Positions 1 through 64,000 of a stretch of DNA of 64,000 nt are shown here, in pieces. Source of the DNA: Candidatus Magasanikiibacteriota bacterium (GTDB lineage: Bacteria > Patescibacteriota > Patescibacteriia > Magasanikbacterales > GWA2-37-8). Numbering within the stretch: the first letter of the stretch is position 1; the number at the start of each line of letters is the position of its first letter. The stretch is from assembly GCA_041666745.1 (NCBI GenBank), contig JBAYGI010000003.1, positions 76,782 through 140,781 on the forward strand. Reading direction: 5' to 3'. The translations under genes were made by a program, and so were the position numbers. Under the pieces are notes generated by a model, which saw only the letters and a list, made by a program, of their open reading frames with translations, had not been told where the DNA came from and searched no databases.

Positions 1-623
1 GAAATATGACCAAAACTACCTGTTTTTTTACCTCTATAGTCCGAACCAAGTGCGTCACAGTTGTCTTCTATAAGCCACAGGCCTTTTTCTTGACAAAATT
101 CAGCAATTTTATCTACTTCATAGGGATTACCAAGTGTGTGTGCAATAATCACCGCTCTTGTTTTATCAGAAAATGCTTTTTTAATTGAATCTAAACTCGG
201 ATTATAGTAACCAAGCTCAACATCAACGAATACTGGAACTAAACCATTGGTAATTATAGGATTAATAGTAGTTGGAAAACCAGCAGCAACAGTTATAACC
301 TCGTCACCTGGTTTTAATCTTTTATTTTCCGGTAATTTTTTTGAGGTTAAAGCCGTAATAGCTATTAAATTAGCAGAAGAACCAGAATTCACCAAAGAAC
401 AACTTTTAACCCCAATAAATGAAGCGATTTTTTGCTCTAACTGTTGAGAATATGTTCCTTCTGTCCACCAACCCTCCAAAACCGCTTCAGTGGCCATCAA
501 TATTTCATTCTCATCAAAAATTTTACCGGAAACTGGAACAATTGATTCTCCTGGAATGAATGTTTTTCCAGGGAAATTATTTTTATATTCATTTATTAAT
601 AGCGTTTTAAGATCTTGATTCAT
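1..623 (-). CDS. rfbH: CDP-6-deoxy-D-xylo-4-hexulose-3-dehydrase (E1; RfbH/DdhC-like DegT-family PLP enzyme), N-terminal ~207 aa only; the C-terminus lies beyond the window start
   Basis: Manual minus-strand translation from the ATG at 623-621 gives MNQDLKTLLINEYKNNFPGKTFIPGESIVPVSGKIFDENEILMATEAVLEGWWTEGTYSQQ...SGSSANLIAITALTS...KPGDEVITVAAGFPTTINPI...VPVFVDVELGYYN...IIAHTLGNPY...LWLIEDNCDALGS. It is collinear with the E1 dehydrase and open to position 1. It is absent from the ORF track because it runs off the edge. The start overlaps the stop of the 607-1866 ORF by 17 nt. Confidence 0.7.
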   Translation of the reverse strand, partial: MNQDLKTLLINEYKNNFPGKTFIPGESIVPVSGKIFDENEILMATEAVLEGWWTEGTYSQQLEQKIASFIGVKSCSLVNSGSSANLIAITALTSKKLPENKRLKPGDEVITVAAGFPTTINPIITNGLVPVFVDVELGYYNPSLDSIKKAFSDKTRAVIIAHTLGNPYEVDKIAEFCQEKGLWLIEDNCDALGSDYRGKKTGSFGHI

Positions 624-1866
624 AGGTTTTTTTAGAATATTCTTTAAAAATTATAATTAAAAATATCAAGATATAAATTGGTCTAAATACGAATAATAAC
701 GAGCCAGGCATTGTTTGAAACCATGTCACTAACAACGGTTCTGAAAAAATTAGAAATATCAAAATATCTAAAAAAAACTGTTTTTTTAAACTAAAAATCT
801 TACGTTCTCTCAACCACCACCAGATTAACAACAAAAATAACAAGTGGACACCGTTGTATATCAGGGAAACACTCGGTATCAATATCATCAAGCTGGTAAA
901 AAACGCAAACTCAGCCAATACAAAAAATTCATCAGTTGAAGTTTTGTTTATTTTTATCCGACGATACAATGCGAGGAAGAAAAAAGCAACACTAAATAAT
1001 ATTAATATTGAATAAACTGATCGACTGGTAGAAAACGACATTATTGAACGAGTTAAGCGATTATAAAATATGCCCATTAGGCCGTTATTAAATATGGAAG
1101 AAGTTGCCCAACTACCTGAAAATAATGTTAAATTATCGACGAATTTCAATAAACGATCAACTCCTAACAATACTGATCCAAATATTAAAGTAAATAAGGA
1201 TGCAAAAAATGCTTTTTTATTTTTAAGAAATAAATATGGAATAAAAATCACTGGCGTCAGTTTAAGTAACGCAGCGATACCAATAAAAAATCCAGCCGAT
1301 TTTGAACTATTTTTAGTTAAAAAATAGAAAGACAAAGCAAGACAAAACAACACCAATATATCAGTTTGACCGTGCGCTAAATGCATCCAAATAATTGGGG
1401 ACAATAAGAACAACGTTCCAATAACCAAACGAGTTAAAACCTTATTGACTGCAAAATTAGTAACTAGAAAAATAGATACTCCAAACATTATCAAAATTAA
1501 ATATGAATACCAGGTAAATGCTGTATGCAGAGAAAAAAAAGACAATGGAACAAAAATAAAAGCCAACAATGGAGGGTAAATAAAGCGCGAAATACCGCGT
1601 TCGTGTTCGCCAGGTAAAAATTCATTATCATTTTTAACAACATAAAATTCACCTACAGTGCGCAATCTATATCCAGCAAAATAAAATGTAGTAAAATCTC
1701 TTCCACCACCTGCCAAACCTTCCCCATAAATATGATGAAAATTTAGTGGTGAAATATTAAACGCTGCAACTTCCACTACTAAAATTGCTAAGCCTAGCAA
1801 GTAAAGAATCCAAATATAAAAAGAACGATAGTTTAATATATTGGCCATTAATTTTTTAAGAAACAT
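607..1866 (-). CDS. Polytopic integral membrane protein, GT-C-fold glycosyltransferase-like (DUF2029/GT87-like)
   Basis: 419-aa ORF with more than 10 hydrophobic helices. Motifs HGQTDILVLFCLALSFYF...GIAALLKLTPVIFIPY are typical of GT-C/DUF2029 membrane glycosyltransferases. It sits in the glycan operon. Confidence 0.45.
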   Translation of the reverse strand: MFLKKLMANILNYRSFYIWILYLLGLAILVVEVAAFNISPLNFHHIYGEGLAGGGRDFTTFYFAGYRLRTVGEFYVVKNDNEFLPGEHERGISRFIYPPLLAFIFVPLSFFSLHTAFTWYSYLILIMFGVSIFLVTNFAVNKVLTRLVIGTLFLLSPIIWMHLAHGQTDILVLFCLALSFYFLTKNSSKSAGFFIGIAALLKLTPVIFIPYLFLKNKKAFFASLFTLIFGSVLLGVDRLLKFVDNLTLFSGSWATSSIFNNGLMGIFYNRLTRSIMSFSTSRSVYSILILFSVAFFFLALYRRIKINKTSTDEFFVLAEFAFFTSLMILIPSVSLIYNGVHLLFLLLIWWWLRERKIFSLKKQFFLDILIFLIFSEPLLVTWFQTMPGSLLFVFRPIYILIFLIIIFKEYSKKTYESRS

Positions 1867-1898
1867 ACTGAATTTTTATTAATTTATTCAACATATTA

Positions 1899-2846
1899 TC
1901 ACTCAAAATTTACTCTTTCTTTTTCAATTACCATTGGCCGATGCTTAACTTGAGTATAAATAGCGCCGATATATTCCCCCAGTATGCCAATAAAAAATAA
2001 TTGCACAGAAGAAAAAAAGAAAATACCAATTATTAAAGGGGCGAGACCGAGCTGAAATTCTTGCCAATACAACAATTTATATGCCAGATAGATAATGGCA
2101 ATAATAAAACTAATTACCGAGATAATAAAACCTATAAAACTAGCCATGCGCAAAGGAACTTTTGAGTGGTTAACAAAGCCTAACATCGCCACATCATACA
2201 AAGTATAAAAATTATTTTTTGACTTGCCTTTTTTTCTCTCGAATTGTGTATAGAATATCTCAGTACGCTCAAAACCAATTTCGTTAATAAGACCGCGAAA
2301 ATATGGATACGGATCATTTATCTGTCTCAATACTTCAATAAATTTACGATCATATAATCCATACCCAAAAAAATTATTTATCTGTTCAATTTCTGCAAAT
2401 TTTTTAATTAGGGTATAGTATATTTTTCTAATAAAAAACATTAGCGGATTTTCAAGGCTTTTGTTTTTAATACCTATTACAACTTTATAACCTTCCTCCC
2501 ACTTCTTAATAAATTCTTTCATCAAAATGGGCGGATCTTGCAAATCGCTAAGCAACATGATAACGGCATCACCTCGTGCTTGCAATAAAGCATGGATAGG
2601 CGAACAGATATGACCAAAATTACGAGTATTTACAATAATTTTTACATTTTTATCCAATTGTGCTATTTGTTTCAAAATACTCACTGTCCTATCTGTAGAG
2701 GCGTTATCGATGAAAATATGTTCATAATCATAATGTAACAAACCAACAAATACAGCCTTCGTTTGTTCATACACATCGCTAACGTTGTCCTCTTCATTAA
2801 AACATGGGGTAACTACACTAATTTTTTTTCTTTGATCAACTATCAT
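1899..2846 (-). CDS. GT2-family glycosyltransferase, polyprenyl-phosphate sugar synthase type (DPM1/ArnC-like) with C-terminal TM helices
   Basis: ISVVTPCFNEEDNV...IFIDNASTDRT...DAVIMLLSDLQDPP GT2 signature plus two C-terminal hydrophobic helices. Confidence 0.7.
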   Translation of the reverse strand: MIVDQRKKISVVTPCFNEEDNVSDVYEQTKAVFVGLLHYDYEHIFIDNASTDRTVSILKQIAQLDKNVKIIVNTRNFGHICSPIHALLQARGDAVIMLLSDLQDPPILMKEFIKKWEEGYKVVIGIKNKSLENPLMFFIRKIYYTLIKKFAEIEQINNFFGYGLYDRKFIEVLRQINDPYPYFRGLINEIGFERTEIFYTQFERKKGKSKNNFYTLYDVAMLGFVNHSKVPLRMASFIGFIISVISFIIAIIYLAYKLLYWQEFQLGLAPLIIGIFFFSSVQLFFIGILGEYIGAIYTQVKHRPMVIEKERVNFE

Positions 2847-2858
2847 AAATTATTAACA

Positions 2859-3746
2859 TTATTCAAATAAAATATCCTCTTTTTTAATAGTATTAATTTG
2901 TTTGGAGTAAAATAAAAATAATTTACTAATCGCCTCGTCAATTTTGGTAAATTTTAAATCAGGTATTTCTTTCCTTAAACGAGTAATATCACAGGAATAT
3001 TCTTTATTAAAACCGTCTTTTTTTATTTTTATTTCTAAATTTTTCCCCGACTGTTGTTTTATCTTTTTGGCAACATCTGACAACAAAACCCTCTGGCCGG
3101 TGCCGACATTATATGTTTTTTCTTTTCCTTGGTGGATGATAAAATAATCAACAATTTTAACAAAATCATCCACAAAAATATAATCAAAATATACATCCTG
3201 ATTAATTGAAATTGGTAAATTTAATAAAGCACGACAAATATTGTTGGAAATAAATCGAATACAACAATCTTCATATTTTCCAAATATTCCAAAAATTCTC
3301 AAATGAGTAATAAAATCTACTCGTTGCGCATATTGGGCACAAATATATTTATATAAACCATACCTATCAGTCGGAACTTTTTTGTCAAAATCAACTTCTT
3401 GAACATGAGAGATGTCATCTTGTTTACCATATTCAGCGCCAGAACCAAATGTTATCATTCTACCAAAATATCTATGACAGCGAGCAATATTAAAAAACAT
3501 GCTCAAATTCATCGATAGAACATCATCCGAATCTTTTTGTAGTCGGGTGCCACCCAAATTTGCTCCATGAATAACAAGATCAGGGCGACAGTTTTTTATA
3601 TAATTCTGCACTGCCGTGGAATCGCACAGATTTAATTCCGTACTACGCGGAGTAATAAAATTATATTTGTCACCAAGCAAATTTAATATGTTTTTGCCAA
3701 TAAACCCCCCACTTCCGGTGAGTAAAATTTTTATTTTATTTTTCAT
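2859..3746 (-). CDS. NDP-sugar 3,5-epimerase/4-reductase (GDP-L-fucose-synthase-like SDR)
   Basis: N-terminal Rossmann motif LLTGSGGFIGKNI. The pattern ...PRSTELNLCDSTAVQNYIKNCRPDLVIHGANLGG... matches Fcl/GER-type epimerase-reductases. Length 295 aa. Confidence 0.6.
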   Translation of the reverse strand: MKNKIKILLTGSGGFIGKNILNLLGDKYNFITPRSTELNLCDSTAVQNYIKNCRPDLVIHGANLGGTRLQKDSDDVLSMNLSMFFNIARCHRYFGRMITFGSGAEYGKQDDISHVQEVDFDKKVPTDRYGLYKYICAQYAQRVDFITHLRIFGIFGKYEDCCIRFISNNICRALLNLPISINQDVYFDYIFVDDFVKIVDYFIIHQGKEKTYNVGTGQRVLLSDVAKKIKQQSGKNLEIKIKKDGFNKEYSCDITRLRKEIPDLKFTKIDEAISKLFLFYSKQINTIKKEDILFE

Positions 3747-4381
3747 ACCAAAATATCTAATATTTCTTGAGGATTATCAACAACATACTCCGGCTCAGCA
3801 GCATTCAACTTAATTTTATCATGAAACCCCCAAGTAACTGCCAACATTTTCACACCAACACACTTACCATCAATAATATCACCCACGGTATCAGTAATAA
3901 AATAGCAATCAGAAGGTTGGAGTTTTAAACTTTCAACCAAAGACTCAACAACACCAGCCTTACCGTTTTTGTTAATTCCTAAAATTTCAAAGAATGATGA
4001 ACGTAAGCCATTCATTTCTAATATTTTTTCAATTTGAATTTTGGGAGCACTCGAAACTATAGCCATATGATCATAACCCGCTAATTGTATTTTTTTTACC
4101 ATTTCCTCCGCAAAATCATATAACTTGGTTCGCGAATAGTAATTATCGAAAACAGAATATTTTAGCACTTTGAATTCTTCTAATTTTCTCGGCTCTAAAG
4201 CCAAGAGCTTTTCCAAATTACCATGAAAATTTGAATTCAAAAAAAGGTTAGAATATTCTACCGCTGATATTTCCCGATCAAAGTGTGAACAGACAAAAAC
4301 ATGCATTTTATGTAACTCGTCAAAAGAGTTGTTTAACACCCCATCAAAATCAAATATTATAATCTTTTTTCTACTAATCAT
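3743..4381 (-). CDS. HAD-superfamily hydrolase (phosphatase, HAD-IA-like)
   Basis: N-terminal IIIFDFDGVLNNS (DxDG motif I). 212 aa. 4-nt overlap with the downstream gene. Confidence 0.6.
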   Translation of the reverse strand: MISRKKIIIFDFDGVLNNSFDELHKMHVFVCSHFDREISAVEYSNLFLNSNFHGNLEKLLALEPRKLEEFKVLKYSVFDNYYSRTKLYDFAEEMVKKIQLAGYDHMAIVSSAPKIQIEKILEMNGLRSSFFEILGINKNGKAGVVESLVESLKLQPSDCYFITDTVGDIIDGKCVGVKMLAVTWGFHDKIKLNAAEPEYVVDNPQEILDILV

Positions 4382-4382
4382 A

Positions 4383-4949
4383 CTAAAATCTTTTTATAAT
4401 AGCTTTCATAAAAGCTCCAACATCACGCGGATGGCGACAGGTAATAATATTGTCATCTTCCACAACCGGCTGATTCTCATAAATTGCACCACAATTTTTC
4501 AAATCATCCATTATACCTACATAACAAGTAGCGTGCTTATTTTTTAAAATTCCAGCAGAAATCAATACCCATGGGCCATGGCAAAAAGCTGCAATGATTT
4601 TTTTTGATTCATACATTTTGCGCACAAAATCCAAAACTTCCGGTATCTGTCGAACACGATCGGGAGCTTCAAAACCACCTGGTATTAAAACAAGATCGTA
4701 ATTGTCTAGATTTAACTTGGTAGAATCGATTAACTGTCCATAATATCGAATTAACAGTTCTAGAGGAAAATTCAAACGACCATTTACCATTTTTTTATCT
4801 TTTGTAGCGATGTCTATTTTAAACCCTTCTTCATGCAAACGAATAACGGGATAGATTACCTCCTCATCTTCAAAACCTTCAGCTGTAATTATCACGGCTC
4901 TTTTTGTCAGGTTGCTCATATTATTAAAATTCCTAATTAATTTAAACAT
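4383..4949 (-). CDS. DJ-1/PfpI-family protein (class I glutamine-amidotransferase-like / intracellular protease fold)
   Basis: RAVIITAEGFEDEE...LVLIPGGFEAPD...IIAAFCHGPWVLISAGIL, with the conserved nucleophile-elbow Cys in CHGP. Confidence 0.7.
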   Translation of the reverse strand: MFKLIRNFNNMSNLTKRAVIITAEGFEDEEVIYPVIRLHEEGFKIDIATKDKKMVNGRLNFPLELLIRYYGQLIDSTKLNLDNYDLVLIPGGFEAPDRVRQIPEVLDFVRKMYESKKIIAAFCHGPWVLISAGILKNKHATCYVGIMDDLKNCGAIYENQPVVEDDNIITCRHPRDVGAFMKAIIKRF

Positions 4950-6732
4950 TATTCATATTTTTTGAATATTCATCCCTTTTCAAAAACGGAAACATATCTT
5001 CCAAGGGTTTACTATCCATAGTACCATCAGAATTTTTCATGGAATATACTTTTGGAATCAGAGGCTGGAAAGCAGACATATTGATTTCGCAAACAACCGG
5101 CCCCTTACTTTTTAATACTTTATCTATTTTTTTTTCGATACCCTTATGATCTTTTATTCGAGAATATTGAATACCAAAAGCAGCAACTACTTTTCTAAAG
5201 TCTGGGAAACTCACCCCCGAAGAAGGATCGCTCGCTTCTAGGTCGCCGCCAAAAAATGAATTCTGGGTATTTCTGATAGCCAAATAACCTTGGTTGTTTA
5301 ACAAAAATACTTTTATTGGGAGATTGTGATGTTTGATAGTCTGTAGCTCCTGAATATTCATCATGATACTACCGTCACCGGTAATGAGGATGACTCTTTT
5401 TTTGTCATTTGCAAAACAAGCTCCAATCGCAGCTGGCAAATCATAACCCATGGCAGCACAACCAACATTGCTAATCAACCTTTGATTTTTCTTTATTTTA
5501 AAACACTGTAAAGTGGCGGTGAATGATGTACCAACACCAGTCAAAATTATTTCACCTTTTTTCAACAAAGAGGCTAAAACTTCGGTGAAATAATATGAAT
5601 TTACAAAATTCTTTTCATCTTTATACTCTGGTAAAACTACTGGATATTTTTCTTTCCACGCAATACAACGACTAACCCAATCGCTTGAATCTTTCCACTC
5701 ACCATCACTGGTCATGTTTAGTACCTCATTTAAAAAAACCTTGGCATCAATATTAATTGGCAAATCGGGATGAATGGTTTTTTTCGATAATTCCAACTTA
5801 TCAATATCAATAACTATTTTTTTGGATTTTTTGGCAAATTCGTTATAGTTATATCCAATATTCCAAAGATGATGCCGAACTCCAACACTAATTAATAAAT
5901 CACAATTTTGTACGGCAAAATTTCCGGCACGATCGCCAAATACACCTGGCCGCCCAACGCACAAACCATGTTCGCTTGGTATTAAATCATGCGCTGACAT
6001 AGAAGTAACTACCGGAATCTGTAATTTTTCAATAACCTTCATTAAAACATCTTCACCCTTTGCCAACCTAATACCATGACCGATAAATAACAAGGGGCGT
6101 TTTGCTGAATTAATCATTTTTTTAAAATCAGAAATTTTTGGAGACAAACTATTATCAACAAACTTTTCCTCCATGTCCGGTTTAAAACCTAATAATTCGT
6201 CTGTATTTACTATAGCCGATTGAACATCTGACGGTACATCAATGAGTACTGGCCCCGGTCGGCCAGATTTTGCCAAATAAACAGCTTTTTCTAGGTGATA
6301 TCTTATATCTTTTTGATCTAATACAACTACAGCATATTTGGAAATAGTTTTTACCAAATTAGGAGCATCTACCTCTTGAACCCCTAATTGCCTCAAACCA
6401 CTACCCCCGATCATATTGTCCCTTTTGACTTGTCCCGAGATATATAAAACTGGGATAGAATCAAGCCATGCGCCGGCAATACCGGTGATGGTGTTAGTTA
6501 ATCCTGGTCCAACAGTAGCCATACAAACCCCAATATTTTGATTTATTCGAGAATAACTTTCAGCGGCCATAGCTGACGCTTGTTCATGGTGATTGCAAAC
6601 ATATTTTAATTTATTATTTTTGGCTATCGAATCAATCATTTGCACGTTGCAACCACCAGAAATCAAAAAGACGTGCTTTACACCAAGTGTTGAAATAAAT
6701 TTTGCTATATAATCGGATACTTTAATTTTCAT
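4942..6732 (-). CDS. Thiamine-diphosphate-dependent enzyme, acetolactate-synthase large-subunit-like (YerE-like candidate branched-chain-sugar synthase), paralog 1
   Basis: 596 aa. The N-terminus reads SDYIAKFISTLGVKHVFLISGG...CNHHEQASAMAAESYSRI...GVCMATVGPGLTNTITGIAGAWLDSIPVLYISGQ, the ThDP pyrimidine-binding domain. The C-terminal ThDP-binding region reads GDGSIMMNIQELQT. Confidence 0.75.
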   Translation of the reverse strand: MKIKVSDYIAKFISTLGVKHVFLISGGCNVQMIDSIAKNNKLKYVCNHHEQASAMAAESYSRINQNIGVCMATVGPGLTNTITGIAGAWLDSIPVLYISGQVKRDNMIGGSGLRQLGVQEVDAPNLVKTISKYAVVVLDQKDIRYHLEKAVYLAKSGRPGPVLIDVPSDVQSAIVNTDELLGFKPDMEEKFVDNSLSPKISDFKKMINSAKRPLLFIGHGIRLAKGEDVLMKVIEKLQIPVVTSMSAHDLIPSEHGLCVGRPGVFGDRAGNFAVQNCDLLISVGVRHHLWNIGYNYNEFAKKSKKIVIDIDKLELSKKTIHPDLPINIDAKVFLNEVLNMTSDGEWKDSSDWVSRCIAWKEKYPVVLPEYKDEKNFVNSYYFTEVLASLLKKGEIILTGVGTSFTATLQCFKIKKNQRLISNVGCAAMGYDLPAAIGACFANDKKRVILITGDGSIMMNIQELQTIKHHNLPIKVFLLNNQGYLAIRNTQNSFFGGDLEASDPSSGVSFPDFRKVVAAFGIQYSRIKDHKGIEKKIDKVLKSKGPVVCEINMSAFQPLIPKVYSMKNSDGTMDSKPLEDMFPFLKRDEYSKNMNNV

Positions 6733-6735
6733 AGA

Positions 6736-7476
6736 TTATCGAATTAGTAGAAATCGAATTGAATTTTGGGACAAACAATCTTGTTCCAACTTACTACCAA
6801 CATGCAGTACTTCACCTAATAAAGAATAATTATTATCATCGTGCGCAATCGGACAAATTATATCACTCGGATGCAAAATAGTACAGGCGAGATCGGTGGT
6901 ACTTATCAAAGACATGATTCTATTTTTAAAACTTTTTTCGATATCAGTTTTGGCAAAGGCGTGATACTCAAAACCACTAAGATCTCTAGTTGTTTCTGAA
7001 ACACCCTCATAACCTTTATTTTCTCTCCCATAAGCATCCCTCAGACGTATAAGATCACCTTTGTTGGGTGGATTTTCTATTTCAATCACATATGCACCAC
7101 CATTGGATATGGCCAAGGTAGAATGAAAAACTCCATTATCTATCATAATAGCCTCTTTTTCTGACAACAAAAATGTGTCGGTGAGGGACGAAGTTTCAAT
7201 TTTCCCATGCAGATTTATCAATGATGTTTTCTTGTTGGGGTGACAATGCATAGAAGTCTTCATACCATTTTTTATATACAAAAACCAAATTGCCACATGT
7301 TTATTTTCAAAAAGCAAATATTCGTAACCCCATGGTTTGCGCACTACCAGCCCATTATAATCGGGATTATCAGAGAATATCGGTACAGACTTTTGCAAGG
7401 ATAGATTAGCCAAGTCAAATTGTGAACGAAAGATTTTGTTAATCATACAAGCCAAGGAGCGCAATTTTTGTCGCAA
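6736..7476 (-). CDS. Cupin-domain protein (sugar isomerase/epimerase-like bicupin)
   Basis: VVRKPWGYEYLLFENKHVAIWFLYIKNG...MHCHPNKKTS matches the cupin motifs seen in mannose-6-P-isomerase-type proteins. 34-nt overlap with the upstream rfbF paralog. Confidence 0.45.
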   Translation of the reverse strand: MRQKLRSLACMINKIFRSQFDLANLSLQKSVPIFSDNPDYNGLVVRKPWGYEYLLFENKHVAIWFLYIKNGMKTSMHCHPNKKTSLINLHGKIETSSLTDTFLLSEKEAIMIDNGVFHSTLAISNGGAYVIEIENPPNKGDLIRLRDAYGRENKGYEGVSETTRDLSGFEYHAFAKTDIEKSFKNRIMSLISTTDLACTILHPSDIICPIAHDDNNYSLLGEVLHVGSKLEQDCLSQNSIRFLLIR

Positions 7477-8231
7477 AGATCATTTAAGAATTTATACTCT
7501 CTGTCATTGTCCAAACACTGCCAGAAACCACTATGATGGTAAATTTTTAATTGGCCAGTGGTAGATAATTTTTCAAAAACACTATTATTGTGCTCAATTG
7601 AACATTCGTCAAAAGTAGTTAAATAATTAAAGATACTTTGTCGTAGAACTATAAAACCACCACTAACAACACCAGCCAAGCTATTTAATTTGGAAACCGG
7701 ACTATAAAATATTGATGTGTCGTTTTTTAGGACAAACTCACCATAGCGAAAGGGAGGCAAAACTCCAGTGACAGTGACAGAAAGATTGTGATTCTTGTGA
7801 AAATCTAGAAGTTTATTCAAATCTAAATCTGACAAACAATCAGCATAAGTGGCAAAAAAATCACCTTCATCTAAATATTTTTTACAACGGTACAGACGAG
7901 CACCCGTACCCGCCGATTCACCCGTATCAACGAAAGTTATTTTCCAATCATTTTCTTGGTTGGATGTTAGATGTTCTACCTCCTGATTAGAATTTTTTAA
8001 ATCCAAAACAACATCATTAGTATTGCGATTGTAATTAAAAAAATAATCTCTAATCGACTCTCCCCCACTACCCAAAGCGAGCACAAAATCTTTGTGACCA
8101 TATTTGGCAAAAATTTTCATTACATGCCACAATATTGGTTTACCGGCAATTTTAATCATAGCTTTTGGCACAAAGCTATTCATATTTTTTAAGCGCATCC
8201 CTTGTCCACCACAGAATATTACGGTTTTCAT
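7443..8231 (-). CDS. Glucose-1-phosphate cytidylyltransferase-like nucleotidyltransferase (RfbF/DdhA paralog 1)
   Basis: MKTVIFCGGQGMRLKNMNSFVPKAMIKIAGKPILWHVMKIFAKYGHKDFVLALG, the NTP-transferase signature shared with RfbF. 262 aa. Confidence 0.7.
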   Translation of the reverse strand: MKTVIFCGGQGMRLKNMNSFVPKAMIKIAGKPILWHVMKIFAKYGHKDFVLALGSGGESIRDYFFNYNRNTNDVVLDLKNSNQEVEHLTSNQENDWKITFVDTGESAGTGARLYRCKKYLDEGDFFATYADCLSDLDLNKLLDFHKNHNLSVTVTGVLPPFRYGEFVLKNDTSIFYSPVSKLNSLAGVVSGGFIVLRQSIFNYLTTFDECSIEHNNSVFEKLSTTGQLKIYHHSGFWQCLDNDREYKFLNDLCDKNCAPWLV

Positions 8232-8237
8232 ATATAT

Positions 8238-10037
8238 CTAAGATAATATTTGTTTAATTTCTTTCATTTCTTTTTCTGACAAGAAGGGGTACATGTCATC
8301 AATTGAAGTAGAAACAAGCTTGCCGTCTGGCAATTTTTTCGAAGACACTGTGGGGATAATCAAATGATTTGTTTGACAAATAATTTCGCAAATTTCCGGT
8401 CCGGTAGAATCTAAAACTTTTTTAAGTTTATTATTTATATTAATACTATTGCTAATTCTAGTAAATTTTATGCCATAGGCACCAGCAATCTTCTTTGTTG
8501 AAGGAAAACTTACTCCACTGGATTCGCTTTCTCCAATTAATCTTTTTTCTAAAAATAGAGACTGGGTATTCCGAATTGAAAGATAACCGTTGTTGTTTAA
8601 TACAAAAATTTTTATTGGCAATTTATTATAAACGATTGTTTGTAATTCATGGATATTTGTTTGAAACGAGCCGTCACCAACTATACAAATTACTCTGTTT
8701 TTTTTATTAGCCAGACAAGCACCAGTACTCGCGGGCAGTGCAAAACCCATTGATCCGCTAGAACTTGGTAATATCAAACGCTGACCTTTCTTAATTTTTA
8801 TTGCTTGTCTAACTACGTAAAAGGCGGAGCCGGCATCGGTCGTTATAATATCTTTGTTATTCATAACGTCAGAAATTTTATCAACAAAGTGATGAATATT
8901 CAAAGGAGTTTGTTTGGCATATTCTGGCAAACAAACCGGATATGATTCACGTAAATTACGACAAATATTTGACCAATTTGATTTGAAGCTAAATGTTAAA
9001 TTGTTTAGCCGTTCCGATAATTTATCAAGAAACACTTTGGCATCAGAGATAACCAGAAGATCTATCTTGATAGTTTTTTTCTTGTGTTCAGTACCATCTA
9101 TGTCCACCACAATCTTTTTTGCATCAGGCGCAAATTTTTCATATTCATAACCGATCAGAGGAACACTTAAACGTGAACCAATACTTATAATAAGATCGGA
9201 ATTTTGAATTGTCATATTAGCAGCCCTTTCCCCTTTCGTACCAATTCGACCAACAAAAAGTGGGTGAGAATCATGTATTATATCTACCCCCATAATGCCA
9301 GAAACAACTGGAATGTTAAGCTTCGCTATTAAACTATTAAATTCATCTACGGCACCAGCTATGCGAATACCATTACCCGCTACTATTACCGGTTTGCGAG
9401 CTTTTTTGAGTAATTTTATAATTTTTTCTATTTTTTTATCTAATTCAGTGTCGTGGTCACTTATTGATTTAACATCGGGATGAAAACCTTTTAATTCTTC
9501 AACATTAATGAATGACCCTTGAATGTCTACTGGTATATCAAGCCAGACAGGACCCGGTCTTCCATTTTTAGCGAGATAAATCGCCTTTTCTAGATGATAC
9601 CTAATTCCTTTAGGATCATCCACTACAACCGCATACTTAGTCATACTCTTAACTACCGGTAATATATCAACGGCTAGAGCACCAAACTGTCTCAAACCGG
9701 GAATGTGTGCTTCGTGGACAGTTTCCTTTTTTTTGCATTGCCCAGAAATAATTAGACAGGGAGTAGAGTCTTGCCAAGCACACATCAAACCCGTAATGGT
9801 ATTGGTGCCACCTGGGCCAGAAGTTACCATTGCTACACCAATTTTGCCTGTTATCCGGGCATAGCTATCTGCAGCCATTACTGATGCCTGCTCATGATGA
9901 TTACATGTGAATTTTATTTTTTTATGACAAGCCACAGCATCATTTAGATACATCGCACCACCACCAGTAACTAAAAATATATGACCAACGCCTAAATCAT
10001 ATAAAGTAGAAACAATGTAATCACTTACTCTTATCAT
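8238..10037 (-). CDS. Thiamine-diphosphate-dependent enzyme, acetolactate-synthase large-subunit-like, paralog 2
   Basis: 599 aa and collinear with the 4942-6732 paralog: SDYIVSTLYDLGVGHIFLVTGG...CNHHEQASVMAADSYARI...GPGGTNTITGLMCAWQDSTPCLIISGQ...GDGSFQTNIHELQT. Confidence 0.75.
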   Translation of the reverse strand: MIRVSDYIVSTLYDLGVGHIFLVTGGGAMYLNDAVACHKKIKFTCNHHEQASVMAADSYARITGKIGVAMVTSGPGGTNTITGLMCAWQDSTPCLIISGQCKKKETVHEAHIPGLRQFGALAVDILPVVKSMTKYAVVVDDPKGIRYHLEKAIYLAKNGRPGPVWLDIPVDIQGSFINVEELKGFHPDVKSISDHDTELDKKIEKIIKLLKKARKPVIVAGNGIRIAGAVDEFNSLIAKLNIPVVSGIMGVDIIHDSHPLFVGRIGTKGERAANMTIQNSDLIISIGSRLSVPLIGYEYEKFAPDAKKIVVDIDGTEHKKKTIKIDLLVISDAKVFLDKLSERLNNLTFSFKSNWSNICRNLRESYPVCLPEYAKQTPLNIHHFVDKISDVMNNKDIITTDAGSAFYVVRQAIKIKKGQRLILPSSSGSMGFALPASTGACLANKKNRVICIVGDGSFQTNIHELQTIVYNKLPIKIFVLNNNGYLSIRNTQSLFLEKRLIGESESSGVSFPSTKKIAGAYGIKFTRISNSININNKLKKVLDSTGPEICEIICQTNHLIIPTVSSKKLPDGKLVSTSIDDMYPFLSEKEMKEIKQILS

Positions 10038-10040
10038 ATA

Positions 10041-10790
10041 TTAAACTAATTTTTTTATTTTTAAAAACTCATCAAATATAACACCTGTGTCTACTTTATA
10101 ACACAAAAACTGAACACCAATATTTTTATAGAATTCTAACTCGCTATCCGAATGAAACATGCAACCAACACTCTTTCCTGTGGCACGAATAATTTTTACC
10201 ATATTTTCTAGTTCGTTCAAAACTTTTTTATTACTAGTATCACCACTAACGCCGAGAGCAACGGAAAGGTCATAAGCACCAATATACACCATGTCGATAT
10301 TATCATCGCTAATAATTTCTTTTAACATCTCAATCCCGTCTTTATCTTCAATCATGATGGCTGTTAGCAGCTCATCATTTTGCATATTTAGGTCAAATGG
10401 ACGTGCACCATAACCGCCGGCACGAATATAAGGATTAAAACTCCGATTGCCAATTGGAGCGAATTTTGCACAGTGAACAACTTTTTTTCTTTCCGCCACA
10501 GAACTGATATGCGGTACCAATATTCCAGAAGAACCAATTTCCAACGCTCTTAAAATATCTGATTCATCATTCCTAGAAACACGTATCAAAGGGCAACATC
10601 CTTCTACTTGAGCAGCCATCACCATTTGACCGGCTCGCTCAAAACTCATAGACCCGTGTTCCATATCGATTATTACAAAATCTAAACCGGCTTTAGAAAT
10701 AACATTCACAACTTCTGGTGACGGTAGTTCACACCATGTTCCTAAAATATTTTTGCCCTGAGCTAATTTTTCTTTTAAATTTTGGCGCAT
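10041..10790 (-). CDS. HpcH/HpaI-family class II (pyruvate) aldolase
   Basis: 249 aa with a TIM-barrel aldolase pattern: FVIIDMEHGSMSFERAGQMVMAAQVEGCCPLIRV...IMIEDKDGIEMLKEI...VYIGAYDLSVALG. Confidence 0.65.
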   Translation of the reverse strand: MRQNLKEKLAQGKNILGTWCELPSPEVVNVISKAGLDFVIIDMEHGSMSFERAGQMVMAAQVEGCCPLIRVSRNDESDILRALEIGSSGILVPHISSVAERKKVVHCAKFAPIGNRSFNPYIRAGGYGARPFDLNMQNDELLTAIMIEDKDGIEMLKEIISDDNIDMVYIGAYDLSVALGVSGDTSNKKVLNELENMVKIIRATGKSVGCMFHSDSELEFYKNIGVQFLCYKVDTGVIFDEFLKIKKLV

Positions 10791-10801
10791 AAAAATATGT
10801 T

Positions 10802-11812
10802 TTAATTATTTTTTGTTTTTGAGAGTTGTAAAGCCACTTCAATCACCATATCCTCTTGCCCACCAACAATATTGCGTTTACCTAATTCAGTATAAATGTC
10901 TCTGACGTCAACGTTGTATTTTTCAGCGGCACGTTTAATGGGTAAAGCGTAGAGAGAAAACACCCCTGTCAATCCACCCATCAGGCCTATCATGTCAATC
11001 TCTTGTGGTTTTTTCATAATCTTGGCGACTACTTGCTCGCTAACATCCATCATTTTATATAGATCCAAACCACTTTCAATATTCATTTTTTTTAATAAAG
11101 TGCCTAAAGCTTCCAATTGGCAATTGCCGGAGCTGGCGCCGAAACCTCTGATAGTACCATCAATAATAGTTGCACCATTTTGCAGAGCAATTAGAGAATT
11201 AGCCACGGCCATACCAAAATTATTGTGAGCATGAAAACCAACGGGAATATCCAAATGTTTTACTAAATGACTTATTGTCTCGGTTACTAATGATGGAGTT
11301 GAAGAACCGGCTGAATCCATAATAATTATACCACGAGCGCCGTAAGATTGCATTTTAACAGCTTCTTCAACTAAACGTTCTTTGGTGGTCATATGATACA
11401 TCATCAAAATTCCGTAAACTTCTTTGTTATTATCGTGCAAATATTGAATATATTGTTGAGTAGTATCAGCCTCAGTACAATGGGAACCGACACAAAATAC
11501 ATCTACCCCAATATCTATAGCTGGCTGCAAATCGTCTTTGATCGTTGCAAACCCAGGAATTAAGAACACTCCTAGTCGGGTTTTTTTTAAGGCTTTTCTC
11601 GCGACCGCTAACATTTCAGCGTCTTTGATGACAGCAAAACCCACCTGATGAGAAGATGCCCCCAAACCGTTGCCGTGGCCGACAATGACAGTATAAATTC
11701 CAGAACCATCAATTTTTTCGCAATACTCGCGAATTTGGTCAGCAGTAATTTGGTGAGAAACTGCGTGAGATCCATCTCGAAGCGTGGAGTCAAAAAATTT
11801 CAGATTATTCAT
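10802..11812 (-). CDS. 4-hydroxy-2-oxovalerate aldolase-like (DmpG/MhpE/BphI family, DRE-TIM metallolyase)
   Basis: FFDSTLRDGSHAVSHQITADQIREYCEKIDGSGIYTVIVGHGNGLGASS is the N-terminal DmpG signature. The start is reassigned to the internal ATG at 11812-11810 (MNNLKFFDSTLRDG), 2 nt after the stop of the DmpF-like gene. The 19-codon extension to 11869 is composition-atypical. Confidence 0.75.
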   Translation of the reverse strand: MNNLKFFDSTLRDGSHAVSHQITADQIREYCEKIDGSGIYTVIVGHGNGLGASSHQVGFAVIKDAEMLAVARKALKKTRLGVFLIPGFATIKDDLQPAIDIGVDVFCVGSHCTEADTTQQYIQYLHDNNKEVYGILMMYHMTTKERLVEEAVKMQSYGARGIIIMDSAGSSTPSLVTETISHLVKHLDIPVGFHAHNNFGMAVANSLIALQNGATIIDGTIRGFGASSGNCQLEALGTLLKKMNIESGLDLYKMMDVSEQVVAKIMKKPQEIDMIGLMGGLTGVFSLYALPIKRAAEKYNVDVRDIYTELGKRNIVGGQEDMVIEVALQLSKTKNN

Positions 11813-11814
11813 AT

Positions 11815-12708
11815 TTATTTGATTAGTTTGTAATACGCATATTCCTCGGCCACATGCACAGCAGCACAAGTGATAATATCTAAATTACCAGCGTAGGGTG
11901 GTAAAAAATCGCCACTACCAATTACCTGTACCATCATCACTACTCGCCCTTTATCCAATACTGGACCTAAAGTAAGTTTGTAACCAGGAATATATTTTTT
12001 TATTTCTTCAATTTTAGATTCAATTTTTTCTTTTAATAAATCAATATTTAAATTAGGTATAGTGGCATAAATAGTATTGTGCATATTAACTGGCGGTTCA
12101 GCGGGATTAAATACTAAAATTACTTTTGCCTTTTTAACTCCAGAAAATTCTTCTAGCGCGTTTTTGGTAGTCTGCATATACTCTTCAATATTGGCACGCG
12201 TACCTGCCCCCGCCGACTTGGAAGCGATACTACCGGCTACCTCAATATATTCAGTATCAGGATGCGTATCCATAATAACCTTGGCTAATGGTATGCAGGC
12301 TTGTCCTCCACAAGTGACCATATTTACATTATCAACAGCGAAAGCAATGTCTGGATTAATTGCTGGTACACACATTTGACCAATTCTCGAAGGTGTCAAA
12401 TCAATCACAAACTTACCAAGCTTCTTTAAAATTGGAGCATGCTCAAGGTGATTTTTGGCAGAGGTAGCGTCAAAAACAATCTCACAAGATTCTGGATTGT
12501 CAATAATAGCTTGAATTGAATTAGTAGAAGTGGGCACCCCCATCTCTTTTGCTCTTTTCAAACCTTGCGAATCAGCACTACGCCCAGTAAACAAACCACA
12601 AGTTAAATACTTTGATTTTTGTACTTTTAACAATAAATCACTGCCAATATTGCCTGTTCCAATAATTGCTACTTTAATTTTATTCATAAAATCCAGCTTA
12701 TTTTTCAA
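11815..12708 (-). CDS. Acetaldehyde dehydrogenase (acetylating), DmpF/MhpF family
   Basis: KVAIIGTGNIGSDLLLKVQKSKYLTCGLFTGRSADSQGLKRAKEMGVPTS closely follows the DmpF N-terminus. It is immediately upstream of, and coupled to, the DmpG-like gene (the classic dmpFG arrangement). 297 aa. Confidence 0.8.
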   Translation of the reverse strand: MKNKLDFMNKIKVAIIGTGNIGSDLLLKVQKSKYLTCGLFTGRSADSQGLKRAKEMGVPTSTNSIQAIIDNPESCEIVFDATSAKNHLEHAPILKKLGKFVIDLTPSRIGQMCVPAINPDIAFAVDNVNMVTCGGQACIPLAKVIMDTHPDTEYIEVAGSIASKSAGAGTRANIEEYMQTTKNALEEFSGVKKAKVILVFNPAEPPVNMHNTIYATIPNLNIDLLKEKIESKIEEIKKYIPGYKLTLGPVLDKGRVVMMVQVIGSGDFLPPYAGNLDIITCAAVHVAEEYAYYKLIK

Positions 12709-13774
12709 ATAAGAAAGAATTAATTTGATTATTTGTCAAATCATTCATATTTTTTGAACCGCTATAAAATTGACGATACCAATCAAACGTTAACTCTAAA
12801 CAATTTTTTAAATTTAACTGTGGTTTCCAACCCAATTCATTCGTCGCTTTTTTAATATCTAACTTGAGAATATTAGCTTCATGTTTGGCGTTGTCAGGAA
12901 CTATTTTGTATTTTCCTCGTTTCAAAATTGAAATACCGGAACGAACCAAATCTTCGACACATACAAAACCCTCTTCATACGGACCAAAATTCCAAGCGCC
13001 AGATAAGTTTTTTTTACCATTATACAAATGTTCTGCCAATAATAAATAGCCTCGAAGTGGTTCTAAAACATGTTGCCACGGTCTGATTGATTTTGGGTTT
13101 CTAATAATAACATCTTCCTGACGCTCAAAAATTGCTCGCATCATATCCGGAATCAAACGGTCTTTTGCCCAATCCCCACCTCCAATTACATTGCCAGCCC
13201 GAGCAATACCAACCAAAGTATGGTGTTTGGTACCAAAGTCAGGTGGACTAAAGAAAGAACGGATATATGAGTAGGAAACAATATCAGCGGCAGCTTTGCT
13301 GGCACTATATGGATCATACCCACCTAAAGAATCAGTTTCGCTATATGGTTCTGGTCGTTCTTTATTTTCATAAACCTTATCAGTAGTAATAATAACAGCT
13401 GATTTAACACCACCAACTTCTTTGATAGCCTGCAAAACATTGGCGGTACCGATGATATTGATATTGTAGGTAGTCAATGGATCATCATAGCTGTCGCGAA
13501 CAAGTGGTTGGGCAGCCAAATGAAATACTATTTCTGGTTTTGTTTTACTTACTATTTCTTTTAATTTTTTATAATCACAAATATCAACAAAATAGTTATT
13601 TTTTATTTGGTTGGACAATTCCAAAGTATCAAATAAATTGGGAATAGTATTGGGAGGAAGCGAAATGCCAGTAACTTCAGCACCCCAATTACATAAAATT
13701 TTAGTCAACCAAGCGCCTTTAAAACCAGAGTGACCAGTAATCAAAACTTTTTTGTGGTTATAAAAATTTATCAT
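12698..13774 (-). CDS. rfbG: CDP-glucose 4,6-dehydratase
   Basis: KKVLITGHSGFKGAWLTKILCNWGAEVTGISL...IVFHLAAQPLVRDSY...SYSASKAAADIVSY is the extended-SDR dehydratase pattern typical of RfbG/DdhB. 358 aa. Confidence 0.8.
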   Translation of the reverse strand: MINFYNHKKVLITGHSGFKGAWLTKILCNWGAEVTGISLPPNTIPNLFDTLELSNQIKNNYFVDICDYKKLKEIVSKTKPEIVFHLAAQPLVRDSYDDPLTTYNINIIGTANVLQAIKEVGGVKSAVIITTDKVYENKERPEPYSETDSLGGYDPYSASKAAADIVSYSYIRSFFSPPDFGTKHHTLVGIARAGNVIGGGDWAKDRLIPDMMRAIFERQEDVIIRNPKSIRPWQHVLEPLRGYLLLAEHLYNGKKNLSGAWNFGPYEEGFVCVEDLVRSGISILKRGKYKIVPDNAKHEANILKLDIKKATNELGWKPQLNLKNCLELTFDWYRQFYSGSKNMNDLTNNQINSFLFEK

Positions 13775-13779
13775 AATGA

Positions 13780-14460
13780 TTATCTTTTTTTCTGAATATA
13801 GTAGATGTTGCTACCATCGTACAAAACCTTTTTATATCCATACTTTGACAAAAATTGGTCATAGTTCTTTCCCTCAATACACAAGACCGAAGCACCGTAT
13901 TTAGACCAATTGTTGCCACTTAAAATTTCATTTTCAAATCCTTCCACATCCATGTTAATAAAATCTATATGGGTCAAATTATTGTCACTAAAAATCTTAC
14001 TCAGAGTTGAAACTTTAATTTTTTTAGATTGTAGATCATATTTTCTTTCATTGTATACTTTTTTAGAAAATGTGAAACCAGTACTGTCGATGAGAGTGGC
14101 GTTTGGTTTGTAATAATAATCCAACTCACCTTCTTGGCCAGCTAATCCAATATTTAAATTTATATCACGTGGTCTATCTTTTAAAAATAATAGATAATTA
14201 TCAGAATTGGGTTCTATGTTTATACCGCTCCACCCTCTTTCATAAAACTTCTTCGTTACACTTATCTTGTGTGGATTGTTGGCTCCAATATCAATATAAG
14301 ATCCAGTATCTTTAAAACCGGTAAGAATATCAATTATTTGATCTTCCTTATTTTGGGCATAAGTAATCTTATCTTTAGAGAATAAACTCACAAATAAAAA
14401 AGCAATACGGTGATAAAATTGATATAAAATCTTGTTTAAAATATTTTTAAAGTATTTCAT
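13780..14460 (-). CDS. FkbM-family SAM-dependent methyltransferase (sugar O-methyltransferase candidate)
   Basis: YIDIGANNPHKISVTKKFYERGWSGINIEPNSDNY matches the FkbM domain signature. The start is taken at the internal ATG 14460 (MKYFKNIL), 2 nt after the rfbF stop. The longer 14499 start would overlap rfbF by 37 nt. Confidence 0.65.
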   Translation of the reverse strand: MKYFKNILNKILYQFYHRIAFLFVSLFSKDKITYAQNKEDQIIDILTGFKDTGSYIDIGANNPHKISVTKKFYERGWSGINIEPNSDNYLLFLKDRPRDINLNIGLAGQEGELDYYYKPNATLIDSTGFTFSKKVYNERKYDLQSKKIKVSTLSKIFSDNNLTHIDFINMDVEGFENEILSGNNWSKYGASVLCIEGKNYDQFLSKYGYKKVLYDGSNIYYIQKKR

Positions 14461-14462
14461 AA

Positions 14463-15248
14463 TTATTTCCAAATTTTCCAAAAAGGATCTTTGTTCCACA
14501 TTTCATTTAAATCATCTGCCTCTTTTGCTGTATCCATACATTTCCAATTTCCTGAATGTTTGTATACTGATAGTTGTAATTGTTGAGACAAAGGAGAGAA
14601 AACAGATTCAATCATACTGTTTGGCGTGATTAAATCCAGTACTTGTTTTTCGAACACCATAAAACCACCATTGATATAATCTTTTGGGCGACAATCTTCA
14701 TTGTCAGTAATTTTATGTTGAAAAAAATCTACTACTTTACTGGACTCATGATGAATATTTAACATACCAAAACGAGTTGAAGGATGGATACCGGTAATAG
14801 TACCAACAGTTCCCTGTCGATTATGAAATTCCACCAACTCTTTAATGTTAATATCACTCACACCATCACCATAGGTAACCATAAAAGGCCCGTCATCTAA
14901 ATATTTTGCCGCCTGTAAAACACGTTCACCTGTCAACGAAGCTTGTCCAGTTTCTGCAAAAGTAATTTTAAAATCATCACATTCATTATTATGAAAGGTT
15001 ACTTCGTTGGTTTTAGTTGATAAAGTAAAATCATTTAATAATCCACGCCAATTCAAAAAATATTCTTTAATCATATTGCCTTTGTATCCGAGCGCTAAAA
15101 CAAATTCATTATAACCATAATGAGAATAAATTTTCATTATATGCCATAGCATTGGTTTACCGCCAATTTCCACCAAAGGCTTCGGTTTGAATTCTGTTTC
15201 CTCTTTCATGCGGGTGCCGGTGCCACCGCAAAGTATTATAGTTTTCAT
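14463..15248 (-). CDS. rfbF: Glucose-1-phosphate cytidylyltransferase
   Basis: MKTIILCGGTGTRMKEETEFKPKPLVEIGGKPMLWHIMKIYSHYGYNEFVLALGYKGNMIKEYF is near-collinear with RfbF/DdhA. 261 aa. Confidence 0.85.
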   Translation of the reverse strand: MKTIILCGGTGTRMKEETEFKPKPLVEIGGKPMLWHIMKIYSHYGYNEFVLALGYKGNMIKEYFLNWRGLLNDFTLSTKTNEVTFHNNECDDFKITFAETGQASLTGERVLQAAKYLDDGPFMVTYGDGVSDINIKELVEFHNRQGTVGTITGIHPSTRFGMLNIHHESSKVVDFFQHKITDNEDCRPKDYINGGFMVFEKQVLDLITPNSMIESVFSPLSQQLQLSVYKHSGNWKCMDTAKEADDLNEMWNKDPFWKIWK

Positions 15249-15285
15249 ATTTTTATGATTATTAATTTTCTAATTTAAATTATTA

Positions 15286-16284
15286 TTAAGCGCTTGCATT
15301 AATATTTTTTCGAGAATCCCTAATTAACTTAATAAAACTGTTTGGTACAAAAAATATTATCACTGCCAACAATAAATAGAAGGGCGAACAATAGAATTCA
15401 TCAATCATCATCTTTAAATCATTCATTTTACAATTGAGGCCGTTGGCCTTGGCTCTTAGTAGCATGAGGATTAATTTTTTTGGAAATGAAGACAATATTT
15501 GATTAACATAATTTATATTATAACCAAAACTCGGTAGTTTTTTAAGTATTCTATTCCAATTGATAAAATAATAAAACTCTGTACCACCCTTAATCCAATC
15601 ACACGATTGCATAGTGGAAACTAACGAAGCGCCATTGTGTTCGAACGGTAAATTGGATTGAGCGATCATTTTTAGTGCAATTTCATAGTATGACCAACCT
15701 ACAAAATATCCTGTTCTATCTACATCTAGCCACATTTGTCTATTAAAAATCATAGACGACAACAAACCAATACAATAATTTTTTGCAAAAAATTCATTGT
15801 GTGCTTTTGGCGCGAAATGTTCGACATTTTCCAGATAATTTCTCTTTTTGTATACAGTCGCCATATCAACAAACTTCTCAGTTTGTACAGTATATAGGGC
15901 GAGAATATTATTTTTCAAATATTTAACTAGATAATCCAAAGCACCGTTAAGGATAAAATCATCGTCGCCAATAATCCAAGCGTACTTGCCGTTTGAATTA
16001 ACAACAGACTCTATATAATTTGCGTCACAACCAAGATTTTCTTTATTTATAAAATATGTAATATTGGAATATTGTTTGATAAACTTTTCAACAACTAATC
16101 TAGTATTATCTGTACTAGCATTATCAGAAACGACAATTTCTATTTCCGATAATAAATCTGGGTTTTTACCAATCTGCGCAAAAATAGTACTCAAACACTG
16201 GTCGAGATTGTTGGCACGGCAATAGGTAGGTATACAGATACTTAATGTTGGTTGATTTGACATAATTTCTTTTACAGTTTTCAT
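15286..16284 (-). CDS. GT2-family glycosyltransferase
   Basis: LSICIPTYCRANNLDQC...EIVVSDNASTDNT...AWIIGDDD motifs. Confidence 0.7.
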   Translation of the reverse strand: MKTVKEIMSNQPTLSICIPTYCRANNLDQCLSTIFAQIGKNPDLLSEIEIVVSDNASTDNTRLVVEKFIKQYSNITYFINKENLGCDANYIESVVNSNGKYAWIIGDDDFILNGALDYLVKYLKNNILALYTVQTEKFVDMATVYKKRNYLENVEHFAPKAHNEFFAKNYCIGLLSSMIFNRQMWLDVDRTGYFVGWSYYEIALKMIAQSNLPFEHNGASLVSTMQSCDWIKGGTEFYYFINWNRILKKLPSFGYNINYVNQILSSFPKKLILMLLRAKANGLNCKMNDLKMMIDEFYCSPFYLLLAVIIFFVPNSFIKLIRDSRKNINASA

Positions 16285-16287
16285 TAA

Positions 16288-17211
16288 CTAACGCCTCAGA
16301 GCCGACTTAATGGTTTTAATAATATTTTCAACTGATAGACCGGCTTGGGAACGCATAAACTCTTGTGACCCAACAACCGAATAATAAAGATCAGGAACTC
16401 CCAAACGTTTAAAACGACCCTTAAAACCCAATTCACATAGCTCTGCACCGACCGTGGTTCCAAATCCACCAATTATATTCCCCTCTTCTAGGGTTATTAT
16501 AAAGTTACTTTGATTAGCTAATTTAAGCAACCGTCCTCTATCAAGAGGTTTGATGGTATTGAAATAAATTAGTCCAATATCAATACCTTCATTAATTAAT
16601 TGTTGAACAGCGATATAAGCACTATTAACAATCGTGCCAATACACAATAACATTACATCATTGCCAGATTTTATAATTGAGCTAACGCCCAACTTAGCAG
16701 GTTCCTCATGTAGCCATGATAACGATGGATCACCACCTTTACTAAGACGAAGATAACACGGTCCAGCTGAGGACACGATCTGCGAAATGAGCTGAGCGGA
16801 TTGAATGGCGTCGGCAGGTACAACTATTCTCATGTTCGGCAATGATTGCATAACTGCTATATCTTCGATAGCATGATGAGTTACTCCAGCAGAACCATAA
16901 GTATACCCAGCACCAACACCAATTATAGTAACATCTAAATTTTGATAACAAACGTCAACTTTAATCTGTTCTAAACATCGCAAGGTTACAAACGGCACAA
17001 TAGAATAAACAAAAACTTTTTTTCCAGACAAGGCTAGCCCTGCCGCCAAGCCTATCATATTTTGTTCAGCAATACCAACATTGATAAACTGTTTGGGAAG
17101 TTCTCTTTGAAAATTTTCTACTACAGAGTAACCTAAATCTCCAATTAGTAAAATAATATTGGGATTCTTTTTAGCCTCCTCAAATATGTTGTTTATGACA
17201 GTGTTTCTCAT
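16288..17211 (-). CDS. Transketolase, C-terminal (pyrimidine-binding plus C-terminal domain) subunit of a split transketolase
   Basis: GDLGYSVVENFQRELPKQFINVGIAEQNMIGLAAGLALSGKKVFVYS. 307 aa. Confidence 0.8.
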   Translation of the reverse strand: MRNTVINNIFEEAKKNPNIILLIGDLGYSVVENFQRELPKQFINVGIAEQNMIGLAAGLALSGKKVFVYSIVPFVTLRCLEQIKVDVCYQNLDVTIIGVGAGYTYGSAGVTHHAIEDIAVMQSLPNMRIVVPADAIQSAQLISQIVSSAGPCYLRLSKGGDPSLSWLHEEPAKLGVSSIIKSGNDVMLLCIGTIVNSAYIAVQQLINEGIDIGLIYFNTIKPLDRGRLLKLANQSNFIITLEEGNIIGGFGTTVGAELCELGFKGRFKRLGVPDLYYSVVGSQEFMRSQAGLSVENIIKTIKSALRR

Positions 17212-18026
17212 ATGCTATCCAATTCTCTAATGGCCATATCCAATTCCAATTGATTAGGGCTCTTATAATGCCATTCTACTTTATTCTCCATAAAGGAGAC
17301 CCCTTTACCCTTAATGGTGTTCGCCAACAAGAGTTTTGGATTTTTGTTTTTTGAACTATTTAAAATCGCAAATGATCTTTCTATTTCTTCAAAATTATGA
17401 CCAGAGACTTCAACTACCTCCCACCCAAAAGCCTGCCAACGTTCCGCCATATTTTCAAAATTCATTATAGTACCTGAAAATCCCATTCCCTGTTGTTTGT
17501 TATAATCAACGATCGCTACTAAATTATTCAATTGATGGTGTTTGGCAAACATGGCCGCCTCCCATACCGAACCTTCGTTACATTCTCCATCTCCCATGAG
17601 ACAATAAAAACGTCGATTATTGTTGTCACCTGCCTTGGCCGCCCAAGCCATGCCAGCGGCCATTGATAAGACATGCCCCAATGAACCAGCTGTATTTTCG
17701 ACACCTGACAAGCAATTTATGGTTACATGATTGGCCAAAACTGTTCCATCTTTACCAAATGTATCTAAAATTTTTGAAGAAACAAAACCGAACTCTGCCA
17801 AAACAGCATACAAAGCAACAGCTGCGTGACCTTTACTAAGCATAAAAATATCGCGATTAGGATCTTGCGGTGCAGTTGCTTTGATATTTAAAATTCTACT
17901 ATATAGAACCACTAACAAATCCACAATACTAAAACAGGAGCCAATGTGCGAAGATTTGCTTCTACTCAGTATTTCTAAAATATTTTTCCTAATAATTTTC
18001 GACCTTTGATGTAAATCATTTTCCAT
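17208..18026 (-). CDS. Transketolase, N-terminal (ThDP-binding) subunit of a split transketolase
   Basis: HIGSCFSIVDLLVVLY...LSKGHAAVALYAVLAEFGF...GDGECNEGSVWEAAMFAKHHQLNNLVAIVDYNKQQ. 4-nt overlap with the C-terminal subunit gene. Confidence 0.8.
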   Translation of the reverse strand: MENDLHQRSKIIRKNILEILSRSKSSHIGSCFSIVDLLVVLYSRILNIKATAPQDPNRDIFMLSKGHAAVALYAVLAEFGFVSSKILDTFGKDGTVLANHVTINCLSGVENTAGSLGHVLSMAAGMAWAAKAGDNNNRRFYCLMGDGECNEGSVWEAAMFAKHHQLNNLVAIVDYNKQQGMGFSGTIMNFENMAERWQAFGWEVVEVSGHNFEEIERSFAILNSSKNKNPKLLLANTIKGKGVSFMENKVEWHYKSPNQLELDMAIRELDSI

Positions 18027-18027
18027 A

Positions 18028-19104
18028 TTAGCTCAAAAAACTTTCAATGGTTCTTTTAAATCCTGTTTTAATATCGAACACCGGTTCCCATCCTAACTGT
18101 TTTATTTTTTCAATCGATGGGCAAGAAATATTAAATTCACTGGCAAGATAATAATCATTCTGTTCCCTGATCTTCACAACAACCTTTAGTTTTTTTTCTG
18201 GATACAACCCAACTATCAAATTAGCTAAGTCTCTAATTGATAAAGCGGCGCGTGGATTGCCTAAATTATAGACTTCGCCTGCCTGTCCCTTTAATAATAC
18301 TGACAAAGCACCCACAACAAAATCAGCCACATAACAAAAAGCCCTAACATTTTTACCGTCACTTTTTAACACTAAATCACGGTTGTCAATTACATCAGAA
18401 ACAAAATCGGCGAAAACGCGCCCATCATCTAACGCAAAACCGGGGCCATAAGTATGAAACGGCCTAATAATATTGACAGGAAGGGCATATTGTTGAAACC
18501 ACGATAAACACAAAGTTTCTCCGGCGCGTTTACCTTCAGCATAACACGAACGAATCTTGGCTGGGTCAATTTTACCCACATCGTTTTCTTTAATCAAACT
18601 TCCACCATCGCCCATTGTTCCATATATTTCCGAGGAGCTAAAAAAAAGAAAATTTTTAATTTTTTTTAAAGCACCCTCTGCTAGTAAATTATATGTACCA
18701 AGCACATTTGGCAAAAAAGTTCCAACCGGATCAGTATAATAATATTTTGGGCTGGCCTGACTAGCGGCATGAATCACATAATCAATATTATCATCGGGTA
18801 AAGATAGTGGTACACAAACATCTTGTACAATTATTTTAAGATCCTCCCTATCCTTATAATGTGCAAACCGCTTAAGTGCTTTATCCTTATTTCTGACCAA
18901 TGCAATAACTTTTAATTTTGAAAATAATTTTTTTTCATTCAAATATAATAGCGCCCCCACTATGTATGACGGTAAAAAACCATTTGCGCCGGAAATTAAT
19001 ATCGTACTACCTGCCAGTTTGTCCCATGGCAAATTAGCATCCGTAATAAATTTTAGGTCTTCCTCAATAATAATATTTCTCATAATTACTAAGAATTCAT
19101 ACAA
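18028..19104 (-). CDS. NAD-dependent epimerase/dehydratase-family SDR (NDP-sugar modifying)
   Basis: ILISGANGFLPSYIVGALLYL Rossmann motif, downstream YAEGKRAGE (YxxxK). 358 aa. Confidence 0.7.
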   Translation of the reverse strand: MYEFLVIMRNIIIEEDLKFITDANLPWDKLAGSTILISGANGFLPSYIVGALLYLNEKKLFSKLKVIALVRNKDKALKRFAHYKDREDLKIIVQDVCVPLSLPDDNIDYVIHAASQASPKYYYTDPVGTFLPNVLGTYNLLAEGALKKIKNFLFFSSSEIYGTMGDGGSLIKENDVGKIDPAKIRSCYAEGKRAGETLCLSWFQQYALPVNIIRPFHTYGPGFALDDGRVFADFVSDVIDNRDLVLKSDGKNVRAFCYVADFVVGALSVLLKGQAGEVYNLGNPRAALSIRDLANLIVGLYPEKKLKVVVKIREQNDYYLASEFNISCPSIEKIKQLGWEPVFDIKTGFKRTIESFLS

Positions 19105-19139
19105 TACTGCGAACAGCTATTCGAAAAAAAATAATATTT

Positions 19140-20600
19140 TCATATTTCACTTTGATTAAAATAAGTGTTTAATTTAATTCTAATTGGATTAAAGAAAAAT
19201 ATTAAATCATCCCTGACTATAATACGTAAACGGAACAATAACCAAATATTTATCAAACATAATAATATTCCGAAATAATAATTATTCAGCTGACCGCCGT
19301 ATTTTAATCCAAAAAGTATTAACATATTAATAAAACTCACACACAAAATCTTAGCAAGAAATATTTTATCTTTTTCCCACACAGAAAAATGTTGTAATAA
19401 CAACAAATTAAATACTTCAGCGATCACAGTGGCCCAAGCCGCGCCATACAATGAATATCTTGGAATTAATATTAAATTAAGAATAATATTCAATATCAGA
19501 CCAAAACTAACAATAAACAGACTAAAATATTCTCGACGCTGAATAATTAATAAATTATTAAAAAGCAAACTAATAGTAGCCACTATTTGAACTAATATTA
19601 AAATACGCAGGGCCAAAACGCTGGGCATAAATGAAGCAGGAAAAAATATACTAATTATAGGAGGCGCGAAAAAAATAAAAAATAATGTTATTATCAAACT
19701 ATAAGAAAACATAATGCGCATCGCTCTGTAAAAAAAATCAGTGAATTGCTGACGCTTACTGACATCGTTCCACATAGAAGACAGGGCAGGAAAAATAGAT
19801 GGCATAAATAAAATTGCAGTAAACAAACCGGCAACTTCTAAAAATTTGTAGGCAGTACCATACCAACCAACCGCTTCAAAATTCCCCAAATACCGCAACA
19901 TCACAATATCAACCCTGGCATACAAGCTAGCAAAAAGAGTAATGAACAAAAATGGCAACCCTTTCTTAATCATGGCAAATATTTTTTTGCCATCAAAAAT
20001 TAATCTAAACTTAAATGGTAATGCAACTTTGAAATAATAAAATAAAGAAAATATTTGGCTAAGTAAAATAGCAAAAAACACCGTTTCTACTCGTGGCCAA
20101 AAAAATAATCCAACTGATCCGAGAATGATTATTACCACTTTCTCAAACACCTGTCTAATTGATGGGTATTTAAACAGACTAGCTGACTGGAAAAAAGCAT
20201 CCGCAAGATTGATATATGTTGCGAGAAAAGTTGAAACAAAAAAAGTAATCAAAGCCAATAATATCCTAAAATTGGAAAAATAATTAACAAAAAAGAATGG
20301 CACAAACAAAATCAAAACCGTAATAAGACGCAGAGTAAAAATCAAGAAAAAATCATCTTCAATCTGATTGAATGTCTTGGGACTCTTCGACCATTCTCTA
20401 TACAAATGCCCACTAGCGCCAAAATCCAAAAAAATAAACCACATTATCACGAATGAAGAGATAAAATTGTATTGACCCATGCCAACATCACCCAAAAGAT
20501 GCGACATTAAAACAAAAAAAACGAGACCTAGAATTCGCAAAAAAAACTGTGAAAATAGTGACCATGCAAAATTTTTCCCGGCTTGTAATTCATTGTCCAT
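19140..20600 (-). CDS. Polysaccharide biosynthesis / oligosaccharide flippase (Wzx-like, MOP superfamily)
   Basis: 486 aa with about 12-14 TM helices. N-terminal FAWSLFSQFFLRILGLVFFVLMSHLLG is typical of Wzx flippases. First gene of the glycan operon. Confidence 0.65.
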   Translation of the reverse strand: MDNELQAGKNFAWSLFSQFFLRILGLVFFVLMSHLLGDVGMGQYNFISSFVIMWFIFLDFGASGHLYREWSKSPKTFNQIEDDFFLIFTLRLITVLILFVPFFFVNYFSNFRILLALITFFVSTFLATYINLADAFFQSASLFKYPSIRQVFEKVVIIILGSVGLFFWPRVETVFFAILLSQIFSLFYYFKVALPFKFRLIFDGKKIFAMIKKGLPFLFITLFASLYARVDIVMLRYLGNFEAVGWYGTAYKFLEVAGLFTAILFMPSIFPALSSMWNDVSKRQQFTDFFYRAMRIMFSYSLIITLFFIFFAPPIISIFFPASFMPSVLALRILILVQIVATISLLFNNLLIIQRREYFSLFIVSFGLILNIILNLILIPRYSLYGAAWATVIAEVFNLLLLQHFSVWEKDKIFLAKILCVSFINMLILFGLKYGGQLNNYYFGILLCLINIWLLFRLRIIVRDDLIFFFNPIRIKLNTYFNQSEI

Positions 20601-20616
20601 AAAATCAAATTATACT

Positions 20617-20862
20617 TTACCAATCTTTGGTCTTCTCTATTGTTTTCATTTTTATCTTCTGATAAACATCGGTGGCTTTTTCATCAACAACCGGAGACAA
20701 CATTCTGAGTAACTCATGCCCCAGAATCCTGTACTGTTTACCAATTTTATTGGCTCTCAACAGGCCACTCTTGAATAAACGTTTCATGGTGCTGTTGCTT
20801 ATTTTCAACAATTGTTCGACCTCAGCGGTTGTATAAACTTCATTGGGGTTGATTTCGACCAT
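20617..20862 (-). CDS. Small helix-turn-helix DNA-binding protein, excisionase/AlpA-like (HTH_17-type)
   Basis: 81 aa. VYTTAEVEQLLKISNSTMKRLFKSGLLRANKIGKQYRILGHELLRML. Confidence 0.5.
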   Translation of the reverse strand: MVEINPNEVYTTAEVEQLLKISNSTMKRLFKSGLLRANKIGKQYRILGHELLRMLSPVVDEKATDVYQKIKMKTIEKTKDW

Positions 20863-20921
20863 ATTTTATAGCATAAGATTTCAGTCTTAATTATACTCTT
20901 AGGTGTCATTGGGTGTCAATA

Positions 20922-23012
20922 TCATTTTTTCTTAGCATTTAAAGCTGCAGCAGGCATAGAAATTTGGGCAAATACACTTTTATCTTGATCAGTCAAAACC
21001 GCATTATTCTTTGTGGCTAAGTCCAAAACTTCTTTCATCTTTTTTTCATCACCAGTCATTTTGTAGGTATAAGCTAACCTCCAATAACTTTCACCTATTC
21101 TAGGATTATCCAGAATGGTCTGTTCTAACATTTTTATCGCCTCAGCTGGTTTGTTTATTTGCAGCTTTATACCAGATAAACTATAAATAATCTGTTGTCT
21201 TTTTGGAGATTTTACTAGAGCATCTTCAAGTACACTTTCAGCTTTAACTAAATATATACTATTATTATTCATGGTCGCCTCCAATTGATACATCTGAGCC
21301 AAAGTCAACTGATTGCGAATATCCAAAGGATGTAATATTAAATTTTTTTCTAAATGATTAGAAACTACCGTTAACAACTCATTTGATTTGTCTTTTCCTA
21401 TTTTTTGCCAACCACTATTTAAAGATTGGACTACCGAACGACCAATATCACTACGAATATCATCAATATGAGGTGAAGTAAATTCTAACGCTTCTTTCGC
21501 TACCGGTAAACCGGCTATAGGGTCAGTCATTAAAGCACGAATGGCATTTAGAGTTTTTTGATTAGCTCGCGCCGGTTGGATATTAAAAATAAAAATCAAC
21601 AAAAAACATAACAACCCACAACTGGTTAAAACTCCATTACCGATTTTTTTATCTAGTGTTTGGGGTGGTACCGTCTGGATTCCCGCTTTCGCGAGAATAG
21701 CAGTGTTTGGATTCCCGCTTTCGCGAGAATGACAAGCTATAGAGCTGATTAATGATAGCCAAAAAAATAAATAAACATAGGAAGTCGGATCTTCAAAAAC
21801 AGTAATTACACCAACAAAATGCGCTGCTATAAAAGCTCCACCAATTATCATAAAATGACAATCGATTGTTTTTTTACGATAAGATGATATCAACCCAATA
21901 ATCGCTACTGCAAAGACACCCAGATAAACCAACAATCCAAAAGCACCCTGAACAGCCATAGTATTTACCACAATATTGTGAGCGTTATCAAACCAAGTTT
22001 CACCATAACCAAAATCCAACGATTTTGGATTATAATGCTCATTAAAAGCGTAGAAATAATTATTTGGCCCCCAACCAAAAATTGGTTTTTCTTTCCAGCT
22101 TTCTATGGCAATTTGCCAAGCGACCCATCTAGGACTTGCCTGTACATCACCAAGAGATGTATTGACCGCTCGACCAACTGCTGGGATATTTTTTACAAAA
22201 GATGTTTGTTTAAAAGCATAGAGCAGAGAAATAGCTACTATTCCTAATATGGTTACAGCCAATAAGCTATAACGTATTTTAGGATATTTTTTTAACACCA
22301 CAATATACCCTATCAGTGCAAAAGCCATTCCAGCCACTAAACCCAACATCGTGCCTCGATTGGCACTCCAAAACATCCCCATAAAACCAAAAAAACCCAC
22401 CGCACCGTAAAACCATTTCCACAAAGTATTTTTTTCACGAGTAAATAACAATATTGACAAAAACATCAAAAACAATCCGTAACCACCAACATAAATTGGG
22501 TTTCCTAATGTACTACTCACACGCGTTGATCCCTGATTCAGCAATAGATCAGGCATCTGAGTTTGTAGCCAAGCAATAAACATCACCAAAAATCCACCAA
22601 CTAAAAATATTCTACCGGCCCATTTCCAATCCTTCCAATCTTTTAAAACACCGGCACATACGAAATAAAACGAAACATAATGCAACAGAGTAAACAACCC
22701 CAACATGCGTTCATGATTATCCCAAAAACTATGGTAAACATCAGTACCAACAAAAGTAGACACTGCAAAACTTAATAAAAATAAAAATACCGCAATATTT
22801 AAATAATTAAATTTTGGTTTGTATTGTTGCCAATTAATAGCTAACAACAACACATATAGTACTACTATAATTTCCACCAACGAACGAAAGAAAATAATCT
22901 TTGGGACGATAAACGGAAAAATATATGAACTCGGAAACACTAATAGGGGCACGAAAAATACTGCGTAAATAAGCCATTTTATCACCTGTTCGATTTTTTG
23001 TTTCATAAACAT
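20922..23012 (-). CDS. O-antigen-ligase/polymerase-like (Wzy_C-type) polytopic membrane protein with a C-terminal TPR-repeat domain
   Basis: 696 aa. An N-terminal ~420 aa with about 10-12 TM helices includes the loop WDNHERMLGLFTL. An extra TM follows, then a C-terminal soluble TPR-like region (LAYTYKMTGDEKKMKEVLDLA). Confidence 0.55.
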   Translation of the reverse strand: MFMKQKIEQVIKWLIYAVFFVPLLVFPSSYIFPFIVPKIIFFRSLVEIIVVLYVLLLAINWQQYKPKFNYLNIAVFLFLLSFAVSTFVGTDVYHSFWDNHERMLGLFTLLHYVSFYFVCAGVLKDWKDWKWAGRIFLVGGFLVMFIAWLQTQMPDLLLNQGSTRVSSTLGNPIYVGGYGLFLMFLSILLFTREKNTLWKWFYGAVGFFGFMGMFWSANRGTMLGLVAGMAFALIGYIVVLKKYPKIRYSLLAVTILGIVAISLLYAFKQTSFVKNIPAVGRAVNTSLGDVQASPRWVAWQIAIESWKEKPIFGWGPNNYFYAFNEHYNPKSLDFGYGETWFDNAHNIVVNTMAVQGAFGLLVYLGVFAVAIIGLISSYRKKTIDCHFMIIGGAFIAAHFVGVITVFEDPTSYVYLFFWLSLISSIACHSRESGNPNTAILAKAGIQTVPPQTLDKKIGNGVLTSCGLLCFLLIFIFNIQPARANQKTLNAIRALMTDPIAGLPVAKEALEFTSPHIDDIRSDIGRSVVQSLNSGWQKIGKDKSNELLTVVSNHLEKNLILHPLDIRNQLTLAQMYQLEATMNNNSIYLVKAESVLEDALVKSPKRQQIIYSLSGIKLQINKPAEAIKMLEQTILDNPRIGESYWRLAYTYKMTGDEKKMKEVLDLATKNNAVLTDQDKSVFAQISMPAAALNAKKK
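21677..21730. repeat. Two tandem copies (32-bp period) of the imperfect hairpin unit GGATTCCCGCTTTCGCGAGAAT inside the ligase-like CDS; related to the hairpin at 45831-45850
   Basis: Read directly: 21677-21698 and 21709-21730 are identical 22-mers. The stem is attcccgc/gcgagaat and the loop is tttc. Confidence 0.6.
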
Positions 23013-23087
23013 AATTTATAATAAAATAAAATTTTATACTTATAAATTATACTATCTTCATCCAAAAAGGTCAATAAACAAATACAA

Positions 23088-23114
23088 AAACCCACCCCCT
23101 GAGAGGGTGGGTTT
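23088..23114 (-). terminator. Rho-independent terminator of the 1239-aa surface-protein gene
   Basis: AAACCCACCC-ccugaga-GGGUGGGUUU 10-bp stem, followed on the minus strand by a T-rich tract (ttgtatttgttt). Confidence 0.65.
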
Positions 23115-23154
23115 AAGTTTGCGATTTTTAGTCGCGACAATTCTTAACTAAAGA

Positions 23155-26100
23155 TTAGTTAGCAATTGTTACACCAGTAACTGTGGTGACACCAGGGATA
23201 CGTAGAGCATATTTAGGAGTAGCACTATTACTACCACTATCTGTACCATCTGCGTCTGTCCATGTGACAGCAGCACCAGCAGCATCGTTTGATTCTGAAG
23301 TGCCGTCCAATCCAACCATACTAACAGTAACTGCAGAATCACCAGCGATAGTAGCAGTAAAGGTTGGAACAACTTTTACTAAGAAGTATGCGGTAACTGC
23401 ATTACTAGAATTTGGAGTAATCTTATAGTCTGTTCCATATAAACTACCAAAGGTCATATAACCTGGGGTACCTGGAGTATATGCAGAAGTACTGGTAGCG
23501 ACCGCGGAACCACCAATTCTTTCTAGTGTAGCGGTTAAGTCAGTAATCCTTGAACTGGTTGCAACTTGAAACTTCATGTTACTGATCGCAAACTTAAGCG
23601 CAGAACCGTCAGAATTTGTATTACCAGTTGCTGGTAATGTAATTGCAACGATAGCAGCGTTTGTACTTTGACCACTATACAATTTGGTAGCAAGAGCGGT
23701 AGAACCGTAAGAAGTTGGTAGCGACACAGAACCAATCTTAGTGGCAACTATACCAGCAACCTTAGAAACAGCTGTTTGATTTACAGTACCTACTTCATAG
23801 CCAATAGTACCAGCATCATTGCTTGTGCCATAAACTAGAGTATAACCAGAGCTTATACCTTCAGCTGTAGCAGCAGCAGCTCTCCAAGTAGCAGTCTTAT
23901 TCAACAAACCAGCCTTATCTTGACCGATTGGTAAATAATTTACTTTCAATGTGTAATATTTTTGACCAGAAACTGTGAAATCTTGATCCAATGTAGATGT
24001 AGTAGCACCAACTTGAGTAGTATAAGCTACTTCAGTGTCACCGTCATACAATGAAACGCGAGAAACAGATCCGGACATATCAGCACTTGAAACAATTTTT
24101 AACTGAGTTACTTTGACATCTTCGTTACCAGCTTTAAATTTAAAGGTAGCAACTGGAACGCCATTTGTACCAGCCAAATTGTATGTATCGTATTTGGTAG
24201 CATCAATAGTGTTATCTACTGCGATATCCAAATATCCGTAACCACGAATGGTCACTGTGCGAGCAGAAGTGAAAGCACTAGTAACAACAACGCCATTTGA
24301 ATCACCATCGATAGCAGTATCGTACACAGCTGTACTCTTTAGAGTTTCTTCAGCTCCATAATTACTTAGTTCCCATTGCATGGATTTATTATTCTGATTT
24401 ACATCATTTACAAGAGAAGTAACTAACTTATAGCTAGCTGTTTGATCAGCTTTAATCAATTCACTCAAATCGTTAAAGGAAATCTTGTAAGTTGCCAAAT
24501 CATTTGCAGAAACAGTCTTTATTAGGTCAGTGCCTTTATAAAGTTTGAACTGAGAAACAACAGATTTAGTAGATGTGGACAGAGCATCACGGAATTCCAA
24601 AGATGTTACTTTCACATCAGAAGCAGTACTAGCTTTGATGTTGAAGTTCAATACTTCCACATCTTGAGTACCTACAACAGCGTTGTAAGCAGCTGATAAA
24701 GCATTCTTGGAGAAAGACAATGAAGAAGTTTCAACAGAAACTTTGTTCAAAGATACAGAGTTTGGAGTGATGTCTGTAACCGTTGTGTCGTTACCAGTCT
24801 CTTTCAAGACCATATCGCCACCGGCGGCATCAGCTATAGAAACAGTGTAATCGCCAGTAGTAGCTGTGGATTTGGTGTCGCAGCGAACTACAAATTCATA
24901 TGTAGTACCACTGGTCAATACCAAGCCCATGCTTGCATTCTTGTAAACACCATTACCGGTAGATGATGTGAGATCATATACAGTATTGGTATTTTTTAGA
25001 TATACTTGGAAGTTCTCAATTTGAGAACCAGCAGGATCGTTTGTTGAAGCAACAGTCAATTTCAAAGTAGAAAGTTCAGTAGTTTTACCACTGTTTACAG
25101 TAATTTTGAAAGTACCTAATTCAACATTAGTTTGACTTTTGTTCAATTTAGTAACAGTAGCATTTACTTTTACGATAGATACTGCACCAGCAAGGATTCG
25201 TAATGTATCACCTGTAAATGTACCGGCCATTTTAACTGGGAATTTGTAATAATTTCCAGTTGCAACTAAGTCGGCGTTGTTATCAAGTATCAAGTTTAAG
25301 TCCTTGCCAGCACCGGAAACAGCGTCAGCTTTCACTGTGAAACTCTTTGTAGCATTCTTCACGATTGTTACAGGAGTAGTCAGGTTGAAAGTAACGTAAC
25401 GATTTGTCATAGCAGCTGCGGTAGCTACTACAGCGCCATCAACAGACAATGTATAATTTACATAATCTGTATCAGCAATAGTACTATTTGTACTATCCTT
25501 TTTCAACATGATGGAGTTGAGAGTTACGTCTTCGTAGTTATTGTTAGCTAATTTCAGTTTAGCAACAGTTCCTTGAACATCACCAAGTTTAACATCGGCC
25601 AAAGTGCCGTTGGTAGAAATGGTAAGAGTAGCTGTGTTTACAGTAGAACCTGTTTGTTCATTACCAACGATTGGGAAAGAACCACCAACAGATACATTTG
25701 CAGTGACATCAGCAGCAGCATTCAAAGACAATGCATAGTGACTTACCATAGCATCAAGAATAGTAGCTTTTACTACTACAGTCTCTGTTGTACCTTTCTT
25801 AACTACCAAAGGAGTAGTGAAGTTGATCTGAGCAACTTTGTTTGAATCTACATCACGAGATGTGCCGTAGCGTACACCTTTGTTCAAGATGGTAACAGCA
25901 TCAATATCAGTATAAGTACCCAAACCGGCAGCGCTCAATTTGATACCGGTAACATTGACATCATTGTCGTTACTAGCAGCCAAATTTAGAATCAAAAATT
26001 CTACAGATGTGTTATTTGGTACATTTCTAGCAACTGGAGTAGTCGCAGCCAAAGAAACAGTCAAAGCGCCTGCAACAATAGCTGGTCCAGTTGTAGTTAC

Positions 26101-26874
26101 TACCGGGCCCGCAGCACCCTGTGTGCGATCAACCAAAGTAGCTACAGCAGCTTCAACCTTAGTACCAACGGTATAACCGGTAGTAGCGGCCAAAGTCTGA
26201 GCAAACTTAGTTTGGAAGCGATTTGCTGTCAAACCAGTAGCTGTTACTTCTTGTAAAGCTTTGTTTGCACCTACTACATAGTAAGTAGTACCAACTTTTA
26301 CCAAAGCGCCTTCCAAAGGTTCATTTACAGTCACTTTGGCAGGAACGGTAGTTGGTTGTAATTGGGAATAGAAAGTCCAAGATGGATCATCCATAGTAAT
26401 GGTGAAACCACCTTTGGCTGGCATCTTGGCATAGTTTGCACCATATAGAGCTTTGGCAACTTCAGCAGAAACTTCTACTAATTTGTTGCCTGGCAATACG
26501 GCGTATACATTGTCAGTAGCCTGTTGTTTTACCAAGTAAGTACCTGGGCGAGGTAAAATGGCAGTAGCAGACTTCAAAGAAGTCATACAAGCTTGATTGA
26601 TAGTCTTGTATGAATATTTGTTGTCGCCAGTCCATGATTTGAAGATATCACCTTGTGGGAAGTAAGATTTTGTCTTGTCAGCATTTACAGCATAGATTAC
26701 TGGGGAAACAGTAGTCTTCACCAAATCTCCAGCAACCAAAGTGGCGCAATCAGTCTCAGTAGCAGCATTAGCTACGGCTGGTACCAATGCGGCAACACCT
26801 AGGGACCAGAAGATAGTAGTGGCTACAACGCCAACGGTAAAAATCTTCTTACCTAATTTTAATAAATTGTTCAT
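23155..26874 (-). CDS. Large secreted Thr/Val/Ala/Ser-rich cell-surface protein (S-layer/adhesin-like, predicted beta-rich repeats)
   Basis: 1239 aa. The N-terminal signal peptide MNNLLKLGKKIFTVGVVATTIFWSLGVAALVPAVANA is followed by a low-complexity T/V/A/S/G-rich sequence throughout. No enzymatic motif recognised. Confidence 0.55.
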   Translation of the reverse strand: MNNLLKLGKKIFTVGVVATTIFWSLGVAALVPAVANAATETDCATLVAGDLVKTTVSPVIYAVNADKTKSYFPQGDIFKSWTGDNKYSYKTINQACMTSLKSATAILPRPGTYLVKQQATDNVYAVLPGNKLVEVSAEVAKALYGANYAKMPAKGGFTITMDDPSWTFYSQLQPTTVPAKVTVNEPLEGALVKVGTTYYVVGANKALQEVTATGLTANRFQTKFAQTLAATTGYTVGTKVEAAVATLVDRTQGAAGPVVTTTGPAIVAGALTVSLAATTPVARNVPNNTSVEFLILNLAASNDNDVNVTGIKLSAAGLGTYTDIDAVTILNKGVRYGTSRDVDSNKVAQINFTTPLVVKKGTTETVVVKATILDAMVSHYALSLNAAADVTANVSVGGSFPIVGNEQTGSTVNTATLTISTNGTLADVKLGDVQGTVAKLKLANNNYEDVTLNSIMLKKDSTNSTIADTDYVNYTLSVDGAVVATAAAMTNRYVTFNLTTPVTIVKNATKSFTVKADAVSGAGKDLNLILDNNADLVATGNYYKFPVKMAGTFTGDTLRILAGAVSIVKVNATVTKLNKSQTNVELGTFKITVNSGKTTELSTLKLTVASTNDPAGSQIENFQVYLKNTNTVYDLTSSTGNGVYKNASMGLVLTSGTTYEFVVRCDTKSTATTGDYTVSIADAAGGDMVLKETGNDTTVTDITPNSVSLNKVSVETSSLSFSKNALSAAYNAVVGTQDVEVLNFNIKASTASDVKVTSLEFRDALSTSTKSVVSQFKLYKGTDLIKTVSANDLATYKISFNDLSELIKADQTASYKLVTSLVNDVNQNNKSMQWELSNYGAEETLKSTAVYDTAIDGDSNGVVVTSAFTSARTVTIRGYGYLDIAVDNTIDATKYDTYNLAGTNGVPVATFKFKAGNEDVKVTQLKIVSSADMSGSVSRVSLYDGDTEVAYTTQVGATTSTLDQDFTVSGQKYYTLKVNYLPIGQDKAGLLNKTATWRAAAATAEGISSGYTLVYGTSNDAGTIGYEVGTVNQTAVSKVAGIVATKIGSVSLPTSYGSTALATKLYSGQSTNAAIVAITLPATGNTNSDGSALKFAISNMKFQVATSSRITDLTATLERIGGSAVATSTSAYTPGTPGYMTFGSLYGTDYKITPNSSNAVTAYFLVKVVPTFTATIAGDSAVTVSMVGLDGTSESNDAAGAAVTWTDADGTDSGSNSATPKYALRIPGVTTVTGVTIAN

Positions 26875-27108
26875 AGTTATAGTTAATATATCTCATTGTT
26901 TTGCGCGCGTCATATAAATACAACGGTCAAACGCAATGAAATTTGTATTCCGACTCATCTACCGAAAGGCAAATTGAATCGAAATACGTACAAAAGTTTT
27001 GCAAGTTCATATTGAACCCTCGACCTAAGGCAAAACTGTATTTAATTTTTTCTCTCTCCGGGAATAATAACGTCACTAGGCGACACAATCATTCCCCGAA
27101 AAAGAAAC

Positions 27109-28434
27109 TTATTTTATTTTTGGTTTAATATCTGAAACATTTGGAACTATCACTTTCAAAGCAGGCACTGTGGTGGATGTGGCCGGAACTATAATTACTT
27201 TGATATCTTTTACATCTACAGCGTCTTTTTTGAGATCAGTAGCCGCAATAATTGGAGCTACCGGCACCAACTTTTGAACATCGTTTACCATTTGATCAGA
27301 AATTTTTTCTGCTTCTTTGGTGGCGGTGTTGGCCTCTTTTACTTTTTCCATTACTTTTGTGAGGTCGCCTTTGCTGAGTGCATCTACCGCTTCAGTGACT
27401 TTCTTGTCTACATTATCTGTCACGGTTTTGTTTTGCGCGGCGGCATCATTGGTAACACTGGCCACTTCGGAAATTTTCAAATTGAGAGCAACAGTCGAGG
27501 TAGCGCTAGTCGCCGGTTTGGTGGCCAAATCTTTGGCTTCGATTTTGGCGGCAGTGACTACTGCTTGAACACCCGCTACGCTTTGTTTGGACTGTTGCGC
27601 GTCTGTGGTAGCTGATTGGAGAGTATTGTTGATCTCTTGTTTCACTTCTTCTACCGATACTGTCTTATCCCCTTCCAGATGTTTGGTAACAATCACTTCT
27701 ACCGCTTTTACCGAAACATCCTTGGCCAAATCCTTGGCTTCATTGATAGCGATAGCATTTTCTTTGGTGGAGCTGGTGTCATTGATATTGGAAGTGGTGA
27801 GCAATGTCGCCTTTACTTCTTCTAGGGTATTTTTTACCTGTTCAGTGTCTTGTTTGACATCTTTTACTACATCAGCTGATACCGCATTGTTTGCCGATGC
27901 AATTTTTATTTCTTCCAAATTTTGGTTAACATTGGCTATTTCATTTTTTAAATCTTGGATGGATTCTTTTACTTTTTCTTGTTTTTGAGGATCTTTGCTG
28001 GCTACCAATTGTTTGGTTTCCGAAGCGCGACGTTTGGCAAATTCAGAATGTAAAATGGTTTCACTTTTTTTCGATCCGATCATACCGGCGACAGTCACCT
28101 GAGTTTTTTCACTGGCGCGTTTGGCTGGATACAAAAAGTCACCTGGCAAAGCATTGTAGGAGGCGTCCACACTGGCTACCCAACCGCTAGTCGCTACTAT
28201 AGATACTACCAATAGGACAGCAATCGGACGAACTACATTGAATACCAAAGCGCGTGGCACAAACAATGACATGGTGTTCCAGATGCTATCGAAGTTTAAT
28301 TTTTGGACTTCCGGAGTAACGGTGTTTTTTATTTGGGATAGCAAAAGCGCGCGGTTGTTTTCCAACCACTCTTGTCGAGGTTTCACTTCCCCGTGCTTGA
28401 GCTGTTTAAGTTTTGCAATTAAATCTTGCGACAT
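27109..28434 (-). CDS. Membrane-anchored putative anti-sigma-factor-like protein (DUF5667-like)
   Basis: 441 aa. A cytoplasmic N-terminus and one TM (PIAVLLVVSIVATSGWVA) are followed by the motif ALPGDFLYPAKRASE and a long A/K/E/T/V-rich extracytoplasmic tail. It lies 5 nt downstream of the ECF sigma gene. Confidence 0.45.
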   Translation of the reverse strand: MSQDLIAKLKQLKHGEVKPRQEWLENNRALLLSQIKNTVTPEVQKLNFDSIWNTMSLFVPRALVFNVVRPIAVLLVVSIVATSGWVASVDASYNALPGDFLYPAKRASEKTQVTVAGMIGSKKSETILHSEFAKRRASETKQLVASKDPQKQEKVKESIQDLKNEIANVNQNLEEIKIASANNAVSADVVKDVKQDTEQVKNTLEEVKATLLTTSNINDTSSTKENAIAINEAKDLAKDVSVKAVEVIVTKHLEGDKTVSVEEVKQEINNTLQSATTDAQQSKQSVAGVQAVVTAAKIEAKDLATKPATSATSTVALNLKISEVASVTNDAAAQNKTVTDNVDKKVTEAVDALSKGDLTKVMEKVKEANTATKEAEKISDQMVNDVQKLVPVAPIIAATDLKKDAVDVKDIKVIIVPATSTTVPALKVIVPNVSDIKPKIK

Positions 28435-28439
28435 ATAAC

Positions 28440-28997
28440 TTAACTTTTTCCCAATATTTCTTTTAATTTTTTTAACGCGCGATGCAATGTAACTCGAACC
28501 GCGATCTGTCCTTTGCCGGTGATCTCGGCGATCTCTTTGATCTCGAGCTCATCAACATATTTTAATGTCAGAACTTCCTGATATTCTTGTTTCAATTTTT
28601 TGATCGTTTGAATGATTTTTTCGGTTTCCATTTTATCACCAAGTTGTCCGTACCATTTTCCACTGTCACTCACTTCGGTATCTTCATATATAGGTACTTC
28701 ATTTTTGGTTGTGCGCGCTCGATAAAAATCTATAATACTGTTACGCGCGATGCGATAAAGTAAACCGCTAAAACTTTTTACTTCTGACGCGGAGTCTGTA
28801 CCGCCTATCAGATATTGCCAAACTTTGAGAAATACTTCCGATGTTACATCTTCGGCATTTTCGTGACTGCCAACCTTAAAAAAAACGAACCGATAAATTC
28901 GTTTAACATATAGATCGTAAAGTTCAGCGTAGGCATCCGTATCTTTCTTTGTATAGATCTTGTAGAGAAGAATCTTCTCTTTAATAACGTTTGACAT
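28440..28997 (-). CDS. ECF-type sigma-70 family RNA polymerase sigma factor
   Basis: 185 aa. Region-2-like YVKRIYRFVFFKVGSHENAEDVTSEVFLKVWQ and region-4 HTH VLTLKYVDELEIKEIAEITGKGQIAVRVTLHRALKKL. Confidence 0.8.
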   Translation of the reverse strand: MSNVIKEKILLYKIYTKKDTDAYAELYDLYVKRIYRFVFFKVGSHENAEDVTSEVFLKVWQYLIGGTDSASEVKSFSGLLYRIARNSIIDFYRARTTKNEVPIYEDTEVSDSGKWYGQLGDKMETEKIIQTIKKLKQEYQEVLTLKYVDELEIKEIAEITGKGQIAVRVTLHRALKKLKEILGKS

Positions 28998-29132
28998 TAT
29001 AGAAGACGAGAGAAAGTTAAAAGTGTTACACTTACCTATCGATGTAGTCTAGCCTGCCAAAAGTGATAATGCATATGATAGCAAAAAAGGGGGCGGTGGT
29101 CAAATATTACTTTTTCAAACTTTGAAACGCTT

Positions 29133-29264
29133 CGTATAATTTGTGACTCGTTTTGCTCTGGCTCTGAACTCGCCTGAGGGCTCAAACAGCAGAGCCAGCG
29201 ACGCAAAATTCGTCTACAAATTATTACTCAGCTTTTTCAATGTTTTCAAAAATAATATTTATTA
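29133..29264 (+). ncRNA. Copy A of a ~130-nt conserved noncoding element (candidate structured cis-regulatory RNA / repeated leader module); copy B is at 41843-41977
   Basis: About 75% identity to 41843-41977. Shared blocks are AATTTGTGACTC...CTCTG.CTCTGAACTCG...CAAACAGCAGAG.CAGC.ACGC...GTCTACAAATT...TTTTCAATGTT...AATATTTATT. The compensatory change is CTGGCTCTG/CAGAGCCAG (A) versus CTGACTCTG/CAGAGTCAG (B). Confidence 0.4.
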
Positions 29265-29290
29265 TTTGTATAGACTAGTGTATACAAACT
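29265..29290. promoter_or_regulatory. Operator-like 28-bp imperfect palindrome, site 1 (TTTGTATAGACTAGTGTATACAAACT)
   Basis: The inverted copy is at 29383-29410. Each is palindromic about ACTAGT except for a symmetric G/C pair. Confidence 0.5.
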
Positions 29291-29382
29291 TCGGGTAATT
29301 GACCATCTAGCCGATAGGTCAGAATAGCAGAAAATTGACTTGTGGTCAATAGATGGGCTTGACAAAACTCCAAAAATCTGGT

Positions 29383-29410
29383 AGTTTGTATACACTAGTC
29401 TATACAAACT
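29383..29410. promoter_or_regulatory. Operator-like palindrome, site 2 (AGTTTGTATACACTAGTCTATACAAACT), the exact reverse complement of site 1
   Basis: It lies ~20 nt downstream of a TTGACA box (29359-29364) and ends 2 nt before the ATG of the HTH gene at 29413. Confidence 0.5.
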
Positions 29411-29412
29411 TT

Positions 29413-29748
29413 ATGGAAGACCAAAAAATTACAACTCCGACTGCAGACCAAAAGCCCAAAGAAATGATTCGAGTGTCTATTTCTGAGGCGGCGCGTTTAT
29501 TTGGGGTAAACTCACAAACTATCCGTCGGGCTATCTCTGCACAAGAAATCACCTATGTTATTGTGTCCGGACGTTACAAAGTAAATTTTGAAAGTTTGGT
29601 GAAGTGGTCACAACACCACACAACCGTCAAAAACAAACTGGCCAATAAAGGGATCGGGCAATTCGTAGAAAAATGGAAAATTAAAAATCCTCTCTACTCC
29701 CCCAACCCAAAATCACTTAATGTAAAAAAAGATGAAATCCCTCAATAA
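29413..29748 (+). CDS. Small helix-turn-helix DNA-binding protein (excisionase/AlpA-like HTH_17-type), probable autoregulator
   Basis: MEDQKITTPTADQKPKEMIRVSISEAARLFGVNSQTIRRAISAQEITYVIVSGRYKVNFESLVKW. The start is moved from 29353 to the internal ATG 29413. The longer form would read through the operator palindrome and the TTGACA box. Confidence 0.5.
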   Translation: MEDQKITTPTADQKPKEMIRVSISEAARLFGVNSQTIRRAISAQEITYVIVSGRYKVNFESLVKWSQHHTTVKNKLANKGIGQFVEKWKIKNPLYSPNPKSLNVKKDEIPQ

Positions 29749-29767
29749 TTTGAGGGATTTTTTGTTG
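29735..29767 (+). terminator. Rho-independent terminator of the HTH gene (stop codon in the loop)
   Basis: AAATCCCTCAA-taa-TTGAGGGATTT 11-bp stem followed by TTTTGTTG. Confidence 0.65.
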
Positions 29768-29793
29768 CCACTTGGCTGGATTAGGCGTATAAT
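29765..29793 (+). promoter_or_regulatory. Sigma70-like promoter for the 29821 gene (-35 TTGCCA, 17-bp spacer, -10 TATAAT)
   Basis: TTGCCA at 29765-29770 and TATAAT at 29788-29793. The gene ATG is 28 nt downstream. Confidence 0.5.
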
Positions 29794-29820
29794 AAAAACA
29801 TAAAATACTTTCTATGTTTT

Positions 29821-31593
29821 ATGTTTAAAGCTATTTATAATTTATTCAACCGTCACTACCATTTACGCTACCACGGGGTTTACAATCACGCCAAGAAGCT
29901 TTTTGTATTTGATTTATTTTTATTAGCTACCGCCATTATCACACTCGGGGCTGGTTTGTTTTTCTTTTTTTGGAATCCGGGTTTAACCGATCAAATTGAT
30001 TTAAAAATATCTTTGGGGTCAAACAGGATTAAAAGTGGTGAGTTGGTTAAAGTAACTATCGATTATAAAAATCGTAGCAAATACTATCTGCGCGAGCCGG
30101 TATTGGCTTTACATTTGCCGATTGGTTTTGTGGTTGACCGCGAACTCACTCCTGTTAATATTTTCAAAACTGATTCTACTTTTGAACTCCCAGAATTACG
30201 TCCGGGCGCCAGCGGTCAAGCGGAAGTATATGGCCGACTTTGGGTATCACCAAAACAGGAAGAAAAAATCTCCGCCCTACTTTCCTACCTACCGGAAAAA
30301 TCCAACAACCGCGAACAGAAAATTGGGTTATTTTTGGTAAACCTATCTGACAGTATTTTGAGAGCTTCATTGGAGTTATCCACAACCTCTTTTGCCAATA
30401 CACGAGTGCCGTTTGTTTATAAACTTATCAACACCTCGGATTCCAAACTTGAAGGTCTCAATTTCAATTTTAATTTCCCAGGCACAATTATTGGACTAAA
30501 AAATAGTGATTTGCAAAATATTACTTTAGAAAAAAATAGTGAAAAATTAATTACCGGTGAAATCGTCATACCAAACAAATCCGGCGAATATAGCCTGAAT
30601 GTTATTGTTGGCGCAAGTATCAACAACCAATCAATCAACATTTTAAATAATCAATCGACCGTCAAAACTTTTTCACCTGAAATTAGTATATCGGCCAAAC
30701 TAAAAGATAACCCTACTTTTGCGCAACCAAACCAAACATTGAACGCCATCATAAGTTGGCAAAATAACGGCCAATATGAACTACAAAATTCATATGTACG
30801 AATTGCGTTTACTCCTGGTGTTGTAGATATCAAAACCACCGCCAAAGAAAACGGGTTTAAAATAGACGGCAATGATCTGATAGTTGGCGCGAACAATTTA
30901 TTGATTAGCGCAAAAGAACGTACTGCCCTCTCCAACGGCAAACCGCAAGCCAACGATCAGTTTGATTTCAAAATTTATTTATTACCAACCTTCAATGTCG
31001 GCACTACAGAAAACGCTGTATTGGAAATCAAACCATCATTTGTTTCTGAATTAAAAAATATTTCCGGACAACAGTTTACCTCAACCGGTGAATCGGCCAA
31101 AATTATTTTGGCGACTGAGTTGAGTCTAAAAGCCGAATCCAGATATTACACCGATGAAGGTGACCAACTAGGTCGCGGTCCACTGCCACCACAAGTTGGC
31201 GAAACTACCAAATATTGGATTTTTATCCGCGCCAACAACACCACCAATCCGGTTCGTGACGCGATGTTTTCCGCCACTCTGCCAAATGGAGTGAATTTTA
31301 CTGGCAAACAAAGTGTGTCTATCGGCCCCGCTCTAACTTTTGACGAAACCAACCGAACCGTAAGCTGGAACTATCGCGAACTACCGGCCAATAGTCAAAC
31401 CGGATTGTATTTTGAAGTAGCTGTAACACCAACACCGGAACAAATGGGCAAAACTATCAACTTGGTAAATAGTATTAAATTTACTGCCAGTGATAAAAAT
31501 ATTGGCAAACAGTTTGTATTGAATAAAAGTGTTGTGAATAATGTTTTGTCGGCAAATGACTTGGGGAATAAAAAAAGTAGTTTGGTGCAATAA
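29821..31593 (+). CDS. Membrane-anchored hypothetical protein with repeated beta-sandwich (DUF11/CARDB-like) domains
   Basis: 590 aa. An N-terminal TM (LFVFDLFLLATAIITLGAGLFFFFW) is followed by several ~100-aa segments with recurring patterns (e.g. VKVTIDYKN, EYSLNVIVGASIN, YELQNSYVRIAFTPG, LYFEVAVTP). Confidence 0.35.
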   Translation: MFKAIYNLFNRHYHLRYHGVYNHAKKLFVFDLFLLATAIITLGAGLFFFFWNPGLTDQIDLKISLGSNRIKSGELVKVTIDYKNRSKYYLREPVLALHLPIGFVVDRELTPVNIFKTDSTFELPELRPGASGQAEVYGRLWVSPKQEEKISALLSYLPEKSNNREQKIGLFLVNLSDSILRASLELSTTSFANTRVPFVYKLINTSDSKLEGLNFNFNFPGTIIGLKNSDLQNITLEKNSEKLITGEIVIPNKSGEYSLNVIVGASINNQSINILNNQSTVKTFSPEISISAKLKDNPTFAQPNQTLNAIISWQNNGQYELQNSYVRIAFTPGVVDIKTTAKENGFKIDGNDLIVGANNLLISAKERTALSNGKPQANDQFDFKIYLLPTFNVGTTENAVLEIKPSFVSELKNISGQQFTSTGESAKIILATELSLKAESRYYTDEGDQLGRGPLPPQVGETTKYWIFIRANNTTNPVRDAMFSATLPNGVNFTGKQSVSIGPALTFDETNRTVSWNYRELPANSQTGLYFEVAVTPTPEQMGKTINLVNSIKFTASDKNIGKQFVLNKSVVNNVLSANDLGNKKSSLVQ

Positions 31594-31600
31594 ACAAAAA

Positions 31601-31702
31601 CACCACGCACATATAACCACCTTTTCGCTTTTTTCAGCCGCGAGGCTGAAAGGATGAGCCTCGGCTCATAACCCGCTCAAAGGTAACTATATGTGCGTGG
31701 TG
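31601..31702. repeat. Structured intergenic repeat, copy 1: conserved two-hairpin core nested in a 15-bp outer inverted repeat, between convergent genes
   Basis: Outer IR CACCACGCACATATA (31601-31615) / TATATGTGCGTGGTG (31688-31702), flanked by an A-run and a T-run. Core TTTTCAGCCGCGAGGCTGAAAGGATGAGCCTCGGCTCATAACCCGCTCAAAGG. Confidence 0.6.
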
Positions 31703-31724
31703 TTTTTTGATCCTTCTGTAAATA

Positions 31725-32876
31725 CTACACTCCAGCTGACTTTTTCAGGTCTTCGACTTTGTCAGTTTTTTCCCAAGAAAACTCTGCGCGACCAAAATGT
31801 CCATAAGCCGCAGTGGCGCGATAAATCGGTTTCAACAAATCAAGCTGCTCGATAATCTTACCTGGTCGGAAATCAAATACGGCTTTGACTGCTTCCTCCA
31901 ATTTTTCATCAGCCACTTTTCCAGTTCCGAAACTATCCACACAAACACTGGTTGGTTCAGCTCGTCCGATAACATAGGATACTTGTACTTCACATTTATC
32001 AGCCAACCCGGCTGCGACGATGTTTTTGGCCACATAGCGAGCCATATAAGCGCCGGAACGGTCTACTTTACTTGGATCCTTGCCGGAGAAACAACCACCA
32101 CCGTGACGCCCCATTCCGCCATAAGAATCCACGATAATTTTTCTTCCGGTTAATCCGGTATCACCTTGTGGACCACCAATAACAAAACGGCCAGTCATGT
32201 TGATAAACAAATCAGTTTTGTCATCCATGTATTTTCCACAAATCGGCTTAATCACCTTTTCGGTGATATCAGCGCGAATCTGCTCATTGGTGGCGCTGTC
32301 GTGGTGTTGAGCGGATATTACCACATTTTGCAAACGGGTTGGTTTACCGTCGACATACTCCACGGCTACCTGAGATTTACCATCTGGACGCAAATATGGA
32401 ATCTCACCATTTTTGCGCACCTCAGCCAAACGTTTGGATAATTTATGTGCCAAAGAAATTGGCAAAGGCATCAATTCTTCGGTTTCGTTACAAGCGTAAC
32501 CAAACATCAAACCTTGATCCCCGGCACCCTGCTCTTCGACTGCTTTCTTTTCCACCCCTTGCGCAATATCCGGAGATTGTTCGTGAATAGAAACCAACAC
32601 ACCGGCATGTTCACCGTCAATTCCGTAAGCCGGATCAGTGTAACCAATATCCGTCAAAACTCCACGCACGATTTGTTGTACATCGGCATAACCATTGGTA
32701 GTAACTTCACCACCAACAATCACCAAACCGGTAGTAGTAAAACATTCTACCGCCACATGAGATTTTGGATCCTGACCAATCAGTTTATCTAGAACCGCAT
32801 CAGAAATCTGGTCGCAAATTTTGTCTGGGTGACCTTCAGTCACCGATTCTGATGTAAAAACAAATTTATTAGACAT
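31725..32876 (-). CDS. metK: S-adenosylmethionine synthetase
   Basis: [26 protein letters not shown]...[12 protein letters not shown]...[23 protein letters not shown]. 383 aa. Confidence 0.9.
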
Positions 32877-32961
32877 AATTTATTTATAAAATTAATAACC
32901 GACAGACAGAAGGAAGTTGTTGACAAGTAATCGACCTGTCACCTAGCAACAACAAACACCG

Positions 32962-34140
32962 TCAAAAACGAATGAATTTCATTATACTAACTACTGTAGC
33001 GATTGTAAATACCAAAAAAACTAAAACTGTTAATAAAGTTGTCAGCGGTAAACGGTAACGATCAGCTGGCAAATCACCAAGTTTTTTTGCCTTCCAATAA
33101 ACCATCATCATCAGTATCGCTTCAATCCCCAAAAACAAACCACCAACTACTCCTAAAATATTTACAAAATCGCGCCAACCGGCCATAAAAAAAGTCAGTG
33201 GGGCTAAAATAACCAAAAAGGTAGATAACAAAGAAGGTATTTTCCAATCCCACACTAAACTCTGTTTGAGCGCTACCCCCAACCCCATAAATCCGGTGCC
33301 CATTGCAAATATTGCAAATACATTGGCCAAAATCCTAACCCAAGAGCCAAATTTATTTCCCAAACCCAGAGTCGCAATTTCGGTTGTTTCTTTTCCCATC
33401 ACCCCAACCACCGCCAAAGCGAATATGATATAAACAAAGATCGGAATGAGTGTGCCAATAATCAAAGCTTTTCTAAAATGTTTTTGACTCCCCGGCAACA
33501 ACGCATGTGCCTCAGCAATCGCCGGTGAAGCATGAAGAGCAAATAAAATTACACCATAAGGCAGAAAAATTTTACCCCAATTTAAGTAACTAAAATTTAC
33601 TGCTTGGACATGTGGTAAAAAAGCCAGAGACAAACCCACGATAATACTGATCACCAAAATACTCAAAACTTTTTCAAACACTTTGACTGTTTGTAATCCC
33701 CGCCACACCAATACACTTCCAATTGTCCAAAATATCACCGTCCACCAAGCCGGATCACCGCCAAAAATACCGGACAACGATTCACCCTCGCCCACCAAAT
33801 ACGCCAACAATGTTCCAAGACCACTGAAAACAATAATCACCGACATTAAAATTTTCGCGGGACCACCAAGATATTTTCCTACCAATCCGGGCAACTGAAA
33901 ACTTTCTTTGGTGCGAATGGTCACTTCGCCAATCATGAGATTCAAAAACAACATCACTATTCCCAATATTAAAATATACGCAATACCAACCCAAATCCCC
34001 ACTTGCGCCACGACATACGGAACACCCAAAACACCCGCACCAATCGTCATGCCGGTAATCATAAACACCGCACTGCTAATGCCCAATGGTTTTTTGTAAA
34101 CTCCGCCGTGCAAAACCAACTCCGATTCTTTTTTAAACAT
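32962..34140 (-). CDS. Amino-acid permease (APC/HAAAP-superfamily transporter)
   Basis: 392 aa with about 11 TM helices. N-terminal LGISSAVFMITGMTIGAGVLGVPYVVAQVGIW. Confidence 0.55.
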   Translation of the reverse strand: MFKKESELVLHGGVYKKPLGISSAVFMITGMTIGAGVLGVPYVVAQVGIWVGIAYILILGIVMLFLNLMIGEVTIRTKESFQLPGLVGKYLGGPAKILMSVIIVFSGLGTLLAYLVGEGESLSGIFGGDPAWWTVIFWTIGSVLVWRGLQTVKVFEKVLSILVISIIVGLSLAFLPHVQAVNFSYLNWGKIFLPYGVILFALHASPAIAEAHALLPGSQKHFRKALIIGTLIPIFVYIIFALAVVGVMGKETTEIATLGLGNKFGSWVRILANVFAIFAMGTGFMGLGVALKQSLVWDWKIPSLLSTFLVILAPLTFFMAGWRDFVNILGVVGGLFLGIEAILMMMVYWKAKKLGDLPADRYRLPLTTLLTVLVFLVFTIATVVSIMKFIRF

Positions 34141-34189
34141 AAAAATATTTAGAGTGCCTTTATTTTATCATAAAATAATAAAAACAAAA

Positions 34190-34210
34190 AGCCCCGAACA
34201 GGTCGGGGCT
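34190..34210 (-). terminator. Rho-independent terminator downstream of tRNA-Val
   Basis: AGCCCCGA-ccugu-UCGGGGCU 8-bp stem followed on the minus strand by TTTTTGTTTTT. Confidence 0.65.
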
Positions 34211-34231
34211 GAAAGTGTTTGAAAAAAAATG

Positions 34232-34305
34232 TGGGTGATAAAGGATTCGAACCTTTGGCCTCCTCGGTGTAAACGAGGCGCTCTAACCAACTGAGCTAAT
34301 CACCC
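34232..34305 (-). tRNA. tRNA-Val (anticodon UAC)
   Basis: Minus-strand read: GGGTGAT TA GCTC AGTTGGTTA GAGC G CCTCG TTTACAC CGAGG AGGCC AAAGG TTCGAAT CCTTT ATCACCC A. The 7-bp acceptor stem, D arm, anticodon loop with TAC at 34-36, GTTCGAAT T-loop and discriminator A are all present. 74 nt. No encoded CCA. Confidence 0.85.
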
Positions 34306-34340
34306 AAATTAACAACAGTAATATACCTAAAAATAAAATT

Positions 34341-35336
34341 TTAGTCAATGGGGTGAAAATAATCAGCCATTCCGCTATACCCATGGATTTTCAACCAATA
34401 CCACCACTCCGCTCCCCATAGATAAGCTCGGCTAAATCCAGTTTGTTTGGCAAAGTCTATTTGTTTTTGCATTCGATCCAAATTCATCGACTTCAACTGC
34501 TCATCAATATTTTCAACAGAAATGGCCATATTGGGCATCCAAGGTTCGGCTTGTAATTCGGAAATATAAACATTTTTTAAATTCAATCCATATAACTTGG
34601 CGTGCGCGCGATAAAAAGCCGCCGGTAACCAGTCATAATTAAAATACCCGCTACGTTTACTCCATACCACCCGATAGGCAGTACTACCAAAGATATCCCC
34701 TGCTTTGGCGGTTTTATTCCAAAAACTTAATTCGCCACTATCCGTAACCATAACCAAATGTTTTGGGTCAGTATTTTTGATGGTGCTGATCTCAGTTTGT
34801 AATTTTTTTACATCGAGCGTGCGACATTTGTCACCAAACTCCAAAAACGGTTCATTTTCCACCTGCCAAGTTTCGAGTGCTGGATTATTTTTGAAATGCT
34901 CGGCAACATTTTTTAAATAATTATTTAAGGCTACATGGTATTGATCATCAGAAAGATTTACCGCCCAATCCGGCACATTACATTCCGGCCAGCGCGGTGT
35001 TTTTTGACCCGCCGCCAATACTACTTTGGCATTGCGTTTGGCAGCCTCATTCAGCAAATAATCCAATTCTGAAAAATCAAATTTGCCACTTTTTGGCTCT
35101 ACTTCATCCCAACGAGCGGTCAAACGCAAATAACGAAATTTCCAATCATCTAAAATAACTTTATAAACTTCGCCTACATCTAAACCCAAATAACGCGCGT
35201 AATCCGGACTAAACGATGTACCCAAAATAATCTTTTCATTTTTGGGATTAGCCGAATCAGAAAATAAATACCAGACATTGGCCGCTATCAACAAAACTAT
35301 TCCAAAAAATATTAATAGTTTTTTTTGTAAACTCAT
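34341..35336 (-). CDS. Membrane-anchored glycoside hydrolase, clan GH-A TIM-barrel (GH5-like)
   Basis: 331 aa. N-terminal TM. ARWDEVEP and the catalytic-acid-type WQVENEPF (NEP) motif are typical of clan GH-A. Confidence 0.5.
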   Translation of the reverse strand: MSLQKKLLIFFGIVLLIAANVWYLFSDSANPKNEKIILGTSFSPDYARYLGLDVGEVYKVILDDWKFRYLRLTARWDEVEPKSGKFDFSELDYLLNEAAKRNAKVVLAAGQKTPRWPECNVPDWAVNLSDDQYHVALNNYLKNVAEHFKNNPALETWQVENEPFLEFGDKCRTLDVKKLQTEISTIKNTDPKHLVMVTDSGELSFWNKTAKAGDIFGSTAYRVVWSKRSGYFNYDWLPAAFYRAHAKLYGLNLKNVYISELQAEPWMPNMAISVENIDEQLKSMNLDRMQKQIDFAKQTGFSRAYLWGAEWWYWLKIHGYSGMADYFHPID

Positions 35337-35337
35337 A

Positions 35338-36261
35338 CTAAACTAGTAAGATTAAACCGGCGGCAATCACCACCACCGCCAATGTTTCTAATATTATTTC
35401 TCCAACCGTGTAATATTCTTTGAATTTTTTTGGCCAAAATTTACTAAGCAATAAAACTAAAATAATTAAAAGCGCGTATTCCAAACCATTCAAAGCATTA
35501 ACCAATGATACACTGCCGATTGCCACGGCGTATTGCACAACCACTACCCCTACTGAACCTAAAATTTTATTTACTACCACTAAAATAATATTATCTTTTT
35601 TTGCTTTGACGGACAATAATTTATTTTTAACTTTATCCAAAACACTGGTTTTAAAAAGTGAACGATAAACAATTGGGTGTAATAATAAAACCAACCCTAA
35701 TAAACCAGTAGCCGCTCTCGTCCAAACAAAACCGCTGTAAAAATCATAATGACCGTAAATATATTTTGCGCTGACATGTGAAATCGCAAATAATAGGCCG
35801 GCTAATATCCCCCACACCAACCCCAAATGCAGGCCGGACTGTTGTTTGCTTTTTTCGAATGAAACCAACAGTGAACCAACAATCAGCAAACCTGAGGCTA
35901 TCAATTGACGAGTGGTTAAAATTTCTAACAAAAATACATTGCTGAATAATAATACAAATAATGGAGTGGCCGCGCCTACCAACGGTCCAATGTGGCTGAT
36001 CTCGCTTTTTTCGAAACCTAAAAACATTGTCCATAGTGCAAAGGCGAAAGATAGGCCGGATAATACCGCTACACTCCAATCAAATGGGGTGTGTAAAAAA
36101 TTTACTCCGAATGGGATTAGTAATAAGAGCGGTAGAACGAAAATTGCGGAATAAAAAGTATATAGGACTGGTTGGATTTTGGCTGAGGAAAGTAGATATT
36201 TATCCATTATTGCTACTATGGCCAGAATTGTGTAACCGATTATTGAGAGTATTAGCCACAT
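35338..36261 (-). CDS. DMT-superfamily (EamA-like) membrane transporter
   Basis: 307 aa with 10 TM helices in two 5-TM halves. 1-nt gap to the downstream GH gene. Confidence 0.6.
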   Translation of the reverse strand: MWLILSIIGYTILAIVAIMDKYLLSSAKIQPVLYTFYSAIFVLPLLLLIPFGVNFLHTPFDWSVAVLSGLSFAFALWTMFLGFEKSEISHIGPLVGAATPLFVLLFSNVFLLEILTTRQLIASGLLIVGSLLVSFEKSKQQSGLHLGLVWGILAGLLFAISHVSAKYIYGHYDFYSGFVWTRAATGLLGLVLLLHPIVYRSLFKTSVLDKVKNKLLSVKAKKDNIILVVVNKILGSVGVVVVQYAVAIGSVSLVNALNGLEYALLIILVLLLSKFWPKKFKEYYTVGEIILETLAVVVIAAGLILLV

Positions 36262-36427
36262 ATACTATTGGGTCTGTTTAATTTTACGCCTCGTAGATAT
36301 AAATTTTCTTGCGCTCAGACTTGTAGCGAATTTGTCGTTTAGCAGACAGCTAGTTTGGTTCTCGCTACTTCGGACAATTCGCGCGGCGAAAATTTTTATC
36401 TACTCGGCTATTAGTTTAGTCTTACTA

Positions 36428-36438
36428 ATTATAGCACA
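36428..36438 (-). promoter_or_regulatory. Extended -10 promoter element TGTGCTATAAT for the DMT transporter gene (leader of ~160 nt)
   Basis: Minus-strand read of 36438-36428 is TGTGCTATAAT, a perfect TATAAT with TGn. Confidence 0.45.
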
Positions 36439-36473
36439 AAAAAACGTCGCGATCTAATTGCGACGTTTTTTTT
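36438..36473. terminator. Bidirectional intrinsic terminator hairpin (A-run / 9-bp GC-rich stem / T-run)
   Basis: AAAAAAACGTCGC-gatctaatt-GCGACGTTTTTTT. It terminates the minus-strand transcript coming from the GC-rich island and the 36870 gene. Confidence 0.65.
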
Positions 36474-36516
36474 GATCCACATCCAATATTTACTTTTGGA
36501 AATAAACATTGGACGT

Positions 36517-36840
36517 GGAGAGTAGTGCGCAACTACCAACCCCACTCCCGATCAGCCAGTTAATGGCGATCGAACTTTGTGAACCGCGGTCAGCGCGGCC
36601 ACACCTCCTTCGCCGGCTTCTTGACGACCGGTGAAGATGGACGACGATCAGACGCCGGCGGATTCCACCGCGCTTCCTCGTCGTGTTGGAAAAGCTCCTC
36701 CTTGCCGCCACGGACCACAGTGGTCACAGGCGGCGGCGTGTTGTCTGGAGTGGGCCGCACGACAAATTTGACCTCGCAACTGACATCCTCAGTCATAGTG
36801 TCCTTCCTTGAAGAAATGGTGGTACTTAACGCACTACTCT
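36517..36840. other. 324-bp GC-rich island (~60% GC in a ~35% GC context) bounded by ~20-bp imperfect terminal inverted repeats; carries a 68-codon ORF
   Basis: Left GAGAGTAGTGCGCAACTACC (36517-36536). Right GGTACTTAACGCACTACTCTA (36820-36840). The 11-bp perfect core is AGAGTAGTGCG / CGCACTACTCT. Confidence 0.5.
36590..36796 (-). CDS. Hypothetical small Pro-rich protein (68 aa) encoded in the GC-rich island
   Basis: ATG preceded by AAGGAAGG at a 6-nt spacing (the strongest SD in the window). MTEDVSCEVKFVVRPTPDNTPPPVTTVVRGG.... Composition is atypical for this genome. Followed by the terminator at 36438-36473. Confidence 0.3.
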   Translation of the reverse strand: MTEDVSCEVKFVVRPTPDNTPPPVTTVVRGGKEELFQHDEEARWNPPASDRRPSSPVVKKPAKEVWPR

Positions 36841-36869
36841 AACAGTTTTGCATACTCTCAAACTATCAC

Positions 36870-38018
36870 CTAACTGTCAATAAAGTTATCCACACTAAAT
36901 CTCTTTTCCAGTTTTAAACCGGCCGAAGTGTAGCGATTGGATGCATTCCAAAGCAACCAGCCGGCATTGGGATATTTTTCTACCATATCTATCTCCGCGC
37001 GGATATTTTTTGCGCCGTAAACTGCCCCAATATTAAAAGCTTGCAACCACGGTCGCACTTGGGCACGTTTGTCCACAAACAACGGCGCGCCTTTTTTCAT
37101 TCCATTATCAATTACCTTTCCCGGGTTCGCTGCCGGATTGGATAAACCCAAATGTCCTTTGGCATAGTGCGACGGATACATCATCGGCGAAATAAAATCG
37201 ACCACATCTACCGCCGTATCAATTTTTTGACCAATACTCATACCGGTATTATTTTCCATCACCAATCCAAAAAAATCTACTGACGTGTAGGCCGGTTCAT
37301 CGTTGAGTTGTTCGGATAAAAATTTAAAAAAATCAGCCATCACCGCGTTGCGTTCAGTTGTTTTTGGAATTACCGCATTTGCCATATTGCCATCGGTAGG
37401 AAAACGTACATAATCAAAATTGATTTCGTCAAAACCCAACGCTATTACTTCTTTGGCAATGTCCATATTATATTGCCACAAATCTTGGCGCGCGCTATCT
37501 ACCCAAGATAAACCCTTTTTATCTTTCCAAATTCCACCCTTTTTATTCTTAATCGCCCACTCCGGTTTTTTTTCTGCCAAAATAGGATCTTGAAAAACTG
37601 TTTGGCGGGCAATCACATAAATACCGTGGGCGTGTAATTTTTTAATTAAATCCGGAATATTTTTCAAAACAACCCGCTTAGTTTTTAATTCTTTAACAAC
37701 CGGTATTTGGCTGTTGTATAAAATATAACCGGTATAATCTTTGATATCTATCACTACTGCATTGAGCTCGGTGGTGTCAATTAATTTAATAATCTCGTCA
37801 ATTTTTTTAGTATTATTGGCTGAATTAGCAGTCAGATATATTCCTTTGACAATTTGTTGAGGAACCTTTTCGCGGGGTGGCAAAACAACTTCAGATACAT
37901 CTGCGACCGCTTGCGCCTTCGGTAAAAAATGAGGGCAACAGAATACCACAAAAACAGTCAGCCAGGCCAATGGTAAACCAACAATCAATACTTTCCAAAA
38001 CTGTCCCCTTTTCTCCAT
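36870..38018 (-). CDS. Putative glycoside-hydrolase-like TIM-barrel protein (GHL/DUF4015-like), membrane-anchored
   Basis: 382 aa with an N-terminal TM. Motifs FDEINFDYVRFP and ISPMMYPSHY are as in GHL-family predicted glycosidases. Confidence 0.45.
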   Translation of the reverse strand: MEKRGQFWKVLIVGLPLAWLTVFVVFCCPHFLPKAQAVADVSEVVLPPREKVPQQIVKGIYLTANSANNTKKIDEIIKLIDTTELNAVVIDIKDYTGYILYNSQIPVVKELKTKRVVLKNIPDLIKKLHAHGIYVIARQTVFQDPILAEKKPEWAIKNKKGGIWKDKKGLSWVDSARQDLWQYNMDIAKEVIALGFDEINFDYVRFPTDGNMANAVIPKTTERNAVMADFFKFLSEQLNDEPAYTSVDFFGLVMENNTGMSIGQKIDTAVDVVDFISPMMYPSHYAKGHLGLSNPAANPGKVIDNGMKKGAPLFVDKRAQVRPWLQAFNIGAVYGAKNIRAEIDMVEKYPNAGWLLWNASNRYTSAGLKLEKRFSVDNFIDS

Positions 38019-38086
38019 ATTAACTCGATTTCTTGAAACTTACTGCTTGGATTATACCACACCTAGCCAAAATCCGCACCTCCCCC

Positions 38087-38115
38087 TTGACAAAACCGGC
38101 GATTTGTGCTATTAT
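38087..38115 (+). promoter_or_regulatory. Near-consensus sigma70 promoter for the GT4 gene (-35 TTGACA, 17-bp spacer, extended -10 TGCTATTAT)
   Basis: TTGACA at 38087-38092 and TATTAT at 38110-38115 with TGC immediately upstream. The ATG is at 38148. Confidence 0.55.
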
Positions 38116-38147
38116 TACCGGTTAATTTTATTTAATCCAAGCCAAAT

Positions 38148-39308
38148 ATGCGGATCGCCATGATCGGACAAAAAGGGATTCCGGCAATCTACGGAGGCAT
38201 CGAACGCCACGTGGAAGATTTGTCGCGCGAACTGGTCAAACAAGGCCACGATGTTTTGGTATATGCCCGCGCTTGGTATACTTCTACCGCTTTAAAAAAT
38301 TACCACGGTGTAAAAATTGTCCATACTGCTACGATTCACACTAAACATCTAGACACTATCGCTCACACCTTTACCTCCACTTTAAATGCTTTGCGTCAAA
38401 ATTGTGATGTGATTCATTACCATGGTGTTGGTCCGGCTTTGTTGTCTTGGATTCCAAGAATATTTTCTCCAAAAACCAAAGTGATAGTTACTTTTCACTG
38501 TATTGATCGCTACCACCAAAAATGGGGCGTGCTAGCCAAACTCATGCTTTGGCTCGGTGAAAAAGCCGCTTGTACTTTTCCTCATCAAACGATCGCCGTT
38601 TCCAAAACAATCCAAAGTTATTGCTTGAACGAATATCATACCAAAACAGACTATATTCCAAACGGCGTAGTTATTTCCAAAAATAACAACGACGTCTTAT
38701 TGGAAAAATATAATCTCAAAACAGATAAATATATTTTGATGGTATCTCGTTTGGTGCGCCACAAAGGTGTCCATTATTTATTGGAAGCCTGGCAAATGGC
38801 TCGTCAGCAATATCCGGAATTGTTAAAAGATTATAAATTGGCAATTGTTGGTGGCAGTACATTTACCGATGACTATATTGAAGAATTACATTACATCGCC
38901 CGCGGTGATAAAAGTATCGTGTTTACCAATTGGTTGCACGGACAAATCTTGGAAGAAATTTATGCCAACTGCGCTTTGTATATCAATCCTTCGGAAAACG
39001 AAGGGATGCCGATAACGGTATTGCAAGCGATGGCTTATGGTAAGCCGGTGTTGTTGTCTGATATTCCTGAACATCTGGAATTGATTAATGACCGCAATTT
39101 CTTATTCCACAGTGCCAGTATCGTAGACTTGGCGGATAAAATAATCCGTTTGATTAAAGACGAAGATTTACGTGCTACGGCTGGATTGGAAAATAAAAAA
39201 CTTACCAAGAAGAACTTCAATTGGAGTGAACTAAGCAAACAAACTTTGGCTGTTTATTCTCCATTAGAAAAAATTAAAGCGGCTCGATTTAAGATTGCGC
39301 ATGTTTAA
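38148..39308 (+). CDS. GT4-family glycosyltransferase (glycosyl transferase group 1)
   Basis: MRIAMIGQKGIPAIYGGIERHVEDLSRELVKQGHDVLVYA. The C-terminal GT4 fold reads NPSENEGMPITVLQAMAYGKPVLLSDIPEH, an EX7E-type motif. 386 aa. Confidence 0.8.
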   Translation: MRIAMIGQKGIPAIYGGIERHVEDLSRELVKQGHDVLVYARAWYTSTALKNYHGVKIVHTATIHTKHLDTIAHTFTSTLNALRQNCDVIHYHGVGPALLSWIPRIFSPKTKVIVTFHCIDRYHQKWGVLAKLMLWLGEKAACTFPHQTIAVSKTIQSYCLNEYHTKTDYIPNGVVISKNNNDVLLEKYNLKTDKYILMVSRLVRHKGVHYLLEAWQMARQQYPELLKDYKLAIVGGSTFTDDYIEELHYIARGDKSIVFTNWLHGQILEEIYANCALYINPSENEGMPITVLQAMAYGKPVLLSDIPEHLELINDRNFLFHSASIVDLADKIIRLIKDEDLRATAGLENKKLTKKNFNWSELSKQTLAVYSPLEKIKAARFKIAHV

Positions 39309-39339
39309 TTAACTGCGACAAAAAATAGAGAGAGATTAT

Positions 39340-39403
39340 ATTTTTGCTTTTTTTGCCCGCGAGGGCAAAAGGATGAGCCTCGGCTCATAACCCGCAAAAA
39401 CAT
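39340..39403. repeat. Structured intergenic repeat, copy 2 (between the GT4 gene and the convergent methyltransferase gene)
   Basis: TTTTTTTGCCCGCGAGGGCAAAAGGATGAGCCTCGGCTCATAACCCGC. Outer IR TATATTTTTGC / GCAAAAACATA. The 3' end is truncated relative to copies 1 and 3. Confidence 0.55.
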
Positions 39404-39427
39404 AACTTATCCCGATTTTTTTATATT

Positions 39428-40138
39428 TTATTTTTTAGCAGTGACGATTAAATTTCTGGCGCTTTTGTCATCCTTAGTGTTTTGTTCATCATCATAGAAC
39501 AAATTGATCTTTTTAAAACCGGTTTTTTGTAGAAGACTGTTTAATTCCTCTTTTGAAAAATGGTGATAGTATCGCTCGGAAACAATTTTGCCATCATTAT
39601 TTTTCCAAGGAACCATAAAATCATTATCCCCGATCTTTTGCCAATCTTTTTTTAACTTGCTTTGTGCCCAATCGGATTCCAGATTCCAAACGGTGATTAT
39701 TATCTGTCCGCCGGATTTCATCTCTTTGTAAACTTTTTTTAATAAATCTAGACGAGTTTTTTCATCCGGCAAATGATGGAACGAAGCGATCATAAAAACT
39801 AAATCGAAAAAATTGTCAGTAAATTTTTTATCGCGTGTGGCTGTTGAAAAAAAATTTACTTTACCGGACTCGATATCTACCGACCATTTTTTACGCGCAA
39901 TCTTTAACAATTCACCACTTTGATCCAACCCAAAATATTGGATTTTTTTATCTTTTAACAAAAATAATAGCCGTCCATTACCACAACCCCAATCCAAAAT
40001 ATTTTGACCGTCTTTAATTAATTTTTTAAACTGTTTCAGCTCATCCCAGAGATCAAAACGGGTACCTGAAAAACGTTCGGCAATGCGGTTGTAATCCTCG
40101 CGAGTTTTGTGTATAATGGCCTTTGAATCCATATGCAA
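39428..40138 (-). CDS. Class I SAM-dependent methyltransferase
   Basis: NILDWGCGNGRLLFLL (motif I) ... FDLVFMIASFHHL. 236 aa. Confidence 0.7.
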   Translation of the reverse strand: MHMDSKAIIHKTREDYNRIAERFSGTRFDLWDELKQFKKLIKDGQNILDWGCGNGRLLFLLKDKKIQYFGLDQSGELLKIARKKWSVDIESGKVNFFSTATRDKKFTDNFFDLVFMIASFHHLPDEKTRLDLLKKVYKEMKSGGQIIITVWNLESDWAQSKLKKDWQKIGDNDFMVPWKNNDGKIVSERYYHHFSKEELNSLLQKTGFKKINLFYDDEQNTKDDKSARNLIVTAKK

Positions 40139-41731
40139 ACAATTGAAGAAAAAATTATCCTAGACTGTTATAAAAAACAGCCCAAAGACGCGGAGGCGCT
40201 CAATAGTATTAAGCGTCGAATTTTACGTACCGAAAAACCCGGTTACATCCCTACTTCCACCCAACTGCTTAAAGCATATCACAAACTGGTCAAACAAAAC
40301 AAGATAAAGATTAGTCCACAGCTCGAAAAAAATCTTTTGCGCCGAGCCGTACGGACTTTGTCTGGGGTGACTATAGTGACGGCGCTCACCAAACCGTTTC
40401 CTTGCCCCGGACAGTGTGTCTACTGCCCTACCGAAGCCCGTATGCCCAAAAGCTACCTATCAGACGAACCAGCCGCGGCTCGAGCTTTGTCTTTGCAGTT
40501 TGATCCTTACGAACAGGTCGCTCGCCGTTTGGATAGTCTGGAAAAAAACGGACATCCGACCGACAAAATAGAACTGATTGTAAAAGGTGGCACTTGGAAC
40601 GCTTACCCAATAAAATATCAATACTGGTTTATCGCTCGTTGTTTTGAGGCTTGCAATCATACCAAAAAAACTATCGTATCCGAAAAAATGTCTTTGGAAG
40701 AACTGCGAAAAAAGATGATCAAAATTCAAGCTAAAAACGAACTGGCCAAACATCGAATTATTGGTTTGACTTTGGAAACCAGACCCGACTTCATCAATGA
40801 AAAAAATATTACTGACATGCGTAATCTGGGATGTACTCGCGTGGAAATGGGCATACAACATACTGATGAAAATATTTTGAAATTAACCAAACGTGGACAT
40901 GGAGTAAACGAATCCGTGCAAGCCAGCAAACTTTTACGAAAATATGGTTTTAAATTGGATTATCATCTCATGCCACAACTACCGGGGAGCACTCCCAAAA
41001 AAGACCTCAACATGTTACGTAAAATATTTTCCGATAGTCGTTTTCGTCCGGACATGATTAAAATTTATCCATGCACGGTCGTAGAAAATTCCGAACTATA
41101 TTCTTGGTTGGCTGAAAAAAAATTCAAACCGTATTCAGACAAACAATTATTAAAAATTCTCAAAGAATTTAAATCAGACGTGCCATATTATGTTCGAATT
41201 TCCCGTTTGATTCGAGATATCCCTTCCAATCATATTAAGGCGGGAAATATGATGACCAATTTGCGTCAAGTTATCCAAGCCGAAATGATCGCCGAAGGTA
41301 AAAAATGTTCATGTTTGCGCTGTCGAGAAATTGGACATCAAAAACCAATTGATTGGTCCAAAGAAAAAATAAAATTCTTTATCGATATATACGAATCCAG
41401 TGACGGCACCGAATATTTTTTAAGTTTTGAAAACACTAAACGCAGTGCAGTGTTGGGTTTTTGTCGTTTACGTATCGATAAAAATGGAATCTATCCGGCC
41501 TTTATACGCGAATTGCATATCTACGGACAATCACTTGAAATAGCCCAGAAAGAAAAAGGTGCCAGCCAGCACACCGGACTGGGTAAAAAACTGATGCAAG
41601 CGGCAATAAAAATTTGTAAACAAAATAAAATACCGCGCTTGGCAGTAATTTCCGGTGTTGGGGTGCGCGATTATTATCGTAAACTGGGAGCAAAGTTGGA
41701 AAATACTTATATGGTGTTTGACATTAAATAA
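40133..41731 (+). CDS. ELP3-family radical-SAM / GNAT acetyltransferase (bacterial Elongator-protein-3 homolog, tRNA-modification candidate)
   Basis: 532 aa. Radical-SAM CxxxCxxC is present as CPGQCVYCP. A C-terminal GNAT fold follows (GLGKKLMQAAIKICKQNKIPRLAVISGVGVRDYYRKLGA). Confidence 0.65.
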   Translation: MQTIEEKIILDCYKKQPKDAEALNSIKRRILRTEKPGYIPTSTQLLKAYHKLVKQNKIKISPQLEKNLLRRAVRTLSGVTIVTALTKPFPCPGQCVYCPTEARMPKSYLSDEPAAARALSLQFDPYEQVARRLDSLEKNGHPTDKIELIVKGGTWNAYPIKYQYWFIARCFEACNHTKKTIVSEKMSLEELRKKMIKIQAKNELAKHRIIGLTLETRPDFINEKNITDMRNLGCTRVEMGIQHTDENILKLTKRGHGVNESVQASKLLRKYGFKLDYHLMPQLPGSTPKKDLNMLRKIFSDSRFRPDMIKIYPCTVVENSELYSWLAEKKFKPYSDKQLLKILKEFKSDVPYYVRISRLIRDIPSNHIKAGNMMTNLRQVIQAEMIAEGKKCSCLRCREIGHQKPIDWSKEKIKFFIDIYESSDGTEYFLSFENTKRSAVLGFCRLRIDKNGIYPAFIRELHIYGQSLEIAQKEKGASQHTGLGKKLMQAAIKICKQNKIPRLAVISGVGVRDYYRKLGAKLENTYMVFDIK

Positions 41732-41842
41732 CAAACCTCGCTATTTGCCTGTCTATTACCGGCGTGGTAATATAGATACTAACGATAAATATTACATATG
41801 ATCTAAAAATAAATATTTCCCTTCACTCACAGTGAAAATACT

Positions 41843-41977
41843 CGGTAAATTTGTGACTCACTCGGCTCTGACTCTGAACTCGTCGCTTGACGCTCCTCAA
41901 ACAGCAGAGTCAGCCACGCCTCGTTTGTCTACAAATTTTACCTCATATTTTCAATGTTCGTTCAGGAAAATATTTAT
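41843..41977 (+). ncRNA. Copy B of the ~130-nt conserved noncoding element, immediately upstream of glyA
   Basis: See copy A (29133-29264). It ends 25 nt before the glyA ATG. Confidence 0.4.
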
Positions 41978-42001
41978 TTTTTTCTTAATTTTTACAATAT
42001 T

Positions 42002-43249
42002 ATGTATACACATACTTTGAGTGAGTTCGATCCGGATGTTTTGAGCAGTATTAAAAAAGAACAACAGCGCCAAGAAGAAGGACTGGAAATGATTCCTTCG
42101 GAAAATTTTGTTTCGCCGGCGGTTTTGGAAGCGCTCGGATCTGTATTGACTAATAAATATTCTGAAGGCTATATTGGAAAAAGATATTATGGTGGTTGTG
42201 AATTTATTGATGAGGTAGAGCAATTGGCGATTGATCGCGCTAAACAACTGTTTGGAGCTGAACATGTCAACGTTCAACCGCTTTCCGGCGCGCCGGCCAA
42301 TATTGCGGTGTATTTTGCGTTGATGCAACCTGGCGACACAATATTAGGGATGGATTTGTCTCATGGCGGACATTTGACCCACGGACATCCGGTAACCTAT
42401 ATGGCCAAAGTTTTTAATTTTATTCGTTACAAAACTGACGCGGAGGGAAAAATCGATTTGGACAATTTACGACAAATTGCAATCGAGCACAAACCAAAAA
42501 TTGTTTTAGTTGGATACAGCGCCTACTCTCGTGAAATCGAATATGAAAAAATAAAAGCTATCGCCGATGAAGTCGGCGCGATTACTATGGCGGATGTGGC
42601 TCACATCGCCGGACTGATTGCGGGAGGAGTTATGAATAATCCAGTGCCAATTTTTGATGTGGTTACCACCACCACCCACAAAACATTACGCGGTCCGCGC
42701 GGTGGTATGATTATGTGTAAAGAAAAATTTGCCAGCGCTATCGACAAAGCAGTTTTTCCGGGTCTCCAAGGTGGTCCACATGAAAACAATATTGCCGCCA
42801 AAGCGGTTGCTTTCAAAGAAGCTTTGTTACCTGAGTTCAAAGAATACGCTGTCCAAATAAAAAAGAATGCCAAAACATTGGAAGAAGAATTTAATAAATT
42901 GGGATACAAATTATGTTTTGGAGGCACCGACAATCATTTACTGTTAATTGATGTAACTATAAAAGGCATTGGCGGAAAACAAGCCCAAATCGCCCTAGAC
43001 AAAGCCGGCATTACAGTAAATAAAAACATGATCCCCGATGACACCCGCTCACCATTTGACCCATCAGGCATTCGTCTGGGCACACCAGCCCTCACCACTC
43101 GCGGGATGAAAGAAAATGAAATGTGTAAAATTGCGATTTGGATAGATGAAGCGATTTTAAATTATAATAACGAAGAAAAACTAGCTGACATAAAAAACCA
43201 AGTAAAAGAACTAACAAAAAACTTCCCGTTATACCCAACCATAAAATAA
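42002..43249 (+). CDS. glyA: Serine hydroxymethyltransferase
   Basis: [30 protein letters not shown]...[12 protein letters not shown]...[14 protein letters not shown]. Start assigned to ATG 42002 ([14 protein letters not shown]). The upstream 16 codons of the track ORF overlap the conserved element. Confidence 0.9.
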
Positions 43250-43280
43250 ACAAAAAAAATACAAAAAACAAAACACAGAA

Positions 43281-43372
43281 GTAGCGATAGATGGTCTTTG
43301 AGCGGGTTATGAGCCGAGGCTCATCCTTTTGCCCTCGCGGGCAAAAAAAGCGAAAAGACTATCTATCACTAC
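43281..43372. repeat. Structured intergenic repeat, copy 3 (reverse orientation), nested in a 16-bp outer inverted repeat between glyA and pyk
   Basis: Outer IR GTAGCGATAGATGGTC (43281-43296) / GACTATCTATCACTAC (43357-43372). Core GAGCGGGTTATGAGCCGAGGCTCATCCTTTTGCCCTCGCGGGCAAAAAAA is the reverse complement of the copy 1/2 core. Confidence 0.6.
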
Positions 43373-43425
43373 GAAAAAAAAATTGGAACAAAAAAACTCG
43401 TTTAATGTAAACGAGTTTTTATTTG

Positions 43426-44865
43426 TTATTTTACATCACGTACTTCAAGTAGATTTATCGTTCCCGCCTCTCCTACTGGTTCCCCCGCCACCACAATCAC
43501 CTTATCTCCTTTTTTTACCAAATGTCTCTTTTTGATATAACTGACGGAATTTTCAACTAACTCCTCAATCGTACGACAAGGATGCAAAATGAACGGACGA
43601 ACTCCCCAAGATAAATTTAATTGACGTTGGACACGCTCACTCGTAGTGGCCACCACAATGTGAACATTGGGTCGAACACTACTGATCGATCTACCGGTAT
43701 CTCCAGAAATAGATGCCACCAAAATAGCTTTGGCTTTTACTTCTTCAGCCAAAACTCGTGATAAATTTGTAATAGCATTTTCCGAACTGACATTGCTTTC
43801 TTTAATAATCGGTATCAACATGTCATCGTAGTGAGATTTTTCAGTCGTAGCGATAATATCCGCCATAGTTTCCACTACCAATATTGGGTGTTCACCGACC
43901 GATGTTTCATTGGAGAGCATCACCGCATCGGCATGATCAATAACCGCGTTGGCCACATCAGACACCTCAGCGCGCGTAGGACGACGGCTGGAGCTCATAG
44001 AATCAAGCATCTGGGTCGCCACAATCACCGGCTTGGCGGCTTTATTGGCCGCTTCGATAATTCTTTTTTGCACCAAAGGTACTTCGGCCGCTCGAATCTC
44101 CACTCCCAAATCACCACGAGCCACCATTACACCATCGGCGGCGGCCAAAATTGATTCAATATTTTCGACAGCTTGCGGACGTTCGATTTTGGCAATAATT
44201 TGAATCGGATGTTCTGATTTCAAACCCAACTTGTCTTCGTATTCTTTAATCAAAAAACGGGTATCCAAAATATCTTCGGCGCGATTTACAAATGATATCG
44301 CTACCATATCCACTCCCATCTTTACACCAAAAAGTAAATCCTCTTTGTCTTTGATGGTCAATGAAGATAAAGAAATATTACTGTCAGGCAAATTCACTCC
44401 TTTGTGAGAAGTCAACAAACCACCTTCAACTACTTTGGCAAATATTTTACCATCGGCTAGTTTGTCAATTTTGGTTTCACAACGCCCGTCATTGATAAGC
44501 AATCTATCCCCCGGTTTCAAAAAATTATACAATTCCGGATGATTAAAAGGAATGGCGTCTTTTTTGTATTTATCAATCTTGGTATCAAAAATAATTTCTT
44601 GATCATCTGTTATCTCCACGCCCGCTTCCGGCATTTCTCCTATTCTAATTTTTGGACCTTGCAAGTCTTGTAAAATAATAATCGGTTCATCCATTTCTTT
44701 TTCCAACTCTCGAATATTGTTATAAATTTTTGTAAACTCGTCATAATTGCCGTGAGAAAAATTTAAACGAGCGCAATTCATACCGGCATGAACCATTTGT
44801 TTCAAAATCTCTTTGTCTTCGCAAGCCGGACCGATAGTAGCGACAATTTTGGTGTGTTTGTGCAT
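43426..44865 (-). CDS. pyk: Pyruvate kinase
   Basis: KIVATIGPACEDKEILKQMVHAGMNCARLNFSHGNYDE...MVARGDLGVEI. 479 aa. Confidence 0.9.
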   Translation of the reverse strand: MHKHTKIVATIGPACEDKEILKQMVHAGMNCARLNFSHGNYDEFTKIYNNIRELEKEMDEPIIILQDLQGPKIRIGEMPEAGVEITDDQEIIFDTKIDKYKKDAIPFNHPELYNFLKPGDRLLINDGRCETKIDKLADGKIFAKVVEGGLLTSHKGVNLPDSNISLSSLTIKDKEDLLFGVKMGVDMVAISFVNRAEDILDTRFLIKEYEDKLGLKSEHPIQIIAKIERPQAVENIESILAAADGVMVARGDLGVEIRAAEVPLVQKRIIEAANKAAKPVIVATQMLDSMSSSRRPTRAEVSDVANAVIDHADAVMLSNETSVGEHPILVVETMADIIATTEKSHYDDMLIPIIKESNVSSENAITNLSRVLAEEVKAKAILVASISGDTGRSISSVRPNVHIVVATTSERVQRQLNLSWGVRPFILHPCRTIEELVENSVSYIKKRHLVKKGDKVIVVAGEPVGEAGTINLLEVRDVK

Positions 44866-44869
44866 AAAA

Positions 44870-45289
44870 TTATTTTAATAACACTTTTAGCTGTTCTTGT
44901 TTGGCCGGATCAAGTGGTAAAATTTTTAATAGTTGATCAATCGAATTGGAATTGTTGGTATTATTGGTATCAGTCGTAGTCTTGCCACCCAACAAACCGC
45001 CATAAGTATTTTGCAAATCTTTGATCAGTGGTGGCAAAAACCAAATTGCCAAAACTAACGGTATTACAATAATCAAAATTCGAAACCAATTGGCAATCGC
45101 CGACCACATCAATTTGTTGTTTATTTTACGATTTTGTTCGTAGATTATTTGCGACCATTTTAAATTTTTCTCCAACAACTCTTTGATGGTTTCGGTGTCA
45201 GTTTTTGGAGTGAGTTTTTTCTCCTCGGTAGAAGTGGAAATGGTTTTGTTTTCCTCTTTTGGGTCGGTCGTATTTTTATGTCTAAACAT
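44870..45289 (-). CDS. Hypothetical small membrane protein
   Basis: 139 aa. One TM (FRILIIVIPLVLAIWFLPPLI) and low-complexity termini. Confidence 0.3.
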   Translation of the reverse strand: MFRHKNTTDPKEENKTISTSTEEKKLTPKTDTETIKELLEKNLKWSQIIYEQNRKINNKLMWSAIANWFRILIIVIPLVLAIWFLPPLIKDLQNTYGGLLGGKTTTDTNNTNNSNSIDQLLKILPLDPAKQEQLKVLLK

Positions 45290-45290
45290 A

Positions 45291-45740
45291 TTATTTGCTT
45301 AAACGCTTTAATTCATTTTCAAAATTTTTAACATCTTTGAAATCCCGATAAATACTGGCAAAACGAATGTAGGCGACTTTATCAAATCCGCGTAAATTTT
45401 TCATCACAATTTCACCCAGCTCGCCACTGCTGATTTCGTGTTTTTTCTTTTTTTGGATATCACGCTCAATCCCGTGTAAAAGCTGATGAAAATTTTCTTG
45501 TGTAAATGATCGTTTGGTCAATGATCTTTTGATACCATTTTCCAATTTATCACGCATATACGCTTCACGACGACCATCGCGTTTTACTACTATCAAATCC
45601 AATAATTCATTTTCTTCAATGGTAGAAAATCGATAATGACACTTGTCACATTCACGACGCCGACGAGTAGCCAGATCATTTTCCGCAGAACGAGTATCTA
45701 CTACACTGGTATTCTTGTGATTACAAACTGGACATCTCAT
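45291..45740 (-). CDS. nrdR: Transcriptional repressor NrdR
   Basis: MRCPVCNHKNTSVVDTRSAENDLATRRRRECDKCHYRFSTIEE zinc ribbon plus an ATP-cone. The start is taken at MRCP (45740) rather than 45761. Confidence 0.85.
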   Translation of the reverse strand: MRCPVCNHKNTSVVDTRSAENDLATRRRRECDKCHYRFSTIEENELLDLIVVKRDGRREAYMRDKLENGIKRSLTKRSFTQENFHQLLHGIERDIQKKKKHEISSGELGEIVMKNLRGFDKVAYIRFASIYRDFKDVKNFENELKRLSK

Positions 45741-45792
45741 ATAAACTACAAACTTTACCAAATAATAATACCATTTTTCCTTTTAAAAAACA

Positions 45793-45850
45793 ATCCCGAC
45801 TAAGTCGGGATATGGAAACAGACTTGTTAGATCCCCGCTTTCGCGGGGAT
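45793..45850 (-). terminator. Tandem hairpin terminator downstream of ftsZ
   Basis: Minus strand: the ftsZ stop, then ATCCCCGC-GAAA-GCGGGGAT, then ATCCCGAC-TTA-GTCGGGAT followed by TGTTTTTT. The first hairpin (45831-45850) shares the GATCCCCGCTTTCGCGGGGATGAC unit with the in-CDS repeat at 21677. Confidence 0.6.
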
Positions 45851-45861
45851 GACAAAAATAG

Positions 45862-47097
45862 TTAAATACCCATTTTTTTACGAATAAAAGCCGGAATTTC
45901 CAATTCATCGTCTGCTTTGGTTTTTGGAGCGGATATCGGCGCTGGTCTGACTTCTTCTTTTGGTAAAACATAACTGGTTGGGGGCGGAGTCGGTGCAACC
46001 GGTTTTTGAGTAAATTGCTTAAACTTCTTTTCCTCTTCTTCTTCCTCTTTTTGGGCTCGACGCAAAAAATTGGTATTACCAAATTTGCTAGCGCCAAAAA
46101 ATGAAGTGCTTTCTTCGTCGCTATTATTGATCAAACTAGCTTGACGATCATCAAACCCACTGGCGATTACTGTAATACGAACACTACCGGTCAGAGTTTC
46201 ATCGATAGTCGCGCCAAAAATAACTTTGGCATCTTCAGCGGCTGAGCTGGTAATAATCTTGGCCGCTTCACTAACTTCACTCATTGCCAAATCAGCACCG
46301 CCGGTAATAGTAAACAAGATTCCATGAGCACCATCGATCGACAGCTCCAACAACGGACTGGAAATGGCCATCTTGGCGGCATCAATCGCTCTATTATCTC
46401 CGGTACCGGTACCAATGCCCATCAAAGCCGAACCGGTGTTTTGCATAATAGTTTTGACATCGGCAAAGTCAACGTTGATCAGTGATGGTGTAGTGATAAT
46501 TTCAGAAATTCCTTGAACACCTTGACGCAAAACATCATCAACAATTTTGAACGCTTCAAGTAAAGTAGTTTTTTTATCAATGACTTGTAAAATACGATCG
46601 TTTGGAATAGTAATAATAGCATCGACATTGCGCGCCAATTTTTCCCAAGAAGTGTCTGCAATATCGCGACGTTTTGGACCTTCAAATCCAAATGGTTTTG
46701 TAACTACTGCGACGGTCAATGCGCCCAACTCTTTGGCTACTTCCGCTACTACCGCACTAGCACCAGATCCGGTGCCACCACCCAAGCCACAGGTGATAAA
46801 CACCATGTCGCTATCTTTGAGAATATCTCGAATTTCATTTTGCGATTCCTCGGCCGCTTTTCTACCAACTTCCGGATCCATTCCAGCCCCCAAACCACGA
46901 GTAACACTTTTGCCAATATGTAATTTCTGAGGAGCAGAATTGTGATGCAAAGCCTGCACATCGGTATTTAATACCACAAAATCCACACCACGAATTTTGG
47001 CCGCCACCATACGATTGACAGCCGAACCACCAGAGCCCCCAACTCCAACGACTTTAATTTTTGCAAAGGTTTCCATTTCCGGTTTAACTTGGGGCAT
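45862..47097 (-). CDS. ftsZ: Cell division GTPase FtsZ
   Basis: IKVVGVGGSGGSAVNRM...GLGGGTGSGASAVVAEVAKE, the tubulin-signature GGGTGSG. 411 aa. Confidence 0.9.
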   Translation of the reverse strand: MPQVKPEMETFAKIKVVGVGGSGGSAVNRMVAAKIRGVDFVVLNTDVQALHHNSAPQKLHIGKSVTRGLGAGMDPEVGRKAAEESQNEIRDILKDSDMVFITCGLGGGTGSGASAVVAEVAKELGALTVAVVTKPFGFEGPKRRDIADTSWEKLARNVDAIITIPNDRILQVIDKKTTLLEAFKIVDDVLRQGVQGISEIITTPSLINVDFADVKTIMQNTGSALMGIGTGTGDNRAIDAAKMAISSPLLELSIDGAHGILFTITGGADLAMSEVSEAAKIITSSAAEDAKVIFGATIDETLTGSVRITVIASGFDDRQASLINNSDEESTSFFGASKFGNTNFLRRAQKEEEEEEKKFKQFTQKPVAPTPPPTSYVLPKEEVRPAPISAPKTKADDELEIPAFIRKKMGI

Positions 47098-47226
47098 AAA
47101 GAATGTTAGTGTGAATAATTTTTGTATTCAACCTCTAAAAATAAAAATAGTGGAGGTTATCCGCTATTTAGTTTATACGAGGCGACTGTAGATGTCAAGA
47201 AACAAATTTGTATTCAATGTGAACAA

Positions 47227-48507
47227 TTAAGGTAATAAGGCTTTGAACCAATCTTTTACAGCTGTCGCGGAACCGCCCATTTTTTTGATTCCACCCAACA
47301 CGCCTGCGCTCTTTGTTTTTTTACTACCTTGAGACATCATACTGCCCCATTTTACCAAACCAACCACATTTACAAAAGACAAATCATTGATCTTGTCGGT
47401 AGCACTAATAAAATTCAACGGGTAACCAAGAGTGGCCGGTAAACGTAAATACTTTTTTGCCGCTTCAATCAAACCGGGCAGTTTCGCCCCGCCACCGGTA
47501 AACACTACTCCGGCCGGAAGCATGCCACTACGTTGTACTTTTCGTAATTCGCCATCTATTTTTTGCATGATTTCTTCGACGCGCGCTTCGATGATTTCGC
47601 TTAAATATTTTCTCTTGATCAATTCGTGTTCTCCGTTGCCCAATTCATACAAATCAATTTCGTCTTTTTTGGACACAGTGTTGGCAAAACAATCACCGTG
47701 TTCTACCTTTACACGTTCGGCTACCTCGATTGGAATTCGCAGACCGATAGCGATATCATTGGTAATGTGTTCAGAGCCAATCGGCAAAATCGTCGAATGC
47801 AATATCTCCCCTTCTTCATATATCGCCAAACTGGTGGTCGCGGATCCAAGGTCAACTATCGCTACTCCCAAATCTTTTTGACGGTTGGTCAAAGCCGCTT
47901 CGCTGGTCGCCAAAACCGACAAAACCAAATCTTCAATCTCCAACCCGGAACGATAAATCGCTTTTGTTAAATTTTTAATTTGCGCTGATGCTCCCAAAAT
48001 AATCTGGGCGTCCACTTCGAGACGAATACCGGTCATGCCAACCGGGTCTTTGATACCGGTTTGACCATCAACTGAAAATCGCTTTGGTAAAACATGTAGC
48101 ACTTCGTAATTTAATGGCGTAGAAATAGATCGTGCCGCCTCTAGCGCTCGCTGAACATCCGCTTCAGAAATTTCATTTTCAGATTTTGAAGCCGCCACTA
48201 CTCCTTTGCTGTTTTGTGACATGATATGCAAACCCGATACCCCCACCCAAACAGTATCTATCGGCATACCCACTGTGCGTTCCATTTTTTCCAAACATGA
48301 CGATACTGATGACACTACATCTTCAATACTACTAATCGCGCCCTTGTGCATCCCCTCGGCTACTACCTCGGCTGCCCCCAAAATCTGCATATCCGGCTGT
48401 AAATCATCATGGCCGTTGTAAACCAGCTGACCAACTGCCATACGCACCATACTAGACCCGATATCCAACCCGGCAATTAAATTGTTTTTGGCTTTGGCCA
48501 TAATCAA
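47227..48507 (-). CDS. ftsA: Cell division protein FtsA
   Basis: IAGLDIGSSMVRMAVGQ...actin-fold...VFTGGGAKLPGLIE. 426 aa. Immediately upstream of ftsZ. Confidence 0.85.
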   Translation of the reverse strand: MIMAKAKNNLIAGLDIGSSMVRMAVGQLVYNGHDDLQPDMQILGAAEVVAEGMHKGAISSIEDVVSSVSSCLEKMERTVGMPIDTVWVGVSGLHIMSQNSKGVVAASKSENEISEADVQRALEAARSISTPLNYEVLHVLPKRFSVDGQTGIKDPVGMTGIRLEVDAQIILGASAQIKNLTKAIYRSGLEIEDLVLSVLATSEAALTNRQKDLGVAIVDLGSATTSLAIYEEGEILHSTILPIGSEHITNDIAIGLRIPIEVAERVKVEHGDCFANTVSKKDEIDLYELGNGEHELIKRKYLSEIIEARVEEIMQKIDGELRKVQRSGMLPAGVVFTGGGAKLPGLIEAAKKYLRLPATLGYPLNFISATDKINDLSFVNVVGLVKWGSMMSQGSKKTKSAGVLGGIKKMGGSATAVKDWFKALLP

Positions 48508-48532
48508 ATATTTTACGAACTCCTATTATACA

Positions 48533-48898
48533 CTATTTTATCAATCTAATAAAGTGGGGTATGAATATTATCAATCCGATTATCAATGCTCCAAGCGATG
48601 TGATCAAAACAGCGGCTGCCATAGTGTCTTTGATTACTAATACATAATGATGCAAACGCGGTTTTAATAAATCAGTAAAATATTCCAGCGCGGTATTTAA
48701 TAATTCCATCGCCAACACCGCCACCAATAATAAAATAACCAAAATAATTTCCCAAGCTTTTAGAGGAAAAATTGCCGAAGCAATCAAAACTACAATCGCC
48801 ATTAAAATTTGCAAACGAAAATTTTGCTCGTGTTTAAAAGTGTGTTTTAAACCGGCAAAGGCGGACGAAAAACTGTTAAATAAACTTTTGACTGACAT
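48533..48898 (-). CDS. dgkA: Diacylglycerol/undecaprenol kinase family membrane protein
   Basis: 121 aa and 3 TM. AFAGLKHTFKHEQNFRLQ...AMELLNTALE, the DgkA signature. Confidence 0.65.
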   Translation of the reverse strand: MSVKSLFNSFSSAFAGLKHTFKHEQNFRLQILMAIVVLIASAIFPLKAWEIILVILLLVAVLAMELLNTALEYFTDLLKPRLHHYVLVIKDTMAAAVLITSLGALIIGLIIFIPHFIRLIK

Positions 48899-49322
48899 AA
48901 CCCAATTCTTTAATTATCCCCTCTTGAATTTTAAACATTTTTTTTGCCATTACTTTTTTTATATGATCATGACCGGCCAAATGCAATAGTCCGTGAATCA
49001 ACATCCGAGCCAACTCTTCGTTTTCTTTTACTTCATACTCTTTGGCCTGACGCTTGATCTGCGGATAACAAATATAAATTTGTCCAAGCAATTGGGATTT
49101 TATTTTTTTATCCTCTTTCCATGCAAACGACAAGACATCGGTTGGATTTTTTTTACCGCGATAATGAAAATTCAAATCAATCATTTCTTTGTCATCAATC
49201 ATATTTACTTCCACCACTCCATCAACTTTCTTTTCTTTTTTGGACACTAACTTGGTAATTTTTTGTAAATCTTTCTCGGAATACTTATTTTTAATATTGG
49301 AATTGTAGTTAATCTTGATCAT
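48876..49322 (-). CDS. ybeY: rRNA maturation endoribonuclease YbeY
   Basis: LIHGLLHLAGHDH metal-binding motif. 148 aa. Overlaps dgkA by 23 nt. Confidence 0.8.
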   Translation of the reverse strand: MIKINYNSNIKNKYSEKDLQKITKLVSKKEKKVDGVVEVNMIDDKEMIDLNFHYRGKKNPTDVLSFAWKEDKKIKSQLLGQIYICYPQIKRQAKEYEVKENEELARMLIHGLLHLAGHDHIKKVMAKKMFKIQEGIIKELGYVSQKFI

Positions 49323-50416
49323 AATGTAGTCGTGGCGCTTTCTTCAACAGTACGAGCCGGCACTTCAGTAGCACTTCCAAATTGGAAACTACGCGCCAAC
49401 ATTTTGATTACCATATGATAATTCACCACATTTGAGTCGGTGGTGTGATAAAGAATCGCAAAAACTTGATTTCCTTTTGGAAAGAAATATACCAAATTAT
49501 CTTTACGGGCAAATCCAGTCTCTTTAAATACTGATTCAAACGGCAGATAATCCGCCAACTGTTCGCCACTGGCATTGCGAGCAAACCAATCGTTGAAGCT
49601 TTCTCCTGCATTCATATCCATAGCTCTAACTTCGATATTCTCACCAGTCAAAGTACTAAACAAAACATCTTTATTGCCAACATCCACAATACCCACCGCC
49701 CAACTTTTTGGATAATATATTTTATACAAAAACACCGGATTGGCATAAACATTTACCAAACCTGAACCCACCAAACTCATCGGTTCTTTGCCAGCCGGAT
49801 TGTATAAATAAAAAACTTCATGACCATCGGTAAATTTGTCATTATCGCTATCCGGTATAGCGGGATCAGTACCAAATAATTCTTCGGCCACATCGGTTAT
49901 ATCATCTTTGTCGGTATCAACACTATCACCCAACAGAAATGAGGGAAAATCTAATTTTACCTCTGTGGAAACAGTTGGAAGAGTAGCGACTGGTTCGGGC
50001 TCAACAGTTGAAGTTGGTGAAATTTCCTGTTCTGCAGGCGGTGTGACGACCGGTTCGGTAACCACCGGCTGAATTGGTTCGGGGGTTACCGTCTTACGAT
50101 ATTGCCACCAATAATAAAAACTGATTATCGCCACGCCAACTATTAAAATCCCTAAACCGGCGACAATTAAAAATTTCCAATTCGTAAACAAATTTATTGG
50201 ATGCAATTTATTACCGGCACCGGTAGACGTCTTTTGATCCAAAAGTTTTTTATCCGCCGATGACAAAACCGACTTGACTGTTTGAGTCTGTTTGATTACC
50301 TTTTCTACATTTTTAAATTTTACAATCGGATTAGTACCGGCATAAAAATCATCCGGCATCTTGGTTATTTTTACATCCGGTAGAGTTTGTTTTTTTTGCT
50401 CTGGCTTACCGAACAT
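49319..50416 (-). CDS. Membrane-anchored protein with thrombospondin-type-3-like Asp-rich Ca-binding repeats plus a C-terminal domain (paralog 3 of 3)
   Basis: 365 aa. One TM (FLIVAGLGILIVGVAIISFYYWW) is followed by a P/T/E/V-rich linker, then DSVDTDKDDITDVAEELFGTDPAIPDSDNDKFTDGHEVFYLYNPAGKEP. Confidence 0.45.
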   Translation of the reverse strand: MFGKPEQKKQTLPDVKITKMPDDFYAGTNPIVKFKNVEKVIKQTQTVKSVLSSADKKLLDQKTSTGAGNKLHPINLFTNWKFLIVAGLGILIVGVAIISFYYWWQYRKTVTPEPIQPVVTEPVVTPPAEQEISPTSTVEPEPVATLPTVSTEVKLDFPSFLLGDSVDTDKDDITDVAEELFGTDPAIPDSDNDKFTDGHEVFYLYNPAGKEPMSLVGSGLVNVYANPVFLYKIYYPKSWAVGIVDVGNKDVLFSTLTGENIEVRAMDMNAGESFNDWFARNASGEQLADYLPFESVFKETGFARKDNLVYFFPKGNQVFAILYHTTDSNVVNYHMVIKMLARSFQFGSATEVPARTVEESATTTL

Positions 50417-50419
50417 AAA

Positions 50420-51223
50420 TTATTTTTTATTTTTTACACTAGTTGTAGTTTTAGGAAGTGTTGTTTTGGTAGACGTACTCACCTTGATCGTAGATGTACT
50501 AACACCGGACGGCATGTTGAAAAGTTTGCCCGGACCCAGTGGGTTGTAGGCATTGCGCACTTCTTGACCATCCGGATAACTATCCCCATCAGTATCAGGG
50601 TTCAATGGATTTGTTTTCCAAATAATCACTTCATCACCATCACTCAGACCGTCTTTGTCGGTATCGGCATTGTATGGATCAGTTCCCAATTCTTTTTCAC
50701 GCACATCATCCAGTCCGTCTTTATCACTATCTACCGACTCACCAAATAAAATTTTATCATTGTTCATTTTGGCGGTAACGTCACTGGAAGTTGGTGCGGT
50801 AGTAGTTGCGATATTTTCTTCAACCGGCACTATTACCGACGGAGTTTCTACAACCGGCTGTTGCTCGGTAGTAGTTGGTACAACCACAGGTGTTACAACT
50901 GGTTTGACTTTAATAAATTTACCATAAGCATACCAACCGCCGAATCCGACCGCCCCCAAAATTATGGCTATAAAGAAAAATAATAAAACTTTTCCAAGGA
51001 CAGGCTGTTTTACCTCATATAGCGAAGGCGCGACCGATGGAGCGGTGGAAATATTTGGCGTGACAGCATCTTTTTTCTTTAACAAACCAGCACCAAGAGC
51101 ATCTGGAGTTTTTTCAACCGGATTTAATTCGGCGCCTTCTTTTTCAACGCCGGCGAACATATCATCAGGCTCAGTAGGCAAATTTGTCGGTGGATTTGTT
51201 TTTGTTACTTGATCATCAAACAT
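50420..51223 (-). CDS. Membrane-anchored protein with thrombospondin-type-3-like Asp-rich Ca-binding repeats (paralog 2 of 3)
   Basis: 267 aa. The TM (VLLFFFIAIILGAVGFGGWYAY) is followed by a T/P/V linker, then SVDSDKDGLDDVREKELGTDPYNADTDKDGLSDGDEVIIWKTNPLNPDTDGDSYPDGQEVRNAYNPLGPGKL. Confidence 0.45.
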   Translation of the reverse strand: MFDDQVTKTNPPTNLPTEPDDMFAGVEKEGAELNPVEKTPDALGAGLLKKKDAVTPNISTAPSVAPSLYEVKQPVLGKVLLFFFIAIILGAVGFGGWYAYGKFIKVKPVVTPVVVPTTTEQQPVVETPSVIVPVEENIATTTAPTSSDVTAKMNNDKILFGESVDSDKDGLDDVREKELGTDPYNADTDKDGLSDGDEVIIWKTNPLNPDTDGDSYPDGQEVRNAYNPLGPGKLFNMPSGVSTSTIKVSTSTKTTLPKTTTSVKNKK

Positions 51224-51245
51224 ATATTTATTTTAAAAAATTATT

Positions 51246-51671
51246 TTATTTTTTTAATTTTCCCGAACCGGTTGGACTATATCCGCGCTCTACTTCATAT
51301 CCATCTTTATACCCATCACCATCGGTATCTGCTTTGAGTGGGTCGGTGTGATAAAATTTCACCTCGTCACTATCCATGAGCCCGTCGCCATCGGTATCTG
51401 AATTATTCGGATTGGTGCCAAGTTTTTTTTCTTCTTCATCTGACAATCCGTCTAAATCTTTGTCCGTCTGTCTGGCTTTATCTAGAGAAACATCCAACGA
51501 TTTCATGATTTCTACGTCCTTTTTGGCTTCATCCAACTTTACAGCCGCCTGTTCAGTTGGAGTAGTGGTATTTTTTTGCGGTAAATTGATTTTTTTTCTA
51601 AATATCAAAAATACAACTCCCACTAAAACCACTACCACTACTATAATTATAATATATTTTTTATTATTCAT
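51246..51671 (-). CDS. Membrane-anchored protein with thrombospondin-type-3-like Asp-rich Ca-binding repeats (paralog 1 of 3)
   Basis: 141 aa. The TM (IIIVVVVVLVGVVFLIF) is followed by DKDLDGLSDEEEKKLGTNPNNSDTDGDGLMDSDEVKFYHTDPLKADTDGDGYKDGYEVERGYSPTGSGKL. Confidence 0.45.
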   Translation of the reverse strand: MNNKKYIIIIVVVVVLVGVVFLIFRKKINLPQKNTTTPTEQAAVKLDEAKKDVEIMKSLDVSLDKARQTDKDLDGLSDEEEKKLGTNPNNSDTDGDGLMDSDEVKFYHTDPLKADTDGDGYKDGYEVERGYSPTGSGKLKK

Positions 51672-51676
51672 AAAGT

Positions 51677-54600
51677 CTATGGCGCGTAATTCATTTTAAT
51701 AAAACTACGGATCATATTTATTTCTCCGATTCTATTTGGTATTTTAGCAACAACACTATCTGGCGCTTTTTTAATATTGAACACATGCCAAAACTGCGCC
51801 GCATCATTATCTGAAGGTATAGCTTGATTTAAATAATAAGTTTTCGCAGGACGAGCAAAATGTCTAAGATTATCATCGCTCTCCGGCACATATACTTCCA
51901 CTTTTAATTTTGCCGAATTTTTGAGATTTTTCATCGTGTCTGCTGTTTTTATATAAAAAGCATAAGATGAGGTAACCATTTTTGAAGTGTCGATAGTGAA
52001 GGATTTTACATTAGAGGTGTTGGTATTTTTAAAACCGTGGTACCAAATACTAGCCAACGGATTGATATTTGGGGCTGTATAATAATTGATCCCGGTAGAA
52101 ATATTGATAGCAGGTGAATTATCTTCCAACGAAGTGATGATACCAGTTTGCGAATTAACACCACCTGGCACAAGAAAACCAGTATTAAATCCAACATCTC
52201 CAACCCAGCTAACCACTACACGCACATCCTGTGGCCTAGTATCGTCGAAAATTACCGGCGACAACAGCAGATTATATTTATCCGGAGTAGTAGTGCCAAA
52301 AACCGGAAAATCTATCATATGCTCGGTGGCAAAATCGGAATTAATTGCTAGGCGGTAAATTTTACTTTGAGACTTATCAGAACAAACCGGATCACTATTT
52401 ATACTAGCAACCACAGACTGATCACCTAGATAAGGGTGTAGTTTATAATCAAAAATGTTGTCATTTAACTTATACGAGAAAAACGCTACGCCCGTTGTAT
52501 CTCCAATAGAAGACAACGACTGTGTAGTGCTGACATACAGCAATCCAACGTCACCATCCTCACTATTGTTAGATAAAAGCGGATTGTTTGATAATGGTTC
52601 CAACACATTTATTAACGCGCCAGATATTGGTGATCCGCCGGTTTTTAAACCACACTCAACACATTTATTGCTGATACTACTACAATTATTAATACAAGTT
52701 TTGATGCCGATCTGAGTTGTGAGATTGGTCCAAGTTTTGTCCTTATAAAATTGTAAGCTACCAGAATTCAAATGCAAATTGTATTCTTGATCACAAGGTA
52801 AAACTATATAACCATTTTGATCTGGATGTTTTTCTAAAACTAATTTATTCCACCAATCATTTGTAATATATGTACTAGTTACGCTGGAATACAAAGAATT
52901 GCCACTCACCTCACATTTTTCTGTACCATTTATCACTCCATCGCCACAATATCCTGAAGCATCAACGGAAATATTATTTTTACAATCCCAAGAACAATAA
53001 ACGCACGGCTTATTATATCCTGATGTACAAGCCACACCATTTTTATTTCCATTATCACAAGCTTCACCGGTTTCTATTTTGCCATTTCCACAACCTGTCT
53101 CAGTTGTTGGTTTTACTTCTTCGGCTGTAGCTATTTTTGCCTGACAAAAATTTTCACCATTGTTATACAAATCTGTGATTTCACCAGCGGTTAAAGTGCG
53201 ACCAAACAGATGCATTTCATCCATACTACCTTTGAACCAATTGTCAGCCCGCCCAATCCAAATTGGATAATTATTGTCCGCTTTTAATTTTGTACTACCA
53301 TTGACAACTCCCGTTCCTTTATATTGCCCATCTACATAATATTTAACTTGACGTTGCGCGTCAACCGTAACCGCAACAAAATACCACACACCGACTGACA
53401 AATCTACCGGAACAGAACTAATACCAAAAATATTGTCAGTTTTGGATCCTGGTGGCGGTCCAGAATAAAAATGTAAAAGATTTATTTTATTTCCACTTTT
53501 AACAATGTAAAAATTATAATCACGATTGTTACTAATAGCTTTACCCTCTTGTTTGCTTATAACCGCATGATATCCGTCACTACTATCCCCATCCACATTT
53601 ATCCAAGTAGCGAAAGTTAGTTCGTTTACATCAAAACTTGCACTATGATCAATAGTAAAATAATTTGATATGCCGTTGAAATGCATCGCTTGGTTTTTAT
53701 CTCCATTAAATGACGAGATTGGGGTCGGGCAACCGGTGTTGGCAACACCAGAGCAATAAGCTGAATTTAATAAGGATATACCTGATTTGGCCTGCCCTTT
53801 ATTTAAAATATAACTTAAACCACCAATGTTGCCTGTCTCGTATTTCGGCCACCCAGCATGATATGTAATTACATCATCAAAATTAAAATATAATATTGGG
53901 GAGGTGGTAACCGAATTGTATACCCAACGACAACCAGAACCACACACTCTATTGCATGTCACACCGCTAATCGTATCAACTTTGTTTCCATCACATTCTT
54001 CACCAAAATCTTTTTGTACAATAGCATCACCACAATATGGACCGTGTGCTTGACAATCTAAATTACAAGATGTAGTTGGTGTTAAACCATAACGACTGTT
54101 GTTGAATGAAACTTGAATACATTTTCCTACAATTCCAACCAACGCGTTATCTTTGAAACTACCCCAAAGATTTTGTTGTATTTTGCAATCGTCATCAACA
54201 TTACATGGCTTTGCTCCTACAACACCACTGGCACACCAACCAAGATCCTTATCTTTTCCGGCTTTGTAAAAATCAAAATTCGTATCACAAACTTCATTGC
54301 CTTTTGTATCAACATCTCCATTTCCGCAGCTAGAAGACAAACCACTACAAGTTGGATTACAATGATTATATTTTCCATTCAACGCACCCTCATCACAAGT
54401 TTCCCCCACTTCAACTTTGCCATTTCCACATTTGGATAATATGCCACATTTTGTAGTCGTTGCATTTTTTGACCATTTACAATCACTGGAACAAATATCT
54501 CCCTTCAAATCATCTGCAAAACTTCCCCCAACACAATCAGCCTGATTCCACACCACACTACCTTTTGGATCACATTCTTCTCCTTTGTTTAAATTTACTT

Positions 54601-57600
54601 TTCCATCACCGCATGTTCCTTGATTCATCGTGGAAATTTCATTATTTTGGTTACAAATACCATTGCCACTGGTATCCAAAATATTAAAGTAAGCAGGTTT
54701 GGTGATCAAATCTTTCACTAGATTTCCCAGATTGTCTATCACCAATCCCGAATCTTCCATGCGTAATTTTACTAAATAACCCGGAGTTTTTGGATCAGTA
54801 GAAGTGGCAAAATAACGATAGGCTAAAGAATTGTTGGCACACGCAAAACTAAATCGCTTGTCAGCGGTGCTCCAACCGGTATCCGGAGCGTGCAATACAC
54901 AAGTCTCAGTCTGTGAGCCGGTTTTTGTTTGACAAGTTTTATCATCGATACAGAAAATTCCGGTGGAAGACGCGCAAGTACCAGCAACACCGAGTTTGTT
55001 TATCGGATCAGCTGGTATTGCCGTACCAGTCAGTGTTGACCAAGATGGCCAGGTACTAACGGTTTGTCCGGATAAATATGATCCCACTTTGAGATCCGGA
55101 TATGTATTGCCGTGCCCACTACTATAATCAAGCAAATCTTTTTCGATAGTGCTCATATCCTGAATACGCGAGAAGTTTCTTTTTATTTTATCTTTTTGTA
55201 CCGAACACACTTCACCGTTTGCGCAATCAAAATCTGAAATACACACAGTAGTATCCCCCGGATTTTTCATATCTTTGCCACAATATCCGTAGTTGGTCAA
55301 ATTGATATTAAATTTCAAATTCTTTATCAAATTTTCAAATACTTTTCTAGTTTCAGGGGCGGCATTTTCATTGATACTAAACAAATAAATATTGGTTTCC
55401 AAATTACCGTGACCAATAAGACCGGTTGAATCAAAATTTAAAGCATTTACATAAATATTACTACCGTCGGATATGGCCGGATATCCATCGATAGGTGGAA
55501 GGTTCTGCACTGTCGGAGCAAAACCTTTGGCCTTGGTAAACCAATCACTAGGTGACAAATGTGCCTTGTTGGATAAAACTTGAATACCAATCGCATCATT
55601 ATTTTTATTATTAGTGAAAATAAAGCGTTTGAAAACTTCGCTATCTTGGAAAAAACTGACAGCGCTCTTTGTGCATGTCTGTTTGGTTTGGCTACCATTT
55701 GTTCCCAGACAAGAGGCACTATCATGACTATTTTTCCAAGCCAGATAATCAGCTGAACCGGAATCAGGACAACTCCAACCACTGCAATACATTGGATTTT
55801 TATTACTATCTACATAAAAAACATTATCCAGTTTATCTGAATCATAATACGCGCAGGTAACAGCGTAATAACTAGACGAGAAAAAGCTTTTTCCATCGCC
55901 TGAAGAAAACTTATAAAAATCTTTACAATCAGTATCAGAATTACAGTGGAGACCGTCAAGATCGCACACTCCGGATTTTGTGGCTACTGTATCCCCTGTC
56001 TGAACAACCGGTCGCAAGTATGGCAGATCATCTGTATAACCATGATCACCATTATCCGCGCAATAATAAGTACTAAAATTGAAGTAGCCTTTACCAACAT
56101 TGGCGGCTGGTATTTCTGTGCTATCAAAAATATTTTTATCTAAATCAAAACCATCGTTATTTCCCACTTTATCTTCATATGGGAAAATAATAGTTGGTTT
56201 GGTTTGACCTTGAACAATCGCCTGTTTTGGTGGCCAAGGATTTTCGCATAAAAATACAATGATATGAGATTTTCCCGTACCAACCAATCCGGTTTGTGGA
56301 GTATATGTATTTTCGGTTAGATTGGCGGCGGCATGCACATCCACTTCACCATTGTTATTTTGTGAAGTAATAATATTAACGGAAGAAGTAGCGCCGGAAA
56401 TTAATACATAAGGATTATTTTTTGGACCCCACTGGTATTCCCAACTATATCCTGATACCGGTTGAATCAACTGAAGGTTTTCAGTAACACCTTTGGCGAC
56501 CAAACTGGCATCGGCATTTGGAACAGAAAAATAATATTGATCCGGATCAATCGACACGTCAGAAATAGCACAAATTGTTTTTCCGGTTTTAAACCTCCAA
56601 CCAACCGCCTTACCGTCCGATTTGCTTTCAATACTTACCCCTTGAATATTTTTTATTCCTTTTTTCAAAATCACCACGTATTCGGTCGAAGGAGCTAAGG
56701 GATTATTTAGACTAAACAAAACTTGTGAGCCACCAGTATCATCTCTTACTACCTCTACTCCACCAATATCCGCGCCGGCACACCAAGTGTTGGCAGTAAC
56801 TTTGTTGCCAAAAATACTTTTAATGGTAATGATTATTTTATTCCAAATGTTTTGATACCATGGCAACAAAGAATCAGACGAAGCTAAAAATGAAGTAGTC
56901 TCATGGACATCTTCTAGACCGCCAGAACATGGGGAAGCCGCACTGCGAGCGATGACAAAATTACCCGGTAAAGTGGCCGGATCAATAATACTATCAAAGC
57001 TAGCTGAAATAAAAGTATTGATACAAACATTTGTGGCAAATTTACCTGGATCAGTACTGGTATTACCCGGATACACATCAATTAATTTTGATTTGAAATA
57101 ACAACAAGAATTCAGCCCTACTCCGACATTTTTATCGCCTTTGTAGGCTTCTTGACATTGCTCATCGGTTTTATAACCACACAAAACTTGGTATTTACCA
57201 ATTCCACTGACATTTTTATCAGTTATCGCGCCTTTAATATCACTTACTTGAGCGGATAATGTAGAACTCACAATATTTCCCACCGATCCAGCTTGACCAA
57301 TGGCCAACACCCAAGGATCAACCAAATCTTTGTGCCAAATATTAGTCAAATATTTATCTGTTTCGCAAATCTCATCCTCACCAACACCGACGACACCGTC
57401 ACCACAAACTGATGGTTTACTATACATCAAAGACGATCCGACATGTTGCGCATTTTCATCACAACCTTCTTTGTTGGCAGAACAGGTTGTGTCCGGATTG
57501 GTTAAATTTTGGTCAAAATTACTTTTGTTCGCTACCAAACATCGATCATTACACCAATCACTGTGCTTGCCATTGGGGATACCGTTTGTTGTTTCACAAC

Positions 57601-60600
57601 CCACATCTTCGTCTGGACTGGTGACCCCATCACCACATTGACTGTATGATTGACTGCAGAAAAAATTGTAATCTTTTTGTTCAAAACCTCCAAAAGCCGG
57701 AGCTATTTTGGCGTCATTGGCAAAACACCATTGCGAAGACAATCTAGTTCCCAAATGCAAACATTGAGCCGAACAAAGTATCGATGAAGTGGAAACATTT
57801 TGATCCGCTGACACTCCAACATCACAATCTTCACCACTACCAATCATACCATTGCCACAAATCGAAGCACTGACCTCTTTGGCAGCGGTTTGCATTTTTG
57901 AACCAGTGTGCAAACAAAAAGTATTGCAACCTTCTTTGCTTTTTGGATCATTGATATCACAGGCTTCACCTTTTTCTTGTGTAACAAAACCATCACCACA
58001 CAATCCCACATCAACTTTACTAATCGTAGTGGTGGCATTTGGATTGCCAATAAATCTACAATTCAAACCACAGCCTTTTAGTTTCAAAGGTGGATCACAA
58101 TCTTCGCCGGCTTCTACTTTTCCATTCCCACAAACCGGATATGCCGCGCTTCCCTGTCCGGATGGAACAGTACTGCCTTTCAAAATACAGTTGGCAGTAC
58201 AAAATGCTGACGATCCTTTTGTTTTAAATGATTGTACTGTAGCCACACCGACATCTGAAGATGACCAACTCCAATTTTGATTCCAAGGGTTTAATTTTTG
58301 TCCGGTCACACTACAAGCATCCGGAGCGGCAAAAGGCTGAGCTTGAAATATAGCCAAATCTTTTAATTTTTTGGCGGTAAATACCTTTGGCAAAATCGAA
58401 ACATGATCAACTTTACAAGCTTCTTTTTTTGTTCTAAATCTCCAGGTAAATATTTTATTGTATGGTTTGGAAAAACTTTCCGGATCATTCGAAAAAGCTA
58501 CAGACCACAGTTGAGCGCCATTATCCACTCCGGAAGCGCTGACCGATGACAACATTACTTGATACAGAGTGTTTGGTTTCAAACTTTCAGAACCTTTGTC
58601 GTTGGCGATTTTTAAAATTGTATGACCGGATGCTTCATCAAAAGAACTATCCAAAGCAACCGGCTCACTGGTACTAAAACAATTTTCATCATTACACTGA
58701 ACTAATTTTATTGCCGGAGAATCTTTGGTAACATTGTGGTTGGACATTGTAATATTAAATTTGGCGCCAACGGATGCATTGGTACAGGCTTCCAAACAAT
58801 TTGGCCAATAATCCACTACTTCCGGATTGGATAAATCAATGGTTAATGGGCTACTGCCGGTTTTACTAACAAAAATTTTATCAACAGAAGAAGTGGAGGC
58901 GGTCGCTTTTACATCGACGCTATCATTGGCCACACCTACACCTACAGTATTGCCCAAAGTATTTACTTGAGTGTTTATTTTATCACCTGCTCCATCGATG
59001 GTCGCGTAAATTTTTCCGGCATTTTTATTATCCACAACCCATTTCCAATCAAAACCGGATACATCCATCATGGTGCAATATTGAGTACTTAGACCATTGC
59101 CTTTATAAAAAATATCAAACACATCTCCACCGGTTGAGTGGTAACGCATTGGAGATTCAAGAATTTTTGCCCAAAATTCATTTGGAGTAACGACTACTTT
59201 TTTCAAAGCACAATCACCAATTCCGGTTTTAAAAGAAAAACAATAGGCTGTTCCAACACCACATGGATTGGAGGCTACCAACTTTACCGATTGTCCTTTT
59301 TTATCCGGTACTGAAGAAATACTATCCTTCAAAACAACTTGAAAAAGTGTGCTTGACGCCCATTTTCCATCCTGAGATTTTATTAACAAATAAGGACGCG
59401 CATTTTGAGACGCGTCAACAGCCGCAGAATTTAATTTATAACTATCATCGGTTAACAAAATATTTTTTGCCTTCTGACACACACCGTCGACATCGATACT
59501 TTCACAGGCATTAATAGTAACTGAATTATTGTTGACAGTGGCTGGGTTTAAATCCGCGCTAAATTCAACTGTCACCAATGCAGTTTGACAAACTTTGCTG
59601 GCATCATTACTACCACCTTCATTCCACTTGGTTGAAGGAGATGGTGAAGGTAAATTTTTGCCCAATTCAGTGTTGTGATCACAACGCTCTATTACTTGTG
59701 GTGGTGGAACAATTTCCTTGGTAGAAAACATCCAAACAAAACCGCTGGATTTAAACTCTCCTTTACATAACTCCCCTTTTGGTTTGCACATGCCGGCTTC
59801 ATCGCCTGTTTTACAGCATTTATCACTATTGGAAACACAGTCATTTTTGGTACAATCACTGGTAGAAAATAATAAACCATTACTTTGTTTTTTGTCTGAT
59901 CCACGATAAGCAAATACCAAACCGGAGGTAATATTTTTATCATTTGGCACCGATGAAAAGGATTGCGCGCTAACATTTGTAACACTGTTGCCGATGAGAG
60001 TGTTGAGAATATCATTGGATGCACCGCCGGTTTTCCAAAAATAAAATTTGGTGACTTTGTCCAAATATTCACCGGATACTGTGACTGTGTTTGGAAAAAC
60101 AAACGGCACCGCTCCGGATACCGGAGAAATTTTACAAATTCCCGGACTTGGATCACCGGTATTTATCATGACAAATTTATTATCATCCAAAACACTGCCC
60201 AATTCACTGACTGAATTGTAAACTTGAATGGTATATCTTTTGCTGTTTGTATCTAATCCCGGTGGAACTTTCACCACTATTTGATTATCTTTCCAAAATG
60301 AATTTTTACAAGCAACTGGAAAATTGAATACACCGTCAGGGGCGGCCGCGCCATTGAGTTTGAACCAGACACTGCCGATTTGATTACCGAAATTTTTGCC
60401 GGTAATGGTGAGATAATCACCGATAGTAGTAATAGCCGGAGCAGAAATTTCAGAAATTAATGGAGCGTCTTGGTTTGATCCGGAAATAGTGAACAGAACC
60501 GAATTGCTAGTTTGATTATTGCTGTTGGTCACCTTCACCCCATAATTGCCATTGCCCAAAGAAGTTGGCGCTACAGATAATATAGTATCATCAGCCCAAC

Positions 60601-62437
60601 CTTCGATTTTGGTTTTTGTTTTATCACTGAAAGTAACAAAACTTTTTACGACATCAAAAGCGCCAAAATTTTTACCTTTCACTGTTATGCTGGTACCGAC
60701 CGATCCGTTGTTTGGATTTAATCCGCAAATACCCGGATGAGAAATATTTGTTAAAGTAAAATTGGAAACTTTTTTAAAACCATCGCCGGTGGTATCAAAA
60801 TATTTAATATTAAAAACATCTGAACCGATAGCATTTGGACTAAATACCGCAATTTTACCGCTGATTATATTTTCCGGAACCAAAACAATAATTTGGTTAT
60901 CACTCCAATTATTGAAGCTGGCGCCACAATTTACCACTTGAGCCTCGACCCAATCGGTTGGTTGTTTTACATCCGGATTTGGGACTTTGGCAAAATAAAC
61001 ATGCCCTTTTGTGCCACCGAAATTTTTACCAAAAATTGAAATATAATCACCGACGGCAGCGCTAGATGGAGAAAAGTCGGTGATATAAGTTTTTTCTACA
61101 CAAGTACCTTCCGAATCACCGGCATTTTGTTTTTGACAAAACCCACTGTAACAATCGACATCTTTTGTGCATTTATCTCCGGAACAAACCCCGCACTCCC
61201 CACCACAATCAATAAATTTCTCTCCCGGATCAAGAGTCAAATCAAAACAGTGCTTCGGTTTTAAAACAACCGTAGAATTGTCCTCATTACTATTGGCCGC
61301 CCAATCCAAACCAATAGCTTTTAGAGAATGCTCGCCGATATTTAATTTGTTGGTAGGCCAAATAATCGTGGCGGTATCAGATTTTTTACATCCGCTAAAT
61401 GGAACACTATCAACCAACATGCCATCGGAATTCAAAACTATATTTTGCAAACCGCCATCATCTTCAAAATGAACTTTTACACTGATATTATCCCCTTGTT
61501 TTAAATTGGTATCGGAATTTTTTGGATATAAAATATTAATAACCGGATTTTTTCTATCCACTCCGTCACCGGAAGTAAAATTTACATCGGCGCATTTTCC
61601 GGTACTGAAAATACAATTCAGGTCTTTTCCACCGGCGCTTTGAATTCCTTTGCCTCCATCTTTTATTTTTATTTTATAAGTGGTAGACGCGGCAAAACAA
61701 TCTTTGCCGGTGTCTGGAGTAGGACAAACTCCGTTGGTCGGTTTGAAATATGCGATATGATGATGACTGGTCTGTATCGACCATTCACCAACCACCGGCA
61801 CAGAGGTAGAGGCGTTTTCTACAACGATTCTATCTTTCAAAGAGTCCACATCCACATCCAGATTAAAAACAATTACCGGTGCCACATTTTGCACACAAAC
61901 ATTTCCCGTTGCCGGCATTTGAACAATCGCGAACTGCCCGGAAGCGCAATTGTCATACGCACACGATGAAAAACAAGATGGACAATCTCCACCACAACTA
62001 GCCCCACCATTAGCTTTTTGCGCTTCACACAATGCACTAGAAACATTTCCCGTGGTTGCCTCCACTAATTTATTCATTACAAAACTCACGATGGCATAAG
62101 CGGATAAAATAATAACCAAACCAATCGTGGCATTAATCAATATCTTTTTTGATGTAGCGACTTTTTCATCATCACCACCGGCCGTCATCCATAAATAACC
62201 AGCATACAAAATCAGACACAAAGCTACTATCCCCAATAGTCCCAGAGCGGCTTTGATGATTTTGGCAACAATTGTACGAATATCAGTAGTCGGCAGACCG
62301 GTCGCCGCGGCTTCTTTCAAACCAACATCCAAATTGGAAGCTTGAGCGTGGACCAAACTATTAAACGCCAAAAATCCGGTTACAAAAAACAATGAGAAAA
62401 TTAAACACAAAACTAATTTTTTATTTACAAATTTCAT
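51677..62437 (-). CDS. Giant (3586 aa) Cys-rich cell-surface protein: signal peptide, two adjacent TM helices (pilin/VirB2-like hairpin), IPT/TIG domains, >10 CGxGxxxxGExCD cysteine-rich repeats, LamG/ConA-like domain
   Basis: N-terminal MKFVNKKLVLCLIFSLFFVTGFLAFNSLVHA, then LGLLGIVALCLILYAGYLWM / ATIGLVIILSAYAIVSFVM. IPT/TIG patterns (ITDFSPSSAAVGDYISIFGKNFGG; ISAPAITTIGDYLTITGKNFG). Repeats CGNGKVEAGEDCD, CGDGFVTQEKGEACD, CGNGKVEVGETCDEG and others. LamG_3-like ...WYFVAVTVDAQRQVKYYVDGQ...IWIGRADNWFKGSMDEMHLFGRTLTAGEITDLYNNG. Confidence 0.7.
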   Translation of the reverse strand: MKFVNKKLVLCLIFSLFFVTGFLAFNSLVHAQASNLDVGLKEAAATGLPTTDIRTIVAKIIKAALGLLGIVALCLILYAGYLWMTAGGDDEKVATSKKILINATIGLVIILSAYAIVSFVMNKLVEATTGNVSSALCEAQKANGGASCGGDCPSCFSSCAYDNCASGQFAIVQMPATGNVCVQNVAPVIVFNLDVDVDSLKDRIVVENASTSVPVVGEWSIQTSHHHIAYFKPTNGVCPTPDTGKDCFAASTTYKIKIKDGGKGIQSAGGKDLNCIFSTGKCADVNFTSGDGVDRKNPVINILYPKNSDTNLKQGDNISVKVHFEDDGGLQNIVLNSDGMLVDSVPFSGCKKSDTATIIWPTNKLNIGEHSLKAIGLDWAANSNEDNSTVVLKPKHCFDLTLDPGEKFIDCGGECGVCSGDKCTKDVDCYSGFCQKQNAGDSEGTCVEKTYITDFSPSSAAVGDYISIFGKNFGGTKGHVYFAKVPNPDVKQPTDWVEAQVVNCGASFNNWSDNQIIVLVPENIISGKIAVFSPNAIGSDVFNIKYFDTTGDGFKKVSNFTLTNISHPGICGLNPNNGSVGTSITVKGKNFGAFDVVKSFVTFSDKTKTKIEGWADDTILSVAPTSLGNGNYGVKVTNSNNQTSNSVLFTISGSNQDAPLISEISAPAITTIGDYLTITGKNFGNQIGSVWFKLNGAAAPDGVFNFPVACKNSFWKDNQIVVKVPPGLDTNSKRYTIQVYNSVSELGSVLDDNKFVMINTGDPSPGICKISPVSGAVPFVFPNTVTVSGEYLDKVTKFYFWKTGGASNDILNTLIGNSVTNVSAQSFSSVPNDKNITSGLVFAYRGSDKKQSNGLLFSTSDCTKNDCVSNSDKCCKTGDEAGMCKPKGELCKGEFKSSGFVWMFSTKEIVPPPQVIERCDHNTELGKNLPSPSPSTKWNEGGSNDASKVCQTALVTVEFSADLNPATVNNNSVTINACESIDVDGVCQKAKNILLTDDSYKLNSAAVDASQNARPYLLIKSQDGKWASSTLFQVVLKDSISSVPDKKGQSVKLVASNPCGVGTAYCFSFKTGIGDCALKKVVVTPNEFWAKILESPMRYHSTGGDVFDIFYKGNGLSTQYCTMMDVSGFDWKWVVDNKNAGKIYATIDGAGDKINTQVNTLGNTVGVGVANDSVDVKATASTSSVDKIFVSKTGSSPLTIDLSNPEVVDYWPNCLEACTNASVGAKFNITMSNHNVTKDSPAIKLVQCNDENCFSTSEPVALDSSFDEASGHTILKIANDKGSESLKPNTLYQVMLSSVSASGVDNGAQLWSVAFSNDPESFSKPYNKIFTWRFRTKKEACKVDHVSILPKVFTAKKLKDLAIFQAQPFAAPDACSVTGQKLNPWNQNWSWSSSDVGVATVQSFKTKGSSAFCTANCILKGSTVPSGQGSAAYPVCGNGKVEAGEDCDPPLKLKGCGLNCRFIGNPNATTTISKVDVGLCGDGFVTQEKGEACDINDPKSKEGCNTFCLHTGSKMQTAAKEVSASICGNGMIGSGEDCDVGVSADQNVSTSSILCSAQCLHLGTRLSSQWCFANDAKIAPAFGGFEQKDYNFFCSQSYSQCGDGVTSPDEDVGCETTNGIPNGKHSDWCNDRCLVANKSNFDQNLTNPDTTCSANKEGCDENAQHVGSSLMYSKPSVCGDGVVGVGEDEICETDKYLTNIWHKDLVDPWVLAIGQAGSVGNIVSSTLSAQVSDIKGAITDKNVSGIGKYQVLCGYKTDEQCQEAYKGDKNVGVGLNSCCYFKSKLIDVYPGNTSTDPGKFATNVCINTFISASFDSIIDPATLPGNFVIARSAASPCSGGLEDVHETTSFLASSDSLLPWYQNIWNKIIITIKSIFGNKVTANTWCAGADIGGVEVVRDDTGGSQVLFSLNNPLAPSTEYVVILKKGIKNIQGVSIESKSDGKAVGWRFKTGKTICAISDVSIDPDQYYFSVPNADASLVAKGVTENLQLIQPVSGYSWEYQWGPKNNPYVLISGATSSVNIITSQNNNGEVDVHAAANLTENTYTPQTGLVGTGKSHIIVFLCENPWPPKQAIVQGQTKPTIIFPYEDKVGNNDGFDLDKNIFDSTEIPAANVGKGYFNFSTYYCADNGDHGYTDDLPYLRPVVQTGDTVATKSGVCDLDGLHCNSDTDCKDFYKFSSGDGKSFFSSSYYAVTCAYYDSDKLDNVFYVDSNKNPMYCSGWSCPDSGSADYLAWKNSHDSASCLGTNGSQTKQTCTKSAVSFFQDSEVFKRFIFTNNKNNDAIGIQVLSNKAHLSPSDWFTKAKGFAPTVQNLPPIDGYPAISDGSNIYVNALNFDSTGLIGHGNLETNIYLFSINENAAPETRKVFENLIKNLKFNINLTNYGYCGKDMKNPGDTTVCISDFDCANGEVCSVQKDKIKRNFSRIQDMSTIEKDLLDYSSGHGNTYPDLKVGSYLSGQTVSTWPSWSTLTGTAIPADPINKLGVAGTCASSTGIFCIDDKTCQTKTGSQTETCVLHAPDTGWSTADKRFSFACANNSLAYRYFATSTDPKTPGYLVKLRMEDSGLVIDNLGNLVKDLITKPAYFNILDTSGNGICNQNNEISTMNQGTCGDGKVNLNKGEECDPKGSVVWNQADCVGGSFADDLKGDICSSDCKWSKNATTTKCGILSKCGNGKVEVGETCDEGALNGKYNHCNPTCSGLSSSCGNGDVDTKGNEVCDTNFDFYKAGKDKDLGWCASGVVGAKPCNVDDDCKIQQNLWGSFKDNALVGIVGKCIQVSFNNSRYGLTPTTSCNLDCQAHGPYCGDAIVQKDFGEECDGNKVDTISGVTCNRVCGSGCRWVYNSVTTSPILYFNFDDVITYHAGWPKYETGNIGGLSYILNKGQAKSGISLLNSAYCSGVANTGCPTPISSFNGDKNQAMHFNGISNYFTIDHSASFDVNELTFATWINVDGDSSDGYHAVISKQEGKAISNNRDYNFYIVKSGNKINLLHFYSGPPPGSKTDNIFGISSVPVDLSVGVWYFVAVTVDAQRQVKYYVDGQYKGTGVVNGSTKLKADNNYPIWIGRADNWFKGSMDEMHLFGRTLTAGEITDLYNNGENFCQAKIATAEEVKPTTETGCGNGKIETGEACDNGNKNGVACTSGYNKPCVYCSWDCKNNISVDASGYCGDGVINGTEKCEVSGNSLYSSVTSTYITNDWWNKLVLEKHPDQNGYIVLPCDQEYNLHLNSGSLQFYKDKTWTNLTTQIGIKTCINNCSSISNKCVECGLKTGGSPISGALINVLEPLSNNPLLSNNSEDGDVGLLYVSTTQSLSSIGDTTGVAFFSYKLNDNIFDYKLHPYLGDQSVVASINSDPVCSDKSQSKIYRLAINSDFATEHMIDFPVFGTTTPDKYNLLLSPVIFDDTRPQDVRVVVSWVGDVGFNTGFLVPGGVNSQTGIITSLEDNSPAINISTGINYYTAPNINPLASIWYHGFKNTNTSNVKSFTIDTSKMVTSSYAFYIKTADTMKNLKNSAKLKVEVYVPESDDNLRHFARPAKTYYLNQAIPSDNDAAQFWHVFNIKKAPDSVVAKIPNRIGEINMIRSFIKMNYAP

Positions 62438-64000
62438 GGGGTTGACAATGGATTTTTAACTTTAATATTTTCAATACAATTTTTGATTCCATTTTGAGAA
62501 GACACCACTTGTCCGTTACAACAAAATTCACTTCCGACTTCATCTTTGGTGTCGCAACAATTTTCCGGTGAATTGACTATGTCACAAACTTTGGAATCCA
62601 ACGATCCGTTTGGTACGACATCTTTTGGCCCTTTACCCGGATAAAAACAATTGAAATGAGCATCCTCAACGCTGGAACTAACTACCGGAATATACATTTG
62701 TTTAATATTGTCCAAAAATGGACCATGATGAATTTCCACCGTCTGATAATCTAAATACACGAACGGAACTTTCCACAATGGAATATTGTTGGTCGGCGCC
62801 GGATATTCTTGAATTTCAATATTGTTCATCGAGTCGGCTCGCATGCGTTTACTAAACACCAAACTTAAATTCGCATCTTTTGGAACATTTTGCGCGTTTA
62901 CCCCTGGAGTAATTTTATTTATATATGGAGATTCTTTGTCGATTTCATCTCTAATTTTAAAAGTCCAAAAATAATTATCCGGCTTTTTCCAATTGTCAAA
63001 TACCGGCAAAGTGATGACTGCTGTTTGAGGACTACCATCGCCGTTTCCATCCAAAGCATTTCCGGACATGTCCGCTATACCACTAAATGGCACACTCTCA
63101 AAACTACCAACCAAGGTTTTGGCGGCTTCCAACAAAACTTGGTAATTATCATTTTTTGGTGAATCACTGCAAACAGCACCTGGCTTATCACAAACCGGCA
63201 AACAATAAATCGGATTTCCGCAGGCATTTTTCGCACATTCTTTGTTTGGAGCAAATTCCAATGTCTGGTAATTGTTTATCAAATTAAAACTACCGAGCGG
63301 TACCGTACTATTTTGTGCGTCAGAAAATATTTTATTTCCGGTCAAAGCATAATAAGTTTTCGCGCCAACGGTGGCGGTACTAAAAATTCCTTGCACACCG
63401 GTCGGATCCATCGGTTTGCTGAAAGAAATTTGGATTACCGAATTTTTGGCTTCGCCTTTTGGATTTTTTTCAATTGAATCCGGAAATACACCCGTCACAT
63501 GAGGTGGCGTATTGTCTAATAAATTACTGCAAGTAAACTGCCAATAATAAAAATCATTGCCGATTTTTTGATTTTGAAAAATTGAAGGATTGTTGTTTAC
63601 AGAATCATCAGCCGAAATACTACTACCCAGACGAACAATATATGATACAAAATCATTGGCGTTTCCCAAATAACCACCTTCACTATCGGTGATTGGTTTT
63701 AAAACAATCGTATAAACTCCAGTAATATTGTTGACTGTACTAGTGGTGGCGACTATTATCAACGCTTTGATGGATTGACCGTTATCCGCCTGTGAAACAT
63801 TGATAAATTTATCGGATAATTTATTATTTTCCAATTTGATATGATCACAATCATTGAACCAATTGAAGTTGTCTTTGTCGGTGTTTTTACAATCACCAAA
63901 TATTGGATTTCCACTACCATCTACACTGTCATTGCTGTTGTCTACAAAACTAGACAACAAAATTGGTTTATTAAATGTAATAACAATCTTGGTGTTGCGT
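62434..64000 (-). CDS. C-terminal ~520 aa of a second large Cys-rich surface protein; ORF open past the window end, ATGA-overlapped with the 3586-aa gene
   Basis: The minus-strand frame is open from 64000. The track M at 63960 is a TTG. It reads ...RNTKIVITFNKPILLSSFVDNSNDSVDG... and ends ...CCDTKDEVGSEFCCNGQVVSSQNGIKNCIENIKVKNPLSTP. The stop TGA (62436-62434) overlaps the ATG at 62437-62435. Confidence 0.5.
   Translation of the reverse strand, partial: RNTKIVITFNKPILLSSFVDNSNDSVDGSGNPIFGDCKNTDKDNFNWFNDCDHIKLENNKLSDKFINVSQADNGQSIKALIIVATTSTVNNITGVYTIVLKPITDSEGGYLGNANDFVSYIVRLGSSISADDSVNNNPSIFQNQKIGNDFYYWQFTCSNLLDNTPPHVTGVFPDSIEKNPKGEAKNSVIQISFSKPMDPTGVQGIFSTATVGAKTYYALTGNKIFSDAQNSTVPLGSFNLINNYQTLEFAPNKECAKNACGNPIYCLPVCDKPGAVCSDSPKNDNYQVLLEAAKTLVGSFESVPFSGIADMSGNALDGNGDGSPQTAVITLPVFDNWKKPDNYFWTFKIRDEIDKESPYINKITPGVNAQNVPKDANLSLVFSKRMRADSMNNIEIQEYPAPTNNIPLWKVPFVYLDYQTVEIHHGPFLDNIKQMYIPVVSSSVEDAHFNCFYPGKGPKDVVPNGSLDSKVCDIVNSPENCCDTKDEVGSEFCCNGQVVSSQNGIKNCIENIKVKNPLSTP

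Follow-up and report, generated by a model that had tools for sequence, protein, structure and literature searches.

What could an uncultured member of Candidatus Magasanikbacteria (CPR/Patescibacteria), with its tiny genome, be making with a long glycan operon? We analysed a 64,000-nt stretch of its DNA (the window) together with a stretch of the source contig (L001) that runs beyond position 1. The products are most likely rare sugars of the cell surface that bear carbon side chains. At a probability of about 0.68, we read the locus as a cell-surface glycan operon in which CDP-4-keto-3,6-dideoxy-D-glucose is diversified by ThDP-dependent C–C bond-forming enzymes into C-4 acyl-branched sugars. 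The enzyme logic is already known; the combination of modules is unusual, and for one of them, module B below, no description was found in the literature searched.

Where does the operon begin and end? The 21 minus-strand ORFs counted from 20600 down to 1 in the initial annotation were all recovered, and no plus-strand gene of substance lies between them (every feature given here is on the minus strand). Their spacing is tight, as had been stated, but the range of 0–5 nt was not confirmed, since measurement with maximal ORFs gave −37 to +37 nt, with 13 of the 21 intergenic junctions between −4 and +6. Both boundaries, 20600 and 1, had been placed wrongly. Upstream lies a gene for an 81-aa HTH_17 DNA-binding protein (20617..20862; Pfam HTH_17, 42.5 bits), a candidate regulator, and this gene is likely the first of the operon because a sigma-70 promoter-like site (TTGACA-18-TATAAT, 20890..20919), matching the consensus at 12/12 positions, directly precedes it. 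This site is a likely start of the transcription unit, promoters and terminators being assigned here purely as consensus matches. The order HTH_17 then Wzx is also found in the homologous locus L006. At the other end, co-directional genes continue for at least 9.4 kb beyond position 1, and six complete genes plus a seventh cut by the end of the stretch examined follow the GT87 gene. A membrane protein of the O-antigen ligase/polymerase family with a C-terminal TPR region (20922..23012; Pfam Wzy_C 65.6 bits, weak TPR matches) appears to form a separate transcription unit just upstream, with its own 11/12 promoter at 23074–23046 and a strong terminator before it at 23114–23088.

The sugar core first proposed, a CDP-3,6-dideoxyhexose pathway, is supported. 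It comprises a glucose-1-phosphate cytidylyltransferase (RfbF/DdhA-like, copy 1; 14463..15248; NCBIfam TIGR02623, 276.5 bits, just below the 300.25 cutoff, which neither RfbF copy reaches), 49–53% identical to the first cassette gene of loci L002 and L004; a CDP-glucose 4,6-dehydratase (RfbG/DdhB, 12698..13774; TIGR02622, 462.4 bits, cutoff 278); and RfbH/DdhC, the E1 CDP-4-keto-6-deoxyglucose 3-dehydrase, whose first 207 codons occupy 1..623 before the gene runs off the window (full gene L001:11244-12563). The full-length RfbH scores 663.6 bits with the RfbH equivalog (cutoff 423) and 530 bits with PDB 3BCX. Its histidine lines up with the Yersinia E1 residue His220 (3BCX; mutant H220K, 3BB8) and replaces the aminotransferase lysine, and it retains the C-X57-C-X1-C-X7-C motif for a [2Fe-2S] cluster, both being features given for E1 and SpnQ (PMC8987622). 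RfbH is therefore a genuine E1 dehydrase. By family membership, RfbF1 would make CDP-glucose and RfbG CDP-4-keto-6-deoxyglucose, from which RfbH, as a PMP/[2Fe-2S] dehydrase, would remove the 3-OH to give the common intermediate CDP-4-keto-3,6-dideoxy-D-glucose.

What reduces RfbH? An E3 partner (DdhD/AscD) had been expected just beyond position 1, but it was found neither in the 9.4 kb beyond nor anywhere in the window, and the 73 kb comprising the window and the L001 stretch contain no E3, ferredoxin or FNR-type gene. C-3 deoxygenation would consequently need a partner encoded elsewhere, presumably a general cellular reductase, a usage for which SpnQ is a precedent (PMC8987622). The missing gene also feeds an alternative that we regard as unlikely, in which C-3 is never deoxygenated, the RfbH-like protein is a transaminase or idle, and the ThDP enzymes branch CDP-4-keto-6-deoxyglucose or an amino sugar; SpnQ deprived of its reductase does show aminotransferase activity (PMC8987622), and some module B loci have no obvious E1. 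However, E1 itself does not transaminate under SpnQ-like conditions (PMC8987622), and the His-for-Lys change and all four Fe-S cysteines are also kept in the L002 and L004 orthologues, which argues for selection on a redox dehydrase function. Of 87 homologous loci, 53 have an E1 homologue (44% identity or more) within 10 kb, which also speaks for YerE-like ThDP enzymes. Because 52 of these 53 comparable E1-bearing loci likewise have no linked E3, it is normal for the electron donor to be encoded elsewhere, and the absence refutes nothing. Moreover, a downstream SDR (SDR342) has a 508-bit match to CDP-tyvelose 2-epimerase, which implies 3,6-dideoxy products; together with another downstream SDR it would yield unbranched sugars of the paratose or tyvelose type.

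How, then, would the 4-keto-3,6-dideoxy sugar be branched? All the families named in the initial annotation were recovered by Pfam or NCBIfam, the cupin at first below threshold and then by predicted structure and Foldseek. Five genes had been omitted, though, namely those for the two transketolase halves (N and C), DmpF, DmpG and an HpcH/HpaI aldolase, and it is these that decide how the operon is interpreted. The two ThDP enzymes, ThDP1 (8238..10037) and ThDP2 (4942..6732), are 47% identical and carry TPP_enzyme N, M and C domains. Their identification as YerE-like rather than IlvB holds: neither reaches any AHAS equivalog cutoff (scores of about 390 bits, where 538 is required; ThDP1, 389), their best solved relative is JanthE (PDB 8RPH; 413 bits for ThDP1 and 465 for ThDP2, whereas the best AHAS gives 252 and 290, respectively), and no ilvN or ilvC adjoins them. 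JanthE is described as YerE-like and accepts pyruvate (PMC12188165). In a neighbour-joining tree without bootstrap support, DmpFG-linked enzymes such as ThDP1 and cupin-linked ones such as ThDP2 form separate, context-pure groups.

Immediately upstream of ThDP1, with gaps of 2–11 nt, lie three of the omitted genes, whose catalytic motifs are visible in the translations. They encode an acetylating acetaldehyde dehydrogenase of the DmpF/BphJ/ErwJ type (11815..12708; TIGR03215, 368 bits, cutoff 282), with a VTCGGQA motif that includes the catalytic Cys; a 4-hydroxy-2-oxovalerate (pyruvate) aldolase of the DmpG/BphI/ErwI type (10802..11812; TIGR03217, 360 bits, cutoff 286; Pfam HMGL-like and DmpG_comm); and an HpcH/HpaI class II pyruvate aldolase of the MMAR_2331 donor-forming type (10041..10790; Pfam HpcH_HpaI, 82 bits), which stays below all NCBIfam equivalog cutoffs and is 58% identical to the orthologue at the same position in L004. 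Beside DmpG, the HpcH aldolase looks redundant. The set RfbF, dehydratase, DmpF, DmpG, (HpcH), ThDP, SDR, GT2 and E1 recurs in L002 and L004, and DmpFG-ThDP is also present in L018, L023, L026, L037 and L049.

This arrangement, module A, reproduces the published erwiniose logic, in which an aldolase-made 4-hydroxy-2-oxovalerate donor gives a C4 branch. Erwiniose uses an aldolase, an acetaldehyde dehydrogenase, a YerE-like enzyme and a reductase, caryophyllose an HpcH-family aldolase with a YerE-like enzyme, and in the scheme for acyl-branched sugars such aldolase and dehydrogenase genes supply longer 4-hydroxy-2-keto-acid donors (PMC9306805). From the published pathway and the conserved synteny, DmpF would convert acetyl-CoA to acetaldehyde, DmpG would join it to pyruvate as 4-hydroxy-2-oxovalerate, and ThDP1 would decarboxylate this donor and place a 3-hydroxybutanoyl unit on C-4 of the keto sugar, after which an SDR would reduce the side-chain ketone. 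The HpcH aldolase probably supplies one more 4-hydroxy-2-keto-acid donor, either longer than this one or otherwise different.

The two-carbon, yersiniose-like branch proposed at first is too narrow, having left these neighbours and their longer donors out of account. In its strict form, with both enzymes being YerE proper, pyruvate the donor, the branch an acetyl group and the aldolase and dehydrogenase genes irrelevant to the donor, we consider it improbable. JanthE, the closest solved relative, does take pyruvate and, module B having no aldolase, ThDP2 could reasonably use pyruvate or some other common 2-keto acid as its donor. Against it, besides the adjacency to ThDP1 and the separate grouping of DmpFG-linked enzymes in the tree, stand the joint occurrence of DmpF/DmpG/HpcH and ThDP1 orthologues in nine further loci, which belong to different phyla, and the behaviour of ErwE, which has the same genomic context as ThDP1 and rejects pyruvate (PMC9306805). 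For ThDP1, we infer an ErwE-like specificity from synteny and clade context.

The genes around ThDP2, a second RfbF, a cupin, PfpI and HAD, had been taken as miscellaneous extras; instead, they form with it a conserved module (module B) that is found again as a unit in L006, L007, L088, L090 and L091. In all five loci an NTP transferase always directly precedes the cupin, and the DJ-1/PfpI gene keeps its position after the ThDP gene. Here the module opens with the second cytidylyltransferase-type NTP transferase (7443..8231; TIGR02623, 236 bits, below cutoff; 38% identical to copy 1) and a metal-site cupin (6736..7446; Pfam mannose-6-phosphate isomerase C-terminal domain, 21.1 bits, below the 23.6 cutoff). 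The AlphaFold2 model of the cupin has a pLDDT of 88.9 and its Foldseek matches are generic cupins; its homologues number only about 302, none with an experimentally based name, and H67, H69, H108, E122 and E124 are invariant among them. A natural cupin-ThDP fusion exists (P0342), and the cupin would be expected to work with ThDP2. After ThDP2 follow the DJ-1/PfpI-family protein (4383..4919; TIGR01382, 144.5 bits, cutoff 139), a HAD_2 phosphatase or mutase (3743..4381; Pfam HAD_2; phosphoglycolate-phosphatase-like at 70 bits, below cutoff) and a 295-aa extended SDR (SDR295, 2859..3746; Pfam Epimerase). The Fcl-like label given to SDR295 is weak (38 bits to GDP-fucose synthase; the best PDB match is RmlD, 35 bits). 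It is 40–45% identical to the SDR directly 3′ of the ThDP gene in L002 and L004, and an Epimerase-family SDR, alike at the family level, ends the module after HAD in L006, L088 and L090; SDR295 is a candidate for a reductase of the YerF/ErwF type, acting on the keto group of the branch or on C-4. Module B would be a second branching pathway, inherited separately from module A. In L088 and L090 no DegT of E1 length is encoded on the same strand, so the substrate of ThDP2 may be a sugar that keeps its 3-OH.

A third module (module C) begins with a 358-aa extended SDR (SDR358, 18028..19104; Pfam Epimerase), which in the PDB is closest to a nucleotide-sugar dehydratase (8V4G) and to UDP-glucuronate decarboxylase (135–138 bits) and whose homologues (29–53% identity) adjoin DmpFG/ThDP in L023, L026, L037 and L049; it would either form a keto sugar, as a UXS-like enzyme, or act as a ketoreductase on the side chain. 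Next come the two subunits of a split transketolase, the N-terminal, ThDP-binding one (17208..18026; Pfam Transketolase_N 124 bits; NCBIfam transketolase 252 bits, below the full-length cutoff) and the C-terminal one with the pyrimidine-binding and C-terminal domains (16288..17211; Pfam Transket_pyr and Transketolase_C). The 82% identical operon of L091 lacks window positions 19133..16272, a clean 2.86-kb indel, and the three genes are a mobile cassette. A speculative role for the module is the addition of a C2 ketol (hydroxyacetyl) branch. A split transketolase can also serve a housekeeping function. That the locus is a metabolic mosaic of acetolactate synthases (the database annotation of the ThDP homologues), a catabolic meta-cleavage remnant (DmpFG) and a housekeeping pentose-phosphate transketolase, of which no second copy was seen in the window, is very improbable given the sub-cutoff AHAS scores and YerE-like affinity of both ThDP enzymes, the absence nearby of ilvN, ilvC, other ilv, meta-cleavage hydratase or hydrolase genes, the synteny with E1 and dehydratase genes conserved across phyla, and a transketolase pair that forms an accessory indel with an SDR, unlike an essential housekeeping gene.

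The remaining genes would finish, transfer and export the sugars. An FkbM-family methyltransferase (13780..14499; Pfam Methyltransf_21, 69 bits), which probably starts near 14460 (the orthologue called in L091 has 226 aa), belongs to enzymes that would methylate them. A GtrB/ArnC/PgfS-like GT2 (1899..2846; NCBIfam PgfS 195.8 and ArnC 135 bits, both below cutoff), with putative C-terminal membrane helices judged by eye from a hydrophobic stretch of the translation, is of the kind that would load sugars onto polyprenyl phosphate; a second GT2 has 332 aa (15286..16284; Pfam Glycos_transf_2, 77 bits). Transfer outside the membrane would fall to GT-C enzymes such as the GT87-family glycosyltransferase, which uses polyprenyl-P-sugar donors (607..1866; Pfam GT87, 82 bits), and the Wzx-type flippase (19140..20600; Polysacc_synt, PF01943, 86.9 bits; weak NCBIfam Wzx_EPS match) and Wzy_C would act on the lipid-linked oligosaccharide. 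The GT87 orthologue in L091 has an extra GtrA domain.

Judged from its predicted genes, the operon is one of the acyl-branched-sugar clusters, a published class with reportedly more than 200 predicted members, and what is new here is the CPR (Patescibacteria) host together with the combination of two YerE-like modules and a transketolase cassette. In NCBI, two proteins of the operon are assigned to a MAG of Candidatus Magasanikbacteria, a CPR lineage. The 21-gene, one-strand operon claimed in the initial annotation is present as 21 consecutive minus-strand ORFs running from 20600 down to 1, and each family named there was recovered with Pfam and NCBIfam, the cupin only as a sub-threshold Pfam match. 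The spacing is tight, yet its actual range is −37 to +37 nt and not the 0–5 nt first given. For these 21 genes 16 functions had been listed; those named stand, but five genes were overlooked and they are the ones that matter most. Among them are a split transketolase (TktN/TktC, 17208–18026 and 16288–17211, minus strand) and an HpcH/HpaI aldolase (10041–10790, minus). The same strand encodes an acetylating acetaldehyde dehydrogenase of the DmpF type (11815–12708, minus; NCBIfam TIGR03215, 368 bits vs a cutoff of 282) and a 4-hydroxy-2-oxovalerate aldolase of the DmpG type (10802–11812, minus; TIGR03217, 360 bits vs a cutoff of 286; DmpG_comm, 80 bits).

Where does the transcription unit begin and end? 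An HTH_17 gene of 81 aa (20617–20862, minus) lies 16 nt upstream of wzx and is preceded, at 20919–20890 on the minus strand, by TTGACA-18-TATAAT, a 12/12 sigma-70 consensus that is a consensus match only. Further upstream, the Wzy_C/TPR gene has its own 11/12 promoter match (23074–23046, minus strand), and a strong terminator (23114–23088, minus; 12-bp stem with 7 GC pairs) stands after the gene of a 1239-aa protein and before the Wzy_C gene. Because a consensus promoter precedes the HTH gene and the Wzy_C/TPR gene carries its own promoter after a terminator, the unit probably starts at the HTH_17 gene. Scans for internal promoters and terminators across the operon gave background level only, and CPR promoters here apparently resemble the E. 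coli consensus. The G+C content is 31–37% at 1–22 kb, the region of the glycan operon, vs 38–43% in the remaining window (24000–64000); low G+C is common in variable surface-glycan loci. At the other end, exact protein matches place the window on a metagenomic contig of 144,881 bp (ENA ERZ27249449), and a stretch of it reaching 9.4 kb past position 1 (L001) reveals that the operon goes on after the GT87 gene with a full RfbH (439 aa), a GT87-FkbM fusion, a 300-aa SDR, a 342-aa SDR, a small DPM1-like GT2 and two large proteins without known domains. The 342-aa SDR matches CDP-tyvelose 2-epimerase (508 bits to 9RL0 and 431 bits to 1ORR), and this homologue together with the neighbouring SDR implies that an unbranched paratose- or tyvelose-type product would be made as well. 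The trio of 300-aa SDR, 2-epimerase homologue and small GT2 (14546–17173 of L001) is found in identical order in two of the comparison loci, L088 and L091.

For the CDP-3,6-dideoxyhexose core, the two candidate copies of glucose-1-phosphate cytidylyltransferase reach 276.5 (copy 1) and 236.4 bits (copy 2) with TIGR02623, both under the cutoff of 300.25, this being by far the best family for both, and CDP-glucose 4,6-dehydratase is matched over its whole length (TIGR02622, 462.4 bits vs a cutoff of 278.45). RfbH had been taken for an E1 3-dehydrase, which should have His in place of the PLP-binding Lys, and it is a genuine one: the full gene in L001 scores 663.6 bits vs the RfbH equivalog cutoff of 423 and 530 bits against the Yersinia E1 (PDB 3BCX), its SFYPAHHMT aligns with SFYPAHHIT of that wild-type enzyme (the H220K mutant 3BB8 reads SFYPAKHIT), and the [2Fe-2S] motif C-X57-C-X1-C-X7-C is present, with the Cys spacing checked. 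What sets E1/SpnQ apart from aminotransferases and from ColD is His in place of Lys, together with the [2Fe-2S] motif of four Cys (PMC8987622). In the yersiniose A pathway of Yersinia pseudotuberculosis (DdhA-D plus YerE/YerF), E1 has identical active-site features and the branching enzyme is likewise a ThDP enzyme of the YerE subclass; unlike the system described here, YerE takes pyruvate without an aldolase and Yersinia has a dedicated E3 reductase (DdhD/AscD).

An E3 gene had been predicted just past position 1, and by Pfam labels and motif scans it is absent from both L001 and the window. No Fer2, FAD_binding_6 or NAD_binding_1 label occurs among the called genes of L001, and neither the window nor L001 holds an ORF with a CX4CX2C or FNR motif. 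In 53 comparable loci, where an E1 homologue of at least 44% identity accompanies a YerE-like gene, an FNR/[2Fe-2S] reductase was found within 10 kb only once; the absence in the other 52 is based on a relaxed Fer2 motif scan, which did find the single exception, a PaaE-like FNR/[2Fe-2S] reductase in Pedobacter psychrophilus (L049, 5316–6353). Since 52 of the 53 loci also have no linked E3, and since SpnQ functions with general ferredoxin or flavodoxin reductase pairs (PMC8987622), the absence says little, and looking for a nearby E3 has little power as a test. Given this near-total lack of linked E3 genes, the textbook E1/E3 pair is possibly the exception and not the rule.

In both ThDP enzymes, ThDP1 (8238–10037) and ThDP2 (4942–6732), Pfam found the TPP_enzyme N, M and C domains, and both translations carry the GDGS ThDP motif. 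That they might be IlvB is dismissed: with TIGR00118 they score 389.5 and 394.8 vs a cutoff of 538.35, the other AHAS models all stay below cutoff, and the window contains no ilv genes, ilvN and ilvC included. Their closest solved relative is JanthE (8RPH; 413 and 465 bits vs 252 and 290 for the top AHAS), a characterised YerE-like enzyme (PMC12188165). Of the 87 loci homologous to the ThDP enzymes, 53 have an E1 homologue (identity 44% or higher) within 10 kb, and in the window the ThDP genes share their operon with RfbG and RfbH. By sequence, ThDP1 and ThDP2 belong to the YerE-like subclass, with carboligation onto a keto sugar as the predicted reaction. In a neighbour-joining tree of 91 sequences, calculated without bootstrap support, the ThDP enzymes linked to DmpFG and those linked to the cupin fall into separate groups, and no other context occurs inside either. 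These two context-specific clades would represent enzymes of differing, partly uncharted donor scope, in a subclass that is wanted as a source of biocatalysts for chiral tertiary alcohols. The Bacteroidetes MAG locus L071 also has two YerE-like paralogues, neither of them with DmpFG or cupin, so dual branching enzymes are not unique to the window.

What donors might these enzymes use? The DmpF and DmpG genes are 2 nt apart and lie two genes upstream of ThDP1, and both aldolase types, DmpG and HpcH, are directly upstream of it. The translations contain what we take to be the catalytic motifs (VTCGGQA in DmpF; RDGSH and HAHNN in DmpG; DxEH, R, E and D in HpcH). The original idea that YerE-type enzymes build a branched CDP-dideoxy sugar appears right in kind, but with these genes upstream of ThDP1 its specific chemistry, a two-carbon branch as in yersiniose, was too narrow. 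For branches longer than C2, an aldolase joins pyruvate and an aldehyde into a 4-hydroxy-2-keto acid (Steitz et al. 2022, PMC9306805); the YerE-like enzyme then decarboxylates this donor and puts the acyl unit on CDP-4-keto-3,6-dideoxyglucose, and a reductase completes the side chain (PMC9306805). In the erwiniose cluster, ErwE, which rejects pyruvate, has as neighbours an aldolase resembling BphI and an acetaldehyde dehydrogenase resembling BphJ, and the caryophyllose aldolase is of the HpcH/citrate-lyase family (PMC9306805).

The order RfbF, dehydratase, DmpF, DmpG, (HpcH), ThDP enzyme, SDR of about 290 aa, GT2 and E1, which contains the DmpF/DmpG(/HpcH)-ThDP1 unit that we call module A, is repeated in the metagenomic contigs L002 and L004 with protein identities of 40–58%. 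A family breadth scan with one genome per species found relatives in at least 600 species, and 80 loci were kept, P. atrosepticum not among them. Among these 80, the loci with DmpFG next to the ThDP gene are L018 (archaeal MAG), L023 (Duganella), L026 (Fibrobacteres MAG), L037 (Clostridia MAG) and L049 (Pedobacter); on the 4.2-kb contig L025, DmpG was seen without DmpF. Among the closest described systems is the erwiniose cluster of Pectobacterium atrosepticum SCRI1043 (YerE-like ErwE, reductase ErwF, acetaldehyde dehydrogenase ErwJ and pyruvate aldolase ErwI, with ddh genes; PMC9306805), in which the genes for acetaldehyde dehydrogenase, aldolase, YerE-like enzyme, SDRs and CDP-4-keto-3,6-dideoxyglucose are likewise adjacent, a likeness by description and not by sequence. 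Beyond the enzymes of that cluster, the operon encodes a split transketolase, an HpcH aldolase and, within a separate module, a further YerE-like enzyme; it has no linked E3 and occurs in a CPR host with apparent delivery by a GtrB-like GT2 and a GT87 GT-C instead of Gram-negative LPS. As in the caryophyllose locus of Mycobacterium marinum (MMAR_2331/2332/2333), an HpcH/citrate-lyase-family aldolase is found beside a YerE-like enzyme and glycosyltransferases, but here HpcH comes alongside DmpFG and there is no evident source of the C4 aldehyde for a caryophyllose-type donor. The extra SAM methyltransferase recalls the C6-branched sugar clusters of R. palustris.

The second YerE-like enzyme lies in a different setting, module B, with the order NTP-transferase, cupin, ThDP2, DJ-1/PfpI, HAD and Epimerase-family SDR. 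The first five of these genes, NTP-transferase through HAD, are found again in L006 (CPR), L007 (Cephaloticoccus, Verrucomicrobiota), L088, L090 and L091, and the closing SDR in all of these except L007; in L088 and L090 a dehydratase-like SDR is located just upstream of the block. Among the loci compared, modules A and B occur together only in the window and its close relative L091. The Pfam evidence for the cupin is a sub-threshold match to the mannose-6-phosphate isomerase C-terminal domain, and its fold was confirmed by structure prediction (AlphaFold2, pLDDT 88.9). Foldseek searches of this model against the PDB returned generic cupins only (oxalate decarboxylase, KdgF, the CapF cupin and PMI), which gives no basis for a functional assignment. 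The cupin has an invariant His/His/His/Glu set, and its homologues number about 302 in 5.8 billion proteins, mostly from CPR bacteria, their names, where given, being hypothetical or "mannose-6-phosphate isomerase-like (cupin superfamily)". A natural fusion links cupin and ThDP enzyme functionally: P0342, on a short JGI contig, joins the module B cupin in one ORF to the N-terminal domain of a YerE-like ThDP enzyme. In the Deltaproteobacteria MAG locus L089 (GCA_030649435.1, 4829–8815), cupin, PfpI, HAD and Epimerase-family SDR occur without a ThDP enzyme, next to two B12-binding radical SAM enzymes, a GHMP kinase, a SIS isomerase, a NUDIX protein and an MR_MLE enolase-type protein. On gene context, the trio of cupin, PfpI and HAD may serve more than one kind of C-C or C-methyl branching enzyme. 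A description of the cupin/DJ-1/HAD module was not found in searchable papers, and we regard it as the part most deserving follow-up.

A third unit came to light from the comparison with L091, whose DNA is 82.5% identical to 16271–1862 of the window and 86.9% identical to 1860–1, with the same gene order. What L091 lacks is window 19133–16272, that is, exactly SDR358 (a predicted SDR at 18028–19104), TktN and TktC, and this clean absence identifies the three genes as an accessory unit, or cassette (module C). A second indel affects the GT87 gene, which in L091 (14873–15241 vs 1860–1866 of the window) has an extra N-terminal GtrA domain and encodes 551 vs 419 aa. SDR358 resembles UDP-glucuronate decarboxylase (UXS; 135 bits), and on this resemblance and its context it may be a keto-sugar former or a side-chain reductase. 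That it acts as the reductase of module A is supported by its homologues flanking DmpFG/ThDP in four loci (L023, L026, L037 and L049) and weakened by L091, which has module A without SDR358. In miharamycin and amipurimycin, hydroxyacetyl branching of keto sugars has been ascribed, as an unproven proposal, to split-gene transketolases, and the predicted branching transketolases all came from Streptomycetes (13/13; PMC12247030). For eurekanate, a UXS-type SDR (EvdS6) and a heterodimeric ThDP enzyme have been proposed (PMC10338323). The split TktN/TktC genes, inside a sugar pathway and beside a UXS-related SDR, fit in architecture and context the miharamycin/amipurimycin type, itself an unproven family. 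As in the miharamycin/amipurimycin and eurekanate proposals, a two-gene ThDP enzyme thus stands directly beside the SDR; unlike those Actinobacterial antibiotics, none of which is proven in vitro, the genes here are in a CPR surface-glycan operon and their role is read from the behaviour of the cassette. A literature search for transketolases in polysaccharide loci returned nothing relevant. The idea that the transketolase feeds HpcH, with acetaldehyde converted by transketolase and a cupin isomerase into 4-deoxytetrose for a caryophyllose-type donor, was rejected: L091 has HpcH and the cupin but no transketolase, and L007 has the cupin without HpcH or transketolase.

The boldest reading, to which we give a probability of about 0.3, is that three different ThDP-dependent branching systems are arranged around one keto-sugar intermediate, module B being a self-contained path to a new class of branched sugar and module C a transketolase branching system. 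If so, the donor or acceptor chemistry of module B would lie outside the published aldolase-plus-YerE scheme, and with module C transketolase-type sugar branching would be seen for the first time outside Streptomycetes in a glycan of the cell surface. The operon predicts that a CPR bacterium commits more than 25 genes to making rare C-branched deoxy sugars of higher carbon number, so far known from a handful of Proteobacteria, mycobacteria and one spirochaete. No sugar structure from CPR/Patescibacteria was found reported in searchable papers. CPR surfaces are thought to be important for host-cell attachment.

How would such sugars reach the surface? GT2b, a GtrB-like GT2 (1899–2846), scores 195.8 bits against PgfS and 135 bits against ArnC, both below cutoff, and its hydrophobic C-terminal stretch looks, on visual inspection, like membrane helices. 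The next gene encodes the GT87 GT-C (82 bits vs a cutoff of 25), and downstream there are a second GT87, fused to FkbM, and the DPM1-like GT2. A GT2 accompanies the branching-enzyme genes in most comparison loci, and a GT-C (YfhO, AftD or PMT_2) is near in L002, L004 and L007. A PgfS/ArnC-like GT2b followed by a GT87 GT-C, with a GtrA domain in the L091 orthologue, is reminiscent of three-component extracytoplasmic glycosylation, at scores that lie below the equivalog cutoffs. This gene set points to a predicted route in which single sugars pass via polyprenyl phosphate to an acceptor beyond the membrane, in parallel with a route through Wzx and Wzy_C; the window showed no gene for an initiating phosphoglycosyltransferase.

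The 1239-aa protein, encoded at 23155–26874 (minus) immediately upstream of Wzy_C/TPR, has an N-terminal hydrophobic segment, is rich in Thr/Ser/Ala/Val and has no Pfam domain. Since PglL-type O-oligosaccharyltransferases are members of the Wzy_C family, this protein may be a surface protein, perhaps of an S-layer, and thereby a candidate substrate for glycosylation. Its gene adjoins 27109–28997 (minus), where genes for an ECF-type sigma factor (Sigma70_r2/r4) and then a DUF5667 protein form a possible sigma/anti-sigma pair. SAM synthetase and pyruvate kinase are encoded at 31725–32876 and 43426–44865 (minus) and could be sources of co-substrates, the first providing the FkbM enzymes with SAM and the second providing aldolases and ThDP enzymes with pyruvate. 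At 50420–62437 (minus) there is a giant ORF of 3586 aa (51677–62437) with two bacterial TSP3-repeat proteins downstream, and a Big_5 Ig-like protein (62434–63960) is encoded just upstream of it.

Follow-up and report, generated by a model that had tools for sequence, protein, structure and literature searches.

The closest described system to the genes treated here is the erwiniose cluster of the plant pathogen Pectobacterium atrosepticum SCRI1043, in which the BphI/BphJ-like proteins ErwI and ErwJ make 4-hydroxy-2-oxopentanoate, HOPA (Steitz et al. 2022, PMC9306805). A YerE-like ThDP enzyme uses HOPA as donor and CDP-4-keto-3,6-dideoxyglucose as acceptor, and the result is a C4 branch. ErwE accepts HOPA, with a preference for the R enantiomer, and rejects pyruvate, and the genes for ErwJ and ErwI adjoin those for ErwE and ErwF. 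According to the same paper, caryophyllose requires the HpcH-family aldolase MMAR_2331 together with the ThDP enzyme MMAR_2332, the former being the proposed maker of a long hydroxylated 2-oxo acid donor (PMC9306805). Both in Mycobacterium marinum, where caryophyllose is made, and in M. gastri (MygI/MyGE), the HpcH-family gene adjoins the YerE-like gene in a 3,6-dideoxyhexose glycolipid cluster. Pairs of the ErwI/ErwJ kind, DmpG/DmpF, BphI/BphJ, MhpE/MhpF and HsaF/HsaG (PDB 1nvm, 4lrs, 4jn6, 8ih7), serve in meta-cleavage and steroid catabolism.

The window, that is the whole stretch of 64,000 nucleotides that was analysed, comes from an uncultured CPR bacterium, Candidatus Magasanikbacteria, whereas P. 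atrosepticum is a proteobacterium. At 10041-12708 on the minus strand it carries a DmpF/DmpG pair and an HpcH aldolase, directly downstream of the CDP-glucose 4,6-dehydratase gene rfbG and upstream of a ThDP enzyme gene (Table 1). The genes are 2-11 nt apart. The distances from the rfbG stop to the ATG of DmpF (10 nt), from the DmpF stop to the ATG of DmpG (2 nt, TAA-at-ATG) and from the HpcH stop to the ATG of the ThDP enzyme (3 nt) were read from the sequence, and the 11 nt between DmpG and HpcH follow from the coordinates. Profile scores and the sequence itself thus agree with the arrangement given in the first-pass annotation, including its 2-nt gap. We consider it likely that the three genes build the side chain in an operon whose product is a rare acyl-(C-)branched 3,6-dideoxyhexose of a surface glycan. 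Here as in the erwiniose system, the polysaccharide cluster is of the CDP-3,6-dideoxyhexose type, and the BphJ/BphI-like pair has genes for a YerE-like ThDP enzyme, an NAD(P)H reductase and a glycosyltransferase as neighbours. The erwiniose pair runs in the synthetic direction, towards a 4-hydroxy-2-oxo acid donor, and by analogy the pair in the window presumably does so too. The window differs from the erwiniose cluster in that HpcH separates the pair from the ThDP gene, and in having two YerE-like enzymes, neither of which belongs to the clade that elsewhere follows DmpG (clade A). The comparison with ErwI, ErwJ, ErwE and MMAR_2331/MMAR_2332 was made by description, and the likeness is to that extent indirect.

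Table 1. Features of the branched-sugar locus, in window coordinates.
Feature	Position	Strand	Remarks
RfbH N-terminal part (CDP-6-deoxy-4-hexulose 3-dehydrase, E1)	3..623	-	gene continues past window start
GT87-like polytopic membrane glycosyltransferase	607..1866	-	PF09594 82 bits
GT2 polyprenyl-phosphate glycosyltransferase, ArnC/PgfS-like	1899..2846	-	NF047588 196 bits, NF007986 135 bits, both under cut-off
SDR, candidate YerF/ErwF-like side-chain ketoreductase	2859..3746	-	PF01370; assigned by synteny only
HAD phosphatase-like protein	3743..4381	-	PF13419
DJ-1/PfpI family protein	4383..4949	-	TIGR01382 144 bits (cut-off 139); PF01965
YerE-like ThDP carboligase ThDP2, clade B	4942..6732	-	596 aa; 8rph match
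Cupin-like protein	6736..7476	-	PF01050 21 bits, under cut-off; weak match, type II mannose-6-P isomerase C-terminal domain
Second cytidylyltransferase-like protein, CytT2	7443..8231	-	TIGR02623 236 bits, under cut-off 300
YerE-like ThDP carboligase ThDP1, clade C	8238..10037	-	599 aa; best solved relative 8rph
HpcH/HpaI-family class II aldolase	10041..10790	-	249 aa; PF03328, 82 bits
DmpG/BphI/ErwI-like 4-hydroxy-2-oxovalerate aldolase	10802..11812	-	336 aa from ATG; TIGR03217, PF00682, PF07836
DmpF/BphJ/ErwJ-like acylating acetaldehyde dehydrogenase	11815..12687	-	290 aa from ATG; TTG ORF start at 12708; TIGR03215, PF09290
CDP-glucose 4,6-dehydratase RfbG	12698..13774	-	TIGR02622 462 bits (cut-off 278)
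FkbM-family methyltransferase	13780..14499	-	PF05050 69 bits
Glucose-1-phosphate cytidylyltransferase-like, RfbF-like, CytT1	14463..15248	-	TIGR02623 276 bits, slightly below cut-off 300
GT2 glycosyltransferase	15286..16284	-	
Split transketolase	16288..18026	-	N-terminal part 17208-18026, C-terminal part 16288-17211
SDR epimerase/dehydratase-family protein	18028..19104	-	beside transketolase pair
Wzx-type flippase	19140..20600	-	NF041871, PF01943
Wzy_C/O-antigen-ligase-like membrane protein, C-terminal TPR region	20922..23012	-	PF04932 in precomputed annotation of L001

On sequence grounds the parts for a branched-sugar route are all within the window: RfbF-like, RfbG and RfbH proteins, two YerE-like enzymes, reductase candidates and glycosyltransferases. 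CytT1 heads the related cassettes (41-83% identity). The RfbH part, cut by the window edge, matches the RfbH of locus L003 in tblastn with 63% identity across 207 aa, and the full protein on the source contig has 439 aa and scores 664 bits on NF011936 (cut-off 423). Being cut by the window start, this gene was missed in the ORF lists. A gene for the E3/RfbI reductase was not seen within 10 kb. The candidate ketoreductase is 39-50% identical to the SDR that related cassettes have directly behind the ThDP gene, and orthologues of the polyprenyl-phosphate GT2 (57-85%) are found in most of them. CytT2 co-occurs with DJ-1, cupin and HpcH in L053, L057, L060 and L067, and the cupin is 45-50% identical to the gene before HpcH in the first three of these loci. 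The split transketolase matches positions 16-280 and 330-624 of model NF004559. It is present in L003, L004, L014 and L015 and missing, together with the neighbouring SDR, in the relative L056, which is 86-90% identical.

The pair is of the genuine DmpFG type, since the communication domain is retained and both proteins exceed the equivalog cut-offs. The DmpF-like protein reaches 368 bits on TIGR03215 (cut-off 282) and has the dimerisation domain; aligned with 7z3s, 4lrs_B and 8ih7_B it keeps the NAD motif GxGNIG and the TCGGQA motif with the Cys nucleophile, and 1nvm_B is a further strong match. The DmpG-like protein reaches 360 bits on TIGR03217 (cut-off 286), with the DmpG communication domain PF07836 at 80 bits behind PF00682, and its R12, D13, H16, H194 and H196 correspond to R17, D18, H21, H200 and H202 of DmpG. 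Isopropylmalate synthase and HMG-CoA lyase were rejected as identities for this protein, the models giving at most 92 bits, far under their cut-offs. With the catabolic pairs, to which the identity is 42-46%, the window pair has in common an aldolase of two domains that includes the communication domain, Arg/Asp/His as catalytic and His as metal-binding residues, a dehydrogenase with a Cys nucleophile, and genes that are adjacent and translationally coupled. In contrast to them it has no hydratase or ring-cleavage genes beside it, the aldolase has a one-residue insertion after the PGxxTI motif, and its direction would be synthesis and not cleavage.

In a canonical role the pair would split the 4-hydroxy-2-oxovalerate that arises in meta-cleavage of aromatic compounds or steroids, and would stand in a sugar operon by chance. 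That would agree with public annotation and with the scores of the two proteins, which exceed the equivalog cut-offs of the catabolic families. The genome context makes such a role scarcely credible. Hydratase, decarboxylase, dioxygenase and hydrolase genes are missing in the window and in all 20 close genome loci, and the 2-11 nt gaps put the genes inside the glycan operon. A tblastn search with E. coli MhpD gave no match in the window, and its domain scans brought up no further gene of aromatic catabolism, in line with what had been noticed at first reading. The 4S-specificity residues are also replaced. F83 and F285 of the DmpG-like protein stand at the positions of Leu87 and Tyr290 in BphI; these positions are Phe in 48 of 50 and in all 50 sugar-linked aldolases, respectively, whereas 22 catabolic aldolases retain Leu87/Tyr290. 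The Phe/Phe pocket of the sugar-linked aldolases resembles, in sequence, the engineered BphI variant L87W/Y290F, which is 4R-specific (PMC3962088). The position of BphI Leu89, which limits aldehyde length, holds a large residue here too, Ile or Leu.

About 50 relatives lie in similar sugar cassettes, in CPR bacteria, Omnitrophota, Clostridium gasigenes and further lineages. At an identity of at least 62% in the DmpG scan, the order CytT - 4,6-dehydratase - DmpF - DmpG - ThDP - SDR - GT2 - RfbH was found in 20 of 20 genome loci. At 42-46% identity all loci (21/21) had an MhpD-MhpF-MhpE operon; these catabolic-context loci fall in the other clade, and meta-cleavage neighbours are confined to them. 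The neighbour-joining bootstrap for monophyly of the sugar-linked DmpG clade was just 52/100. Public annotation gives the DmpG homologues as 4-hydroxy-2-oxovalerate aldolase. Homologous pairs are therefore recurrent in glycan clusters of relatives, and the non-catabolic use proposed at first reading is borne out by this glycan-operon context.

The HpcH protein scores under every NCBIfam equivalog cut-off (HpaI, GarL, RhmA), and its H45, R70, E148 and D174 do not vary among 33 homologues. The best solved relative is 4tv5/4tv6 (126 bits, as compared to about 101 bits for HpaI), which we take to be the S. aureus citrate synthase SbnG and not a pyruvate aldolase. This match would speak for an acyl-CoA-dependent synthase of the SbnG type, turning oxaloacetate and acetyl-CoA into a citrate-like product, but the score difference is small, the four residues are invariant, and the constant pairing with a YerE-like enzyme fits MMAR_2331/2332, so that we regard a synthase as improbable. 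The depositors labelled 4tv5/4tv6 a 2-dehydro-3-deoxyglucarate aldolase. Among the solved relatives listed is also 2vws (YfaU), a 2-keto-3-deoxy sugar aldolase.

HpcH enzymes such as YfaU use sugar-derived aldehydes, and nonulosonic and octulosonic acids are built by pyruvate or PEP aldol addition onto sugar aldehydes by other families. The aldolases could in this way extend the sugar itself, joining pyruvate to a sugar-nucleotide aldehyde to give a higher-carbon sugar acid, which was the second of two mechanisms put forward in the first-pass annotation. The CDP-4-keto-6-deoxy and 3,6-dideoxy intermediates, however, carry a ketone and no aldehyde, and the Ile/Leu at the Leu89 position restricts DmpG to short aldehydes. 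Extension of the sugar would also leave DmpF without a role, and experiments back ThDP branching with aldolase-made keto acids. We give it very little credence.

Both ThDP enzymes are YerE-like by their full-length scores against 8rph: 413 bits for ThDP1 and 465 bits for ThDP2, as compared to at most 252 and 290 bits, respectively, for acetolactate synthases. They are 47% identical to each other and align end to end, C-terminal tail included, with 8rph, of the YerE-like lyase subclass of ThDP decarboxylases (YerE, PpYerE, JanthE), with the difference that 8rph has a CDG motif and both window enzymes the canonical GDG. Since their genes adjoin aldolases, donors longer than the pyruvate of YerE are implied. 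In the neighbour-joining tree ThDP1 clusters with post-HpcH enzymes of DmpFG-containing loci (clade C), set apart from clade A, and ThDP2 with post-HpcH enzymes of loci having a distant HMGL-like fusion protein. In about 30 other loci it is a clade-A enzyme that comes directly after DmpG. No enzyme of this clade is encoded in the window, where the identity of ThDP1 and ThDP2 to clade-A members is only 42-45%, and therefore each of the two is only a candidate consumer of HOPA, and HOPA only a candidate final donor.

In the HpcH scan, 38 of 60 related loci have a YerE-like gene immediately after HpcH, and DmpG lies upstream in all 20 informative loci with a ThDP1-type HpcH arrangement. Unlike the Mycobacterium clusters, for which no DmpFG pair is described, HpcH and a ThDP1-type enzyme here always come with DmpFG. 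The block DmpF-DmpG-HpcH-ThDP(clade C) with one ThDP gene occurs in L052, L054 and some 16 further loci. The block lacks the ThDP type that follows DmpG, which makes the role of HpcH in it a candidate only. Conceivably, a single side chain is built by DmpFG and HpcH in succession, and the clade-C enzyme installs a branch of at least C6. Either a ThDP enzyme would convert HOPA to 3-hydroxybutanal, from which HpcH and a second pyruvate would give 4,6-dihydroxy-2-oxoheptanoate, or HOPA itself would be the nucleophile that HpcH adds to a second aldehyde. The recurrence of the block with a single ThDP gene and with DmpG upstream in every informative locus favours this, as does the collinear DmpF-DmpG-ThDP(A)-HpcH-ThDP(C) order in four loci, clade C being distinct from A. 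The window DmpG is nearest to CPR type-I DmpGs, at 78%, which suggests that DmpG function is unchanged and the downstream module swapped. Synteny is, however, the sole basis, the single-ThDP loci have no dedicated decarboxylase, no known sugar carries a branch of this kind, and the aldolases could instead supply a promiscuous ThDP enzyme, or two branched sugars that differ from each other. We can put action in series forward only tentatively.

The order DmpG-ThDP(A) and then HpcH-ThDP(C), seen at L058, L064, L070 and L074, would fit two independent branched sugars. HOPA from DmpFG would then serve one YerE-like enzyme, giving an erwiniose-type C4 branch, and a longer 4-hydroxy-2-oxo acid, made by HpcH from pyruvate and a hydroxylated aldehyde, would serve the other, giving a caryophyllose-type branch. 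In favour of this, aldolase systems, YerE-like enzymes and cytidylyltransferase-like genes are each present twice in the window, and both pairings have published precedents (PMC9306805). Against this, most DmpF-DmpG-HpcH loci have one ThDP gene, both window enzymes lie outside clade A, the partner of DmpG, and the second aldehyde has no identified source. Two separate sugars are possible, though we doubt it.

For the likely function, in side-chain building for a branched sugar, the following route can be proposed. RfbF-like, RfbG and RfbH enzymes, whose identities are shown, would convert glucose-1-P to CDP-4-keto-3,6-dideoxy-D-glucose. The DmpF-like enzyme would run in the reductive direction, from acetyl-CoA and NADH to acetaldehyde, and pass this on to the DmpG-like enzyme, which with pyruvate would make HOPA, probably 4R because of the ErwJ/ErwI precedent and the Phe/Phe pocket. 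HpcH would produce or extend a 4-hydroxy-2-oxo acid that the YerE-like enzyme of the next gene uses, as proposed for MMAR_2331/MMAR_2332, and in the present lineage it would act together with DmpFG and not in its place. A YerE-like enzyme (family shown, substrates predicted) would decarboxylate a 4-hydroxy-2-oxo acid and transfer the acyl anion equivalent so formed to the keto group at C4 of the CDP-sugar, after which the side-chain ketone would be reduced by the SDR. The polyprenyl-phosphate GT2 and the GT87-like membrane transferase may then bring the sugar to its acceptor. The other mechanism of the first-pass annotation, that the pair feeds the ThDP step, comes near to this route, but in the erwiniose precedent the donor is the C5 compound HOPA, condensed from acetaldehyde and pyruvate, and not either of these two; ErwE rejects pyruvate (PMC9306805).

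That branched-sugar clusters employ a BphI/BphJ-like pair, and also HpcH aldolases, outside catabolism was already published in 2022 (PMC9306805), which overtakes the novelty first implied for this locus. The new element is the recurrent DmpF-DmpG-HpcH-ThDP block, seen in 20 of 20 informative loci.

The HMM scores and a reading of the DNA confirm what the first-pass annotation had seen, a DmpF/DmpG pair coupled over 2 nt and an HpcH aldolase within a sugar operon (see table). The packing is tight throughout, with 10 nt between rfbG and DmpF, 11 nt between DmpG and HpcH, and 3 nt between HpcH and ThDP1, the gene of the first of two ThDP-dependent carboligases. In the domain scans the DmpG-like protein has an HMGL-like TIM barrel followed by the C-terminal DmpG communication domain, and it exceeds the equivalog cut-off. 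IPMS or HMG-CoA lyase as its identity is ruled out by the HMM scores: the models of IPMS, homocitrate synthase and HMG-CoA lyase reach at most 92 bits and PF07836 is present, and because of these low scores the earlier reservation that the protein could be a relative of those enzymes does not apply. The catalytic set is intact, R12, D13, H16, H194 and H196 corresponding to R17, D18, H21, H200 and H202 of DmpG, with residue offsets that agree with the 1nvm alignment range. The same RDHHH pattern is found in 49 of 50 sugar-linked DmpG homologues, the lone exception being N-terminally truncated. The DmpF-like protein belongs with the acylating acetaldehyde dehydrogenases; it has the NAD-binding and dimerisation domains and a Cys nucleophile, its motif TCGGQA aligns with the same motif of 7z3s, 4lrs_B and 8ih7_B, and its gene lies directly upstream of the aldolase.

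The HpcH protein reaches none of the equivalog cut-offs for HpaI, GarL and RhmA (131, 127 and 92 bits as compared to 369, 407 and 441). H45, R70, E148 and D174 are invariant among 33 HpcH homologues, and we take them to be the catalytic and metal residues His45, Arg70, Glu149 and Asp175 of HpaI. The best solved relative is 4tv5/4tv6 with 126 bits, as compared to about 101 for HpaI; the deposited name of 4tv5/4tv6 is 2-dehydro-3-deoxyglucarate aldolase, and it is presumably the citrate synthase SbnG.

The window comes from an uncultured MAG of Candidatus Magasanikbacteria (CPR). All genes from about 1 to 26.9 kb of it are on the minus strand. In the order of transcription the operon has genes for a Wzy_C-like protein, an HTH protein, a Wzx flippase, an SDR and the two halves of a transketolase, and then for a GT2, an RfbF-like cytidylyltransferase, an FkbM methyltransferase, RfbG, DmpF, DmpG and HpcH. 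After HpcH follow ThDP1, a second cytidylyltransferase-like protein (CytT2), a cupin-like protein, ThDP2, DJ-1/PfpI, a HAD phosphatase and an SDR, and next come a GT2 of the ArnC/PgfS-like kind and a membrane transferase that is GT87-like. The roles of reductase and transferases are putative, assigned from synteny. RfbG is above its equivalog cut-off (TIGR02622, 462 bits) and the RfbF-like protein just under (276 bits, cut-off 300). ORF lists and domain scans suggested that the window is without a 3-dehydrase, which was overturned by a tblastn match to RfbH; the gene is missing from the ORF lists because it is cut by the window start. The complete RfbH on the source contig is 439 aa and scores 664 bits with NF011936 (cut-off 423). 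In the 10 kb to each side no gene for an RfbI/E3 reductase was seen, nor in any related cassette. The cluster goes on outside the window, where it has a fusion of GT87 and FkbM, two SDRs and a GT2. The G+C content is lower in the glycan operon, 31-37% (window 1-20000) as compared to 38-43% at 26000-64000. The window also holds two very large ORFs, of 3586 and 1239 aa, and one of 590 aa, and the 1239-aa and 590-aa ones gave no match in a Pfam scan; all three may be surface proteins, as adjoining genes carry bacterial TSP3 and Big_5 repeats.

Features of the window and of related loci (L-numbers are genome, metagenome or plasmid loci)
Feature	Position	Strand	Evidence or remark
RfbH (E1, 3-dehydrase), cut by window start	3-623	-	tblastn; L055 11244-12563
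CytT2-like, DJ-1/PfpI and cupin-like genes flanking ThDP2	3743-8231	-	
ThDP2, YerE-like carboligase	4942-6732	-	
ThDP1, YerE-like carboligase	8238-10037	-	
HpcH/HpaI aldolase	10041-10790	-	PF03328 82 bits
DmpG-type 4-hydroxy-2-oxovalerate aldolase	10802-11812	-	TIGR03217 360 bits (cut-off 286); PF00682 139 bits, PF07836 80 bits
DmpF-type acylating acetaldehyde dehydrogenase	11815-12687	-	TIGR03215 368 bits (cut-off 282); PF09290 155 bits
Split transketolase (N and C halves) and adjoining SDR	16288-19104	-	
1239-aa ORF	23155-26874	-	
590-aa ORF	29821-31593	+	
3586-aa ORF	51677-62437	-	
Fusion of about 575 aa in L079, L085, L095, L099, L101, L118, L127	about 8.2-10.0 kb where the upstream flank is the full 10 kb (L099 8246-9961)		
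DmpF/DmpG pair in L136, Streptomyces parvulus plasmid pSPA1	NZ_CP015867.1 283154-285042		

A precedent for such an arrangement is the erwiniose cluster of Pectobacterium atrosepticum, in which ErwE, a YerE-like ThDP enzyme, and the reductase ErwF adjoin the BphI/BphJ-like ErwI and ErwJ (Steitz et al. 2022, PMC9306805; ErwI WP_011093013, ErwJ WP_011093012, ErwE WP_011093010). The donor of ErwE is not pyruvate but 4-hydroxy-2-oxopentanoate, with a preference for the 4R enantiomer. In the deduced route ErwJ converts acetyl-CoA to acetaldehyde, ErwI joins this with pyruvate to 4-hydroxy-2-oxopentanoate, and ErwE adds the product in a ThDP-dependent reaction to CDP-4-keto-3,6-dideoxyglucose, followed by reduction by ErwF (PMC9306805). 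In the caryophyllose system of Mycobacterium marinum the aldolase is instead MMAR_2331 of the HpcH/citrate-lyase family, adjoining the ThDP enzyme MMAR_2332 (PMC9306805). Both aldolase types of the window are therefore already known as builders of keto-acid donors for branched sugars. The earlier proposal that the pair is non-catabolic and tied to the ThDP step thus stands, but by the erwiniose precedent the donor would be a C5 aldol product and not a C2/C3 unit; the alternative proposal, an aldol condensation on a sugar aldehyde, found no support. A search of the literature on aurantose, and on this aldolase in Patescibacteria, gave nothing relevant.

With the DmpG-like protein as query, 41 loci were found in a genome scan; their ORFs were sorted by local BLAST, and the loci fall into two kinds. 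All 20 loci at 62-78% identity have a cytidylyltransferase, a 4,6-dehydratase, in some cases a split transketolase, and then DmpF, DmpG, ThDP, SDR, GT2 and RfbH, and their hosts are CPR, Omnitrophota, Udaeobacter, Firestonebacteria and Clostridium gasigenes DSM 12272, the last with a simpler DmpF-DmpG-ThDP cassette. The same sugar cassette was found in five separately fetched metagenome contexts. All 21 loci at 42-46% identity, mostly from Bacillaceae, have instead MhpD-MhpF-MhpE, with MhpD on one or both sides. Homologous pairs thus do recur in glycan clusters of related genomes, and a place beside meta-cleavage genes, which would have spoken for catabolism, is seen only in the distant loci and in none of the close ones. 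An MhpD-like hydratase had no match in the window or in the 20 closest genome loci, and no other aromatic-catabolism genes were seen in the window, as the first-pass annotation had stated. In a neighbour-joining tree of DmpG, rooted on distant HMGL-like proteins (100 bootstraps, numpy NJ), the full data give a monophyletic sugar-linked clade, but with a bootstrap of only 52/100 as compared to 97/100 for the catabolic sample. On plasmids, tblastn with DmpG found catabolic dmpG genes at no more than 43% identity and one 49% match in a Streptomyces NRPS cluster, and no match within a glycan cluster. That closest plasmid pair (L136) has a methyltransferase, a fumarylacetoacetate-hydrolase-family protein, HppD and a halogenase as neighbours, and is another non-catabolic context of DmpF/DmpG. 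In many Omnitrophota and other cassettes a metallo-beta-lactamase-fold gene, absent from the window, stands directly before DmpF, with or without HpcH (L009, L010, L022, L068, L081, L084, L098, L104, L109 and L125).

The two sets of DmpG homologues also differ in the pocket. In BphI, which is strictly 4S-specific, Leu87 and Tyr290 flank C4 of the substrate and enforce this specificity; Y290F loses the stereocontrol, L87W/Y290F is 4R-specific, and the length of the aldehyde is limited by Leu89 (PMC3962088). The window protein lacks the canonical 4S-enforcing pair and has F83 and F285 at the positions of Leu87 and Tyr290. Among the sugar-linked homologues the Leu87 position is Phe in 48 of 50 and the Tyr290 position Phe in all 50, as compared to Leu and Tyr in 22/22 of a catabolic set that is taxonomically narrow. 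The Leu89 position is Ile or Leu in both (49/50, with Val in one, and 22/22), which fits acetaldehyde as the substrate of the DmpG-like enzyme. The Phe/Phe pair fits a 4R product, the enantiomer preferred by ErwE, and from the residues we infer that such a pocket would give that product.

Both ThDP1 and ThDP2 have 8rph as their best solved relative (413 and 465 bits, residues 2-590), and acetolactate synthases score 252 and 290 bits; both have a GDGS motif, and the C-terminal tail is covered by the 8rph match. Judged by these matches they are closer to the YerE-like enzymes than to acetolactate synthase and glyoxylate carboligase. We identify 8rph as JanthE by its CDG motif, which is described for JanthE (PMC12247030). 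On plasmids, tblastn with ThDP1 found nothing but acetolactate synthases, at no more than 35% identity. A tree of 59 YerE-like enzymes (NJ) has three clades that match the upstream gene. Clade A comes directly after DmpG (30 loci); clade C, with ThDP1, comes after HpcH in loci with DmpFG; and clade B, with ThDP2, comes after HpcH where DmpFG seems to be replaced by a fusion protein of about 575 aa. Neither window enzyme is an orthologue of the DmpG-adjacent ThDP enzymes, to which they are 42-45% identical, as compared to 57-89% among the latter, and from which they are separated in the tree. The fusion has a distant HMGL-like barrel, 25-29% identical to DmpG and with Met, Asp and His at three pocket positions, and a weak MptE-like C-terminal domain; its gene immediately precedes HpcH and a clade-B gene, and there is no DmpF. 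L086 carries it as well, on a contig that ends before any downstream ThDP gene.

The window thus shares with the erwiniose cluster a YerE-like enzyme beside aldolase genes, and differs in that HpcH stands between DmpG and ThDP1 and that ThDP1 and ThDP2 belong to clades C and B, not A. When metagenomes were scanned with an alignment of HpcH, 80 loci were found, and a YerE-like gene lies directly 3' of HpcH in 38 of the 60 with enough downstream sequence. Where this follower is at least 48% identical to the ThDP1 type and at least 1.1 kb of upstream sequence is available, a sugar-clade DmpG is upstream in every case (20/20), and in 18 of them DmpF can be seen as well. Most of these loci have one ThDP gene, in the order DmpF-DmpG-HpcH-ThDP (e.g. 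L052 and L054), and four have the order DmpF-DmpG-ThDP-HpcH-ThDP. The role of HpcH could be explained by a route with two aldolases in series, or by a route to two sugars. Since no clade-A enzyme is present in the window, DmpFG and HpcH appear to work together in this lineage, and the simple erwiniose scheme would cover the operon incompletely. It is conceivable, though we hold it only as a tentative reading, that DmpFG, HpcH and the clade-C enzyme form a two-step aldol assembly line, in which the second aldolase extends the product of the first before the ThDP-dependent transfer.

A close relative, L056 (86-90% identity), has the gene order of the window but is without the SDR and the split transketolase, which are therefore regarded as accessory. 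Split transketolases with a proposed role in attaching hydroxyacetyl branches to keto sugars have so far been described only from Streptomycetes (review PMC12247030). The split transketolase and the SDR also lie beside DmpF in L003, L004, L014 and L015, and the CPR transketolases may be a third type of C-branching enzyme of the operon. The CytT2-like, DJ-1/PfpI and cupin-like genes that flank ThDP2 are found as a module before HpcH and a YerE-like gene, sometimes split, in the metagenome loci L053, L057, L060 and L067, all without DmpFG, where their products may be the source of the aldehyde that HpcH uses.

A system of this type has already been published; new are the CPR host, the Phe/Phe signature, the obligate block of DmpFG, HpcH and a clade-C YerE-like enzyme, and how widely the system is distributed. 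DmpF and DmpG homologues of uncultured bacteria are routinely annotated as aromatic-degradation enzymes, and about 50 of them are here clearly in sugar-branching cassettes, so pathway calls from DmpF/DmpG alone would be wrong. Phe in place of Leu87 and Tyr290 (BphI numbering) is a marker that separates the sugar from the aromatic use. If the stereochemical reading is true, the pocket of this clade would be a natural counterpart of the engineered 4R-selective BphI, and this putative 4R-type class II aldolase, together with YerE-like clades that have different aldolase partners, offers biocatalysis candidates for chiral tertiary alcohols and 4-hydroxy-2-oxo acids. If the assembly line exists, CPR, Omnitrophota and other uncultured lineages would make a C-branched sugar with an undescribed side chain, at least C6 or branched. 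A CPR bacterium here devotes more than 20 kb to what is probably an elaborate branched deoxysugar, and as the cassette is found in several phyla, including a cultured Clostridium, long-branched sugars appear to be far more common than the few known LPS and LOS structures imply.

Follow-up and report, generated by a model that had tools for sequence, protein, structure and literature searches.

A repeated palindromic unit with a conserved two-hairpin core at gene 3' ends in Candidatus Magasanikbacteria, a candidate bidirectional terminator

Three copies of a structured repeat in a 64-kb stretch of a Candidatus Magasanikiibacteriota contig (hereafter the window, that is, the whole 64,000 nucleotides analyzed) belong to a family in which the entire hairpin, and not its core, is the unit that has been duplicated to new loci, lost, replaced and flipped. 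This unit measures roughly 110-130 bp and has two small hairpins (H1 and H2) enclosed by a long helix (P1). Judging from its sequence and its gene context, it may be a palindromic repeat complete in itself, which is transcribed, works as a bidirectional terminator or 3'-end hairpin and spreads as a whole unit; we give this reading about an even chance (roughly 0.5). A bidirectional terminator or 3'-end hairpin is the simplest function because of the context of the copies, the tracts that flank them, the folding of both strands and the interchangeability of the unit with plain terminators.

A preliminary description of the window had reported three copies, and all three were recovered close to where it had placed them, with cores at 31627-31676, 39346-39395 and 43302-43351. 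Their features, together with those of a neighboring hairpin, are the following (loops in brackets).

31596..31707, + strand: copy 1, whole hairpin unit (A-tract, P1 5' arm, core, P1 3' arm, T-tract)
31596-31624 / 31679-31707: arms of the copy 1 outer inverted repeat, 29 nt, 90% complementary
31627..31676, + strand: copy 1, 50-nt conserved core (GCUUUUUU, H1, GG, H2, AACCCGC)
31632..31651, + strand: copy 1 H1, UUU-CAG-CC [GCGA] GG-CUG-AAA, in which the middle three pairs are the hypervariable covarying pairs
31630-31631 with 31652-31653: possible extension of copy 1 H1 by two U·G pairs
31654..31669, + strand: copy 1 H2, AUGAGC [CUCG] GCUCAU
39324..39417, + strand: copy 2, whole unit, core at 39346-39395; outer P1 eroded with several mismatches, A-tract and T-tract retained
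43280..43373, - strand: copy 3, whole unit, core at 43302-43351, P1 arms at 43281-43297 / 43354-43373
43392..43420: plain hairpin terminator, bidirectional (AAAAACTCGTTTA ATG TAAACGAGTTTTT), lying between copy 3 and the stop codon of pyk; outside the repeat family, but in the same glyA/pyk junction as copy 3

The 50-nt cores of all three copies follow the pattern GCTTTTTT-H1-AAAGG-H2-AACCCGC. The 25-mer GGATGAGCCTCGGCTCATAACCCGC occurs exactly three times in the window and was found in none of 100 dinucleotide-preserving shuffles, and a repeat scan of the window returned the same copy pairs together with the outer inverted repeat of copy 1. A covariance model of the family (R1, built from 83 distinct members) gave scores of 101 bits for copy 1 (31605-31698), 88 bits for copy 2 and 103 bits for copy 3, and its scan of the window detected no weaker further copies. 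Copy 1 folds at -59.5 kcal/mol on the + strand (z = -9.95) and at -64 kcal/mol on the - strand (z = -10.0), both strands being equally strong in this respect. The fold of copy 2 is weaker (-38.1 versus -61.5 kcal/mol for copy 1), with good pairing only in the inner TATATTTTT/AAAAACATA part, and its orthologue in L084 (6581-6673) has an intact P1. The outer inverted repeats reported earlier for each copy exist at copies 1 and 3, and the outer stem of copy 2 is eroded. The difference reported in the H1 of copy 1 is also real: relative to copies 2 and 3, three adjacent base pairs are changed on both sides, from U-A to C-G, from G-C to A-U and from C-G to G-C.

The flanking genes are convergent at all three copies, and the pairs first proposed were borne out by Pfam: an unknown 590-aa protein and metK, a GT4 glycosyltransferase and a methyltransferase, and SHMT (glyA) and pyruvate kinase. 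The window has only three convergent junctions among its ~49 genes because nearly all the other genes are on the minus strand; a family copy is present at 3/3 of these junctions versus 0/~45 of the others. Copies 1 and 2 are flanked by an A-tract and a T-tract, and copy 3 is T-rich on both sides in the orientation of the element.

A search of a species-representative genome collection with an exact 22-mer from hairpin 2 and the tail gave 29 genome loci, all of them in Candidatus Magasanikbacteria MAGs, with at least 13 copies in a single MAG. Some of the MAGs with such loci are mislabelled Gammaproteobacteria. Metagenomes were searched with a pattern anchored solely on the unpaired junction segments, both hairpins being left free, and 96 loci were obtained, six of which (five distinct sequences; two pairs identical) were chance matches. 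With these scans of the collections, the family known from three copies grew to at least about 100 distinct ones (52 distinct cores) that vary while preserving the structure, all of them confined, within the collections scanned, to Candidatus Magasanikbacteria MAGs or metagenome contigs. R1 added about a dozen diverged copies when run on the retrieved loci. Since the copies were retrieved by pattern, estimates of conservation are biased. Two variants were seen, one in which a two-hairpin insertion of 72 nt separates H2 from AACCCGC (L084 and L027/L076) and one with a changed base of H1 (UUUCCU...AGGG; L004, L028 and L102), and some copies are neighbors in tandem or inverted pairs (L067 and L085). 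There were 0 matches to the element among 2.9 million viral contigs (IMG/VR). Comparison of the whole window with Rfam 15 at the gathering threshold returned a tRNA-Val alone, and copy 1 searched at E<=10 returned spurious miRNA-precursor hairpins (25-27 bits versus gathering scores of 81-100). Literature searches returned no description of such a Magasanikbacteria/CPR repeat or of a terminator-type MITE of this kind.

All copies fold alike, with P1 and two hairpins. The core is a highly conserved three-way junction, and P1 closes about 56-60 nt, in the order junction C-GC-U, H1, H2 directly after it and then AACCCGCUC. H1 is UUU-NNN-CC[GCGA]GG-NNN-AAA (10 bp counting two U·G pairs) and H2 is AUGAGC[YNYG]GCUCAU (6 bp). 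Among the 83 distinct sequences, H1 and H2 were paired in 99.4% of cells, and this value fell to 40-54% when the partners were slid out of register. Changes on both sides were present in 10 of the 14 H1/H2 pairs, and the observed values were reached in 0/500 shuffles. The middle three pairs of H1 are hypervariable, with 13 triplets whose complement always matches. The AU-rich P1 has a median length of 27 bp and as a rule lies between an A-tract and a T-tract. It covaries at all 20 modelled pairs; its inner 10-12 bp are semi-conserved while its outer part evolves fast. G·U pairs occupy 2 of the 1162 H1/H2 cells. The outer P1 is 91% Watson-Crick, and a strand-specific excess of G·U pairs in it, sought as a mark of the RNA strand, was absent (28 wobble-type mismatches forward versus 32 reverse). 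Energies calculated on the whole of P1 favor the reverse strand because of a recurrent A·C mismatch in inner P1, which becomes a G·U pair on the reverse strand only. By eye, the core resembles neither a hammerhead (CUGAUGA/GAAA), a group II intron domain V, a tRNA-like minihelix/CCA nor SRP/RNase P.

The preliminary description had treated the outer stems as locus-specific terminators, different at each copy, and in one of its readings as pre-existing hairpins whose loops the core targets. We compared orthologous loci, defined by the similarity of their flanks, in which the element is present or absent. Where the element is absent, the hairpin is missing in full, along with its outer stem (L087/L117 versus L017, L028 and L075; L018 versus L007; L016 versus L099; L047 versus L126), and in L025, L123 and L038 an unrelated ordinary A/T-flanked terminator hairpin stands at the element-free orthologous site. 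In none of the nine empty or alternative orthologous sites inspected was the outer stem found alone, without the core. The empty sites suggested earlier as a sign of mobility were therefore found, with the whole hairpin as the polymorphic unit, and this presence/absence polymorphism means that the element is mobile in the broad sense.

Comparison of the arms of non-orthologous copies showed that 42 pairs have at least 12/14 matches, versus 4 in a reversed-arm null, and that the best pairs have 14/14. In alignments of paralogues (e.g. L029, L065, L011 and L002, among which L029 and L002 are from one MAG), the similarity extends over the A-tract, P1, the core and the T-tract and goes no further. 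Outer arms are unrelated in most copy pairs, and kinship of the arms is found within subfamilies only; the arm of copy 1 (CACCACGCACATA) resembles those of L009 and L054, and the arm of copy 3 (GTGATAGATAG) resembles those of its orthologue L084 and of L050. As arms are common to non-orthologous loci, along with the A/T tracts, the supposedly locus-specific stems are diverged parts of the element itself. The conservation has no sharp boundary at the edge of the core, since it declines gradually across ~12 nt on each side, down to 0.02-0.2 bits in the outer arms, which are followed by the A-rich and T-rich tracts. The plain terminators seen here have stems of 9-13 bp, much shorter than the median P1 of 27 bp. 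A mobile element restricted to the core (~50-60 nt) and inserting into the loops of terminator hairpins already in place would agree with the nesting of every copy in a longer inverted repeat, the outer part of which is different in most copies, and the ordinary A/T-flanked hairpins of these genomes would be possible targets. With no stem lacking its core at the nine sites, arms and tracts recurring between loci, a gradual decay at the core edge and a P1 that exceeds the plain stems, such an insertion is largely ruled out, and we hold it to be very improbable.

The orientation of the unit was the same in 40 and flipped in 14 of 54 orthologous pairs. In the pair L021/L059, the flanks are 97% identical while the element is in opposite orientation with several arm changes, and the hairpin is more diverged than its flanks. 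In the pair L087/L117, arm positions that are not complementary flip together with the core, which means that the whole unit was inverted and not the loop alone; this also counts against the earlier picture of a core nested in unrelated hairpins, as does the gradual fading of its conservation. As these non-complementary positions flip too, the inversions cannot be put down to homologous recombination between perfect arms alone.

The states of single sites are equally varied. The glyA/pyk site holds a minus-strand copy in the window, a copy with a different P1 in L033, a plain hairpin and no element in L038, and, in L084, a copy with a related P1 and a core in the opposite orientation that carries the extra 72-nt domain. 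At the 590-aa/metK site, copy 1 corresponds in L078 to a copy in opposite orientation with an unrelated P1 (GACCGGTACAAA), like that of L004. A single intergenic site may hold different subfamily members, in either orientation, a plain terminator or nothing. Orthologous copies persist where the flanks are 75-85% identical, with an almost unchanged core. The copy of L087/L117 is missing from three relatives, L017 and L028 (flank identity of 82-87%) and L075 (75-80%, the most distant); with distance judged by flank identity, its absence from all three, L075 included, favors a gain in L087/L117.

This last comparison bears on the possibility of an ancient, purely vertical set of paralogous terminators with no ongoing mobility, in which copies would have been removed by deletions only and the stems would have diverged long ago. 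Many copies are indeed kept at orthologous loci, as in the 40 pairs of the same orientation, and P1 has diverged in a compensatory manner between orthologues (e.g. L005, L020 and L022). Long palindromes are prone to deletion, which also counts for this explanation. It does not agree, however, with the different arm subfamilies found at one site (CACCACGCACATA in copy 1 versus GACCGGTACAAA in L078), with the probable gain in L087/L117, or with a hairpin that differs beyond its flanks between strains whose flanks are 97% identical, and we regard it as improbable.

The contexts of the copies, counted by orthology group, are 19 convergent, 21 co-directional forward, 5 co-directional opposite, 3 divergent and 7 unknown, and 45 of the 48 classified groups lie downstream of at least one gene. 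The statement that all copies lie between convergent genes thus holds for the window (3/3), but for 19 of the 48 groups in the family. Between co-directional genes, the forward orientation is preferred (21 groups versus 5). With a tract defined as at least 6 of 8 positions, both the A-tract and the T-tract are present in 32/34 convergent copies, versus 13/30 and 6/11 co-directional ones, so the terminator-like, A/T-flanked character of the stems first noticed in the window stands, with a strong tie to convergent junctions. About 30% of the co-directional copies have no U-tract and, for this reason, termination cannot be the sole role. The copies show the layout of a bidirectional terminator, with an A-tract on the 5' side, a T-tract on the 3' side and a position at gene 3' ends. 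They were not called by a simple terminator scan of the window, and with an AU-rich P1 of 27 bp and a structured insert they differ from the short-looped, GC-rich and compact stem (about 5-14 bp) of such terminators. A 27-bp stem that closes an insert of ~60 nt is atypical of intrinsic terminators, and the conservation of the junction nucleotides exceeds what a terminator cap needs, for which a simple tetraloop would suffice. On the forward strand, copy 3 is downstream of pyk's own plain terminator.

In the self-contained terminator repeat that we favor, the unit would be transcribed within 3' UTRs or intercistronic RNA, where P1 and the U-tract would act as an intrinsic terminator and as a protective hairpin of the 3' end. 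At convergent junctions, it would act in both directions and take the place of ordinary terminator hairpins. The tetraloop-capped core would pre-nucleate the folding of the long AU-rich stem and probably doubles as a site recognized by a protein or an RNase; the perfect duplex of 20-30 bp would serve as a substrate of RNase III. The copies without a U-tract within operons suggest, by analogy, a second role as an intercistronic stabilizing or processing hairpin. REP elements are known to act as such hairpins.

The loop of H1 is GCGA in 95/99 copies, and that of H2 is CUCG, UUCG, CUUG or UUUG. These GNRA-type and UNCG/CUUG-type (YNYG) loops exist on the forward strand only, and the forward core was the more stable in 44 of the 52 distinct cores. 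At the base of H1, CC/GG takes the place of the two U·G pairs (UU/GG) in the variant subfamily, in which the register is ambiguous. These features hint at a preferred RNA strand, as does the 21 to 5 orientation bias; the rarity of G·U pairs, the frequent flips and the inner-P1 A·C mismatch speak against one. The scarcity of G·U pairs is to be read with what is known of replication. A template switch within a palindrome can transfer a change from one arm to the other in a single event (PMC8794818) and, in quasi-palindromes, template switching yields near-perfect Watson-Crick arms, two-sided changes and in-place inversions (PMC8794818; PMC5453318). Both the rarity of G·U pairs and the flips in place point to hairpin-templated DNA copying. 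The compensatory changes had been taken in the preliminary description as a sign of selection on structure: the structure-preserving variation is real, but the conclusion calls for caution, as template switching can produce such changes and they are not by themselves proof of stepwise selection on an RNA. We infer that the unit evolves in place by hairpin-templated copying, that is, by template switching during DNA replication, which would account for the Watson-Crick arms, the compensatory changes with few G·U pairs and the in-situ inversions. For the loops and junction nucleotides, which are conserved, selection or recognition by some partner is still needed.

These same loops raise the question of whether the core is itself a functional structured RNA (a processed small RNA, a ribozyme, or a protein-sponge or recognition RNA), P1 being a mere closing helix and termination secondary or coincidental. 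The strict conservation of the junction nucleotides and of the GCGA loop in MAGs from different sites, the restriction of both loop types to a single strand and the 21 to 5 orientation bias speak for it, as do the optional domain of 72 nt, which is a trait of many structured RNAs, and the turn of UU/GG into CC/GG at the base of H1. The flips among close relatives, however, mean that the orientation of the core is not strongly constrained. No conserved promoter was found, nor any Rfam RNA family, the hammerhead, twister, pistol, hatchet and HDV-like ribozymes among them, even at E<=10, and 2 G·U pairs in 1162 cells are unusual for a helix selected as RNA. Pairing of the GCG in the H1 loop with either CGC, as a pseudoknot, is unsupported by covariation, since the loop variants GUGA, AUGA, UCGA and GCUA occur without a compensating change. 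The presence of dozens of copies at gene ends in a small genome would better suit a cis element. We therefore view a functional RNA core as possible but unlikely.

We also considered a selfish element acting at the DNA level, in which a ssDNA hairpin or cruciform would be acted on by a transposase or recombinase from another locus (as in REP/REPIN-RAYT, IS200/IS605 or MITEs) and the core would be conserved for this enzyme and not for the host. The gain, loss and replacement of whole units, in either orientation at one site, would be expected of such an element, as would arms common to subfamily members across loci, complementarity that is strictly Watson-Crick on both strands and the adjacent tandem or inverted pairs (L067 and L085). 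The core has TCAA at its end, and TTAC/TGAC/TATC closes many left arms, a loose resemblance to the cleavage sites of IS608 that is a lead only. On the other hand, none of the 49 ORFs of the 64-kb window has a transposase, RAYT, TnpA, reverse transcriptase, recombinase or integrase domain, and no split or ORF-carrying autonomous copy was found in about 0.9 Mb of fetched loci. No consistent direct repeat, and hence no evident target-site duplication, was seen at filled/empty pairs or paralogue boundaries, where the pairs are just 80-87% identical and repeats of the TA/TAT type could be missed. Conservation is lowest in the arms, where such an element would have its terminal inverted repeats, contrary to the pattern of MITEs and REPs; copies at orthologous sites outlast the divergence of their flanks (75-85% identity) with a nearly constant core, and the correlation of tracts with context indicates selection at the level of the host. 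This selfish origin is, in our judgment, unlikely to the same degree as the functional RNA.

A more novel reading appears a little more doubtful still. The unit would then be a new kind of non-autonomous CPR mobile element, a self-propagating, ready-made bidirectional terminator cassette whose three-way-junction core would be the handle for a putative mobilization or processing machinery. This machinery could be an enzyme recognizing ssDNA or RNA, or the core could itself be catalytic, and the host would tolerate or recruit the element for the terminators that it provides at the convergent junctions of a minimal genome.

Patescibacteria (CPR) have tiny genomes, and almost nothing is known of their transcription termination, RNA processing and mobile DNA. 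Here, a Magasanikbacteria clade fills gene ends, convergent junctions above all, with one repeated structured module. The covariance model R1 makes it an easily searchable motif with which termination and RNase processing in uncultured bacteria can be tested on metatranscriptomes. With a conserved apex and fast-evolving arms, the inverse of REPs and MITEs, and with flips at 97% flank identity, the family is a clean natural case of template-switch palindrome evolution, and it illustrates how seemingly compensatory changes can arise without step-by-step selection on an RNA.

Among known systems, the REP/BIME/REPIN elements of proteobacteria, mobilized by RAYTs, are likewise short extragenic palindromes in tens to hundreds of copies, found mainly between convergent genes and at the 3' ends of genes. 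Transcribed along with their neighbors, they are known to stabilize the upstream mRNA or to terminate transcription, and the replicating unit of a REPIN can be a long hairpin. In REPs, however, it is the stem, with its 5' GTAG-type tetranucleotide, that is conserved, and a RAYT gene accompanies the family; the present element has variable stems and a conserved apical two-hairpin junction, shares no stem and 5' tetranucleotide among all copies, has no RAYT in the 64-kb window and comes from a CPR host. MITEs such as the Correia elements of Neisseria and ERIC are also non-coding, 100-150 bp long, intergenic and co-transcribed, with inverted-repeat ends, and their long hairpins can be RNase III targets or terminators, found in either orientation and with presence/absence polymorphism as here (review PMC3184786). 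MITEs are marked by terminal inverted repeats conserved from copy to copy, by target-site duplications and by kinship with an IS element; in this family the terminal repeats are not conserved, and neither an evident duplication nor a related autonomous element was found in the loci compared. IS200/IS605-derived elements have subterminal hairpins for the Y1 transposase TnpA, insert 3' of a fixed tetra- or pentanucleotide and show a replication-strand bias. The present copies have two small hairpins and a TCAA-like right end with no fixed flanking tetranucleotide, and those of the window, within one skew domain, are two on the + and one on the - strand. In integron attC sites, the end boxes (R''/L''-L'/R') are conserved and the center is variable; here, it is the center that is conserved, the neighbors are housekeeping genes (metK, glyA, pyk) and the window has no integrase.

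Bidirectional intrinsic (Rho-independent) terminators have the same succession of A-tract, stem and T-tract at convergent junctions and are interchangeable with the element at orthologous sites. The stem of the element is two to three times longer than theirs and AU-rich, and its copies form a repeated family instead of independently evolved hairpins. The HMP-PP riboswitch (thiS motif, PMC6478431) is also a conserved structured RNA within the stem of an intrinsic terminator, but it is found as single copies in the 5' leaders of specific genes, whereas the element occurs dozens of times, at the 3' end of genes unrelated to each other, and its core showed no evidence of a ligand. Template-switch mutation of quasipalindromes (PMC8794818; PMC5453318) explains compensation in one event, perfect arms that have passed through no G·U intermediates, arm extension and in-place inversion of a segment bounded by a palindrome; being a process and not a family of elements, it leaves the spread to new loci and the conserved loops and junction unaccounted for. 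The element thus behaves like REP/BIME elements, hairpin-forming MITEs and bidirectional terminators, yet it departs from each of the repeat classes: conservation peaks in an apical three-way junction and is lowest in the arms, and no RAYT in the window, no IS partner and no evident target-site duplication was seen. An intergenic palindromic repeat with a terminator function is a known kind of element; this family would be a new form of it, in a poorly known phylum.

Two very close strains (loci L021 and L059, whose flanks are 97% identical) carry the hairpin unit, that is, the closing stem P1 with its core hairpins H1 and H2, in opposite orientations. The unit was also more changed than its flanks, with substitutions in the arms and at one pair of H1. 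Both the inversion and the surplus of changes over the surrounding sequence mark the hairpin unit as a local hot spot.

Other copies of the element differed in length or occurred in adjacent pairs, as follows:

L084 1246-1413, expanded copy
L076 46-212, expanded copy
L027 177-343, expanded copy
L067 6408-6501 and 6531-6625, adjacent copies in tandem
L085 8672-8766 (plus strand) and 8780-8873 (minus strand), adjacent copies in inverted orientation

The expanded copies share a conserved insertion of 72 nt, located between H2 and the AACCCGC tail and forming two extra hairpins, and one of them is found at the site orthologous to copy 3 of the window. The adjacent copies of L067 and L085 are separated by a gap of only about 15-30 nt.

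Two metagenome-assembled genomes, CAYZHG01 and CAZXEV01 (L007, L012, L014, L015, L021-L023 and L027), are titled 'uncultured Gammaproteobacteria', yet contain the element. The flanking sequence of L007, L021, L023 and L027 is common to element-bearing contigs, including those of Magasanikbacteria genomes (L018 and L025). On both counts, the Gammaproteobacteria labels look wrong. Comparison of L074 and L048 showed that the core and the right flank are in common while the left flanks are unrelated; the mismatch probably arose in assembly, where a short contig became chimeric by joining at the repeated core.

The window holds several other repeats and one giant ORF:

21673-21698 and 21705-21730, short repeat GTYTGGATTCCCGCTTTCGCGAGAAT, tandem pair with a spacing of 32 nt
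45825-45850, TGTTAGATCCCCGCTTTCGCGGGGAT, a relative of this short repeat, 24 kb from the tandem pair
29265-29290 and 29383-29408, the two 26-nt arms of a perfect inverted repeat, with 92 nt between them
51677-62437, minus strand, giant ORF of 3586 aa that has a T4SS_pilin-like segment at its N-terminus, as well as TIG, Big_5 and Laminin_G_3 domains

A small palindrome of the CCCGC...GCGGG type is present inside each of the three short-repeat copies. A small HTH_17 gene (29353-29748), located upstream of the unknown 590-aa gene that adjoins copy 1, has its start within the span of the inverted repeat. The giant ORF, which is followed by TSP3-repeat proteins, has internal DNA repeats corresponding to D1-D3 and D7 of the window repeat scan.

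A second repeat family, unrelated to the studied element, is present at 29123-29250 and 41833-41965, the two copies being 78% identical across about 140 nt. The copy immediately 5' of the glyA start was folded into a single long hairpin (41805-41981, -56.5 kcal/mol, z = -8.2). No Rfam family matched this second family; related sequence is also found in L029, L110 and L069, and in L038 the studied element occupies the equivalent position upstream of glyA.
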